DNA of 64,000 bases from Balanoglossus misakiensis (taxonomy: Eukaryota; Animalia; Hemichordata), in contig CM082585.2 of the NCBI GenBank assembly GCA_040954595.2, positions 3,936,902 to 4,000,901 on the forward strand, written 5' to 3'. The notes under the pieces were generated by a model that saw only the letters and a program-made list of their open reading frames with translations, did not search any database and was not told the DNA's origin. The translations under genes were made by a program, and so were the position numbers. Below, piece after piece: positions 1 through 64,000 of the stretch; the first letter of the stretch is position 1; each line of letters begins with the position of its first letter.

Positions 1-192
1 ATCAAAGGGTCCTGGAGTGTCGAATACAATTATAGTTGAATTTCCATAGCGTGTTTTTCCGAATACAGTTGACTCCGTAACTGATGACAACGATTTCTTG
101 CTAATAAACGCCGGATAACCTAATATTGTGTTTCCTGTAGCACTCTTTCCAGTACCCGTACGCCCCACCATTGCAATACTCCAAATGGCCAT
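1..192 (-). CDS. AIG1/GIMAP-family GTPase, 5' part (gene runs off the window start); paralog A'
   Basis: 1-192 is base-for-base identical to 13051-13242; ATG at 192; encodes MAIWSIAMVGRTGTGKSATGNTILG...DTPG (G1 and G3 motifs); acceptor-like ttcaaatacAG just upstream of the ATG on the minus strand. Confidence 0.92.
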   Translation of the reverse strand, partial: MAIWSIAMVGRTGTGKSATGNTILGYPAFISKKSLSSVTESTVFGKTRYGNSTIIVFDTPGPFD

Positions 193-334
193 TGTGATGT
201 ATACTGTATTTGAACATATTTAATGTAAGAGAGATTATTATTAATCATTGCACATTGATTTAAAATACCTGAAACGGCCACATTGAAATAATTTAAAATA
301 CCAGATCTCATACATGTACAGCAACCATAATTTT

Positions 335-336
<2 letters not shown>

Positions 337-366
<30 letters not shown>

Positions 367-1165
367 CATACATACATACATACATACATACATACATACA
401 TACATACATACATACATACATACATACATACATACATACATACATACATACATACATACATACATACATACATACATACATACATACATACATACATACA
501 TACATACATACATACATACATACATACATACATACATACATACATACATACATACATACATACATACATACATACATACATACATACATACATACATACA
601 TACATACATACATACATACATACATACATACATACATACATACATACATACATACATACATACATACATACATACATACATACATACATACATACATACA
701 TACATACATACATACATACATACATACATACATACATACATACATACATACATACATACATACATACATACATACATACATACATACATACATACATACA
801 TACATACATACATACATACATACATACATACATACATACATACATACATACATACATACATACATACATACATACATACATACATACATACATACATACA
901 TACATACATACATACATACATACATACATACATACATACATACATACATACATACATACATACATACATACATACATACATACATACATACATACATACA
1001 TACATACATACATACATACATACATACATACATACATACATACATACATACATACATACATACATACATACATACATACATACATACATACATACATACA
1101 TACATACATACATACATACATACATACATACATACATACATACATACATACATACATACATACAT
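337..1165. repeat. (TACA)n microsatellite, ~829 bp, apparently perfect
   Basis: Uninterrupted tacatacata run; source of the MYVC/HTYI pseudo-ORFs. Confidence 0.99.
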
Positions 1166-1667
1166 GATGCATGCATGCATGCATTCAAACAGACAGACAA
1201 GTTTGACTTTTCAAAATACCTGTTTTCAAATGCTCTTACCGTCAATTCGAATGGACGAATGCTCCAACTGCTTTGTCGTAACTGCTAATTCTTAGAGTAG
1301 CAATACAATTAAAACAGCTGAGGTCATATCATGTGATAGTGTAGTCCACCATTTGCATAAGCCAATCAGCGGCAGGTTTACGTAAACAAAACAGTCGGCT
1401 TCAATTTTCAATACCAGATCCAGTGTTTTCAATGTGATACTCAGCCTGCGTTTACGACTTCTCCAAAGGGGCAACGGATTCCTAACACATGTTGTTTTCC
1501 AATCTTTTACGGAAAACCATTCTCTTGTTTTATTACGGAATGGTCGATTTTAACCAGGAATGGATTCCTTATAAAGAGGCAGGACGGGGGAGGGGGTTAC
1601 AGGTGATCCTCTCTCGAGAGGTTTGTTGGTGTTTGTCAGATAGTACGTTTTTAAAAGACAATTTGCA

Positions 1668-3251
1668 AGGGGAAAATGTTTCGTATTTTAAAATCCATGT
1701 ATTCCAATATTAAGTCGTGTGTCAGAGCTGGCCACTATTTTGATTGCCCTGCTGGGGCCAGGCAGGGATGTATCCTAAGCCCTATATTATTCAGTTTCTT
1801 TATAGAAGAACTTAACTCCATGTACATGTCAGCTGGTATTATGGGTGTTCAACTTACCCAAGAATTGTATGACCTTTTCTGTTTATTATACGCAGATGAT
1901 ATCGTCATTTTTGCTGATTCTATTAGAAATAGCCCTCTTTTGCACTAAATGGCGTATGCAGATCAATCTCGATAAAACAAAGGTAATGATATTTCGTAAA
2001 GGTGGACATCGTTCGCGATGGGAGAAATGGCATTTTAATGGATCTGCGATTGAGATTGTTTCTTATTATAAGTACCTTGGTCTTCTCCTTTCCTCACGAA
2101 ATTCATGGTCCAAAGCAGTTTGCACCTTAGCCAATCAAGCAAACAAAGCCTTAACTTCACTCTCAGTCGCAAGGTGGAAACTTGGCCACTTTGATTTCAA
2201 TGTTCATTTTAAACTGTTTGATGTGCTTATTCTGCCAATCCTTTGTTCTGGTTGAGAAGTCTGGGGCCATCAATATTTTGATGATATAGAGAAAATTCAA
2301 AGGAATTGGTGCAGAAGAATATTGGGTTTACCTAAGAATGCGACAAATGAAGCTGTACTAGGAGAATGTGGGCGCTTCCCTATTTATTATTACACTCTGA
2401 AACGTTGTATTAGTTTTTGGTTAAAGCTGTTAGAAATGCCCAATGACAGAGTTCCGAAGTAAGCGTATATTATGTTATGTAATTTGGACTGTATTGGCAG
2501 ACGTACTTGGGCGTCATGTATAAAGGATATTCTGTTCTCATTTGGGCTGGGTTTTGCATGGGTTGCTCAGGAAGTGGGCAACAAGCAATTATTTCTGTCG
2601 ACATTCCAACTAAGAGTGCAGGATATTTTTAGACAACAATGGAGACAACATGGCATTGAAACCAAAAACTTCGTACTTACATTCAATTCAAGAGTATCTT
2701 AGAACCTGAAAAATATCTTTCCATTCAGTGTCACCACAATGTTATCCAAATGTATTCACGTTTTCGGTGTTCTTAACTTCCTCTCGCTATAGAGGAAGGC
2801 AGAAGACACCACATTGACCCAGCAGACAGACATTGTAAATTTTGTAACACCAAAGCAGTTGAAGATGAGTACCACTTTCTAGTAATTTGTCCACTGTATA
2901 ACAATCTCAGAGTACGATACTTACCGAAGGATCTGTTTTTAGAGCCATACTTTCATAAGTTTATCAATGTAATGAACACAAACGATTCAGATACCATATT
3001 CATGCTTTGTAATTTTGTTTATAGAGCAGTCAAGCTCAGAGAAAGAGCCGACGCAAATGTATTACATTTTCACTACTGATTTGTATACTTTTCCCACTGT
3101 ACCTTACTTCCGTTTTCAGATCCACGAGGTATTTGTAATATTTTTTATTTTTTTTATATTTTTTTTATGAAGTAATGGAAACACTGAATGTAACCCCCCT
3201 TTGCACATAGGCCGGAGGCCTTGAAACGCAAATAAAGCATTATTATTATTA
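1668..3251 (+). mobile_element. 5'-truncated, disrupted non-LTR retrotransposon (RTEX/RTE-X-like)
   Basis: RT motifs GARQGCILSPILF, LLYADDIVIF, YKYLG; C-terminal CKFC..EDEYHF..CPLY Zn knuckle (~2830-2900); 3' AATAAA plus (ATT)n tail; 17-bp TSD ttaaaagacaatttgca (1651-1667) / ttaaaaggcaatttgca (3252-3268); empty site at ~14170-14185; frameshifts and stops. Confidence 0.88.
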
Positions 3252-3574
3252 TTAAAAGGCAATTTGCATATTTGAATTTTGGGACAATATTTTGAAGAAA
3301 AAAAAATCTCCGAATCTGAATTTTTGACAAATGTTGCATTACAATATTTCACGGCATCGTAATTTTTGCCTGCTATTCTGTAAAGTTTGCCCTTGTCTCA
3401 AGGTAAGGTTGCCATTTAATTCTGAAGAAGTTGCTTGTTAATACTGCAAATTATCCCGGCGGAACTGTTTTGGTGGGTAGATAGCTTGTCTTATGAATAT
3501 GTTACAAATTAAAATGATGCTCTTGACTAGTCTTGTATCCTTGTCACGTACCACATTTTGACAGGGTTAGTCTG

Positions 3575-3900
3575 GTCTTACGATAAATTACCATTGTGAC
3601 AATAGACCATGATATCCTTTGATATATTGTGTAGAAATGAAACGAACAAACACTTCAATGTACCTGTCACTGTTTTACGTCTGACGATTGTCTTCGGCCA
3701 GTGCCCATGGCAGCGCATAAATATTTACTTCTACAGTCTGTTAGTTTTACGATAAATTACCATTGCAACAAAAGACCATGATAAACTTTGTCACTGGGTA
3801 TAGAAATGAAACGAACAAACACTTCAACGTACCTGTCACAGCGTGGCGTCTGGCGTTTATTTACGGACAGTGCCCATGGTAATGCATAAATATTTACTTA
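3575..3900. repeat. Local ~165-bp module, two tandem copies here; others at ~8507-8677, ~9712-9868, ~14450-14748 (x2), ~20800-21110 (x2)
   Basis: Recurrent text ttacgataaattaccattg..agaccatgata..tagaaatgaaacgaacaaacacttcaa(t/c)gtacctgtcac..cgtctg..gcccatgg..gcataaatatttactt. Confidence 0.85.
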
Positions 3901-4052
3901 TATCCTTTTAACCGTTTCGAACAAGTTGTTTGGCTAAAAGCGAAAACTCAAGAAAAAAAGACGGTAAACTATGTTTATCTGCACACATCAGTATCGTAAC
4001 ACCAACTTAAAAAAATATTTTATTGAAAATCAACCATCACCAGTACCCACAA

Positions 4053-6614
4053 TAGTGGAGCGGCCAAACCCCGATTTTCATATGGATTGTGCATTTTGTG
4101 ATAAAAGCACCAAACTTGGCTCAGATGTGTGTTACTGTGTACTAAGCAAATTCAGATAGCGAGCCACTTAATATCTGTTAACGGGTAGCCATGGCAACCA
4201 TTTTTCAAAATGGCCGCCACTACATTTATCTTACCCACAAAATAACGACTAAAACCACCAAGGTAATTTCAGAGTATGATATTTGGAACTAGAAACTATA
4301 GAAAGGGTGATTTGCAAAATATTTGTGGTCACCAAAATGGTTATAAATACATAATGAAGGATAAAATACAGTTTAACGTCTACAGTGGAGCGGCATGACA
4401 GATCAATTGTGTATTTGTGTTAAAAGCACCAAACTTGGCTCAGATGTTTGTTAATGTGTACTAAACAAATTCAGATAGCGAGCCACAATATCTGTTGATG
4501 AGTTTTTTCACAAATGGCCGTCAATACAGATAATCTCACCCACAAAATAACAATTATAAAACACCACAAAACTGCTCAAAGGGTAATTTTCAAATATTAA
4601 ACATCACTAAACTAGTCATAGGGGTAAATACAGGATCGAGATTCAGTCGCTAGAGAAATTCAAGTTTGGGAATAACCGCGGTTACAACAAACTTAGTTAA
4701 AACACTGTATAACCATAGATATATTATAATAGTGGCCTGGCATAAACAAAATTTTCATAACATTTGTGCATTTTGTGATAAAAGTTTAACAAGTAAAGCT
4801 CAGTTGATTTGTTATTTTCCCCATAAAAATATCTTTGACGAACAAAATTCCAAATTTAGTCAACCCAGGAAAAAACGGCATCTTGTTTCTCAACCTTAGA
4901 AATTGATCTGACCAGTTTGAATCAGTGCAGAATCTGGCTTTTCTATTTTATCTTCATCAAATGATTCATGCAAATAAAGAATCACTTCCCCATAAAATGG
5001 TGGCAGAAAGTCAATATCAGGACAGTCGATTGGTTTGTTAAAGTTTCTATAGAAACTAACTATGTCTAGGTTGCATGTACATAGATAGATGTTAGGAATC
5101 AAAATCAAAATCTGTTTCAAACTATTCATCCAATACTTGTCCTTCGGAATGCGTTTTGATGAAGTTGCTTAAGTGCTTTGTCGCTTAAGTGCTCAAGTTA
5201 TCGAAAATTTTAATCGAACCTTGATGATAGTCATCCGTTCTATTTTGACATGTTATTTTGTGTATTTTTGAACCCCAAAATCAAAGAATAAAATGATAAA
5301 GTGTAATTAAGCTTCAAAACACAAAAAGTCTTCAGGATCACAACTTTACTGTAAAGAGTAAGATTTCGCTTACTTCATGCTATTAAATGAAATGAAGCTT
5401 TCCGTAATATCTCTTGCAAAGTCAGATCTTTACACATTGAGATATTAGAATGGAAGTACATTCCAAGTGACTTGTTGTGAGCATCGGGCCACCTAATCCC
5501 AGAAAATTGCAATAAGACCCGCTTTTCCATTTACCAATCTAAAGGCCAACTGCTTGTATATTTAGTTGGGTTTCTTTAATTAACACACATTTTTGACAAT
5601 ATTCATGGCATGATGAACACTATTCTCGACAAATAAAATAATGTTGTGTCCTCCGGTGTAATTTTTATTAGTTTGGAATCAGACACGATTTATCTTTTGG
5701 TCAACTCTGTTAACAGTCGCCAAAATTGCTGGAGTCGAACTGATACATGATCTAAAGTATCAAGACATATGGTCGATTATTAACGTTTCAGCAGTTCGAC
5801 TTAAGTTTCTTTAATTTCCTATGGCATTTTGACAAACATCAATGCCCCGAAAAAAGTTTTCAACGCTGTGGTCGCTATTGTGGTCTAAACAAAGCCGACA
5901 TTTTCGCATGGTTCGTTACCCGGGGTACATTTAGATTGCATTGCGTTTGAGGCCCTATGTGTATGTATGTCTACCAATAAACGCGTCAACCGCGGAGTCA
6001 GTTTGGATCAACGTCTATTTCGGGCAGTGGACTCTGTCAAGTTGATAAGGAAATTTTACTAGTCACGAGTAAGCCAAGCCCACATCCGCGTGCAATTCGA
6101 ATATATCGGTGATCTGTTTATATGATTATCATTAGCTAAGGTGGTAAACTGTTCTGATTCATATGTGTAATTTACGTACTGCAAGTTAAATATCGCAATT
6201 AGCCTAATGTTTGACCATAGACAGTATAGTTTGACTTATAGAGGAGCACCTATTAATCCGAGAACAAAGGGATTAACAGTTGCGCCTTTAAATTGTGTTT
6301 TGATAACTTACCTACCCCTATAAGTAGTTTAGTAACCATAATATCTTTGCAAATTATTCTTCCCGCAGTTCCTTGTATCAAATACAGTAGTCCACATTTA
6401 TTTCGGTGTTTACAGATGTTATTTGGTGGGTGAAATTATCTGTATTGGCGGCCATTTTGAAAAAAATGGTTGCCATGGAAACTCATCAACAGATATTTAG
6501 TGGCTCGCTATCTGAATTTGTTTAGTACACATTAACACACATCTGAGCCAAGTTTGGTGCTTTTATCACAAAATGCACAATCCATATAAAAATCGGGGTT
6601 TGGCCGCTCCACTA
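4053..6614. mobile_element. Non-autonomous Academ-like DNA transposon, ~190-bp TIRs
   Basis: Termini TAGTGGAGCGGCCAAACCCCGATTTT...AAAATCGGGGTTTGGCCGCTCCACTA; 3-bp TSD CAA; empty site ccaCAAtat at ~14900; TAG..CTA ends with a 3-4-bp TSD match Academ; degenerate TIR copies at 4383 and 4730. Confidence 0.8.
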
Positions 6615-6876
6615 CAATATCTCTTGTCTCAATACTGAGCGTATTCATCAAGTTCATCTCTCAAAATAGAGAAAGGAGTGGGGGGGGGGGGGGAGTACGC
6701 TTTAATATTCTCTATCGAGCTTGAATATTCTTTACCTGTTGGGTCAATTTAAAAAAAAAAACAGACACAAGATAGAAGACAAAGACAAACAGCAGTCAGA
6801 TACCCTAAGTCTCCTTACAAAATACTTGTAATCTTGTCACCTGATACCATCGACATTATTAGTTCAACACACAGAT

Positions 6877-7570
6877 TTACATGGGAGATTTAAACAACAA
6901 AATCTTTCCATTTATTGCTTTTCTTTTGGAGATAAACAATTCCATCTTTTGGACATAACTAACTTCTGTTCTAAGTAAAGAAAAATTGGGTAATTCCTTC
7001 TTTAGTTTATATTTATAGATACACATCTTATACGATATAACAATCTGATTCAAAAGAGGTGACCAGTTTTTTCCCCCAAGTATTATCTGTTTTGGGGTTG
7101 GGTCAAGTGGACATTTTAAAATCTTGTGCCATAAAGTATACATTTCAGCCCATAACTTTTTAACGAAATCTCAATTCTTAATTATGTGTACTAATGTTTC
7201 TGGTGCATCTTGACAAAAAGAACACAAGTTTGAGTTTACCAATGGATATTTCATCCTATATAACATTGTATTTGTGAAAAGAATACTATGGTTAATTTTC
7301 TATTGGAATTCACGATATTTACTGAAAATAGTGACTCTAAAAGGCAAATTATAAATAAATTTCCAATCCATGTCTTCATTAAAAAGTTGTTCAAAACATC
7401 TGACTTTTGGGCACAAGAAAAAAGCGTTTACAGACGATGTTTCTTAGCTGTTTAGTAGTCGATTGTTACAATGGATATGACTTCTCCTTACAATAAAGTG
7501 AAACAGTGATAACTGGTCTTACATATTCTGGTTTCAGAATTTCCAATTTGAAGGTAAAGAAGAAATTAAC
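6877..7570 (-). mobile_element. Degenerate L1/Tx1-type LINE ORF2 C-terminal fragment
   Basis: Minus strand reads KYREFQ*KINHSILFTN..CSFC..ETLVHI (zf-RVT-like) then LLNQIVISYKMCIYKYK..PNF..KMELFISK; left boundary approximate. Confidence 0.75.
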
Positions 7571-7640
7571 ACCAACTTCTTAATAGAAGAAATAATCACA
7601 AAATGATGTTTTTTTCTTACATCGTCTCAAAAAACCCGCA

Positions 7641-7770
7641 TCCCTCCCTCCCTCCCTCCCTCTCTCTCTCCCTCTCTCTCTCTCCCTCCCTCTCCCTCCC
7701 TCCCTCTCCCCCTCCCTCCCTCTCTCTCTCTCCCTCCCTGTCTCTCCCTCTCTCTGTCTCTCTGTCTGTC

Positions 7771-7824
<54 letters not shown>
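7641..7824. repeat. Polypyrimidine (CT)n/(CCCT)n microsatellite
   Basis: Seen directly. Confidence 0.97.
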
Positions 7825-7827
<3 letters not shown>

Positions 7828-9590
7828 AGTTTGTGAATAAACATTGGGTCAAAATGAGAGCAATAAGTACAAAAAATGTCAAGAGAGGATGTCACCATAA
7901 AGAGGCGGGAGGGTGGGAGCAATTTTTCAGGTGATCCTCTCCAATGCCGTCTGATGTGGTTTATTAGCTAGTTTAAAAGAAGCAATTTGCGCATTTTATC
8001 TGTCGCGTTTAAAAAAAATAAGAACCTCGAATCTCCTTCTTTATTGTCTTTAAAATTGGTATGCACGGGCCCACAGGGGTGACATTTGTTTAAATCATAA
8101 CTAAATCAGATGCTGTAAAATTGTATTTTTTAAAGCATTATGGTAAAAAAAAGACTTCAAAAGTAATCTTTTAAAACGTGTGTGTCTATTATAATTGTTG
8201 TGAAATTTGTTGTGAAGGTCCCTGTGGGAATCTAAGTCATATTTGTTGAAATATTGACAAATTTAACATTACTATATATTTACGGCATGATTTTTTCCTG
8301 TTTACCTGTACTGTCAAGTTTGTCTCGAGAAAAGTGCGCTAATTAATTCTGAAGCAGTTACTTTGTTCATAATTCTAAGTACCACGACGAATCTGTATCG
8401 GCCGCTAGGTCGCTTGTTTTAGGTATGTACGGAATTTAATTTGTGTTATTGACTTTTCTGGTGTCTTAGTCACGAACAACATGTTACATGTTGACATAGT
8501 CAGTTTGGTCTTACGACGAAAAGATTGAATTACATGTATCATTGTAAGAATTTACCATGATAACTTTATGGTGCAGGGTGATAGAAATGTAAGGGACAAA
8601 CACTTCAATTACCTGTCACAACGTGACGTTTGACAATTATTTCTAGACAGCATGTAAGCGCATAAATATTTACTTATCCGTTCAAGCCTTTTCGAAATAA
8701 TGCTTAACTCAAAACAGGATATATTATTTTAAAATTGAAATGGTGTCACGTTAGATTGTTTAGAGCCAGAGTTTCTCAGCTATTTTGATAACACATGACT
8801 TTTAACTACGCCATGATGGCGCATAATTTTTAAGTCCGTGACGTTAAAGTAAAGCAACCAAATGAATGAAATTTGGGTAGATGGATGGATGGATAATTTA
8901 AGAGTAACTGACCAAATGCACGTGCGGCATCAGACATGTGTCGGATGAGAGCGTCGAAAATATATACCTATCTGATTAACCCTTTCGAACTAATTGTTTT
9001 ACAAAACCCCAAACGTAAAGAAAAAAAGGCGCAAATCTATGTTCATCTGGTCACGGAAATATAAAATCATAACACCAACCTCTCAAAATAAGCCAATAAT
9101 CACAAAAGTGGTGTTTTTTCCCGACAGAAAAATATTGTAATTATCGTTTAACATATGGTGACAAGGGAAGCGATACTTACAGAGTAAATCGTTTCAGGAA
9201 ACCTGCATCTAGATTGGAGACATTCTCCGTACATAGATTGTAGCGCGTGGATAATTCTAATCTAGTGGGGGGGGGGGGGGGGGGTCTGACTACCTGCTAT
9301 TAATCTCTGCCACAGGCAAAATTTGAATATTCCGAACAGTCTTGTGCGTGCACGCGCACAGTTGGTTTAAACGTCGATTCTTCTCCAAAATAAATCACTT
9401 GCTGTACCCCAGTGAAAAATATTCCGTGTTTCGAATGTTCTTGCCATCCCCACTTTTTTGGTTTTAACGTCACTTATCGCCATTATCGGCCACAACGCCA
9501 ACAACTTCTTCTGCAAAACTTACGACAATGGGGAAGCTGTTATGAAATGTTGAATCGCCTTTCATGTAACCCGGTAGAGGAACTTTGTGG

Positions 9591-9591
<1 letters not shown>

Positions 9592-9637
<46 letters not shown>
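9592..9637. repeat. (ATC)n microsatellite
   Basis: Seen directly. Confidence 0.95.
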
Positions 9638-10239
9638 ATTTTACGAATTCCAAATGTTGCTTTTTACTTATTTGTTATCTTAGTCACGAAGCACGCTTTG
9701 ACACAATCTGTTAGTCTTACAATAAATTACCATTGTAACAAAAGACCATGATAACCTGTGATACTGGGTATAGAAATAAAATGAAGAAACACTTCAATGT
9801 ACCTGTACCTGATTAGCGTCTGATGATTGTCTCGGAGAATGCCCATGGTAGCGCATAAAAATTTACTGGTACTTTTAACCTTTTAAGAATATTTGTTTTG
9901 GAACAAGTATAACACAAGAGAACGGGACGCAAATCAATGTTGCCCCAATGAAGTAAAAAGTAAATGATACTATGAGGTTATTACGAAAATACCGCAAAGT
10001 TTGCACGAGGACATTTTTTTATTCAATTTTGTTTTTAATTTATTTTCGTTTTATTTTCATTTTATTTTGTTTTCTTTTCTTTTCAATTTTGTTTTATTCA
10101 ATTTTGTTTATAATTTCTTTTCATTTTCTTTTCAAACAAAAACACACAAACAAACAAAAACACAAACAAAAACACACAAACTATAGATATATTTATGCAT
10201 TTTAACAGAGGCAGCGATGGGCCGCCATACAGATGTATA

Positions 10240-10965
10240 ATAATATGACAGAACTTCATGACCTGTGCAGGCGATCTGTGCCGTACAGAAGTTATTTTCA
10301 TGAGTGATGCGTAGTATTCTGCCGTATTTCACTCATGAAAATAACTTCTGTACGGTACAGATCGCACGCAGAGGTCATGCAGTTCTGTTATTATTGCATA
10401 TTGCATTATTGTTTTCACAGATTTGACGGAAATCGGAGTTTCGATCGCGGCGTATTGATTTTCATTACAGTGATGCGTCAGAGGCTATGCAACTCAGAGA
10501 TAGCAGCTCATTGGACAAAATGATGCAACCTTTGTTATGCAAAGTAGGGTCAAGTCGGGTCTTTTCATCGGTGATTCAGCTGAGGTCGCGAGATCGCAGC
10601 GGTAAATTTTGAAAATACTGGCGATTACGAGTTTTTTTCGCAATTTTTGAGGTTCCAAAACAAACTGACAATCAAATGGTCAGTAACTCTGTCAATATTT
10701 GAGAGAGATATTAAAAGAACGTGCAAGAAAGTTAAAAAATGTCCACGTTTCGGCGATCATGTTTGGTCATTCATCAGTGGTTTACCTGAGGTCGCGAGAT
10801 CGCAGCAATAAATTTTGAAACACTGGCAATAGCAAGAGATTTTCGCAATTTTTGACGTTCCCAAACATACTGACTATTAAATGTTTTATTATTCTGACAA
10901 AAATTGGGAAGGATAATTAAATGACGTGCCAGAATGTTATAAAACCCCGTATTTCGGCGATCATA
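10240..10965. mobile_element. Hairpin-bearing non-autonomous element: ~155-bp palindrome (10240-10395) plus two ~208-bp direct repeats (~10563 and ~10771)
   Basis: cagaacttcatgacc..ccgtacagaagttattttcatgagtga / tcactcatgaaaataacttctgtacgg..ggtcatgcagttctg; ctgaggtcgcgagatcgcagc occurs twice. A half-hairpin matching 48058-48102 lies at ~9971-10017. Confidence 0.6.
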
Positions 10966-12501
10966 GTTAGCTGTAGCGTTCTTCGCTTTCGATGTTTACA
11001 AACAGAACGTAGTCCCACTTGTTTACTCATTTGCATAAATAGCCATGAAATACCAACAAAAATAATTTAATGGACACATGGCTAATTTGCATAGTTATTT
11101 CATGGCTTTAATACTCTCAATTCACTCTATATGTAAGGTTTGACATGTTATACGCGGGGTTTGATATAAATATCAAGAACAAAACTAACCAAGTGTCAAA
11201 TATAATTTTCTTGTCAAATGATCCGAAAATGTAATTTTGAAAGGGATTATTTTTCTTCATTCTCACAGTAATGAGAGGCAATACCAAAGTTATGTAGTAG
11301 TGAAACACAGATTAATCTGCAATACATATGCAATAAAGACATTTTATTGCATGGTCATTTCTTCAATAATTTAAACAAGTACATGCATTCTATCTGAAAG
11401 CTATTGCCAGACGTTAAAAACGAAAAGAAGGAAACGTAGTAACATCAATTTAGCATTTATAAACACACAACTTTGGCAATGTCGTTGAAAAGAATCCTCA
11501 GATATTACGTACTGAATGATCTTAAAATAAATACTTAATTGCGTGTCATCTCATGGTTACGTTTACGAAATAACATATTGCTGAATTGTAAGTAACGCTG
11601 TACATCATTGCAATAAAGGTCATCATATTGAATTCGTAACGTCTGAATACTTGGGGATGAACAACAAAACAATAATTTTAAAAATTGTCTATTCCAAAAA
11701 CGAAACTGTGAGATCAATTGTAAAGACTATAATATGCTACGTATGAGCGAATGGTTAGTGGGCTCATCCAGATATTGTTTTTCTGTATATAAACTTTTTA
11801 AGCATCAATCGAGATGTGTAAGAAGTATGAATCTACAGCACTAAATTTTACTCAAACACAATAAATAAAAAATTCGTACCGTGAAACACATTGCAACCAT
11901 CTTAAACCTTTGAGATTGATATCTCCAGTAAATGTTTCCTTCATTTCGGCGCAAAATTTTACTGTATATGCTGATACAGTCATAGTAGATTTCTGACACG
12001 AAATTATTTTTACAATTGATAACTTCAGTACTAACTATTATATAGAAGCCACGCTGGCAAAAATATAACGGGTCTGACGATTTTAAATCAAAACCTGACT
12101 ACTAGGTTTCAAATCTGGTAGGACGTTCTTAAAATTCGGTCGACGCAAACACAGAGACAGCCATTTTGAGACCCGGAAGCCAAATATGACCGCCCAGCCG
12201 CCATATTGGATTGCATCATGAATTACATAAAAATGTATATGAACACCACTGTATATTTTTCCTGTATTATGTTAATGGAATTGAATTAAACATGTAGAGA
12301 AATGTAATTCGATATCCTGTGAACCATACTGCATCGCATCACAACATCACAAACCATATTCTCGCTCAGGCGTTCAAATAGTTTTTTGTTCTGAATTTTA
12401 ATGAATTTTGTTTGTACATAAAAAGAAACATCTCAGACTGAATAGAGCCCAAATCACACAACTCTCGATTGTTGAAAATTGTCATTTTCTGTTACACAGT
12501 T

Positions 12502-13242
12502 CTACAAAATGTGACAGAAAGAAGATGACTCCTGATTCTCCACACGCGTTGTATGTTCCGGGTTCCTGTATATGTCGAGTGGGTCTTCTGGTGGGGTATA
12601 TAAGCTGTAAGCGTAGTCAGGCTGTAGTAAACGGGTCGGTTTTCTCTTCAGTGAGGTATACCCGCGCTGCCGACTTGCACTTGTTACCATATCAAATAAT
12701 CGTTGGACTTGATCATGTGATTTGGTTCTATTGTTAAAAGCAACTAAACGTTGATCGCATTCATAAAGCAACCGCTTAAAATGGATTGGAATTGTACTCA
12801 AATATTCTCTCAGTGTAATACCATCTTCGATTAGTATGTCAACTCTTGTTAATACAACGATGAGGAATTGCATCATATCATCACCAAATACCGACTTTAA
12901 CATTTCGACGGTATCTACGCTTTCTTGTGTGAAACGGTCATCGGCACTGATGACAAGGCAAATAGCATCAATACCATCTCCCATTTCCTCAGCCAGGTCA
13001 ACTGATTTACCGATCTCTGACAACACGTACCGTCTGTCGTAACTTCGTGTATCAAAGGGTCCTGGAGTGTCGAATACAATTATAGTTGAATTTCCATAGC
13101 GTGTTTTTCCGAATACAGTTGACTCCGTAACTGATGACAACGATTTCTTGCTAATAAACGCCGGATAACCTAATATTGTGTTTCCTGTAGCACTCTTTCC
13201 AGTACCCGTACGCCCCACCATTGCAATACTCCAAATGGCCAT
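12502..13242 (-). CDS. AIG1/GIMAP-family GTPase (246 aa) ending in CaaX CHIL; paralog A
   Basis: G1 GRTGTGKSATGNTILG, G2 SVT, G3 DTPG, conserved box DRFTQE, G4 TRVD, G5 FNN; single coding exon; ends SSFCHIL*. Confidence 0.95.
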   Translation of the reverse strand: MAIWSIAMVGRTGTGKSATGNTILGYPAFISKKSLSSVTESTVFGKTRYGNSTIIVFDTPGPFDTRSYDRRYVLSEIGKSVDLAEEMGDGIDAICLVISADDRFTQESVDTVEMLKSVFGDDMMQFLIVVLTRVDILIEDGITLREYLSTIPIHFKRLLYECDQRLVAFNNRTKSHDQVQRLFDMVTSASRQRGYTSLKRKPTRLLQPDYAYSLYTPPEDPLDIYRNPEHTTRVENQESSSFCHIL

Positions 13243-13378
13243 TGTGATTAATACTGTATTCGAACATATTTAATTTAAGAGAGACTATAGTTAATCATTG
13301 CACATTGATTTAAAATACCTGAAACGGCCACATTGAAATAATTTAAAATACCAGATCTCATACAGCAACCATAATTTT

Positions 13379-13380
<2 letters not shown>

Positions 13381-13410
<30 letters not shown>

Positions 13411-13685
13411 CATACATACATACATACATACATACATACATACATACATACATACATACATACATACATACATACATACATACATACATACATACATACA
13501 TACATACATACATACATACATACATACATACATACATACATACATACATACATACATACATACATACATACATACATACATACATACATACATACATACA
13601 TACATACATACATACATACATACATACATACATACATACATACATACATACATACATACATACATACATACATACATACATACAT
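13381..13685. repeat. (TACA)n microsatellite, ~305 bp
   Basis: Same position as 337-1165 with near-identical flanks. Confidence 0.99.
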
Positions 13686-15366
13686 GATGCATGCATGCAT
13701 GCATTCATACAGACAGACAAGTTTGACTTTTCAAAATACCTGTTTTCAAATGCTCTTACCGTCAATTCGAATGGACGAATGCTCCAACTGCTTTGTCGTA
13801 ACTGCTAATTCTTAGAGTAGCAATACAATTAAAACAGCTGAGGTCATATCATGTGATAGTGTAGTCCACCTAATGCGTACGCCAATCAGTGGCAGGTTTA
13901 CACAAAAAAAAAAACAGTCGGCTTCAATTTTCAATACCAGATCCAGTGTTTTCAATGTGATACTCAGCCTGCGAGTACGACTTCTCCAAAGGGACAACGG
14001 ATTCCTAACATATGTTGTTTCCCAATCTTTTACGGAAAACCATTCTCTTGTTTTATTATGGAATGGTCGATTTTAACCAGGAATGGATTCCTAATAAAGA
14101 GGCAGGACGGGGAGGGGGTTACAGGTGATCCTCTCTCGAGAGGTCTGTTGGTGTTTGTCAGATAGTTTTTAAAAGGCCATTTGCATCTTTGAATTTTGGG
14201 TCCGAATCCGAATCTGAATTTTTGACAAATGTTGCATTACTATATTTCACGGCATGCGCATCGTAATCTTTGCCTGCTATTCTGTGAAGTTTGCCCTAGT
14301 CTCAATATAAGGTTTCCATTTAATTCTGCAAATTATCCCGGCGGAATTGTTTTGGTGGGTAGATAGCTTGTCTTATGTTAGAAATTTAAATGATGCTCTT
14401 GACTAGTCTTGTATCCTTGTCACGTACCACATTTTGACAGGGTCAGTCTGGTCTTACGATAAATTACCATTGTGACGATAGACCATGATATCCTTTGTGT
14501 AGAAATGAAACGAACAAACACATCAATGTACCTGTCACTGTTTGACGTCTGGCGATTGCCTTCGGACAGTGCCCATGGCATCGCATAAATATTTACTTCT
14601 ACAGTCTGTTAGTTTTACCATTGCAACAAAAGACCATGATAAACTTTAACACTGGGTATAGAAATGAAATGAACAAACACTTCAATGTACCTGGCACTGG
14701 CGTTTATTTACGTACAGGGCCCATGGTAACGCAAAAACATTTACTTATCCTTTTAACCCTTTCGAACAAGTTGTTTTCCTAAAAGCGAAAACTCAAGAAA
14801 ACCAAAATGACGGTAAAATATGTTTATCTGTTCACCTCAGTATCGTAACACCAACTTTAAAAATTTTTTTTTTTATTGAAAATCAACCATCAACAGTATC
14901 CACAATATCTCTTGTCTCAATAATGAGCGTACATGTATATATCGAATTAATCTCTCAAAATAGAGAAAGGGGTGGGGGGGGGGGGGGAGTACGCTTCAAT
15001 ATTCCCTATCGAGCTTGAATATTCTTTACCTGTTGGGTCAATTAAAAAAAAAACAGACAAAAGAAAGAAGACAAAGACAAACAGCAGGCAGACACCCTAA
15101 GTCTCCTTACAAAATACTCATAATCTTGTCACTAAGAACCACCGACATTAGTTCAACACACAGATTTACATGGGAGATTTAAACAGTGATACTTAAAAGT
15201 ACCGTGAATGGAAGTTTAAACAACAAAATCTTTCCATTTATTCCTTTTCTTTTGGAGATAAAGAATTCCATATATTGGACATAACTAACTTCTGTTCTAA
15301 GTAAAGAAAAATTGGGTAATTCCTTCTTTAGTTTATATTTATAGATACACATCTTATACGATATAA

Positions 15367-16497
15367 TAGTCCGGCCGCCAAATCCACTTTTTTTGCCGAA
15401 CCTTGTTTTGGCGTCTAAAGTTTTTTTTAAAGCGGATTCTGCTTGCATAGATCACCAGAGTGAAAGAAATGGTTACTGGAGCTCCGTCAGTGTTGAGCAA
15501 TTTGAGATAATTAGCATAAAAAAATGGCCGCCAAATGATTTCAAATTATCAATATATAGGCCGGCTGCCAAATCCGCTGTTTGTGACGAACCCTGTATTA
15601 GTGTCATCAGAGATTTTAAAGCGGATTCTGCTTGCATAGATCACCAGAGTGAAAGAAATGGTTACTGGAGCTCCGTCAGTGTTGAGCAATTTGAGATAAT
15701 TAGCATAAAAAAATGGCCGCCGAATGATTTCAAATTATCAATATATAGGCCGGCTGCCAAGTCCGCTTTTTGTGACGAACCTTGTATTAGTGTCATCAGA
15801 GTTTTTAAAGCGGATTCTGCTTGCATAGATCACCAGAGTGAAAGAAATGGTTACTGGAGCTCCGTCAGTGTTGAGCAATTTGAGATAATTAGCATAAAAA
15901 AATGGCCGCCGAATGATTTCAAATTATCAATATATAGGCCGGCTGCCAAGTCCGCTTTTTGTGACGAACCTTGTATTAGTGTCATCAGAGTTTTTAAAGC
16001 GGATTCTGCTTGCATAGATCACCAGAGGGAAAGAAATGGTTACTGGAGCTCCGTCAGTGTTGAGCAATTTGAGATAATTAGCATAAAAAAATGGCCGCCG
16101 AATGATTTCAAATTATCAATATATAGGCCGGCTGCCAAGTCCGCTTTTTGTGACGAACCTTGTATTAGTGTCATCAGAGTTTTTAAAGCGGATTCTGCTT
16201 GCATAGATCACCAGAGTGAAAGAAATGGTTACTGGAGCTCCGTCAGTGTTGAGCAATTTGAGATAATTAGCATAAAAAAATGGCCGCCGAATGATTTCAA
16301 ATTATCAATATATAGGCCGGCTGCCAAGTCCGCTTTTTGTGACGAACCTTGTATTAGTGTCATCAGAGTTTTTAAAGCGGGTTCTGCTTGCATAGATCAC
16401 AAGAGTGAAAGAAATGGTTACAGGAGCTCCGTCAGTGTTGAGCAATTTGAGATAATTAGCATAAAAAATGGCCGCCAAATGATTTCAATTATCAATG
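15367..16497. repeat. 189-bp tandem array (~6 units) made of the element's left TIR
   Basis: agcggattctgc recurs at 15431, 15620, 15809 and onward; each unit restarts with taggccggctgcca, similar to the terminal tagtccggccgcca; the reverse complement of the unit matches the right TIR. Confidence 0.95.
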
Positions 16498-17099
16498 TAA
16501 GAGATATAGAAATCACCTTTATAGTGCGAAAACAGGTTAGTTGTCATAATTGAGTATATTTAAATACTAATTTGCATAAGTTAACGCTCCATGACGTATA
16601 TACAAGTATTGTAAACCCTAAACATGAGTTACATACACGTTTTAACCAGATGAATGTTAATCTTTGCCGCAAAGGAATATGGCCGTCACTGTAGTAAAAT
16701 GAAAAATACAATGAAAACATTGCATTTCTCACTTTAGAACTTCATAAACAAAGCATGATCTCATCCAGTAGAACACATGGAAGTAAATGTACTCCACTGA
16801 GACATTGGATTTTTATTTTTCATTGCACAAAACTTGCGGAAATGTTTCACTATACTGATATTCCTTTCATTTTTGGCCATTTTATCATAAATTCATAAAT
16901 AAGTGTTTTCTTGATATACTATCAGGCAATATCATTTATTACACCTAATTAAAAGTACAGTGTAGATCAGAGATTATTTAAAGCTTAACTGTTTTTTATA
17001 AGTTGAACTGTATAAACGCAGATTATAACGTATTCTCTAAACTACAATAAACTACATTGAAATGTACATTAAAATGTACTAGACATTGTTCTGATCATA

Positions 17100-17560
17100 T
17101 TTGTGTGTTTCCAAATGAGTGTATGCAATCCTGAAAGACCCGTATACATATCCTTTATCTGTATCTCGGATAAAGATACACCTATTAAAAATGTTCGAGC
17201 AGAATGTCTCATTAGTCAACATGAGTTTTTTCCGGGATTTTAAGATTTGTTTACAAGGGATGGACAAAATAAACATTGGCCAAATTTTAGACAAGGATAT
17301 AATGAATAAAGTTAGCAACATTCTTATGATTCAGGACACACCTACAGCCTCCTATTCCTATATAAACACCATGGGAAGGAAACTGTCCCATTACAACAGA
17401 GACTAACATTACTGATGAAACAGGCTTTCTTTGGTGGCAGTCGTAGGCATGAGCATATTGTCATTAAACACAACTCAGGCTATATTTTTCAACAATGATG
17501 CCAAATGTAAATACACCGATGTTGAAATAATAAGAATGCTGAACTTCCTGTTACCTTTCT
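17100..17560 (+). mobile_element. Possible degenerate Penelope-like retroelement fragment nested in the Academ-like element
   Basis: Peptides QGMDKINIGQIL..PTASYSYINTMGRKLSHYN and KYTDVEIIRMLNFLL resemble, from memory, invertebrate Penelope-like ORFs; PLE-like end text (cctgccccacatgtgacacccgtc) also at ~44960 and ~63960. Confidence 0.4.
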
Positions 17561-19874
17561 ATACATCCATATGGAGCCAAGTTTATGTAATCTCTACGAA
17601 ATATGATGTAAAACTATTGCTTGTAAATGTTCCAGTAACACCTTAGATAAGTCGTCGATTTCATAATTGTGAACTATCCTACTATATGTGACCTACGGGT
17701 AGTCATAACCAGCTATAACCCTATAACCACTGAAATTAAATACAAACACTGGTCCCCAGATCGCATTTGTGATTCGCCTCGAAATAATGTACTGATCAGC
17801 TGAACGAGATCTTTCAACCTTCAAATCTCTGTTCACACTTTTATCCTGAAAACACTAGATAAAACTGTAAAGTCTTCCGATCTATCCCTTTGATGTGCGT
17901 TTTCGAAAAGAACTGGTGTGGAAGATGTTAAGCTTCTTATTTTAAATTCATTTATAGAAACAACTTGAGAAACCTGAAGGAATGCGCAAGAAGACCTTTA
18001 TAAAAATCAAGTAGAAATTGTCCCGACTCACACATACCTTGGCTCCATTTTTGATAATACATTAAAATGGGATGCCAACACGTATTTTGTAGTGAGAAAG
18101 AGCAGTGTTTGTATTTTTAAAGGAAATTGGCATCGTTTAGATAAGAAAGGGAAATTCATTCATTTAAAGCGTTCTAACATTTTCCTTCAGTTGACTGCTG
18201 CCTATCTGTCCTTAAAAGTAAAAAAATGCTGGAAAAGACAAGGCAGTTCCAAAATAATCTGCACTCCTGTTAGAAATTAGCAATGTTTTTTTTATAATCA
18301 ACAGGTATTTCGCAAAGCTTGCACAATCGATCCTTCAACATCCATGATTTATCACCATAGTTTAACTTCCTCCTCGTTCATTTTTAAAGGTTTCAGCTTG
18401 CAGGTTGAACAGGCACAAACATTCAGCTTTTAAACGATATGAGTTGATTGATGTTCCATGTGTATCCTTGCCCTTTTTAAATGTTCGAAATGTTTTCACA
18501 ATGTGTATGTATGTTTTTCAAGAGTCATTGTTTGCCAAGTTTTGTGATGAATAAACAAAACTCCCGAGATGCGGTAAAGTTTGCAACTAATATGAGGAAT
18601 TTAAAATTAGACACAGCTTATTACCTTTAAAACGAAATTGAGGCAGACATTCTCTGACTTTCGCAGAATAATTTACGAAATTCAGTGGTATCTAAAGAGA
18701 CTTTGTAATTCCAAATATGACTCATCAGTCACTCAAATGGCAAGTGACAGTATTTCTGGATTTGACTCACAATAATAGTTTGGCATTTTGGTAAATTACA
18801 CTTTAGTTTGTTCCTTTTGGTCAATCTTGACTGGGGTAACATTCTCGCATGATACGTTGTCCAATTCGGGACACCTGGTACGGCCACTTCAAGTAGTTCA
18901 AGGCGATAAAATATAGCAACTGCCATTATCAATTATTTCTTGGAGCTGGTAATTTTACCTCGTATGATAATGATTATTGGACTGGATATGACGGCATTAT
19001 GTTGCCTTTGAGAAAGGGCGAAGGATTACCTGGCTGCTCATGATAAATGTGTGATAATCAACATTAATTTTGCGAAAGAAGATTTATGTACTTGCAATTC
19101 TCCCGACTTTTTATAGATTTTTGCTACCCAGGTGAGTAATAAAAGTCTCATCTGGTCGACACAATTCCAAGATGGCCGAGTTTTTGCCATGTTTAAGAAA
19201 TGGGAGTTCATAAGCTAAAGTGATATTCGGTCATTCCGATACTTTGTAACTAAAAAAATTTTTAAATGTAAAAAAAGTTGATTGACTTTAATATGTCAAC
19301 TTCAAAGCAGAAATGTTTGACCAAAGGAAGTCATGAAATACATTAAACATATAATGTCTTCTATCTATTACTCTAGTGAATTGTCTACTTTTTACCCATA
19401 ATGCAATTATTATGGGATTTTACCCTCTAGCACAAAGTGAAAAACTATTTAAGGTGGCCAGAATTATAAAACAGTGATAAGAAATGTTTTAAAATGACTG
19501 CACGTAGCAAAATACATATGTAAAAGTTATTCAACAAAAACAGACGTTCACAGATGGCCACCATCTTGAAATTATGCAAATTAGCTCATTATAAATGGCA
19601 ACATTTATTTTCTAGTTTGTCTTAAGCGACAACTTGGTGAAATAAATGATAAAAACAAAGCTACAGGGTGTATAACGTTCGTTTGACTCTTCTTTCTCAG
19701 CCAAAATGCAATACGTTGGCGGCCATTTTGATTATGCTAATTTATTCAAATTGCTCAATGCTGACAGAGCTCCAGTAACAATTTTTTTCACTTTGGTGAT
19801 CTATACAAGCAGAATCCGCTTTAAAAAAAACTTTAGACGCCAAAACAAGGTTTACCCCTCTGGCGGCCGGACTA

Positions 19875-20410
19875 TAACAATCTGATTCAAAAGAGGTGAC
19901 CAGTTTTTTCCCCCAAGTATTATCTGTTTTGGGGTTGGGTCAAGTGCACATTTTAAAATCTTGTGCCATAAAGTATACATTTCAGCCCATAACTTTTTAA
20001 CGAAATCACAATTCTTAATTATATGTACTTATGTTTCTGGTGCATCTTGACAAAAAGAACACAAGTTTGAGTTTACTAATGGATATTTCATCCTATATAA
20101 CATTGCATTTGTGAAAAGAATATTATGGTTAATTTTCTATTGGAATTCACGATATTTACTGAAAATAGTGACTCTAAAAGGCAAATTATAAATAAATTTC
20201 CAATCCATGTCTTCATTAAAAAGTTGTTGAAAACATCTGACTTTTGGGCACAAGAAAAAAGCGTTTACAGACGATGTTTCTTAGCTGTTTAGTAGTCGAT
20301 TGTTACAATGGATATGACTTCTCCTTACAAAAGTAAAACAGTGTTAACTGGTCTTACACATTCTGGTTTACAGAATTTCCAGTTTGAAGGTAAAGAAGAA
20401 ATTAACACCA
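19875..20410 (-). mobile_element. L1/Tx1 relic, copy B (continues at ~15180-15366)
   Basis: Near-identical to ~7038-7570; split by the Academ-like insertion. Confidence 0.75.
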
Positions 20411-22663
20411 ACTTCTTAATAGAAGACAATAATCACAAAATGTTGTTTTTTTTCTTACAGAAAAATATTGCAATTTCCTTTTAACATATGGATTTTTAGA
20501 CATAAAGCCATACTTAAATAGTAAATCGTCTCAAAAAACCATTGTAAGAATATAACATGATAACCTTTGATACAAAAAACACAACTGAAAAAAGCTAATA
20601 TCAGACTTAAATCCCGGAACGTAATTTCTCCATGCGACATTATGGAACATGGGTTTATTAACAAACACGAATTTCAAGCAACTAAACGGTAGAACAAAAA
20701 CAACCACCACTTCTTTTCAGATGTCCTTATGTTGATATGTAATTTAATTGATGTTCTTAACTATTTTGGTATCCAAGTCACGAACCACATTATGACAAGG
20801 TAAATTACCATTGTAAGAATATAACACGATAACCTTTGATACTGGCTATATAAATTAAATGAACAAACGCTTCAATGTACCTGGCACTGTTTGGCGTCTG
20901 ACGATTGTCGTCCGACAGTTCCGCATGAAAAATTACTTTCACAGTCTGTTGGTCTTAAGATGAATTACCATTGCAACAAAAGACCATGATAAACTTTGAC
21001 ACTGGGTATAGAAATGAAACGAACAAACACTTCAACGTACCTGTCACAGCGTGGCGTCTGGCGTTTATTTACGGACAGGGCCCATGGTAATGCATAAATA
21101 TTTACTTATATCCTTTTAGCCCTTTCGAACTATAATGCATAAATATTTACTTATATCCTTTTAGCCCTTTCGAACTAGTTCTTTTGCTAAAAGCGAAAAC
21201 TCAAGAAAAACAGAAAAAAGACGCAAAACTATGTTTATCTGCTCACATTGGAATCGTAATACCAACTTCTTAAGAGAAGCCCAAAATCACAAAAGTTGTG
21301 TTTTTTCTTATAGAAAAATATTGCAATTTCCTTTTAACATGGATTTCTAGACATAAAACCATACTTAAATAGTAAATCGCCTAAAAAACCGCATCTAGAT
21401 TCGATATACAGGTAGATCAAGTATGATTTTCCCGTATTGCCAATTGGCGCCTATAGATTATGATCCGAGTACACAGCATTTCATGTAGAAACACGTCCAA
21501 GTAAAAAGTTATACATTTTCTAATATGCTGATGAAGGCAACTTTAAATTATACATTTTGTCAATTGAGAATAAAAATTGGGTCACAGCGAAATTTCTTTA
21601 ATAAATACAAAACACGCTTAACCATGCTTTCTCATTTGTGTGTTGTTGTGTTTTTTATACAAAACTAATCCACACTCATATGTAGAAAAGAATGTAAAGG
21701 ATTGGATAGATATCGTGCAAACTGACTTCTTTTTGAGAGGTTAATTGGTTTTTGTTTTCATATTTGTCGAATATCCTAGAAGAAATGCCCAACTTGGTGT
21801 CTAAACCACACTCATCTAATTGGCATAAAATTAATACAATATCATAATGGCCAATTTAACTTGATTGTTGAGGTCCAGGCTATCAGCACCTGTTACAAAA
21901 TATAAATTCATTCTTGTTTTAAATGTTAAAGTTATTTAATAAGTATCGTCCTTGCAAAGCAACATATTTAAGAAATTACAAGAACTATAGATCTGTTCTT
22001 CAGAAGGCCATTTCAAGAACATGTTTGATTCAAATATTTTACATTCATACCTGAGCGAATGAGACGCTCTTGAAATTTAAAATAAAATGGCAATACTTTG
22101 AAGAACAGTACTATTACATAGTACATGTCATTTTAATGTACTGTTCAATCTGTCATGTCCGTTTCTGAGAATAACTGTTACTTAATGTAGTTTCCTTTTA
22201 ACTTGACCTGGACCATAAACATGTAATTTGTAAACATTTGAGTTATTGAGTAATTAACTAAAAATGAATAATAGGTTGCTTTATTGGTATTTTAATGTTA
22301 CCAAATTATTTTTAATCTACGCGCGCGCATCATGCGTTGCAAAATTGTGGTTTGTCTTCTCTGCATCACTTTACGTCATCTGCCTCAGAGACATTTAATT
22401 TTGTGAGAGAGATCTATTAGGATTGCAAATATTTGTTGTTCATTTTAGTAACAAAGAAGCGTTATTAATTATATGAGGCGAACGTGATGATAGCGGAGAT
22501 TTGCATTAATAGTTTAGGAAATCTTGGTAGTGCTAGCTGACGCAATATCATTCTTCAGTACTCAGTACAAATGAAAAGCAAACGGTTCAAGCATTTTAGC
22601 GACCGAATTGTCTGTAGCATTTTGCATATAAACGCTGAATTTAATTGTATCCATGTTTCAGAT

Positions 22664-24868
22664 ATGGCTCATATGACAAGGATGTCCACCGTTGCCGTGG
22701 TTGGCCTTGCTGGCAGTGGTAAAAGTGCAACAGCAAACACCATTCTAGGCAGGACCGCGTTCCACAGCCAGAAATCCATGGGTGTCACAACTTGGAAAAC
22801 CTGCGCCGATCAACGAACAGATGAAGCGAGCGTCCTTGTCATAGATACCCCTCCTCTTCCCGATTGCCGTGAAGACAGGATACCCATCGATGAGACAGCC
22901 AGAGAGTTAAGCAGATGTTGGGATATCGCCAGACAAAGAGGAAATAAAGGTCTGGATGCAGTTCTGCTGACTTTGAACGCCAACGACAGAATATCCGAAG
23001 AATGCATCGATAGTATCAAATTTCTTGAAACTCTCTTCGGAAGCGAGCTCAACTCATACATGATTTTGGTCTTCACTAGACTGGATCAACTAAGAAAGGA
23101 TAAAACCGGTCTCAAAGATCTGTTATCAGACAGTCCAGACTACCTGAAACAACTGATCAAGGACTGTGGTGACCGCTACATTGGATTTGATAATAAGGAG
23201 CCAGACCAAGATAAGAAAGTCGCCCAAGTGATCGATCTTGTAACAATGATAAGAAATATGAAGCAAGTAAATCGCATTCCGTTCGAGGTCGACATTAGGC
23301 GGAATATGCAGACAGCGATTCAATCCCACAAGAAGGCCTGTGCTGATAGAGCACGCAAAATGGAGCGTTCTGCATCAGAAGCGGTGGCATCATACGCGAA
23401 AGCCTTCCCTAGTACAAGCGATCCAATGCCGGAGCAGGTTTATTTCGAACCGGTTGCAGCTGCTGGACTTCCATCAAGTCATTTGAGGTGAGGCTTTGAT
23501 GAGGACGTTGGTTAAGTGTTATAGCTACATTATTTTATTCCCTTTTATAATGGCCAACCTACAATGAAAATAATGTGAACTAAACATGTTGCATTTTAAA
23601 AGGCACACTTCTTATAGTGATAGCGTTTGAGAATTTTACATAGAAGTGTCCTTATGGAGTAACAGAGAAAGAAGAGACCTCTCGTCCTCGATTTTTAGGG
23701 TTCGATTCCTATCGTATAGCTCTGCGTCGTTTTTTTAAAGTGAAATCAAAGTTTGTATACAAAAAGTTCGCCCAAATTGTCATTACGTATTAGACGTGAA
23801 CCTGTCTGTGTTTTTAAGTAACTGTCAAGAAAGTGTCCGGTTTACTAGTAAACAAAGGAATGGCAGGTGATAATTACAATAGGTTTAAGAACAAAATGCA
23901 TGGACACAATGCAAAGTGAGGCATAACGATTTTAATTTTAATATTTTAATATATTCTATTCGATGATCATTATATCGATCATATCTTTATTTCGAGAATG
24001 TATTTTTAAAATTTCAGAGGACATTCAGCTCTGACACCAGTAATCTCACAAAAAACTAACGCGTATTATACTTGAGGTATTTGGCACCTGTTAATGTTTT
24101 TATCATATTATCGATTTTAGGAACGAAGGCGAACGTCAAGGAAGAACACTTGCTTTGGCAGTCGTTGGTTTAACTGGAACCGGTAAAAGTGCAACAGCGA
24201 ATACAATTCTAGGCCGGGCCGCGTTCCAGAGTCGGCGGACTATGACTGTCACAACCACGCAAACTAGCGCCGAACGACGCACAGATGAACCGAATCTCTT
24301 TGTCATAGACACCCCTCCTCTACCCGATAGCAATGAAGCAATGTTAACAGAGACTATAGCGGAAGAGCTGAGTAGGTGTTGGAAACTTGCCCACCAAGAA
24401 GGAAGTAAAGGTTTGGATGCAGTCGTTCTGACTTTCAACGCTAATGATCGCTTAACGGAGGAACACGTCCATGGATTCGAGTTTCTTTATGGGCTGATTG
24501 GTGAAGATCTGATGAAATACCTGATTGTGGTATTCACGAGGGAAGACCAACTTGCAAAGGAAGGCATAGGATTGAAGGAGCTATTGCGCGACAGTACACC
24601 AGACTTGTCGTCTTTGCTGCAGAAATGCAACAATCGTGTCTTAGCATTTGATAACAAGACAAAAGACACGAGTGCGAAAGAGAAGAAAGTGGAAGATCTG
24701 GTAAAAATGATAAGAAGCATGAGAAAAGAAAACGGCAATATCCAGCTTACAGTTGATGTTATGAGCAAATACAAACGTGCAAGTGAGTCATACGGTGTTG
24801 CAGCTGCAAAGAGAGCCCAAAAACATCACCGGTACGAATTACAGCAACAGAGGTGTTGTTTGTCATAA
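22664..24868 (+). CDS. Tandem two-domain AIG1/GIMAP protein (523 aa predicted; exons 22664-23487 and 24121-24868), G3 = DTPP in both domains, CaaX CCLS; paralog B
   Basis: Acceptor tttcAG at 22660-61 then ATG 22664; donor GAG|GTGAGG after 23487 (phase 2) joins acceptor ttttAG at 24119-20 in frame (AG+G=Arg, then NEGERQGRTLALAVVGLTGTGKS). Both halves have G1 GxxGxGKSATANTILG, a DR(I/L)(S/T)EE box, FTRxD and FDN. Confidence 0.85.
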
Positions 24869-26124
24869 AAATTTTGACATGGTCAAAAGTCGAAGCTATG
24901 GTTGGGTTTTTATAACGTTTTATGTTGATTACACTTTACTGTTATGAAGGAGTCAAACACATGAAACGTTTTTTGTTTTCAAATTGATAGAAACATTTTT
25001 AGTAAACAAAATTGTGTATTTTTCATCTGTATGTGTAACAAATAAAAAAATTATAACGCGGGAACATGAAAAACTCAAGTTATTATAATATCATAAACGC
25101 TAATATGACTTGCTTGCAAAAACAGTGATTTACGTACACCTATGATAGTATCAATGCTCAAAAGTGACTGGCCAAAATAGCCAAAATGTACGATTCCCTT
25201 TCAAACCTTGTTAGCTCAAGGCAATTTAAGACATTTCTCTCTTCAAATTGAGAAGAAAGCAATTAGGGTGTCACCGTTCACAGTTTTAAAGAATTCGAAG
25301 GTAGCAACATTGTCCTCAATTTCGAATTCGAAATGGCTGTCATTACCTATGTTAACAATATGGCGAACATTTAAATTAGCCACTTTTATAGCAACAAAAC
25401 GGTGAACACCTATTCAGTTTCATTATTTAACGTTTATACCATATCAGTTGGGTTCCGATCTTCCGCGCATCAAATTAATTGTAGACGTACACGTGTCCTA
25501 TAGAAAAAGTAAGAAACAAGAGAATATTCTGACAATTATTTGAGGCACTGCATGTATACATTTAGCGTTAAATAATAACTACTTGTATTCCGGTTTATTA
25601 ATAACAACTAATTGCATTGCATACGTTGACACTTGTGACTTTTGTGTGTACTGTATGGCATTTTATTCAGAAATAAATTTAGAAGGTTAAATTAAGAAAT
25701 TATTTGGACGTCTAAATTTATACAAACGTACGAGTGATCTAAATGGATTGCGACATGAAGCTGTGAAACTCACTAAGAAATTCTATAGGCAAGAGGAAAT
25801 CGCACTGAACAATCGACAAGTAAAGTAACATTTTGCATAATTTGCTTCAATGGTAGTTCAGGGTAAATTTTAACTCAGGTGTTCACTCACGTGAGCTAAT
25901 GACAATATCAGTCACTCTGTCTGTCAGTATGCATGTTTGTACAGGCGCGATATCTTAACAAATGTGGTACACAGGCACATATTTTGAACGGCAAGAACTG
26001 ATTATATTCCGACTGGCGTGGCTTTCATACTGATGCTGTTAAAATGCAACTTGCTTGTCAATAGTATTTTCAACAAATGCTCCAAAAATTGAATTTTGAA
26101 AGGGGACTATTTTTTTCATTCTCA

Positions 26125-26242
26125 CAGACAGACAGACAGACAGACAGACTGACAGACCGACAGACAGACCAACCGACAGACAGACATACATACCGACCGA
26201 CAGACAGACAGACAAACAGTCAGACAGACAGACAGACAGACA
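26125..26242. repeat. (GACA)n microsatellite, imperfect
   Basis: Seen directly. Confidence 0.95.
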
Positions 26243-27189
26243 TCGGTAAGACATTAGCCAATGTGTGCGAAATAGGCCCTACATGCGTGTACATGAGCAT
26301 ACACGTTGTAGCAAAACCTAACCATTAAATGTGTACACAATATGCTGACAAGAGTTCGATGTGTCAAAGTTAGGAAAATCATTGATGTTGACATCTACAT
26401 GACGTTTTGTCGAATCTTGGTTTATCCTTATCCAGAAAAAAATCATCGAATATGAAGCAATGGAAAAGGATATAGCCCATATACATAAATACATATTCAG
26501 ACACTTTTGAAGTTTGGTAATATCATTTGGTGCATTGTACGGGTTAGAAAATAATCTATTTTCTTTGTGAAGTCAGCGGTCATGCAGCGAGTGGCGTATT
26601 ATGCAAATTTAATCATCACCTTCAAACGATTTTCTCAGCAACAGTGTTAAATTGCGTCTTTGGCACCAATTTCCCTTGTATAAACAGATTTCATGCGAAA
26701 GGCATTTAAAAAGTGTGGAGATATTTTCAAAACCATAATTGTATATGTCAAATGAATATTACCCGTCGACACGACTCTCATGGGTAGCGATCTATATTGG
26801 AATGTGTGTAGATGACACGTATGGTGTTTGAGCGTAAATGTTGTTAGTACAATGTAGTATTGTTAGTAGCGTAACTGTTCAGTTGAAAACGCCGGAACCT
26901 AAAGAAACAATGATATTTTCCAGTCCTTACCAAACACCGAAATTATATTATGAGAGTTATAACAATTTTTGCAAAGACAGTGATGGAGGGATAAACAAAT
27001 CACCTCTGAGGCAAAACATGCATGACAGATGCTTCAAAGTGTGTCTTCGGCAACACCGGAAAACGGCCATAAAAATGGCGTCGTCTGAATTCCGCCGGTT
27101 ATCCAGATATACAAACTGTATTTTTGGATATGTGAGGGGAGAACGGAGTTAAAGCACCTTTGATGCCAATATCAATTTTAGGCTTGTGC

Positions 27190-27406
27190 GAGGGCGCTGT
27201 TCCTGTGCAAAACTACATCTATCATGATTGGCGAATTCGCATGATTATTCAAGAGGCGTGTCCGAACAACATTTAAACTGTACTATTTACTAGCCCCTAT
27301 CATACGTGTTATGTACCCCGTATCGTCAGCCTAAACCTCGCCTCGTGAAAATTACCAAAACAGTAGGATTCAATCATTTCGAGACTTGGTGATAATAAAG
27401 GTAGGT
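27190..27406 (+). promoter_or_regulatory. Putative promoter and non-coding first exon of GIMAP C1 (donor at 27401)
   Basis: gagggcgc..attattcaagaggcgtgtc..tttactagccc..tgtaccc..aaag|GTAGGT, collinear with 31142-31381; the coding exon is preceded by acceptor cgtAG (28284-85). Confidence 0.45.
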
Positions 27407-28298
27407 GATTGGAAAAGGTAAATGTTCAGTGTTATTATCACTAGAACTGATGTAAACCCAGTGTTTCTACCCGTCACCAAATGAGCTGAAATATGTATTT
27501 TTGAACCACTACCATTTCTGTACGAGCTTGAATCACTTGCTCGTTTAGCTGATTTAGATTTTCCCCTGTCAAAAAAGTCCTTTTCTTAAAAGAGAGAGTT
27601 TTAGTTTGATAATTTCCCAGTTAAGTTCATTTAACTCACGTTGTAAACATGTCAGATTATAACCATGTTCTCAGCGTAACGTTTTCAACGGTGCATGTAG
27701 CAAAGTCCCTGAGACTACTCTGACGAAACAAAATACGTGATAAATGTTTATCTGTATTTGCGTGTGTGTCTGTGTCATATATTTCCCATAAGCGAGATTA
27801 TAGATTTGTGGCTTGAATATCAATGATGTTATCAAGAAATATTTTCTTAAATGACTGTTTAAGGAGAGCAAAAGGGCAATAATGGGTTTTGCAGATAATT
27901 TCAACACTAAATATGATGAAACATTACGATTAGTTATATATTTCTGAAATTGCTACATATTGTGAAGCTTGTACAATAATATTATATATGTATAATACCT
28001 CTCACATACCTGTAGATTACACTGTATAAGACTTTAGAGATTTTACGCCAATTTTCTGCTAATTTGCAATTTCACGAAAAATGTTTGCGATCGGCGGTGA
28101 AACTTGCTCTAGCTATTGCTCTTACGGATATCCCAACGACTGCGTTATGTTGAGAAGTGTAAATAGTCAATTTGTATATTTGGAGAAGTTTTGAAATTTG
28201 CACCATTTTATGAAACTTATTAAACTGTTTTCATGTACTTTGGCCAAAATCCTCAAAATCAGTATATGTTAATTCGTATCCGTAGATTCGCTCTGAAA

Positions 28299-29108
28299 AT
28301 GGCTGCATCTGATAACACCGTCGTTATAACACTGCTTGGTAGAACAGGAAGCGGTAAAAGTGCAACTGGTAACACAATCCTTGGTGCAGGCAAGCTCTTC
28401 GATACCAAACGTCAGTTATCTTCTGCCACCAAGAAGACGTCGTGTGAAAGACGAATCGTTGATGGCGTAAATACTCTGGTCATTGATACACCCGGACTAT
28501 TTGATACGGATGAACAATCCACGCACGAATACATTTTGTCGGAGGTCACAAAATGCGTTGGCGTGGCAACAGCTCACAGTAACGGCATAGACGCATTCAT
28601 CTTAACACTCAATGGTGACGAACGCTTCACAGAAGAGAGTGTCATAACTATGAAGTTCCTGCAGAAATTATTCGGAGACTCGATGCTCGGTTACAGTATT
28701 GTCATATTCACCAGAAGAGACCAACTTGAAGAAGATGACACGACGTTAGATGAGTTCTTGAAATCGGCGCCCCCATTCCTACAAACAATCATAGCAAAGT
28801 GCGGCGGGCGTGCCATTGCGTTTGATAATAGTAGACGCGGCGCCCAAGATCGGTCTCAAGTGAATGAGTTAATGGGTATGATTAGACAAATTCGACGTGT
28901 GCATGGAAACACGAAATTCACGCACGTTATAACAGATAGAGTCAAGCAAGTAGTTGATGATGATAAACGACAATCTGGTACAGTCAGTAATGACGAAGAG
29001 TCACGAAAGATTATAAAAGAGAGCCCCGGCATCTTTAGTAGAATATCAGGTGCCATAGCCAGTTTTGTACGTCCCGTCGTTGATTTTTTCAAAAGCCTTC
29101 TCAACTGA
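28299..29108 (+). CDS. AIG1/GIMAP GTPase (269 aa), amphipathic C-terminal tail; paralog C1
   Basis: GRTGSGKSATGNTILG, DTPG, ERFTEE, FTRRD, FDN; ends IFSRISGAIASFVRPVVDFFKSLLN; start aaaATGg after an acceptor. Confidence 0.95.
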   Translation: MAASDNTVVITLLGRTGSGKSATGNTILGAGKLFDTKRQLSSATKKTSCERRIVDGVNTLVIDTPGLFDTDEQSTHEYILSEVTKCVGVATAHSNGIDAFILTLNGDERFTEESVITMKFLQKLFGDSMLGYSIVIFTRRDQLEEDDTTLDEFLKSAPPFLQTIIAKCGGRAIAFDNSRRGAQDRSQVNELMGMIRQIRRVHGNTKFTHVITDRVKQVVDDDKRQSGTVSNDEESRKIIKESPGIFSRISGAIASFVRPVVDFFKSLLN

Positions 29109-31141
29109 ACCTATTCAAATCATCAATCCCCAAATTGACATGACTAACACGTTTACGATCTCCACCATAAGGAAATATATTGCCAACATTCAGAATAAAA
29201 TTCAGTCCCTTACTGATATCAAGTAGTTGCAAGCAATCTTTAGTACTAACCCCTTTTTGCCTGAAATTTAATTCTTGAATAAGTCCGAAAGATATCTATT
29301 ATCACAAAATACATTATGTAATGTTTATATATTAGTTCAATCAAATTTCCAATATTTTCAATATTGTACGTCGACATTCTAATTAAAGTACCTCTAACGG
29401 CTATGTCAAATTTTGACCGGAAATACCGAGGCAACAATTCTAATGTTAGATATAGTATTATGAATTGTATCATCGCTTTATCAATACTAGCAACTAGTGA
29501 CCTTATCATTCCAGATATTTCAAGTAATACTGTATCGTATTATTATGAAGTCGGGCCCAAGAACTAGCATTATGTGTACTGTAAAGTTTTAAAATATGTT
29601 TTAATGACAATGAGAAAAGTAAGAGGTGAAAGAATGAAAAATGCTTAACCTTTCCTCAAGAAGCAGTTGAAATGTACAGGTTCTCCAATTTCTAGAATGC
29701 TAAAGTAATGGTGGTTCTGTTTAATCAATCATCATCGAACTTAACTTTATAAGGCTTTATTCAGAACTTAACGGGAGACGGGATAATCTCGGGCCACTGG
29801 GTTCGTTCCTGTACTCATGAACTGACTGGGGGCACCTGATGTATAATCATTGATACTTTGAAATAAATGAATGTCCCACTCCACAATATGAGAGTTACTG
29901 AATACTTTTTTATTTGACGGTCAAACACCATGGTGGACACATCGCTCAACAACGTTAAAGTCTACCAAAACATGCATGTCTAAAGAACGCTGATGACGAT
30001 AGATTGATCAAATTGTCGATACATTCGGACATTTTTACCGGCCACAACACAAAACCTCCCTAACTATTGGATTTATGATGCGACAACAGCAAGTTTACCG
30101 TGTGAAATATATGTAGTTGGATCAAGTTTACAGTAAACACATTCGTTCGAAGGGATTCTACTAAACCACAAACCAAAAGAAAACAATTAAACAGACATTA
30201 ATGTACTGACAAACAAGAGATGTCGCGCGCACATACATTTCTATACGGACACATGGTTTTCTTCCTGTCTGAAACAAAAAAATGCCGCATCGCGACATAG
30301 TCCAGGAACTGGGCCGAAGCGTCAATGCATTTCTCTACATTCAACATTTTCTGAAGTGTGCCCACTGCAATATTTAAAACATTCTTGTTTCGTCTAAGCT
30401 AAAAAAAACACTACAGAGTCGGAATGCAATCTTTTCGACCGTATATCATTTTGTTTTTGTAGGTAAACGAACCTTGTTTGTACTGTAGTATTATCGCGGG
30501 ATGACGAAGATAGTACTTTTCACCATTTTCCAGTTCTTGTTGTGTCGCCACTAAAATTCAACTTTGGTGCTTTCGGTGTCAATAAATTTCGAGTAGCGCA
30601 TTAGGCAAATACATGTCCCGCTACCTTCGACTTTTGTTTGTGTACGATAAACATAGCGTTCTGACTTTTGATAATTTGTACGCGCAAGTCTGCCATGAAG
30701 CACAATCATTAACGAAAAAATGACCCTTATATTTAGTAAACGCTTGGGGTCGTTCGGGGTCATCTACCAGTTTTGATAAGTTCAGATACTCATTTGTATA
30801 TTATGACTGTTTTTGTTTTTAAGACCCCGAGTTTGTGGAGTAACCGGCCGGTGAAAATTACACGCAAGTTGACGTTCGGTTCGTCCGTGAAACATACTTG
30901 AATTTCAAGGGAGAATTGTCATTTATGTTGTACGACAATTACATATGCATTCTGTGCTGGCGAACACAAAACACAATTTGGTGGAAAATGAAAAGAATAT
31001 TAACACTGGAATATAGACATGTTTCAGCGTCTATTTATTTTTATGCCCAGAAGTACTCTTCTGAAATGCATTTTGGGACAGGTTCCAACGCCGCCTGCAG
31101 TTTAACGTAGAAAGAATTAGAACGGACGTGAATGGCTACGA

Positions 31142-31381
31142 GAGGGCGCAGTGTAGTTTGACCTCGCTACAGCCAACAAAGACTTATAGGCGGAGCATAT
31201 AATTATTCATGAGGGCTGTCTTTGGCTCAACATGAAGAATATATCAAAGCTGTTATTTTACCAGGCCCTGCCACTCTTACTGTGTACACCCACTAGCAGT
31301 AACCAAACGTATGTCTGTAGTTTACTGAATACATACTGTGAAAGAAGTTAACAATATTACTTGATTATTTGAAAGGTAAGT
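31142..31381 (+). promoter_or_regulatory. Putative promoter and non-coding first exon of GIMAP C2 (donor at 31376)
   Basis: gagggcgc..attattcatgagggctgtc..ttttaccaggccc..tgtacaccc..gaaag|GTAAGT, homologous to 27190-27406. Confidence 0.45.
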
Positions 31382-31963
31382 CCGATTTACAGTACACTTG
31401 ACTTCAAGGCAACTTGATTACAAAAACATGTAACAAAAAAGTGCCCAGTGTTCCGAATAACCAACACGAAGGTTTTTCGTCACAAATAAACACAAATTCT
31501 TACATGGTCAATTTTAGACGATTTATTTAGAAAACTGTTAATTGTTTAAGGTACGTTTGCGCCTATAGAATCCTTTATGACACGATTGGAACATCTTTGG
31601 AAAAACGAGCAGTACTTTTCTTGTTTTAACATAGCAAAATGGCAAACACAGCGGTTGTGCAGTAGATGTATTTTGTTTAAATTGCATATTTACATGTACT
31701 TTTAAGTTACATTCCTCTACACATACACTTACTACATAATTGAAAATAGCTGCAACAACCGCCAAACTAGCAACACCGTATTGCTTTGATTCCAGCGACA
31801 CGTTATCTCTGAAAGTGTAACGATGTCACAATTTAGTAGACAAAGAGGCGCCCCCCCCCCCATCCCAATTGCGCAGTTGAAGCAGTGCGTGTTGAGAGAG
31901 AGACGTGAACTGAAAGGGGTACGAAACTCGACTTGAACAAGGACGATGTTTAGCGTGTCCCAC

Positions 31964-32805
31964 GCTGCTCTACGAAGCTCGTAGTTACCTTCTGACCGAG
32001 ACATTTGCGCTTGAACGGAGTGGGTTCCCCCCGATGGGTTCTTGCCGATTGCCGCACCCCGGCGGGTATGAAAGTGTAAGACGTCGATCCACCGGCCGGC
32101 TGCACCGCTGCCAACATGACCAGCTCCACGCCACTTTGAGCTGAACTGCAGTCGGATATCCCACCCGGCTGCCGGACAGCATATGAAAGTGTCTGAGGCC
32201 TTTTCTAGTCAAAGTGTACACGTTTAAAACTTTTGCGTTTTCGGAATGGAAATAGCGGAACAAGAACATGGATATATACTAATCATGAACGCCAAACAAA
32301 CACGTTGAAAAAGCCAGATCTGAAAAAAAATTCTTGTGGCGTCCGCCGTTGGGCGTGATGACGCGTCAACGTTTTTTTTCAAACAACGTAACCTTGTCAC
32401 GCTCAGTTGATATATTTTGCTGCCACAAACAACAAGTCCATGCATAGGTCGCGAAAGTTCTCAAGCGGCTGGGTGATCGCTGCAAGGTTAGCGGCGGCCT
32501 CGCACACCCGAATTTGCCACAAAACTATCAGTCCACACAGCAATGCGGTTCAAACTCTTCCCTTGTATTTATTTCAACAACATAAATTCAGAATACAACA
32601 CGGCAGTTTGGTACGTCTATCCTACACTGCTAATTCTCATCTCAATCTCTAAAAAAAGTTCAACAGACGGGATACACTGCAACCCGCGGAACTAGCAATT
32701 CACGTCTCTGCTTCAGAGGAATCTACCGACCTGAAGTAGGGGAACCCAGTCCGTTCAAGCGTAAATGTCTCGGTCAGAAGGTAACTACGAGCTTCGTTGA
32801 GCAGC
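31964..32805. mobile_element. GC-rich element with ~65-bp terminal inverted repeats, superfamily unassigned
   Basis: gctgctctacgaagctcgtagttaccttctgaccgagacatt..gggttcccc / ggggaaccc..aatgtctcggtcagaaggtaactacgagcttcgttgagcagc; no clear TSD. Confidence 0.7.
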
Positions 32806-34544
32806 ATTCGAATGTAAAACCAGAATGTACAAAACTCATTGCCTATGAAAGGGGCTTGTTCAGTACGTACTTTCCCTTGTGTAATGCGTCTGTTTGTGTA
32901 GCATTATTGAGGGATTAAGTAAAAGCTCAGTGGGTCGCGAGAATGTGGTGCCGTGTGAATTATCTGAATTTGAAACGGTTAGCAATGTCCCCCACAATAT
33001 GACTAAATCATCGAAAGGTGATGCTTTTCGTAAAATTATTTTATTTTACTGAGAGTTCGACGTATACGAATATAGAACAACTGTTTCAAAATCACTTGTA
33101 ATTGTTGAGTGTACATTTTCTCGTCCACGACTCTGTCGTGCAGTTGGTTAAAGTGCATAGGAAACAATGTACGGCAAGAACAGTCCTCGATTGACTGGTG
33201 TCAACAAAGAAATATCTTTCCACATCCCCCCGCCTCGTTCGTCTCCACAGATGTTTCTGAACGGTTTACGAAGTGTTTCAAAATATTACTTTTGCATAAA
33301 AGAGTTATATGGCGTAATATATACTATTCCAAATTTCCAAATATAAACGGGTTGCGATAAAAATATTCGTGTAACCGTGTGATGGCGCCATTTTGCACAT
33401 CTGTTAAAAAGCTGGTCAAACTGGGAACAATTTTTTTTCTTTAACAGCTTCATTGGCTAACATCCAATTATTGATATATTTCCGAAACTGTAACGCCGAT
33501 TTGCACGAAACTTGATCCCACAATCCACTAATAACGTAATGGTATTTGCAATTAGCAGTTAATTAGTATGGCAGATTGGTATCTGAAGTGCGTTTAATAA
33601 ACTGTTATAAAGTAATAATCTGTATATGCCGGTACTGTTTTCTGCTCTTTGTAGACAATCCATTATCCAAAAAAGATTCACCTTTTATAATTTCATTAAT
33701 ATCATAAATGGGTCTGGCCATTCATATAAACTGTTCGCATAAATGACTTAATTTATGATTAATAAAGAGATCTTTGGGTTTTCACTCTATTTGACCGAAT
33801 GTCCAAAGCCAATTGGACTTAGTGATAATCCTGAATGGGCTGTTTGCTATACGAGCCATATGCCGTATGCCGTAGAAATTGTTCAACTACGTTAAAGTAA
33901 CTTTTTCTGAAATTTAGCAGGATGATGACAGGTGCAAATAACTCCTGCATTGCATTGGGATTTATTTTATTGAAACGTTGCAAGTGTCATTTTGGGGTGT
34001 GATTCATTTTCTCCAAACTTTAATTTCACGACACAAATGTGCACGTTTAATTTCAAATCCAAATCCACTAAGCCAAATGTCATACAAATCGGTATGCCTC
34101 TTCTCCATGGAAAGATCTAGATCTGATAACATAACGGTGAGCGTGGCTGTCATAATTAAAAGTTATTCCCATACAAAAAACCCCACTTATTTTGCCGCAT
34201 GTTGTGCATCGCGTTGATCTGAGCTCTACGTCCCAGGTGAAAATATAAATTGAGGTGCGGACAAAAACAAGTTTAATAGGATTCATCCACATGTGGCAAC
34301 CAAGCGTGTTCTTTGTTGGGTTAATTAATTAAGACCCTGATAATTTTTGTCATCCGCACAATTAAAATTGGTACCATATCGTTTGTGATTGGTCAATTAC
34401 GCTCTGCACTCTTGGAACAGGTGTAACCATTCTCTCTAAACTAGACTATTAAACCCTATATAACTACTTCAAGGCTCTGTTATAACGTTAACAATGATCC
34501 CCCACCTTTGTTATTATCGCTAGGGTCCTGATTCGCAGTTGAAA

Positions 34545-35360
34545 ATGGCTACTTCTCTTGACACCGTCGTTATAACACTGCTTGGTAGAACAGGAAGCGG
34601 TAAAAGTGCAACTGGTAACACAATCCTTGGTGCAGGCAAGCTCTTCGATACCAAACGTCAGTTATCTTCTGCCACCAAGAAGACGTCGTGTAAAAGACGA
34701 ATCGTTGATGGCGTAAATACTCTGGTCATTGATACACCCGGGCTATTTGATACGGATGAACAATCCACTAATGATTATGTTCTTACAGAGGTCACAAAAT
34801 GCGTTGGTGTGGCAACAGCTCACAGTATCGGCATAGACGCATTCATCTTAACACTTAATGCTGACGAACGCTTCACAGAAGAAAGTGTGAGAAGTCTGAA
34901 GTTCTTGCAACAACTATTTGGAGATAAGATGCTTAGTTACAGCATTGTATTATTTACTAGAAGAGACCAACTTGAAGAAGAAGAAGAAGACATAACATTA
35001 GATGCCTTCTTGAAAACAGCTCCCCCATTCCTGGAAACAATTATAGCTCAGTGCGGCGGGCGTGCCATTGCGTTTGATAATAGTAGACGCGGGGTTAGAG
35101 ATCGTTCTCAAGTAAAAGAGTTAATGGATATGATTAGACAAATTCGACGTGTGAATGGAAACAGCAAATTTAGTGATGAAATCACACACAAAGTGAAACA
35201 AGTGGTTGAGGCAGATAAACGACAATCTGGCAAATATGATAATGATGCCATGGCAGACAAAATTATCAACGAAAGTTCTGGCATTTTAGGCAAAATAATG
35301 TCTGTCATAAGGGATTTTGTCCTGCCAATCGTCGGAATTTTCTTATCTATATTTTTATAA
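34545..35360 (+). CDS. AIG1/GIMAP GTPase (271 aa), hydrophobic C-terminal tail; paralog C2
   Basis: Intact G1-G5 motifs; ends ILGKIMSVIRDFVLPIVGIFLSIFL*. Confidence 0.95.
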   Translation: MATSLDTVVITLLGRTGSGKSATGNTILGAGKLFDTKRQLSSATKKTSCKRRIVDGVNTLVIDTPGLFDTDEQSTNDYVLTEVTKCVGVATAHSIGIDAFILTLNADERFTEESVRSLKFLQQLFGDKMLSYSIVLFTRRDQLEEEEEDITLDAFLKTAPPFLETIIAQCGGRAIAFDNSRRGVRDRSQVKELMDMIRQIRRVNGNSKFSDEITHKVKQVVEADKRQSGKYDNDAMADKIINESSGILGKIMSVIRDFVLPIVGIFLSIFL

Positions 35361-36549
35361 TATTTCAGACCATAAAACCTTTGTCATGAGTTGACACTAT
35401 CATAAATTTCGATACATAAAATTATCCTAATTATCAGTAGCCACCTATAACAAAATTCATATGCTAGGCAAATGAAAATAATTAACCAGAAACTCGGGGT
35501 GTTTCTTGATACAGTCCAATCATTATATCACAACAGTATACCGAGCAAGTTTTATCACTAATTACACAGAACATTCAGATATCTGTGAGGTCAATACATG
35601 TACAAGAGTCGTTGAATGTAGTGTTGCTTAAGACATTTATCCCTGACTACAAGGGGCTCATTATCTACGCCAGTTAAGTAAAGTGTCTTTAGTAAACATA
35701 CAGTCTACCAAACATAAAAGCAGTATATAGCAACTGCCGTCACATTTGGTGCAGATATTTTTTTATACATGTATTTATGTCAGCTCAGTTAAGATGCAAA
35801 TTATCGATAGTAAATACAATTGACTGTGTTATCCAATTTGGTGCTGTAGTTATCGAAATAAACTAATTTCGAAGGGTCATTATGTAAATAAAACGGCATA
35901 ATGATTATAAATTGCAAACCGTCACTTAAATACAGTCCTAGATATGTTTGTTTTGACTTACAGTGCTGATGGCACAGGCCATTAATTATGAAAATTAACA
36001 GTTAAGTAACATGGCACAATACCAAATATCTAATGGCGCATTCAGATGATAGCAAGATTAAACATGTTACATGTTTTCCAATTTGGTGATGTCATTATAC
36101 ATGTATATGCTCATCATCACTCCTCCAAGGTGATATTTTTTAGTTAAGTCAAGATTGTTATTTGAACCGTCCATTGCATTTATAATAAGTGTTAACAATA
36201 TTATAACAGAAAATTGCTTGTTAAAAGAGGTGTGTTATTAAAGGGGAATGACGTCTACTAGTACATTAACTTTTACATGTATTTCCATGTATTTTGTATG
36301 GAATGTAATATATTTCAAAACACATTTCCCAAAATTAAAGTGTTTTTGTCCAATACCCTAATTAATAGGCAAAAGACTGTACCTTGAAATATATAGTAAA
36401 GATTTTTAATAAATACTAAACCAATCTCTTGTTAGACTTTCTGTAATCTGTTGAATGGTTCGGATTTCTATTCGCACGCTGCAGAGCTGTAAAAATTTGA
36501 TTGTGCACCACATCCCTATAATCACCAATCACAAATGTATAATATGTAA

Positions 36550-39497
36550 GTCCTCCACATTTAGTATGACGACATCATCGAAAAGTGATGCTTTTCACTT
36601 TTCGTAAAATTATTTTATTGTACTGAGAATTCAACGTATACGAATATAGAACAACTGTTTCCAAATCACTTGTAATTGTTGAGAGTACACTTCCTCGTCA
36701 CGCGTCCACGACTCAGTCGTGCAGTTGGTTAAAGTGCGTTGGAATCAATGTACGGCAAGAACAGTCCTCGATTGACTGGTGTCAACAAAGAAATATCTTT
36801 CCACATCCCCCCACCTCGTTCGTCTCCACAGATGTTTGTGAACGGTTGACGAAGTGTTTAATCATATAACTTTTGCATAGAAGAGTTATATGGCGTAATA
36901 TATACTATTCCAAATTTCCAAATTTAAACGGGTTGCGATAAAAATGTTCGTGTAATCGTGTGATGGCGCCATTTTGCACATTTGTTAAAAAGCTGGTCAA
37001 ACCACAGGGTACCCAGGCTCGGTTACTGACGTAAACAAACCAATCAACGAACGAACAAACAAACAAACAAACAAACAAACAAACAAACAAAAATATAAAT
37101 GAACACAACCAACGCACATATGAACCTACAATGAAAATAAAACTATCCATGCATAAGATCTAGGGCCTGTATATCTTGCTACCATATATTTCTATGACTG
37201 CCTAGCCGATACTCAAACCTCTTTCTCGCAAGCCAGACCATACCCCAAATCAAAACCTCATGCCAAAAATAACACTGGAAATGTATTATACATAAACCTG
37301 GCCTCTTGAATCAGTCCATGTCTTCACCTTCCATCGTACGTAGATATGCCAATTCCATAATTCAAAAAACAATACTGTATCTTCACTTGGGCCAGTATTC
37401 ATCAGAACTAATAAGTTGGTTCATCCGGGTTTTGAATTTACCGCCCAACCCTAATCAGCCAATCACATGCGCTGTAGCTCCTGCATAGGCAAGCCATGAT
37501 GTCATCGCCACTGGTCGGTCACCGTTATTTGAATCTAACGTCATTAGTCTCGTACGCTGACTAACAGGCCGTAGAACCCGGATGAGGTTTGAGTATAGGC
37601 TAGGCAGTCATAGGAATATATGGTAGCAAGATATACAGGCCCTAGATCTTATGCATGGATAGTTTTATTTTCATTGTAGGTTCATATGTGCGTTGGTTGT
37701 GTTTATTTATATTTTTGTTTGTTTGTCTGTCTGTTTGTCTGTCTGTCTGTTTGTTTGTTTGTTTGTTTGTTTATTGGTTTGTTTACGTCAGTAACCGAGC
37801 CTGGGTACCCTGTGGTCAAACTGGGAACAATTCAATTATTGATATACACGTATTTCCGAAACTGTAACGCCGATTTGCACGACACTTGATCTCACAATCC
37901 TATAATAACTTCATTAAATTTGCATACTTTTCATGGGTTATGACAAATTTTCGACTTTGCTCCTGATTATTTATCAACTGACGCAAAGTACAAACAATAG
38001 CTATACAAATACGCAGTCTGTCGCCCAGTGACACCAATTGGAAAATGGTATCACTCACAGCAAGTTGGGCGGAAGTTGGTCCTGGCGCTTTTTCCCCATG
38101 ATTCAAATTGCAGTAAATTCTGTTAACTTTCCCTTGTTTTTGTAAAAAAAATCGCGGGACATATACACTGCGAAAATGTTTTTTATTCTGAAAGAGTGAC
38201 CCCAAAGCTACCAAATTATGTAGAAATCAGCTGGACCTGATTTCCCCTTACAATGCTAATGAAGTACGTTTATTAAACTGTTATACAGTAATAATCTGTA
38301 TATGCCGGTACTGTCTTCTGCTCTTTGTAGACAATCCATTATCACAAAAAGATTCCTCTTTTATAATTTCATTAATGTCATAAACGGTCTGGCCATTCAT
38401 ATAAACTGTTCGCATAAATGACATAATTTAGGATTAATAAAGAGATCTTTGGGTTTTCATTCTATTTGACCGAATGTCCAAAGCCAATTGGACTTAGTGA
38501 TAATCCTGAATGGGCATTTTGCTATACGAGCCAAATGCCGTATGCTGTTTGCCTCATATAGAAATTGTACAACAACGTCAAAGTAACTTTTTCTGAAATT
38601 TATCAGGATGATGACAGGTGCAAAATAATCCCGCATGGCATTGGGTTTTATTTTATTGAAACGTTGCAAGTGTCATTTTGGGGAGTTTTACTAGAATTAA
38701 GAATTCCCATTCGCATTTGCACATACAAAATGTATGTTAACTTGAAAACGACTTAACCAAATCTGATGCAATTTGATGTCACATATAAAGGGAATGATCT
38801 AGATTTGTTTAAATAATGCTTTGTGTGTTTTGTATAATATTAAAGGAGTAATTTGCAGAATTATGCATATGACAATATGTCTCAAGTACGCTTCAGGAAG
38901 GTAACTTGGACGAATATCTTTATTTTCGCTATTTTGATTGACTCATTATGCGTGCTTTTATGAGTGTCATTTGGGGAAGTTTAGCTAAAATAATAGGCAT
39001 TTTCATTCACACATTGCAAAGTGTACACTTTTAATTTCAAATCGGGTTAACAAAATGCCGATGTTATTAAAAAAACACTGAACCAATTTCAGAAAAACTC
39101 AATAAAGTCAGATCACAACTCCACGGAACTAGACCTGATAAGATTTAGTGTCTGTTTTGTTCACACAATTGCAATATTGCATACTTTTTTGCATACTTTG
39201 ACTGTCTAACATTGCACTTCTGGGTAAAACAGCTGTTTAGGTTGATATGTTCGTTAAAGAGATTATAATTTGTTTCCAAATTGTGAGGTGATCTCTGCGC
39301 TATCTTTCCTTATCACAACATTGATACAAAATTGCAGGTAAGCTTTTGCTCACATCTCTGACGTACCGGTATCTCTAAACTAAAACCTATACGAGAAAAA
39401 CTGTACTTCACTGCATGACTTGAATGCCCTGCGATAAATATAACTATAATCTTCCTTTTTTGTTATTATCGTTAGGTTTCCAGATTCGCAGTTGAAA
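36550..39497. repeat. Duplicate of the C2 upstream/intron region (32987-34544), interrupted by insertions
   Basis: 36550-37002~32987-33421; 37815-37900~33415-33526; 38260-38685~33585-33997; weaker similarity continues to the ATG. Confidence 0.85.
37003..37814. mobile_element. Foldback non-autonomous element, P/Galileo-like (7-bp TSD, ~220-bp TIRs)
   Basis: Termini CACAGGGTACCCAGG..CCTGGGTACCCTGTG; TSD GTCAAAC (36996-37002, 37815-37821); empty site at 33415-33421. Confidence 0.8.
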
Positions 39498-40169
39498 ATG
39501 GCTACTTCTCTTGACACCGTCGTTATAACACTGCTTGGTAGAAAAGGTGCCGGTAAAAGTTCAACTGGTAACACAATCCTTGGTGCAGGCAAGCTCTTTG
39601 ATACCAAAAGCCAGTTATCTTCTACCACCAAGAAGACGTCGTGTGAAAGACGAATCGTTGACGGCGTAAATACTGTGGTCATTAATACACCCGGACTATT
39701 TGATACGGATGAACAATCCACGCACGAGTACATTTTGTCGGAGGTTAGAAAAATCCTTGCCTTAGCTAGAGCTCACAGTAACGGCATAGACGCATTCATC
39801 TTAACACTCAATGGTGACGAACGCTTCACAGAAGAGAGTGTCATAAGTATGAAGTTCCTGCAGAAATTATTCGGAGACTCGATGCTCGGATACGTCATTG
39901 TCTTATTCACCAGAAGAGACCAACTTGAAGAAGACGACACGACGTTAGATGAGTTCTTGAAAACGGTGCCCCCATTCCTACAAACAATCATAGCAAAGTG
40001 CGGCGGGCGTGCCATTGCGTTTGATAATACTAGACGCGGCGCCCAAGATCGGTCTCAAGTAAATGAGTTAATGGGTATGATTAGACAAATTCGACGTGTG
40101 CATGGAAACAGGAAATTCACGTACGAAAAAGTTGATAAAGATGATAATAGCACATGTCTCATAACCTAA
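39498..40169 (+). CDS. AIG1/GIMAP protein (223 aa), G3 = NTPG, CaaX CLIT; paralog C3
   Basis: GRKGAGKSSTGNTILG, INTPGLFD, ERFTEE, FTRRD, FDN; ends DDNSTCLIT*. Confidence 0.93.
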   Translation: MATSLDTVVITLLGRKGAGKSSTGNTILGAGKLFDTKSQLSSTTKKTSCERRIVDGVNTVVINTPGLFDTDEQSTHEYILSEVRKILALARAHSNGIDAFILTLNGDERFTEESVISMKFLQKLFGDSMLGYVIVLFTRRDQLEEDDTTLDEFLKTVPPFLQTIIAKCGGRAIAFDNTRRGAQDRSQVNELMGMIRQIRRVHGNRKFTYEKVDKDDNSTCLIT

Positions 40170-40810
40170 CCAGACATCTGTCAGATCACTAAATGAAGCG
40201 AGTTTCACCACATTAAGTCAGTAATTTCATAAATAGAGCACTAATCAGAACAGTCATTAAATATGCAATTTGAAGTTTATTGATAAGAAACTAGCAGAGT
40301 GTTTTAAATACAGTATAAACATGTTAAAACAGTTTGTCTGACCAGTCTCATTAAATTCGGTTAAATTCGAAATTAATTTGTAAGCAGAATTCAAGTACAG
40401 TGTTGAATTAGTATTACAGATGATAAATTACAACAGATGTTATTGAAGAATGCTTGACCTTTCTCCCAGAAGCAGTCGAAATGTACAAGTTCTCCGATTT
40501 CTAGAATGATAAAGTAATTATGGTTCTGTTTAATCAATCATCATCGAACTGATGGCAAAGTGATTAGAACGATCTCATAACATTTTCTGTTATGTTATGC
40601 TTTGTGTAAATTGGTACATGTACGTATATATTTGAGTTGTAACGATTTCAAGGTATCACATTAAACATGTTTAAACCCTGCCCTGGGAAAGCAGTAATGA
40701 GAGATTGATTCTTTGAAATAAATGGATGTAAATCTGACACGTGTGTGAAGACTTCAAAGAAGTCCTTGTATTTAATCGGGATAGTCTATTAGGTTCTATT
40801 TGTAACTTAA

Positions 40811-41000
40811 GGGACCGTTCAGTTTTTTACGGCATTTGAAATCCAATAGGGGAGGCATCTTTTTTTGAAACGTTAAGAGGGGGGTCACAAACTTTTGCCC
40901 CCCCCCCCCACTTTTTGCTTTTGAGTCCACAGTCTGTCAAAAGGGGTAATCATTTTTTGGTAACCACCCCCCCCCCCCGCCGTAAAAAATGAACGGTCCC
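40811..41000. mobile_element. PIF/Harbinger-like MITE
   Basis: TIR GGGACCGTTCA(G)TTTTTTACGGC..GCCGTAAAAAATGAACGGTCCC flanked by TAA on both sides. Confidence 0.75.
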
Positions 41001-41074
41001 TAAAAGTTGACAAAAACGAAGGCATGGTTTATTAGCGACTAGCATTTATCCACGTGACGTAATCCACCTTTTGC

Positions 41075-42052
41075 ACAGGCCCGAACGAATAAGAAAGTTT
41101 TCCGCTTGACTCTGTAGATCATATCGACTGTTTGTTCTAAAATATCTATGGTTGCTTCTAAACACCGTCTCGTTATTTGCATATTCCGTTGTGATGCGTA
41201 GAACACACAGGTCCGAGCGAATAAGAAAGTTTTCCGTTTGTAGACTCTGTAGATCGACTGTTTGCTCTAAAATATCCATGGTTGCTTCCAAACATTGTCT
41301 CGCTATTTGCATATTCCGTTGTGATGCGTAGAACACACAGGTCCGAGCGAATAAGAAAATTTTCCGGTAGACTCTGTAGATCGACTGTTTGTTCTAAAAT
41401 ATCCATGGTTGCTTCCAAACATTGTCTCGCTATTTGCATATTCCGTTGTGAAGCGTAGAACACACAGGTCCGAGCGGATAAGAAAGTTTTCCGTTTGTAG
41501 ACTCTGTAGATCGACTGTTTGTTCTAAAATATCAATGGTTGCTTCCAAACACCGTCTCGTTATTTGCATATTCCGTTGTGATGCGTAGAACACACAGGTC
41601 CGAGCGAATAAGAAAGTTTTTCGTTTGTAGACTCTGTAGATCGACTGTTTGTTCTAAAATATCCATGGTTGCTTCCAAACATCCTCTTGTTATTTGCATA
41701 TTCCGTTGTGATGCGTAGAACACACAGGTCCGAGCGAATAAGAAAGTTTTCCGGTAGACTCTGTAGATCGACTGTTTGTTCTAAAATATCCATGGTTGCT
41801 TCCAAACACCGTTTCGTTATTTGCATATTCCGTTGTGATGCGTAGAACACACAGGTCCGAGCGAATAAGAAAGTTTTCCGTTCGTAGACTCTGTAGATGG
41901 ACGGTTTGTTCTAAAAAATCCGTGGTTTGCTTCCAAACACCGTCTGGTTATTTGCATATTCCGTTGTGATGCGCAGAACACACAGCCCCGAGCGAATAAG
42001 AAAATTTTCCGGTAGACTATGTAGATCGACGATTTGTTCTCAAATATCCATG
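41075..42052. repeat. 127/130-bp tandem repeat, ~7.5 units
   Basis: Unit tatttgcatattccgttgtgatgcgtagaacacacaggtccgagcgaataagaaagttttccg..actctgtagatcgactgtttgttctaaaatatccatggttgcttccaaaca; edge units more degenerate. Confidence 0.95.
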
Positions 42053-42625
42053 GTAGAAAGAGTTTTGTCAGATACTCGCGTTTTATCTGATAGTCGCCGT
42101 ACAGGCGTATATGAGGTCGTGTGAATAGTACCAGGAAGCAATATATGTCCGATTCCACTGATGTGCCATATATCGTGTGTTCAAAGTGAAACTCAATTCT
42201 TTTCATGGTGGTGCTTAACCTTGTCGGCCGCACATACTTATGATCACAACAGTGCGGACGCAGATATGCGTTTCTTCCGTAGTTGCTAAGAAGGCATTTG
42301 CAAATGTATAGGTTTCGACATAGACCCAAGAGATCTGGCCGATTGTTTAGAGGTCGTCTGAGGACACATATCACCCGTTCATATCTTTCCATCATAAAAA
42401 TATAGGTACGGTAACCGGTTCTCATCATTTTTCTTTACTTAATTGAACTATCAACCATTGGATTTATACGTAATAATTTAAGCGCTTATTTAACCCACTT
42501 TAAAAATGAGAACAGGCGGAGGCATAGGCGGACAGACAGGCCCTCGACGCCCCCACAGTTCATATAGATATGGACCCTTTGTTTCTCCGACCATACAGAG
42601 TTAACGGTGCATGTAGCATTTAGGC

Positions 42626-42852
42626 TAGACTTGCTCCAAGTCTATGGGCTGTGTAGGGAACGTGTCGGCCCATACGCTACCCGAAACCACAAGCTCAGTC
42701 GCAAATTCGAAACTCGCCTCACTACCAAAAACACGCTAAAGGCAAGCATGCACGCAAAAAGTATTGAAATTATTTATTAAGACAAAAAAAACACCGAAAA
42801 CACAAAAAGTATTGAGATTTAAAAATCACCAAGCGACTAGTGGGCTAGTCTA
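42626..42852. mobile_element. Short AcademH-like non-autonomous element
   Basis: Ends TAGACT..AGTCTA; 9-bp TSD catttaggc (42617-42625 / 42853-42861). Confidence 0.65.
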
Positions 42853-43964
42853 CATTTAGGCCTACCCTTGGTTTACGAAAATGAGTACACGTATTAGGCC
42901 TAAGAGACAAAATGATTCATAGTGACCTCAGGACAAAATGCCCACGTCCATACAAACTTGGCTTCCCAAGCAAATAAACATTGTCACGGAGTGTAAAAGC
43001 CTTTATCCTTATCTACGTGAAAGGCCCCATCAATCTCATTAGCCTACAATTGCCCACATGGTCCGAACCTCATGGAACAGTGTGCATTTAGCTATTTCCC
43101 GCTCTACCATCTACAGCCCATTTGATTTAGAGGTGCCTACCTTTGTGTTTAAAGCAATCTGACCAATAGTTTTCGAGCTTTAACCATTTTCGATTCTTTT
43201 TCGCTCATTTTCGGATGTTTGACAGAGACAACTACATTCGAACATAATCCAGTATGTGAACTCCAAATACCAATGTATGTGGATCAGCTCTCAAGTTGTT
43301 GTAGTAGGCATGCAGAGAGACAGACAAGCAGACAGACGACACACAGACACACACGCAGACTGACAAACAAATGTACACATGCACCCTAAATATGAGTGCA
43401 TATGCAAGTTTTAACCAGATAAATAATAAAGCTTTGCCGCAAGCGAATATGGCCACCACCGTGTGAAAAAGGAAGGTAGATCAGGGCTGTTGCATACATG
43501 ATTCCAAATGTGTAGTTGCCATGTGATCAGTTGAATCTATTTTGGTTTTTGACTACTCTTGTGGAAAATTATATGGCTGCCAGGACACAATTAGAAATTA
43601 AAGTAATTCGGTGTATTGAAAGACGCATTAGCACATTAGAGCGCCTAGCTCGTCCCACACGCATGTTCAAACTGTAGCTGCTGGTTACAGACGTTTAGTG
43701 AACAGTCAATTCCATAAGGCAGAGCTTCGTCCTAACAACATAGAAGATGGCGGCGACCATAATATGTGTCGGAGATCGGGAAAATACACTACATTGGGTG
43801 AAAAGAAGGGAAATGTGGAAGGAAGCGAAGGCAGTCCACTATTTGAATGCATCGAACGGAAAATTTGCTGGGAAGTTACGCACATGCGTGTGAGACGATC
43901 TATTGCCTTTAAGCTTTGCACTTTTCATTCGACCTTTGGATTGGGTCGAGCCACAGGTCGAGCA

Positions 43965-44692
43965 TTATTTATTCCAGAAGCAGTCGTGGCACTGATGTTT
44001 ATAGCCTTCTCGTCTGTAGTAGGTTCCTTCCAGAAACACAAAGGTCTTGTGACCACGGATATTCTTTTCTTTGATGACGTTCCAATTTGTAGCTGGTGGG
44101 AGATGCTTTTTACATTGACAGCAAATAGCACCACCTGCTTCTGAAGGCACCTTCGAATAATAAGAGAATTGTGCTGAATACATTTTAGATGACGAGTGTA
44201 ACCAACCCCGACTGTGTCATGAAGTATTAAATATGAACCTCCCATACATTAAAATAGCATTGATATTGGCCTAATATACTCCAGTCAGATATAATTATAA
44301 TTACAATTAAAGCTGCAAGCAGCATTAACGGAGCCCAAGCGCCATTGGCTGGTCTGGAATTACATATGCACATGCACATAATTAATTATTAAACACATGA
44401 TGCTCTACCAGGTGTTTTATCCAATGCAATAACACGACTGTATTTATTTTTGGTGCTCAGATACGGGAAAGTAGGTCAAGGGTCACTCATGGTCAGCCAA
44501 AATTTTATCAAAAATGTTCGGCCCATTCTGGCCAATGTCCAACGAAAACCAAACTTCTAACACTAACGGTTAGCTTGAAAGTTCTAGCTGCCGTAGTGAG
44601 CAACAACTTACTGTCTTTGCTGCAGCCATTATTTCTCCAACAGCTGCTCTAGCAATGGCACCAGCAATTGCTCCACCAATTATAGCAGCCAT
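43965..44692 (-). CDS. Uncharacterised 88-aa protein (exons 44692-44612 and 44150-43965): Gly/Ala-rich N-terminal helix plus CCxC..CxxC domain
   Basis: MAAIIGGAIAGAIARAAVGEIMAAAKT|GTAAGT (phase 0); acceptor ttctcttattattcgaAG; then VPSEAGGAICCQCKKHLPPATNWNVIKEKNIRGHKTFVFLEGTYYRREGYKHQCHDCFWNK*. Acceptor just upstream of the ATG and a candidate 5'UTR donor at 46006-46011. Confidence 0.65.
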
Positions 44693-46834
44693 AACGGATT
44701 CAGTTCTGCTTAAAATGAAATATGGGAAATGATATTATATAGAAACTGGGAATGATCCCTCGTACACGAGGCTGTTTACCAGACACCAAAAAAAGAGAAA
44801 TGTCTCCACTATTTTATCTTTCTTGATATATAGCTAAGGAAATGTTGGCCCAAGTACAAATAAAAGGCACAGCAAAGACAATCAACAAAGACCACAAAAC
44901 AACGTCAATTCCGTGTAAGAAAGCTATATAGTCTCCTCACAAGAAGAACAGGAAGAGTATCCTGCCCCACATGTGACACCCGTCAAATATCATACTCTAA
45001 ATAACACAATCACAGATGAACGCAAAAATGGTAGTTCTTGCCCGTGTGCCTTTGTCATATCTGTGTCTGAAATGACAATGCACACGATTTTGTCTCTTCC
45101 TACGTATTCTATGATAGAAGTTTGTGCGTAATGAGCTTGCAATCAGGACACAATTAACGATTAAATGGTAGGTAGCATTTTCGTTTTCACTTGTAATGTC
45201 CTGTGGATGAGACGACCTCGCTTTTCTAACTGCGCTGGTATGTGTACCACTAACCTATCGTCGATGGCCACTTTTTTTTCTGAAATTTCCAAAAAGTCTG
45301 TCATACACTTGCATAACAATCTCAGTTTATATTGGTAAATGGAAGAAATACAAAACCAGATATAATAAAACGAAAATCTCATTGGTTAATTAAAATCATG
45401 TGGTCACTGCGTTCTATATTGAGACAAATTTCGTATTTGTTCATAGACAAACATTGGTAAAAAATGAAGAGTCGGCATTTTTTTTTCTATTTTCGACTAA
45501 ATTCATGGCTCTGTATATCAAAAACAAGCGCGGGGACCCCCATATTTTATTACGGATTTTCATTATGCATACAAAGGAGAACCCAAAAATCCACAATTAA
45601 AAAAAATGACATTACTTTCAATTTTGACGAACGGGATTAGGTGTGAATGTATTAGGGACCGGAACCACCACCGCCTAAAAAAAAACCTGACAGTGTAACT
45701 ATTTCCATATGATTTTAAATTCCTATAAATGTATTCACATATTGGTTCTCGTGACAGCCTTCACACATGGGTTGGCTAGGACAAGTGTACCAAAGCTTAT
45801 CTGGCCAAACCGCGTGAATTAAAGAGTCCCTGACAGAAGTAAGATTGAAATGCGGTTCATTTTTTTTCGGATACTGAGTCATAGTCCATTGTCACAGGCT
45901 GATTGTGTAGTATGAAACGCGTAGTAGATAGTGGTTTCTAGTCTTGCAATATAGAAAGCTATATCTTGAGGGAAAAGCAAGCACACGGCTTATGAATGGA
46001 AGTGTAACTTACCAATGATGTAAAAGTATAGACATAGGGCCTACACAGTTTCACCAGGCGCACTGAAAATACCTTGCACGTACCGTATATTTATTATACA
46101 CAATAGTCAAGATATAGCGTGATTTCTCTTACCCAATACAAACTTTATAACTTGTTTACTTCGCTATTTGCTAGAGAGGTTCATTGGCCGATTCCTATCA
46201 GGAATTCAGGCAGGAAGCGGGCCAGTGAGGCTGGGTGCCACAACAGGTCAAGAAAAAGTGCCGAAAGCACCAGCGAAGCTTTGATCACGGGCGGTCCCTC
46301 CGCACAACAGGAACGGGCTTTTATAATGCCCTGCCCGAGAACTGTGCCCAGATACTCTCGGTAATCCACACTCCAACTTTTTCGGCGTTGCCGCACAGTC
46401 ATGTCACCGCTCGGAAAAAATTGCTGCCACGGTTGGTGAAGAAATACCCAATTCCTCCACCCCCCCCCCCCACCCCCCCCCCCCCCCGAAAATCAAACGG
46501 TCCACCCCAATAAATTGCAGTTCAGGTGAGGTCATCTGAGGTCCACAAAGTATCGAGAAAATGGACAAATTTTACACGATGACACTTTCCGAAGAGGCCT
46601 CTTTGTACTTTCTCTGCAAGATGATTAGTCCCTTTGTAGAAAAGAAGTGGCATTTTATACAAATAGTCACGATATCATTGTATTTTCGGCGAATTATCAG
46701 ACCACTGACGTACGGCGCAGCAGCGACGACTGCGCTTGCAAAGGGGCGTGGTCGCGCAGGGGTTAAAGTTCACCGAATGAGTTCACCCATGGTCACTGTG
46801 TTTTACCGTAGCACCTGCAGACTTGTCTACGAAG

Positions 46835-49800
46835 ATGGCACCTAATTTAGATCTTGGTTACTGGGGTCAGACGACATCAACATTGGATTGGTGTGAAGAA
46901 AACTATTTTGTTACATCCTACATAGCTGAGTTTTGTAAGTGTGCTTTCGATTTCTAGTTATAACTTGAACATGCTTGGGGGTTCGCTCCCGGTGCTTGCT
47001 CCAAGTCCAAACAAACCAAGCAAGCTCGACCGTGGTTCCAACCTGAGTGTACTCTTAGCCTCCAGCCGTGATAGACTCTAGGAACCCGAACACGTACACA
47101 AGCTGACATAAAATTATTTGGAGTAGCCGATAAAGGCGGTTGTATATCGGGCCGTTTACCTGAGTGCGTTTTCCTGAGAGAGAGAGAGAGAGAGAGAGCT
47201 AGAGAGAGAGAGAGAGAGGGGGGGGGGGGGGATGAGACAGAGAGAGTTTGTGTGTGTGTGTGTGTGTGTGTTATAATGATCAGTCTGGAATACCAGTCAG
47301 ACTTTATATACATTCTACTGACATTAGAACTTGTTTTGGAATGAAACAAAAATAAAGTTTCCTGGTGATGAATGGTAAGATGTGTGTGAGACGTTTAATC
47401 TAGTATAACCAAAATATTATCTGATATCACTAAGGATCATAACTAGTCATGATACTAAGTTCTAGGCAGTTGCACAAAACCTAACTGCAATGATTGTAGC
47501 TGTGGTACGCAGCTGTACCATGGAGGGGGGGGGGGGGCTGGTAATCAGCCACCCCCCCCCCCCACCCCAAAACGGTACTGCTGCGTACCACGGCTACAAT
47601 GATGGGTGCTGCTTGCGGGTTGAGTGGTCACTCAACCCGCTAGCAGCACCCGCTACAATCATTGTAGCTACACAAAACCCATATGCTATTGGTTACTGGG
47701 TTGTTGAAAAGGGGGAAAACTGCTTTCATCATTCATGTTTAGTTTTTCATTTTCACCTTGCTGTTAGGCACCTGCACTAGCTTGATTCCATTGGCGGCCT
47801 GGGCAACCATGTCTCTCCCTAGTTAGGTTAGGCTTTAAAATAACACTCCCACATGAATAATATACAAGTACCTTCTTTTCTGCTGTGATAAAGTATTTAA
47901 TGAATTTCATTCATTTTATAATTTTTGCAGGGAATACAGTCAGCAATCTAGCCATGATACTGCCTCCATTAGTAGCTGTGATATGTGGACTGATTGATGG
48001 TTTGGAAACAAGATATATTATGTCGTATATAGCCTTACTTGGTAATTTACTATATAATATGAGGTTATTACGAAAATACCGCAAAGTATGCACGAGGACA
48101 TTAGCGCCAAGTATCGCCCGACGCGTAGCGGAGGGCGATGCGCTGCGCTAATGTCCGAGTGCATACTTTGCGGTATTTTCGTAATAACCTTATTATTATA
48201 CACCTTACATCTCCGTTAGTTCTTGTGTTGCATGTTACTTGGCTTTCAAAAACGCCCAAAATGCCGATACAATCGATCGAAAACCGCTCAGTTGACTCAG
48301 TGAGCAGCCATCTTTCTTTTTTGTTTACGTGTGCGCACGTGCGTTGGAGTGGGGGCGCCTTGAAACCGTCCGCATAACAACGCATACCTGTACACGGTGA
48401 GTTAGGGCGCCTTGAAACCTAAAACTTATTTAACGCGCGTTCCGTACGTACCGTTCCGTACGGCTTTTTATTGCACGCCAAAATCTATTGTTCTCGGCTC
48501 TAGATGTATAATAATATATATAATGCAATTTAGTGTCCCCGTCCTCCCATAGGAACTGACATATAGGCCCCTATCTGTGTTTTACCACTGTACTAGTGCA
48601 GCCATTCCTCAGAAATGCCGAGACCAATTTTGTTAAAACTTGGTAGGACATTGTTTATGATGTACACACCAGTAATTATGTACTTATTGCCACATCATCC
48701 AGGGTGGCCATTTGTGTATGGTTTCCATGTCCTCAGACATTACTCAGACATGCCTGAAGTGACTTGATTCAGACATACTTATATACCTGAAATCATGATG
48801 CAGATCATGCATGTTGATTTGTATTGTGATAATAGAAAAAAATTTAAAAAAATTTACTTGTACTAATTTGTTTTAACAGAAGTCTACATTCTTTTTCTTT
48901 AGTTGTTGGCGTTGGCTCATGGTTTTTCCATATGACATTGCTATATGAAATGCAGGTATGTGCTGTAGTATTATTAATAGAGCTACTGCCATAATTTATT
49001 TAATTCCTGCTATGGGATGCATTCACAGCTGTGTTATTATGCCCTGCACAAAATGGAAACTTTCGATATCAGATTACAAAATGAACATTTGCTATTCTTT
49101 CTCTTTTCCTCTACAGTTGCTTGATGAAATTCCTATGATTTGGGGAAGTTGTGTTTTTTTGTATTCTATGTAAGTATATGTGATGTAGCATACATGGTTG
49201 TTTAAATAAGCTAAAATAGCTAGACATACGGTATGCAGTGAAACCTGTCAATTAAGGACACCACTGGGATCAGAAAATGTATTCTTAACAGAAAGGTGTC
49301 CTTGATACACAGGTTATATTTTATTCAAACCATGACTTTTGTCTTGAAAAATCTGTTCTTAGTAGAGAGGTGTCCTGATTATAGAAGTGTCTGTTATACC
49401 AGGTTTCACTGTACTTGAATAATGCAATTTTATTTTACAAGTATAACATTGTTGGATGATTTCTTGTGTTCTAAGTAATGAGTATCAATTCAAGAAAACA
49501 ACAGAATGAAAAAAAGAGATTTTCTTATGTTAGTCCCATTGAAATTCATTGGATTGCACATGGAAAAAGGTGGGTCCCTGGCCTAACACCACAGGTCAAA
49601 GGTCAACCAGATGCTATGCTATGGAACAATATACACATATTGACTGGCCATAAGGGCAACTGCATATGTCTTTAACCCAAGGGACTGTTAGGACTGTTTC
49701 CCGAGGCTGAAGGGTGAAAGACGTATGCTGTTGCCTGAAAAGCCAGTCAATATGTGTTTTGTAACACACCTCATCCGCAGCCATGCATAAGAACTCACCA

Positions 49801-52800
49801 TACACAAAGTGAGCAGGCATCATTTTTGGGAACTGATGCCTGGCAGGCAACAGCACAAAGAGAACGCACACCAGTCACTAACATGCCTCAGTGTATAAAG
49901 ATTTTCATACATTTATTCTTGGCCGTTTATTCTTAGTTAATACATTATTCATCCCTGTCTCTCTTTCAACTAGGATTGAGTCCCACAGTGCACCCAACAG
50001 CCACAACTACCGATTGGTTGCTCTATTGACTCTCTATGCTGGTGTAGTGACTGTTGTTTACATGTATGTGAAGTGGCCAATATTTCATCAGGTGGGTACA
50101 ATCCAACAATGACACTAATTTTTCAGACTATTATTTTATAGTTATTGGCGGGTGTGTTTCTTGAACACCTGTTGACAAGCGTCCCAAAACAAAATTGCTG
50201 CAAATTATCTATACAAATAGAAATATGCTCTAAAGCAACATGACACTTAGAACCAAACTAGGGTCAGGTGGTACCCCTGCAATATCTCTCTCTCAGTATA
50301 CACACATCCTTCAGAAAGCACAACTGCATTGACTTGTTCGACTTTGAATGTGTACTCATGAAAATAATGCTAAAATCTGCAGCATATGGGCTTCTAAGCT
50401 GATCATGGCGTCTGGGTGAGAGTTCCCAATACATGGATTTGGGTATAAATGAGCCAGTGCAGTGTTTTTTTTTGACTGAGTAAATTGTGTATGTGATCAC
50501 AAACCAAATCTAAACCCCGGAGAGTTTTTTTCAGCGATGAAATACTAGTAAAATGAAGACATTTATTTGTGCGAAAATTACGTTGACCTCTATTGAGCTC
50601 TATCAAAGCCTTTTCAAACATGAAAAAAAATTCCATTCAAAGTGGACACAAAAAGTGTGCCACACCATGTTTCATGACATTACTAAATACAACTTGTGTG
50701 TGTGTTTATTGTAATATGGTTTAATCAGTAAGAATTTCTTCTAACTGACCTATGTGACGAATTTCATTTAACGTGACCTATTATGAGTTGACATTCTAGA
50801 GATTCCCTTGTGAGAAGGGACAATTTTCCTCACAATATGTTTACATTCATGACCAATATAAATTCATTTTTATCGCTTTTTACATGACACAAAAATATCC
50901 ATCAGTGATGTATAAGTAGAATGACTATGTCTCTTTCAGATGTCTTCAAAATGTAAGATCTACAAAATTGAAAAAAAAAAAATCTTACAATGGATTTTTT
51001 CCATTCTGTCTCCTCACAGGTTGCATATGCTTTTCTTGTGTTTGCATTGTGTGGAACTGCAGTTAATCTAGTGTAAGTATATTAGCACCAGACATCAAAA
51101 TACAGCATTTTGACTCAATGTACAGTATTGGGCAATTAAAACACACATGTATTAAATACAACTAGTTTGGAAGTGGTCGTCGCGCCGCGTGGGTGTCCCC
51201 CTTGATGAGAATATGTCCTCCCATACCAAAGAAAACCTCAGTGCAGTCGCCACGACCTACTAGGATCTTCAGTTGCTGTCATGCTAAGTCTATGCTACAG
51301 TTGGCTGCTTCGTTCATTCTAAAAATTATCTCATTTCTGAATCAGGGATTTGTGGATGAATTGTAATGTTTATAAACAAACAAACGCGGTGCGACGACCC
51401 CTTCACTTTAAGCCTCAATGTCTGCCATTTTTAGCATATCGTTTTTGAAAAAAATACCTCAGTCTTCTTCATATCTTTAACAATTTTGATTAAATTTGTG
51501 GCAAATCTAGTACCCGTGTGTGGATATCATGATGGACGTGTGTTATTTACTCTTGAAATAGTTGACTGGATAAATTTATGGACCCATTTTTTATTGAATG
51601 GTAACTGGTTCATATTTACATGTACAGCTACAATCACAGGTTGATAATATATTTGTGTAGTTTACCCATAGTGTTAGCTCAGTTAAATTGACATCTAAGT
51701 CTGAAAATAAAATCATGAAATTACTGCAAAAAATGACATCTATTTCGGCTTCAATTAATCAATCAATCAATCATCATTGTGCATACGCAGTATAAGCTCC
51801 CCCCAAAAATGCCAACCACTATCATCTAAACGTTTGTCAGAAAGTAATAATTTGTGAGTGCATAAATACTGATTCTTTTTGGAAATATTTTCATGATACA
51901 CATCAAAGCAAAGTTTTGCTGACTGCTGACATAAACAAGAAATGCAAACTTTTCAGTTATTTAGAATCAGCTTATGATTATGAAATGAACAGAACAATTA
52001 CATGAAAACACACATACATAATGTAATGCATGTTCTTCTCTATGGCAGATACTACAAAGGAGCCTCAAGTTCTAAAGCATTGCTGCTAACATCATGTGTT
52101 GTCTATGCCACTGGTTTCCTGGTTTGGAATATAGATAATATTTTCTGCCACAATATCAGGTAAGTCAAGAGTCAGAATATTGTAATTATTCTGATTTTTA
52201 TATCTATTGTTTATCCATGAATGTGAAAAAAAACATACAGAGAAAACAGGGTGTTCCCATGGTACTGTTTCAGTTAGGGGATGTTCAATATTTTGGAAAA
52301 TGCTGAGTCAGCACTTTTCTCACACTCCTAGTGCTAGGTTTTGGTGTGGTGAAAATATCTGAATAGCCTGATCAAACAATCAAGTATGGTGACAAAGCGC
52401 TGTTGTAATAATTTGTTCACAATCAGTCAGTGTCATGCAATGCAGTGGTACGTAATGGGTCATGTAGTGTCTCTCACAGCCCGGCGCCCAGCGAGCTACA
52501 CATTACCATATTGGGCTTCTCCTTTGCTAAACGGTTGAGGGCGCGTCAGTGAAGAGCCTTGTAGCAAACCGTGGGCTGTGAGAGAGTCTATGGGTCCTGT
52601 AGCAAAAGGACCTGTAACTTTTAAGTATTTTTTTAGTGTTTTGTTCTGTTTGTGAAGTGGAAGATTGTGTTCCCAATAGGATATGCAAATGCCCAGTATT
52701 CCGCTTGTCATCAAAGATTTGATTTGTGTAACAACTATTAGTATTGTTCACAAAAGAATTCAAGTCCGGACTATACAACAAGTTAAATTTTCATTGTTCA

Positions 52801-55195
52801 CAAAAAAGATTCTAACGCATGTCATTATTCTTTTGGGAGCCAAAACTGCAGTAGTTACAATAAACAAAACTGTTGAAATTATCTGAAAGTCTGAGCTGGT
52901 ATTGCTCTCTAAGTGATAGTAAAAACTATGATATGATTACTTATATTGTGAGGCAGGTTACTTATATTTCATCTTTCTTTTTAAATCCAATAGAGATTTT
53001 AGGAGTAACGCACTTGGACCTTTTCAACCAATGACTCAGATGCATGCTTGGTGGCATATCTTTGCTGGACTTGGAACTTTTATCTGTATAATGTTTATGT
53101 AAGTATTACAGGGATAAAGTCTCTCTCTCGCTGCCTTTTTACCATTAATTATGTTTGATACAAGACACCGTTTATGTTAATGTACATGTGGATATATAGT
53201 GAATGATCGTTCAACCACACACAACTTCTGTTCCGCTTGTATGTTATGAGAGCAGAAATTGGCCCATAATGATTAAATGGTGGAGACCGATTATTCATTT
53301 TGGCGTGTTTTTTTACTCTCATGTCTACACGTGGGATTGAAGTTGTGTGTGGTTGAACGTTGATTCACTATATATCCACAACATAAACAGTGTCTTGTAT
53401 CAAACATAATTAATGGAAAAAGGGCAGCGAGAGAGAGATTTTGTCCTTTTAATTGATTCCCATTTCTTTAAAGCTACAATGGCTGCCACTTTTACCATAT
53501 CTTTTGATCAGTGATGCAGAGCTTATCAGATAGGTTCGTTGGCGCCTAAACACTTGTCTTCTTCTCTGAAACCGCTTGTCCGATTATTTTGGTGGGCACA
53601 TCCCTGGTTATAAATCCGATTTCAAATTATGGTAGAATCTGCAGTATTGTATTTTAGGGTCATTGCCTTTTTTAGTCGAAAGTCTTCTCAGAATCAGCTT
53701 GTCTGAAATTTGCCTTGAAATTCAGTATCCATGTCTATAGGGGTGATCTACAGTACTTGCATTTGACCTCTGAGTTTCATTTTTGGCGCACACAGATGTT
53801 CCGTTTCACATGTACATTGAGATGGGTAGAGGAAAGGGGACTGGTTTTGTATCTTGTGGACATATTTTGAAGAAATGCATTTTGTTTGGCAGCATTGTAC
53901 CAATCGCTGACCAGAGTCAGAGAGTTTATAAGAGGTGTTTGCTTGTAAATCCTGCAGCTGCCTTTTTAAGCAGGGGTACAATCATTTTACAATGTTGCAA
54001 AAAATTTGAATGACATAACAATATTGAAAATCATGCTTATTATTATTATATTAATGTAGGTGATAATTACAGAAATATATTGTATAACATCTGTGAAATC
54101 ATGCAATTCAACATATTTTAGCCTAGATAGTGGACATGTTACCATTGATGTTATATGGATAGTGAATGGCTGTATCACTGTATGGAGTTCTACCATTATA
54201 CCATTGTGTCTTTATTTTTGTTTTAACAGAGTTCATGTTCGATATCAACACCTAAAATATAGATGTCAAATAAAGGTAAGCCATCAGAAATGAAAATTTT
54301 TCAACCTTTGAATTTCTATGTTGACATAAGCGTTGACAGAAGCTTGCCTGTTAAGAGGGTGACGTCAGTGACCTTTTACTTTTCAGTAAAAATACCTCCA
54401 GAAACAACTCGTCCAGTTAAGTTTTAGTATGAAGGCTCCTAGGAATGCATTTGATAAAAAATAATATCTAATATTAAAGTTCTTTAGATGAGTGTTGGAA
54501 TCGATCAGTATGAGTCCAATTATGAGCAAGATATGTCACATTGGACTGTAACAGTTCTGATCAAGTCTGGGCACTAATGCAAGAAACAAGCCATTCAAAC
54601 CTTTGATAATTTTGTGTTGTACTGGAGTTACCCTTTTCAGCTGAGGCTAATTTTTGGGAAATCAAATTTTTAATATGTTGCCTACTATAGGTGTAACAAG
54701 TTCATGTCGGTATCCAACTAAGCGTTAATTATGTCAAGATATGCTACTGATTTTTTTCATAAGTTTATAAAACAACAAGTTCCAGACTAATTTCAGAATT
54801 TTCTTTTGATCTCAGAATTTCTTCAACAGACATATGTGTTACTATTACCTTTGTGCAACTGTATCATAATTTATCTGAAATTCATTCGCAACCCCAAAAA
54901 CAGTTATTTCCAAGAAAATTTCATATATTATCTCTAAAAAAATCAGCTGAATTTATTTGTTCCAGAAATGTTCAGCTGATTTTTTTCATTTATTGCTGAA
55001 TTTTTCACAGATTTGTGGTTTCCCTCAAAATCAGCTGAATTTTTCAGATTTGTGTTTTTCCGCAAAATAATGCTTCTTCAGCGCTGGCAATTCAGCATGT
55101 TTCATCAATACTTTTCTCCTTTTTTTATTTCTATGCAACTCCAGAAAATTGGCATCTTTCCTTGTTTGAGGATAAGTGGTAAAGAAAAGGTGTAG
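46835..55195 (+). CDS. ACER3: Alkaline ceramidase 3-like (266 aa). Exons 46835-46934, 47931-48041, 48903-48955, 49117-49169, 49974-50091, 51020-51072, 52049-52159, 52994-53098, 54230-54275, 55145-55195
   Basis: [27 protein letters not shown]; [19 protein letters not shown]; PIFHQ; WNIDNIFC; QMHAWWH (CREST Zn-binding His); KIGIFP. All introns are GT-AG with consistent phases; total 801 nt. Confidence 0.95.
47482..47670. mobile_element. Short AcademH-like element in ACER3 intron 1
   Basis: taactgcaatgattgtagc..gctacaatcattgtagcta; 9-bp TSD cacaaaacc (47473-47481 / 47671-47679). Confidence 0.7.
48053..48200. mobile_element. ~148-bp hairpin, probably the end of a Crypton-like non-autonomous element extending to ~48520
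   Basis: aggttattacgaaaataccgcaaagtatgcacgaggacattagcgc..gcgtagc..gcgctaatgtccgagtgcatactttgcggtattttcgtaataacct. Confidence 0.65.
49236..49411. mobile_element. Tc1/pogo-like MITE
   Basis: CAGTGAAACCTG..CAGGTTTCACTG; TA at the right end, TG at the left; internal aggtgtcc repeats. Confidence 0.7.
51171..51403. mobile_element. Small inverted-repeat element
   Basis: aagtggtcgtcgcgccgcgt..acgcggtgcgacgacccctt. Confidence 0.55.
53112..53445. mobile_element. Foldback element with ~115-bp arms in ACER3 intron 8
   Basis: tctctctctcgctgcctttt..ttgatacaagacac..ttcaaccacacacaacttc / gaagttgtgtgtggttgaa..gtgtcttgtatcaa..ggcagcgagagagaga. Confidence 0.75.
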
Positions 55196-57154
55196 GAAGA
55201 GAATCTGTGTATTGTCAGAAAAAAATGTGATCTACCGGTACACAACAGATTGAATTTAATTTGTTGCCCACTCCAGACAACCTGTCAGCTTGACCAGCCA
55301 TTTACAACAGATCACTTGTGATCATCACTCCCACTCTCATCACTCTGCATTAGCTAACGGCTCGTGCTATATGTCTCGAATTTTACCAAAATCTTGTGTA
55401 TACCCGCCTGAGACAGGGGTTATTACTATTATATTACACCAACAATTGATTTTGTGGCATATCAGTGTCATTTGATCAACGAAACAGCATCAGAAAGAGA
55501 AATTACAATCGTGAACCAACATGGCGACGATGAATGTAAACACGAGCGGCCTGGGATCGAGCATTAAACATGAAGAAGACGACAAAAAGTGACCAGACAG
55601 GCAGACAGGAATTATTTACATGCTGTCCAATTGTCATTTTTGGTTCCTGTGGCAAAACCACCATCATGACATATCTTTTATGCATGCTGTAGTGAACTTT
55701 GAACACATGTTTTGGATTTAAAGAATTAGAAGTGTTTCATGAACATCTATTGGTGATTTGCATATTACAATAAATATTTACAGATCACGAGAGAACAGTC
55801 ACACATCTGCATATGAAGTGCTAGATTTTTTATTTATAACTCATTTTAGTATTTTTTATTTTTTCTGTCAATATTTTTGATCCTTCAAACGGCCGATTCC
55901 TTCATGTTATGTAATCACTTCCATATTCACAATATCACACACACAAATACTTTTTAAATGACGTAGACGAAGCAAATGTTCTCTATGAGAAATTTTATTT
56001 GCTTTTCGTTTTGATTTCATGCAAGATAGTTCAGCGCTAAAATTAAGAATAGTGTGGACATTTTATTTATAGGCAAACAAACAGAACACAAATCGCCAAA
56101 TATTCCTGAAATATTCAAAATATTCTAATAAAGCTATTTGCCAACAAGACACCAAGATAATACGAAAGTGTTTTCATCCAGACCTAAAGGGATCGAGAAT
56201 GAACGACTCAAAGAGAACCATTGGGTGAATTCTGCTTCAGGATCATCTCTGGTTTATCGGAGTCTGTGAAAAAGGAAAAATAGATACATCTTTATTGTAG
56301 CTAATGTATTTTGAAAATCCCTTTCGGATAAGACCGAAAAAAACATGTTGTTTACGAAATTTAGAGACGGATTCTTGTTGGCCTACATCTTTTACTGACA
56401 ATTTATTTGTCATTTTCAGACATATATGTATGATTTCTTTTAAAATTTAGTTTCAAATCTTAGCAATGCTTACACCATTGGGAACTTGCATATGCAGTGA
56501 AAAATTTTGAGTGTATGTGTATTTTCCTGTAATCAAACGATCTGACCATCTTCAAGCCGTATATCACAGATGTTACACTATGGCATGAGCGAATTTTAAT
56601 TTTAAATGGTAACTTGTAATATTTTTTACTTATCATACATGCCTACCTACAAAACAGTACGATTTGCAAAAATGCGCCGAGAAAAACAATTTCAAATTTG
56701 AACCGGGCGCCCTGGGATCATGGCAGTAGCCATGTTGTGATGTATGACGTGTGGGCCGTAGTATCATTTTAAGGGGGTTGGCAGCTTTCATTACGATGGG
56801 CACATCCGCATTCTAAATAAAATTGTCTATGTACTCTTTCAAAATATCATGTTAACAATTATTTTGCATTGAGAATTTCGAAGAAGTAAAAATGATACAT
56901 TCAACATGGCAAAACCTCCCGCTTTGAAAACATTATTACAGCTTCTAATAACCGAATTTTACAACACCCCTCTCCACTAGCGTCCTATGCCCAGTACGTC
57001 GCTCCCACGCGCAGCGAACTGTCGCGCCGAGCGTTCTCAAAAATAGTTCGAGACGCGGAGTGAAGATATATTTCACAATGTGAAATACCGTAAAATATCT
57101 TCAGTACGAGAACAATAGAAAGTGCCAAATACAGGCGTTGCATTTATGATAAAA

Positions 57155-57299
57155 AGGGGTTATTACACGAATTTTGATCGATAACGCGACGCATTCTCGT
57201 GATGTCCGTATTTTGACTCGTTGCGAAGCGCAACTCGTCAAAATACGGACATCACTCGAATACGACGCGTTATCGACCAAAATTCGTGTAATAACCCCT
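57155..57299. mobile_element. ~145-bp hairpin (Crypton-like), GCGAAGC loop
   Basis: aggggttattacacgaattttg..gactcgttgcgaagcgcaactcgtc..caaaattcgtgtaataacccct. Confidence 0.65.
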
Positions 57300-57392
57300 A
57301 AAAATCTGATTGCCGTAAGGAAAGAGTGAAAAATATGTCCTCATCACGTGATTGTGTATTCTCTTACCTAGACTTGTGATAGATGATGTCCA

Positions 57393-58869
57393 TTAATCTC
57401 TGGCTGATCTCTCACAGATAAAGCCAAAACGCTTGTAACATTTGGTGTTATTCCATTTACCATCTCTATCACTATACATATAGGCACAATCCTCATTGCC
57501 ACCACCATTGTTTGGTTCCCCGCTGTACCAGTTGGTGTATCGCAGCTGTGATGCACGGCAGCGATTCGGGGTAAAGAAAGACGAGTTATTGGTAGTCTAC
57601 GGATTGCAAGCAGTGAATATATTCAGCAGATGACACCACCACTACAACAACAACAATAAAGACGTAAAACAACAACAACAGAACAACAACTGTATAATCA
57701 ACAATTCATGATATTGCCTCTTTTAGCACCCCAACATATCTATATGTATTCAACTCTTCATTTCAACCGTCAGTCTCATCACAACTGATATTATAAACCT
57801 CATGACATGTAACATGTAGGGCTTATTATATGTTAAAGCCTATGAGCCACTTTGCATTATTTACACGATTTTACATCAACCCGTAGTATGGTCCATTAGT
57901 TTTCTGGTGTGTATATACAAACGTATTCTCAACCTCTGTAAGTTTTAATGTGAATTGTGTCACACCTATTATTCAGCATCCTGGTATACGCGTGCTTAAA
58001 TAACCAGAAATGCCATTGGTCGGCTAATTTATGATGAGGAGACGGTTGTTATATGTTAAACTAACTCCTGCTGCTGTTCATTGGGCTGTAAGTTCATGCA
58101 TGCAACTTACCCGGGAACCATATGGTGTTACAAATACCCCCTCGTGAAGCTTATCGTCTGCGCCAATCCAGATGGTATATGCTTTCTGTGTGTAACCTGA
58201 GGTATAAAGTGAGATGTTACATTACATGAAGGTCAGTCACATAAGCCCTTCAAGGCAATGTATTTCTGGAAAATTAACAATCTTGCATGTAATTAGTCAC
58301 CCAGGAAAAAAAACTGACGGCTTGTAAATCTCACCTTTCAAAAACAAGTTCTCCAGCGCATCATCAACAACTATGAGAGTACTGTGCGCCCCTTCACACA
58401 TTCTCTGCGCTTCCTCATATGTGTACAGAGGCCGCTAGAATCCAAAATAACAACTGTTGCGGAACTTCATCCATCCGGAAGGACACCCTTGGGAAACAAA
58501 TCAATGAAGGTTTTCACAACATACTGTGCTCATCGGTGAAGATATTAGTACTTTCACATGGTATCATTTGAGTGAGAGCACCAATAATATAACATGTCTA
58601 TTAGCTCCTCACATATACCACACATACATACATACATACATACATACATACATACATACATACATACATACATACATACATACATACATACAATCATACA
58701 ATCATACATACATACATACATACATACATACATACATACATACATACATACATACATACATACATACATACATACATACATACATACATACTAGTACATT
58801 TAATAAGAATTTACCTTCTCCCAGTGCAGTTGTCACTAAAACTGACAAAAGAATAGCCACCTTCAGCAT
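57393..58869 (-). pseudogene. Secreted single-domain C-type lectin (EPN/WNN), exons 58869-58815, 58487-58335, 58196-58111, 57545-57393; in-frame TAG at 58437-58435
   Basis: MLKVAILLSVLVTTALGEG CPSGWMKFRNSCYFGF*RPLYTYEEAQRMCEGAHSTLIVVDDALENLFLK GYTQKAYTIWIGADDKLHEGVFVTPYGSR LRYTNWYSGEPNNGGGNEDCAYMYSDRDGKWNNTKCYKRFGFICERSARD*; GT-AG introns with consistent phases. Confidence 0.88.
58620..58790. repeat. (TACA)n microsatellite in lectin intron 1
   Basis: Seen directly. Confidence 0.97.
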
Positions 58870-61439
58870 CCTGCTTGCAAGTCGTGTTTTCTTGACTGAA
58901 AAATACTCTATAATGAACAAGTCAGGAGAAAAAAATGAGTCTAGGTCTATGTGAAAGGCTCATGAGCTGCAACTGGATAAACAATTTAAGCTTTAAATAG
59001 TTTCGGATATGCTTACAATTATGTTTATTAAATTATATTGCCTGATAGTATGTCACGATAACACTTATTTATGACAAAAATGGCCCCAAAATCAAAGAAA
59101 TATCAGCACAGTAAAATATTCCCGTAATTTAAAAAAAGTGAAATATTGCATTGAAAAAATGTCTCATTGGAGTACATCAATGAACTACTGTCAGTAGGCA
59201 AGGCAATATGCGTGAAACACGGAAAGTATGGTCCAAACAAAATATATAGTATAAGAAGAAGTGGACTGTTTATACTCCAGAATGAGTTGTTCTGTTTCAG
59301 GTATTGGAACAACTTCCGGCAAGACCAGTCGACGGGCAAAATGATATGAAGGCAATGCTAACGCTAAACGCGTGTCCCCAATTTATTAGAAAACAATAAT
59401 GACAGGGACATTAATAACAAAACTACTAGAGACGTATGATTCAAACCAAGTAAACACTGAAAAGGAAGGCTGTCAGCATTAAAAGGGTAGAAAATACGCC
59501 CAAATGTCATCGCAAATTAATCGAGGGTACATTACAGTGTAGCTGGAGTCACATATTTCAAATGGAGTAAACACTGATACGAAAAGATCTCAGCATGACA
59601 ACGGTAGAACACATTTACATTTTCAACAACTCTGCACATTACAATTCATGGTTGAATTGAACCATATGTTACGTTGTACTCGTTCGTGGATGATATTTCT
59701 ATGAGAACCGGGACTCGTGAAGTTTCCATACTGTAGAAAATATTGTCTATGACAACTATGATAGCTGTCGGACGAGTTACTTCTTATAATCAGAAAGGAA
59801 TAATGGGACAAACTATATTAACTAGTATCATGACGTGATAACAATAAGTAGGGATCCAAAGCATATCTTCACATCAATTTGATGTAAACGTAATATCTTA
59901 ATCGAGCAAGAATGGAGTGCCCTTACAGACTTTTGAAAAATAGGGCATGTCAGGATTTGCCTTACGTTTTCTTATTTCTTATCGCGTCTTGTTCACCTTT
60001 CGTCTTACTTAATGCAATGATGGCGTCGTCCCTAACCGGTACCTCAAAATCTTTAATCCCAATTTTACTTTTACACCGGTTTTCCCGTGCATTAAATACA
60101 TTTATTTGCCCATAGAAGTTGTTTTGCTTGTCCTGATAATCGACACTCGAAAATGCGAGTATGGCCATAGCTCCTACAAAACGCCACAAGTTACAGTATA
60201 CTGATATAACAGCAAGTGCAATCAATATGAAACCATTGTTCTGAAGAAAATGATCTGTGCCATGTTGACATTTCAGTATAGTCTGACATTTCCTGGATGA
60301 TAAAAGAGGTAACGTGCTGGTTAATTGCAGGTGGAGAAATGTGTAAACAATACTAAAACTTGTTGTTAACCGAGTTAAATTGTTTGCTGTTGGATTCTAC
60401 TGCTCTTTGTTCAAATATGCACGTGTTATTATTCGAGTTGGAATGTTTGACTTTATACAGAGTCGCTCCTAATGTCAAATTTCTGTGTTGAGCTGGTGAA
60501 AAAATAAAGCAAGTATATTCACCCAACAAATTATGAACACCTTTTTTTCTTTGTGGCTTTCAAATAGCTTGCTCCTACACTTCAATCTAGTTAAGAGTAT
60601 ACATATTTTGGAATATCATGTTTTCTAACACAATTATCCGCCAAATATGCACTACCTTCATGTGGAGTGTAAGAAGAATATGTTGGTGATCGCACTGCAG
60701 AAGCAAAGAACACAAAATATCATCAAAGTATCGAATTTCTTCCCTTGCAATGAAATTAGGCACACTCAATAACTCGGCCGAATGATTCGAGTTATTGAGT
60801 CTATAAGTCGGAATAATTTCATCATGACATTAAATTTGATCAACCGTACGTACCAATATGCAGCATTATTAAAAATGTTATAAAGTACATATAAGGGTAG
60901 ACATTTAATCCAGCTTAGACCAGTTTACAGTGATAACATTTGGGTTATTTTATAGCAAGGACCACAAGGATTCACAAGAAGCCAATAAAAGATGACACTC
61001 CGACGTTTTTCTGTTGCAATATGTTAAATAAAATAGGTTATATTTTGAAAAGCAAAACACCTTCATCCGCATGTCTTGCCATTAGCTGCGTCACAGTCAC
61101 AATCTTCATGGAAAGACTGGGGCTGTACTTCGGCTAATATAATACGCCCTCATGCGGTGGACCGGTCATTGGATTCTGTGACCTATGTCCTGCTATTTTG
61201 AACATAGACATATATATTAGCATACAGAGGTCAACGACAAACCTCCATGTATCGAATTAAAGTCATCATATGATTATCGGCCCACCATATGAAGGCGTAT
61301 GTATTATTGATGTGTGACGTATGTCAAAGCGGTTCGCTAAAAGGCTTTTTACGGGTTGCGCACTGATGCGCCCTCAACCGTTCAGGAGATGCACAACACT
61401 CGGCCATTGCTATGTTTGTTGATAAACATTATATATTTA

Positions 61440-61582
61440 AGCAATAAAACACCCCCAGCCATGGTATACCACGAGATTTTGACCAGTTCACGACATATAC
61501 GCACGAGCGATAGCGAGTGCGTATATGGAGTTGAACTGGTCAAAATCGAGTGGTATACCATGGCTGGGGGTGTTTTATTGCT
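61440..61582. mobile_element. ~143-bp hairpin (Crypton-like), GCGATAGC loop
   Basis: agcaataaaacacccccagccatggtataccacgagattttgacc..gcacgagcgatagcgagtgc..ggtcaaaatcgagtggtataccatggctgggggtgttttattgct. Confidence 0.65.
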
Positions 61583-62212
61583 ATTATATTATGCCAGTAT
61601 ATTGAAACTTTGCATAAAACATTTTTAAAAGGCATTTTCTTTGACTATGATATATGACTGTGGTATATGGCTAATATATCACGGTCACGTGTCGTGTCTC
61701 GACCAATCAAATAGCGTGATTTACACCATCAATATACTGGTATAATATAATATAATATATATTAGCGGAAAGTACCGGGGTTCGGATTAACGTGTGTTTG
61801 TATAGTTGTTTATTTGGGAGTGGTCGTCGTGCATAATGACTGTGTAATTGATCTCATGTACATAGAAAATAATTGAACACTTTACACTTTCACGCGATTG
61901 ACAGCTGTTTGAATGGCGTGGTTATTGTTTCCCAGGGACGCTTCTGAAAAGCACTGAAACCAGATTTCTCCCAAAATCATCGTTGTTTCAAAAGCTCGTG
62001 TACTTTTTCGTCGATAACTTTATGTTGTGTGTGTTTATAAAGCCATCTACCGTCGTTGTGTGGTGTAATTCTTTATGCTTGGACCTGTTTGGGCCGATTT
62101 TCATAGAGCCAAGATCGTTGATGTTGTCTGTTGTCAGTCAAACGGCATTAAGATTCGCCACTGATTTGGGGGGTCTTTTATACCCCGCACCGGGGTTAAA
62201 CCACAGATCCCT

Positions 62213-62670
62213 TAGTCTCGGTTACCCAGACGCCTTTGCTTCTTCCGATGCTCTCCAGAAAAGGGTCTGGGGAAATGCTATTGAAAGCTTTGTAAAACAA
62301 AATGGCCGATGTCAGGATTTTGATCATCGCCTGATTGGCTGAGCTCTCAGTATGACCCGGGTCACTGACTCTCGACAATGTGTGATTATTTGTTGTATCT
62401 TCATATCAAGAGACCGGTACTTGTTGGTTGATGCGAAAGGCAAAAGGCGTCCTCTGTTAGCATTGTTGGAGAAATTATATGAAATATCTTTGGTAGACGA
62501 TTGTCGAAACTATTGCAATGACCCGGGTCATACTGACAGCTCAGCCAATCAGGCGATGATCAAAATCCTGACATCGGCCATTTTGTTTTACAAAGCTTTC
62601 AATAGCATTTCCCCAGACCCTTTTCTGGAGAGCATCGGAAGAAGCAAAGGCGTCTGGGTAACCGAGACTA
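62213..62670. mobile_element. AcademH-like foldback element, ~150-bp near-perfect TIRs
   Basis: TAGTCTCGGTTACCCAGACG..CGTCTGGGTAACCGAGACTA; 9-bp TSD cagatccct (62204-62212 / 62671-62679). Confidence 0.8.
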
Positions 62671-64000
62671 CAGATCCCTGCGAATTTTCCAGAATGGACT
62701 AAGCAGCCTCCGCAGCTATCGCGTAGTGTCACCATTGCAGTTGAAATTGTATTGGCGGTGAAACTCTCTGCCCTCATCCATAGCCGCCCGGCAAAGCCGC
62801 CATTTTTATTTTGGAGAGATAAGTGAAGCCTTCTAGGATATGTTTCCACGTAGCACACCCCAAGCGCAATCACAGCGCCACGGGAACTTCCTATAAATAT
62901 TACCAAGGCTTGGAGGACTCTTTTTCTTGAAAATATCTCTCTGAGGAAAATTCATTGAGCTTGAATTTGCCATAGTAAGGTCACTCGTACAACGCAAATA
63001 GGAAAAGGTCCAAGTTAAGTGCAGTGGACAACAACATGAGTGACTGAATAAGGTACTGGCAATGTCAGAAAGGGACTTTCTTATTGATACTTAGTAATCC
63101 TGTGATGTATAGCGTATATGCATGCATCAGAATGCTTGAAAATGCAGGACATTAATTCTCTATAGACTCTCAAGATATCATCCACAAGTACATGTATGCC
63201 AACATTAACATGCGAGAAAGGGATCCGTTTGCAAGAAGTAGATTTGTAGGTATTTACTTGATGTGTGGCAGGGAAGCTTCAATAGGGCATTTTCATGATC
63301 CCTACCTTACATCCATGAACTTCCATTGGAATGGGGGTAGTAAACATTCAACAGTTTGGGACGAAAACGTTTATTGGTTGAGAGAGAGTCCGTTTTATAA
63401 TTCAGTACACATTTTCTTTGTACATGTACTACAAATGCAATGAAAGAAATTTTGTAGAGGCTTTAGTCAACCTAATGGATTCTTAATAACAGAAGTACGA
63501 GGAAGTAAGGCCATGTAGGGATCACGAAAACGGCCTATTGGCAGATTTTGCTAAGACAAACCCGGACAACCGTCACACATGCACTGACTACAATGGTATA
63601 CGCATTCGTGTCTCGGGACACGTATAAGTATTTTGTACGATCGAACATAGATCAAACCAAATTAAATCCAACATAGATCAAAAGAGGACCAGTAGAGGAC
63701 ACAATGCCACCGACCTCTACCAAAACTTCCAGGTAGAAGTTTTGGCGGGAGGAATATCAGTAACATTTCACAATTTTAATCAAACCCATCAACATTCTAA
63801 AGTTCATAGATAGAATATATTGTGTTTACATGGCCAGATGCAAGTCAAACAGTCACAAAACGATTCAGCACAGCACAGGCAATTAACAAAACACAGAACA
63901 AAGTCAGTGAAAGAATATTACACTTGTGATGTCGGGTGTTTCGGTAATAGTAAGCACATCTTGCCCCACATGTTACACCCGCATTATATCAAGTTCAACT

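What the first reader, a model, noticed from the sequence alone, without database searches (positions are those of the whole stretch)
12502..40169. GIMAP/AIG1 cluster that pairs G-domains of different predicted catalytic state with different membrane anchors
Seen: five complete genes end in five different tails. A ends CHIL, B ends CCLS, C3 ends CLIT, C1 has an amphipathic-pattern helix and C2 has a hydrophobic tail. Their G3 motifs also differ: DTPG (A, C1, C2), DTPP twice (B), NTPG (C3). All keep the conserved-box Arg. Established: CaaL favours geranylgeranylation, CaaS/T favours farnesylation, and a second nearby Cys can be palmitoylated. GIMAPs dimerise and activate each other through the conserved-box arginine finger (human GIMAP7 stimulates GIMAP2), and anchored human GIMAPs use TM tails. 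As I recall, CaaX-like ends also occur in plant IAN and some fish GIMAPs, so CaaX alone is not new. Inference: a combinatorial cell-autonomous immunity module in which prenylated, G3-altered members act as scaffolds or regulators on distinct membranes for active partners.
Basis: partly seen in the sequence, partly recalled or inferred. Interest (0 to 1): 0.78.

Follow-up and report, generated by a model that had tools for sequence, protein, structure and literature searches.

The report
Acorn-worm GIMAP cluster with lipid tails
A row of immune-type GTPase genes, closest to those of acorn worms, includes three that end in lipid-attachment signals, one of them a likely twin-domain, predicted slow enzyme with a matching gene in a second acorn worm, so the cluster probably follows the known human scheme of an anchored quiet partner and a free activating partner, with a lipid in place of a membrane-spanning tail.

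Summary
The motifs and tails are as described: six AIG1 domains in five genes, plus a copy of A cut by the window's start. Nearest relatives are acorn-worm GIMAPs. The three CaaX ends are not chance, but they are ordinary for the family: 101 of 348 sampled relatives have one. The proposed rule, prenyl tail with altered G3, fails: of 101 CaaX relatives only 2 lack any canonical DTPG domain, against 36 of 247 others. C1 and C2 carry one homologous helix, which in a model of C1 overlays the last helix of human GIMAP7, so there are two tail classes, not five anchors. The scaffold-and-activator logic is published for human GIMAP2/5 with GIMAP7. What is unusual: gene B (DTPP twice, CCLS) groups with a Glandiceps two-domain DTPP/DTPP protein ending CILL, so this rare combination is conserved; and C3, a C1 offshoot, gained CLIT along with clustered changes after switch II. 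A C1-B2 dimer model passes (0.79, control 0.00), probably by likeness to solved GIMAP dimers. No RNA evidence was available. The scan earlier noted anchored-plus-soluble GIMAP-like pairs in fungi, not this locus. Verdict: modest new variant.

The parts
1..192 (-). A', 5' part of a second copy of gene A, cut by the window start
   Evidence: tblastn 98.6% over 73 codons; the three base differences lie upstream of the ATG; flanks 1-1667 match 13051-14185 at 96.5-96.7%
12502..13242 (-). Gene A: single-exon CDS, 246 aa, G3 DTPG, ends CHIL (predicted geranylgeranyl)
   Evidence: ATTAAA 103 nt after the stop; long branch, no orthologue resolved
22664..23487 (+). Gene B coding exon 1: first G domain (DTPP), helix and Pro-rich linker
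   Evidence: donor GAG|GTGAGG; no AATAAA/ATTAAA within 700 nt downstream
23488..24120 (+). Predicted 633-nt phase-2 intron joining the two B domains (523-aa product by arithmetic)
   Evidence: GT...AG ends in matching phase; two-domain counterpart in Glandiceps; no RNA seen
24121..24868 (+). Gene B coding exon 2: second G domain (DTPP), basic helix, ends CCLS (predicted farnesyl, possibly plus palmitate)
   Evidence: 5 K/R against 1 D/E in the 20 residues before the motif, AATAAA 173 nt after the stop
28299..29108 (+). Gene C1: 269 aa, DTPG, terminal amphipathic helix of GIMAP7 type
   Evidence: (hydrophobic moment 0.65)
34545..35360 (+). Gene C2: 271 aa, DTPG, same terminal helix but more hydrophobic
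   Evidence: best 19-residue hydropathy 2.04, against 2.69 and 3.38 for two relatives with clear hydrophobic tails; not folded
39498..40169 (+). Gene C3: 223 aa, C1 offshoot with NTPG, altered P-loop and post-switch-II helix, no terminal helix, ends CLIT
   Evidence: ATTAAA 87 nt after the stop
32998..34000 (+). Non-coding blocks upstream of C2 shared at 91% with blocks upstream of C3 (36565-37002, 38260-38686); possible promoter or 5' exon

Best explanation
This is a tandem array of GIMAP/AIG1 GTPase genes, closest to those of acorn worms, that likely works like the human set: C1 and C2 would be the active GIMAP7-like enzymes, and the predicted two-domain, lipid-tailed product of B would be a slow membrane-bound scaffold that they likely dock on and trigger. 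Steps: (shown) domains, motifs, tails, tree positions; (predicted) B is spliced to a 523-aa protein, farnesylated at CCLS and held by a basic helix and perhaps palmitate; (inferred from general GTPase chemistry, recalled) the proline in DTPP has no backbone NH to contact the gamma-phosphate, so B holds GTP or turns over slowly; (modelled) C1 meets B2 head to head with Arg109 at B2's P-loop and switch I; (inferred) A is an independent, canonical geranylgeranylated GIMAP like those of plants, fish and birds; C3 is a young C1 offshoot that swapped the fold-back helix for a farnesyl signal and would act as a weak-binding decoy, if it is functional. An immune role is inferred from the family only.
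For: AIG1 hits. B1, B2 and both domains of Glandiceps P0006 form one clade, 99/96; P0006 and its isoform are DTPP+DTPP and end CILL and have accession numbers between C-like genes on one 29-Mb sequence. Human GIMAP1/2 have DTPD, GIMAP5 DTPS, GIMAP4/7 DTPG; GIMAP2 and 5 bind GTP but do not hydrolyse it alone and GIMAP7 stimulates GIMAP2 (PMC8201404 passages). C1 model (pLDDT 84.8) overlays GIMAP7 3zjc_B over 245 residues, rmsd 1.9 A, Z 31.6, residues 6-268 on 7-293. C1-B2 complex: score 0.79, best of 3 controls 0.00, runs agree in at least 94% of contacts, partner pLDDT at least 86; the mark was reached by 51 of 78 solved and 2 of 108 mismatched pairs; a like complex is solved, so this shows likeness only. 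Arabidopsis IAN9 ends CINL and loses plasma-membrane localisation when GFP is fused to its C-terminus or the tail is cut (10.1101/277269 passages), as a prenylated protein would (my inference; the authors credit the basic residues).
Against: No family-wide link of altered G3 to CaaX. DTPP without CaaX in three Saccoglossus proteins. Prenyl class differs between B and P0006. B1 and B2 are each other's sisters (97/94) rather than pairing with P0006 domains 1 and 2, and P0006 domain 1 is on a very long branch with a degenerate conserved box and G4, so the two-domain state may have arisen twice. P0006 is itself a gene prediction. B exon 2 holds a donor-like site CAA|GTGAGT near 24783, before the CCLS codons. 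That G3 causes the low activity of human GIMAP2/5 is a correlation here, not shown. A dimer pass cannot tell which family member binds.
Confidence: 0.5

Rival explanations
1. Birth-and-death array without a fixed partnership: each gene acts mainly as its own homodimer, and the mix of tails and G3 states results from duplication, gene conversion of the G domain and independent gain of CaaX.
For: G domains of C1-C2 differ by dS 0.285 while their tails differ by dS about 1.85; C3 has a C2-like 5' end and flank, a C1-like domain and its own tail; A is freshly duplicated. Tandem arrays with dual domains and varied tails are usual in snails and lancelets (PMC7053062, PMC12373286 passages). No G3-tail coupling in the family.
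Against: B's rare combination is kept in Glandiceps beside C-like genes; all six domains keep the trans-acting Arg and the dimer surface.
Confidence: 0.27
2. One reading: a lipid code sends A, B, C1, C2 and C3 to five different membranes, with prenylated G3-altered members as regulators of active partners.
For: X residues L, S, T differ and B has a CCaX motif, which in Cdc42 allows prenyl plus palmitate (PMC9868626 passages). Human GBPs are repositioned by prenyl-dependent heterodimers (PMC2998424 abstract). C2's tail is more hydrophobic than C1's.
Against: C1/C2 tails are one homologous helix that models as folded back; prenyl class not conserved in the B counterpart; A is canonical and prenylated; family trend is opposite; no orthologue of A or C3 tails found among 17 named acorn-worm proteins.
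Confidence: 0.12
3. C3 is a decaying copy (and B1/B2 may be two genes), so two of the three striking combinations are not functional units. This can hold alongside the best explanation for the rest.
For: C1-C3 dN/dS 0.61 against 0.26 for C1-C2; changes in G1, switch I and the G3 Asp; tail 46 residues shorter; acidic residues before CLIT; a weak donor CAC|GTACGA at the point of divergence. B1 has its own in-frame stop at 23489-91.
Against: C3 has no stop or frameshift in the domain, ends in a well-formed CaaX (1.3% by chance) with a poly(A) hexamer 87 nt on, and 6 of its 17 private amino-acid changes fall in 8 codons (7 of 20000 shuffles) on the helix where helix-tailed acorn-worm proteins keep Gly/Ser; a short conversion tract could also give such a cluster.
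Confidence: 0.25

Closest known systems
Human GIMAP cluster: anchored GIMAP1/2/5 with soluble GIMAP7/4, and inhibitory GIMAP6
   Same: Tandem cluster, AIG1 fold, conserved-box Arg, anchored members with non-Gly G3 (DTPD, DTPS), proposed scaffold-plus-activator heterodimers (PMC8201404, PMC9111091 passages).
   Different: Mammalian members use transmembrane tails and have no prenylation motif (PMC3804274 passage); here the anchor is a CaaX, the G3 change is to proline, and the anchored altered member has two domains.
Human GIMAP7 (PDB 3zjc)
   Same: DTPG; C1 model overlays it to the last helix (245 residues, 1.9 A).
   Different: About 31% identity; shorter coiled-coil; activity of C1/C2 untested.
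Glandiceps talaboti GIMAP8-like XP_077978196/7 (P0125, P0006)
   Same: Two DTPP domains, CaaX end, same clade as B (99/96), near C-like genes.
   Different: Ends CILL, not CCLS; first domain far more degenerate; short linker and tail; a prediction, uncharacterised.
Plant IAN/AIG1 and fish, bird, reptile, snail CaaX-tailed GIMAPs
   Same: CaaX after an AIG1 domain; AIG1/IAN8 is listed as prenylated in a review (PMC6866125 passage).
   Different: 99 of 101 sampled CaaX members keep at least one canonical domain: they resemble A, not B or C3.
GIMAP8 and dual-AIG1 genes of snails and lancelets
   Same: Tandem G domains, one exon per domain in Biomphalaria (PMC7053062 passage); DTPP occurs in bovid GIMAP8 domains (P0082, P0090).
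   Different: Those DTPP proteins have no CaaX; separate origin by tree position is likely but was not tested for them.
GBP1/2/5 and IRG GKS/GMS GTPases (analogues, not relatives within the family)
   Same: Prenyl-dependent repositioning by heterodimers (PMC2998424 abstract); G-motif-altered members regulate active ones through the G interface (PMC3042988 passages).
   Different: Different GTPase families; interferon-driven vertebrate systems; GMS change is in G1.

Membership tests
GIMAP/IAN (AIG1) | AIG1 domain above Pfam cut-off | tested here: met
   6 of 6 domains, 154-183 bits against cut-off 27
GIMAP/IAN (AIG1) | G1 GxxxxGKS, G2 Thr, conserved-box Arg, G4 TRxD, G5 (A/G)F(D/N)N | tested here: met
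   6 of 6; Arg aligned to GIMAP7
GIMAP/IAN (AIG1) | G3 DxxG | tested here: inconclusive
   Met in A, C1, C2; not met in B1, B2, C3, but accepted members GIMAP1/2/5 also depart, so it does not define membership
GIMAP/IAN (AIG1) | GIMAP fold with C-terminal helical extension | tested here: met
   C1 Z 31.6 to 3zjc; B2 Z 25.4 to 2xtn; A, B1, C2, C3 not folded
GIMAP/IAN (AIG1) | GTP binding, dimer-stimulated hydrolysis | not testable with these tools
   Only a model, likely by likeness to solved dimers
GIMAP2/5-type silent anchored scaffold (for B) | Transmembrane C-terminal anchor | tested here: not met
   B tail best hydropathy -0.16, ends CCLS: works like, is not a member
GIMAP2/5-type silent anchored scaffold (for B) | Binds GTP, no hydrolysis alone, stimulated in trans | not testable with these tools
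   Inferred from DTPP
CaaX-prenylated proteins (A, B, C3) | Cys at -4, aliphatic a2, acceptable X, then stop | tested here: met
   CHIL, CCLS, CLIT; no prenylation predictor was available
CaaX-prenylated proteins (A, B, C3) | Motif is the end of the real transcript's product and is modified | tested here: inconclusive
   Poly(A) hexamers follow each stop; no reads could be laid
Combinatorial G3-by-anchor code | Altered G3 enriched among prenyl-tailed members | tested here: not met
   40/101 against 93/247, p=0.81; wholly altered 2/101 against 36/247
Toc34/Toc159 | Closer to Toc than to GIMAP by sequence or fold | tested here: not met
   Z 16-18 to Toc34 against 23-32 to GIMAPs

The most novel reading that the evidence does not exclude
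Acorn worms evolved, independently of mammals, a silent GIMAP scaffold anchored by a prenyl group instead of a membrane helix: a twin-domain DTPP pseudo-switch kept in two lineages, offering two docking sites for GIMAP7-like activators; and the array keeps producing new regulators by joining a gene-converted G domain to a new CaaX tail while resurfacing the helix that the lost tail covered (C3).
Probability: 0.3. Interest if true: 0.58.

Novelty: new variant of a known kind. Interest (0 to 1): 0.36.

Why it matters
If B behaves as predicted, the anchored-silent plus soluble-active design of GIMAPs arose twice in deuterostomes with different anchors, which would make it a general working principle of the family and give a small, intron-poor test set (B2, C1, C3) for the open question of what controls GIMAP hydrolysis. 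A side result is more general: about three in ten sampled non-mammalian-dominated GIMAP/IAN relatives end in CaaX, which my searches found mentioned only for the plant family, so prenylation is probably a common and overlooked GIMAP anchor.

Tried and rejected
No whole genome was held, so the HMM census across this genome could not be run. Single-sequence search with B2 returned only four plant proteins. The representatives search was dominated by multi-domain proteins and gave no new acorn-worm orthologue among the best BLAST partners. No orthologue of A was resolved. A first regex table mis-read a few G3 motifs and was redone on HMM columns; both show no enrichment. A family-wide test of the post-switch-II helix residue gave only weak, kin-confounded support (charged in 23 of 72 CaaX against 34 of 183 others, p=0.03; 255 of 348 proteins could be scored). 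Rejected: C2 as a clear transmembrane protein (borderline hydropathy, homologous to C1's helix); C3's tail as a simple frameshift of C1's (same frame, an 18-nt gap and many substitutions); further GIMAP fragments in the window (none beyond A'). A possible extra in-phase exon at 24018-24062 inside the B intron was noticed by eye and not tested. Literature searches: GIMAP+CaaX (15 papers listed), GIMAP+AIG1+prenylation (2), AIG1+farnesyl/geranylgeranyl (3), GIMAP+hemichordate (4), GIMAP2+helix+switch II+amphipathic (0): none listed describes a prenylated animal GIMAP or DTPP; subscription papers, including the primary GIMAP2/GIMAP7 structure papers, were not readable, and supplements were not opened. 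Earlier-findings look-ups gave nothing for this genome.
Full report
Observation. Six-frame translation and Pfam show six AIG1 domains at the stated place: A on the minus strand (12502-13242), B1 (22664-23491), B2 (24121-24868), C1 (28299-29108), C2 (34545-35360) and C3 (39498-40169). A seventh domain, a copy of A, starts at 192 on the minus strand and runs off the window. B1 ends on a good splice donor one base before its stop, and B2 begins at an acceptor in the same phase, so B is most simply one 523-residue gene; no poly(A) hexamer follows B1 within 700 nt, whereas one follows A, B2, C1, C2 and C3. Three C-x-aliphatic-x ends among five genes would be expected about twice in 100,000 from this window's composition (51 of 3847 random frame ends).

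Relatives. The best full-length partners are from Ptychodera, Glandiceps and Saccoglossus at 40-52% identity, so the animal is probably an acorn worm; GIMAPs in this group are already recorded (PMC3723955, PMC8857920 passages). In a tree of 24 G domains, C1-C3 group with a Ptychodera protein (93/86); B1, B2 and both domains of Glandiceps P0006 form a starred clade (99/96); A is unresolved (a 38-row tree agrees). P0006 and its isoform have DTPP in both domains and end CILL, and their accession numbers lie among C-like genes on the same sequence (adjacency is inferred from accessions, not coordinates). Against: the X residue differs (S here, L there), B1 and B2 are sisters rather than matching P0006 domains one to one, P0006 domain 1 is very diverged, and three Saccoglossus DTPP proteins end in an amphipathic helix with no CaaX. 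The wider DTPP grouping has only 80/84 support.

G3 against tail. I tabulated all 352 proteins fetched, a score-ranked sample of more than 10,000 hits that is rich in multi-domain vertebrate predictions and not phylogenetically independent. Cys stands at -4 in 118 of 352, against 1-12 at each other position from -1 to -12. After dropping four same-cluster duplicates, 101 of 348 end in a strict CaaX; they include named plant, fish, bird, snake and snail proteins. Any altered G3: 40 of 101 CaaX, 93 of 247 others (p=0.81). Last domain altered: 9 of 101 against 52 of 247 (p=0.008). No canonical domain at all: 2 of 101 (P0006 and an unnamed DTPD protein) against 36 of 247 (p=0.0002; many of the 36 are mammalian GIMAP8-like kin). 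So CaaX is common, usually goes with a canonical domain as in A, and the B combination is rare. NTPG was seen in four other proteins, each time in the first domain of a multi-domain protein.

The C tails. C1 and C2 tails align with each other and with most acorn-worm DTPG proteins and a rodent GIMAP7. The C1 model (pLDDT 84.8, pTM 0.86) overlays human GIMAP7 over 245 residues to its last helix, and GIMAP2 and GIMAP5 to the helix that precedes their membrane anchors. The model may echo those structures, and such a helix could still bind membranes when released, but the simplest reading is a fold-back helix, not a separate anchor class. C2's version is more hydrophobic (2.04) yet below two clear hydrophobic tails (2.69, 3.38); C2 was not folded. 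The B2 model is a GIMAP domain followed by one long straight helix ending at CCLS.

C3 and how the array evolves. C1-C2 G domains differ by dS 0.285 but their tails by about 1.85; C3 has a C2-like flank and first codons, a C1-like domain (dS 0.097, dN/dS 0.61) and its own short tail. This points to gene conversion or unequal crossing-over of domains against older tails (inference). Of 17 residues private to C3, 13 are in the first 95 codons and 6 fall in codons 84-91 (7 of 20,000 shuffles), the helix after switch II where 10 of 10 helix-tailed acorn-worm DTPG proteins shown have Gly or Ser and A, B1, B2 have Asp or Lys. I infer that this surface carries the fold-back helix and was resurfaced once C3 lost it; I had no coordinates to check the contact, and the family-wide test was weak. 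Loss of the G3 Asp, which helps bind Mg (PMC5084822 passage), predicts weak nucleotide binding. Decay remains a live rival.

Mechanism. In humans, anchored GIMAP2 and GIMAP5 bind GTP without hydrolysing it, GIMAP7 stimulates GIMAP2, and anchored members are proposed to be scaffolds triggered by unanchored ones (PMC8201404, PMC4201521 passages); GIMAP6 binds no GTP and inhibits GIMAP7 through the G interface (PMC9111091 passages). The PDB sequences show DTPD in GIMAP1/2, DTPS in GIMAP5 and DTPG in GIMAP4/7. Mapped here: C1/C2 as activators, B as scaffold, C3 as possible decoy, A independent. A proline at the G3 glycine cannot donate the amide bond to the gamma-phosphate (recalled GTPase chemistry), a harsher change than Asp or Ser. 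A C1-B2 model with GTP and Mg scored 0.79 against 0.00 for the best of three controls, with at least 94% contact agreement and partner pLDDT at least 86 (mark reached by 51 of 78 solved and 2 of 108 mismatched pairs); C1 Arg109 touches B2 residues 18-19 and 40-43, and the G3 residues are not among the listed contacts. GIMAP dimers are solved and close cousins pass this test, so it shows compatibility, not partnership. For CCLS, the second Cys lies within the aaX that is normally cut off; it can be palmitoylated only by the bypass route known for Cdc42 CCIF (PMC9868626 passages).

What is in print. Mammalian GIMAPs are stated to lack prenylation motifs (PMC3804274 passage). Plant AIG1/IAN8 is listed as prenylated in a review (PMC6866125 passage). 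IAN9 ends CINL and needs a free C-terminus for plasma-membrane localisation, though the preprint never uses the word prenyl (10.1101/277269 passages). Tandem and dual-domain arrays are described for snails and lancelets (PMC7053062, PMC12373286 passages). Prenyl-guided heterodimers and motif-altered regulators are known for GBPs (PMC2998424 abstract) and IRGs (PMC3042988 passages). My searches listed no paper on prenylated animal GIMAPs or on DTPP; the library lacks most subscription papers, and motif tables in supplements (Biomphalaria Table S1, IAN9 figures S1 and S3) were not seen and could bear on this.

Verdict. A real, intact GIMAP array. CaaX tails and altered G3 motifs are each ordinary for the family and are not coupled in general; the scaffold-activator idea is known. 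The conserved prenyl-tailed twin-DTPP gene and the C3 tail swap are a modest new variant worth a bench test. Interest 0.36.

Noticed in passing
window 1-1667 and 13051-14185: Near-identical (96.5-96.7%) duplication of gene A with its upstream TACA microsatellite, about 13 kb apart; recent tandem copy or an uncollapsed haplotype.
   Followed up: partly
window 1655-3079 (+): Frameshifted LINE-type reverse transcriptase remains (RVT_1, E 1.4e-10) between A' and A.
   Followed up: partly
window 52932-53337 (+): Exons of an alkaline ceramidase-like gene (Pfam Ceramidase E 1.3e-6 for 52932-53099).
   Followed up: partly
window 57396-57596 (-), probable signal-peptide exon near 58760-58820 (-): Secreted C-type lectin gene (Lectin_C E 6e-11) 17 kb from the GIMAP array.
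   Followed up: partly
window 15361-16496 and 41074-42054: Tandem arrays of 189-bp (6 copies, one frame open for 402 codons) and 130-bp units (7.6 copies).
   Followed up: no
window 10239-10395, 47490-47668, 48053-48200, 53105-53453, 57155-57299, 61427-61593, 62213-62670: Several self-complementary (inverted-repeat) elements of 80-450 bp, likely MITE-type transposons.
   Followed up: no
window 24018-24062 (+): AG...GT-bounded, stop-free 45-nt stretch inside the predicted B intron that would keep the frame; possible optional linker exon.
   Followed up: no
Arabidopsis IAN9, preprint 10.1101/277269: Its membrane-targeting tail ends CINL and is blocked by C-terminal GFP; prenylation is a likely unrecognised cause.
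   Followed up: partly
P0005, P0008 (Ptychodera), P0007/P0126 (Saccoglossus): Public models that join partial G domains of neighbouring genes; likely mis-predicted across tandem arrays.
   Followed up: no
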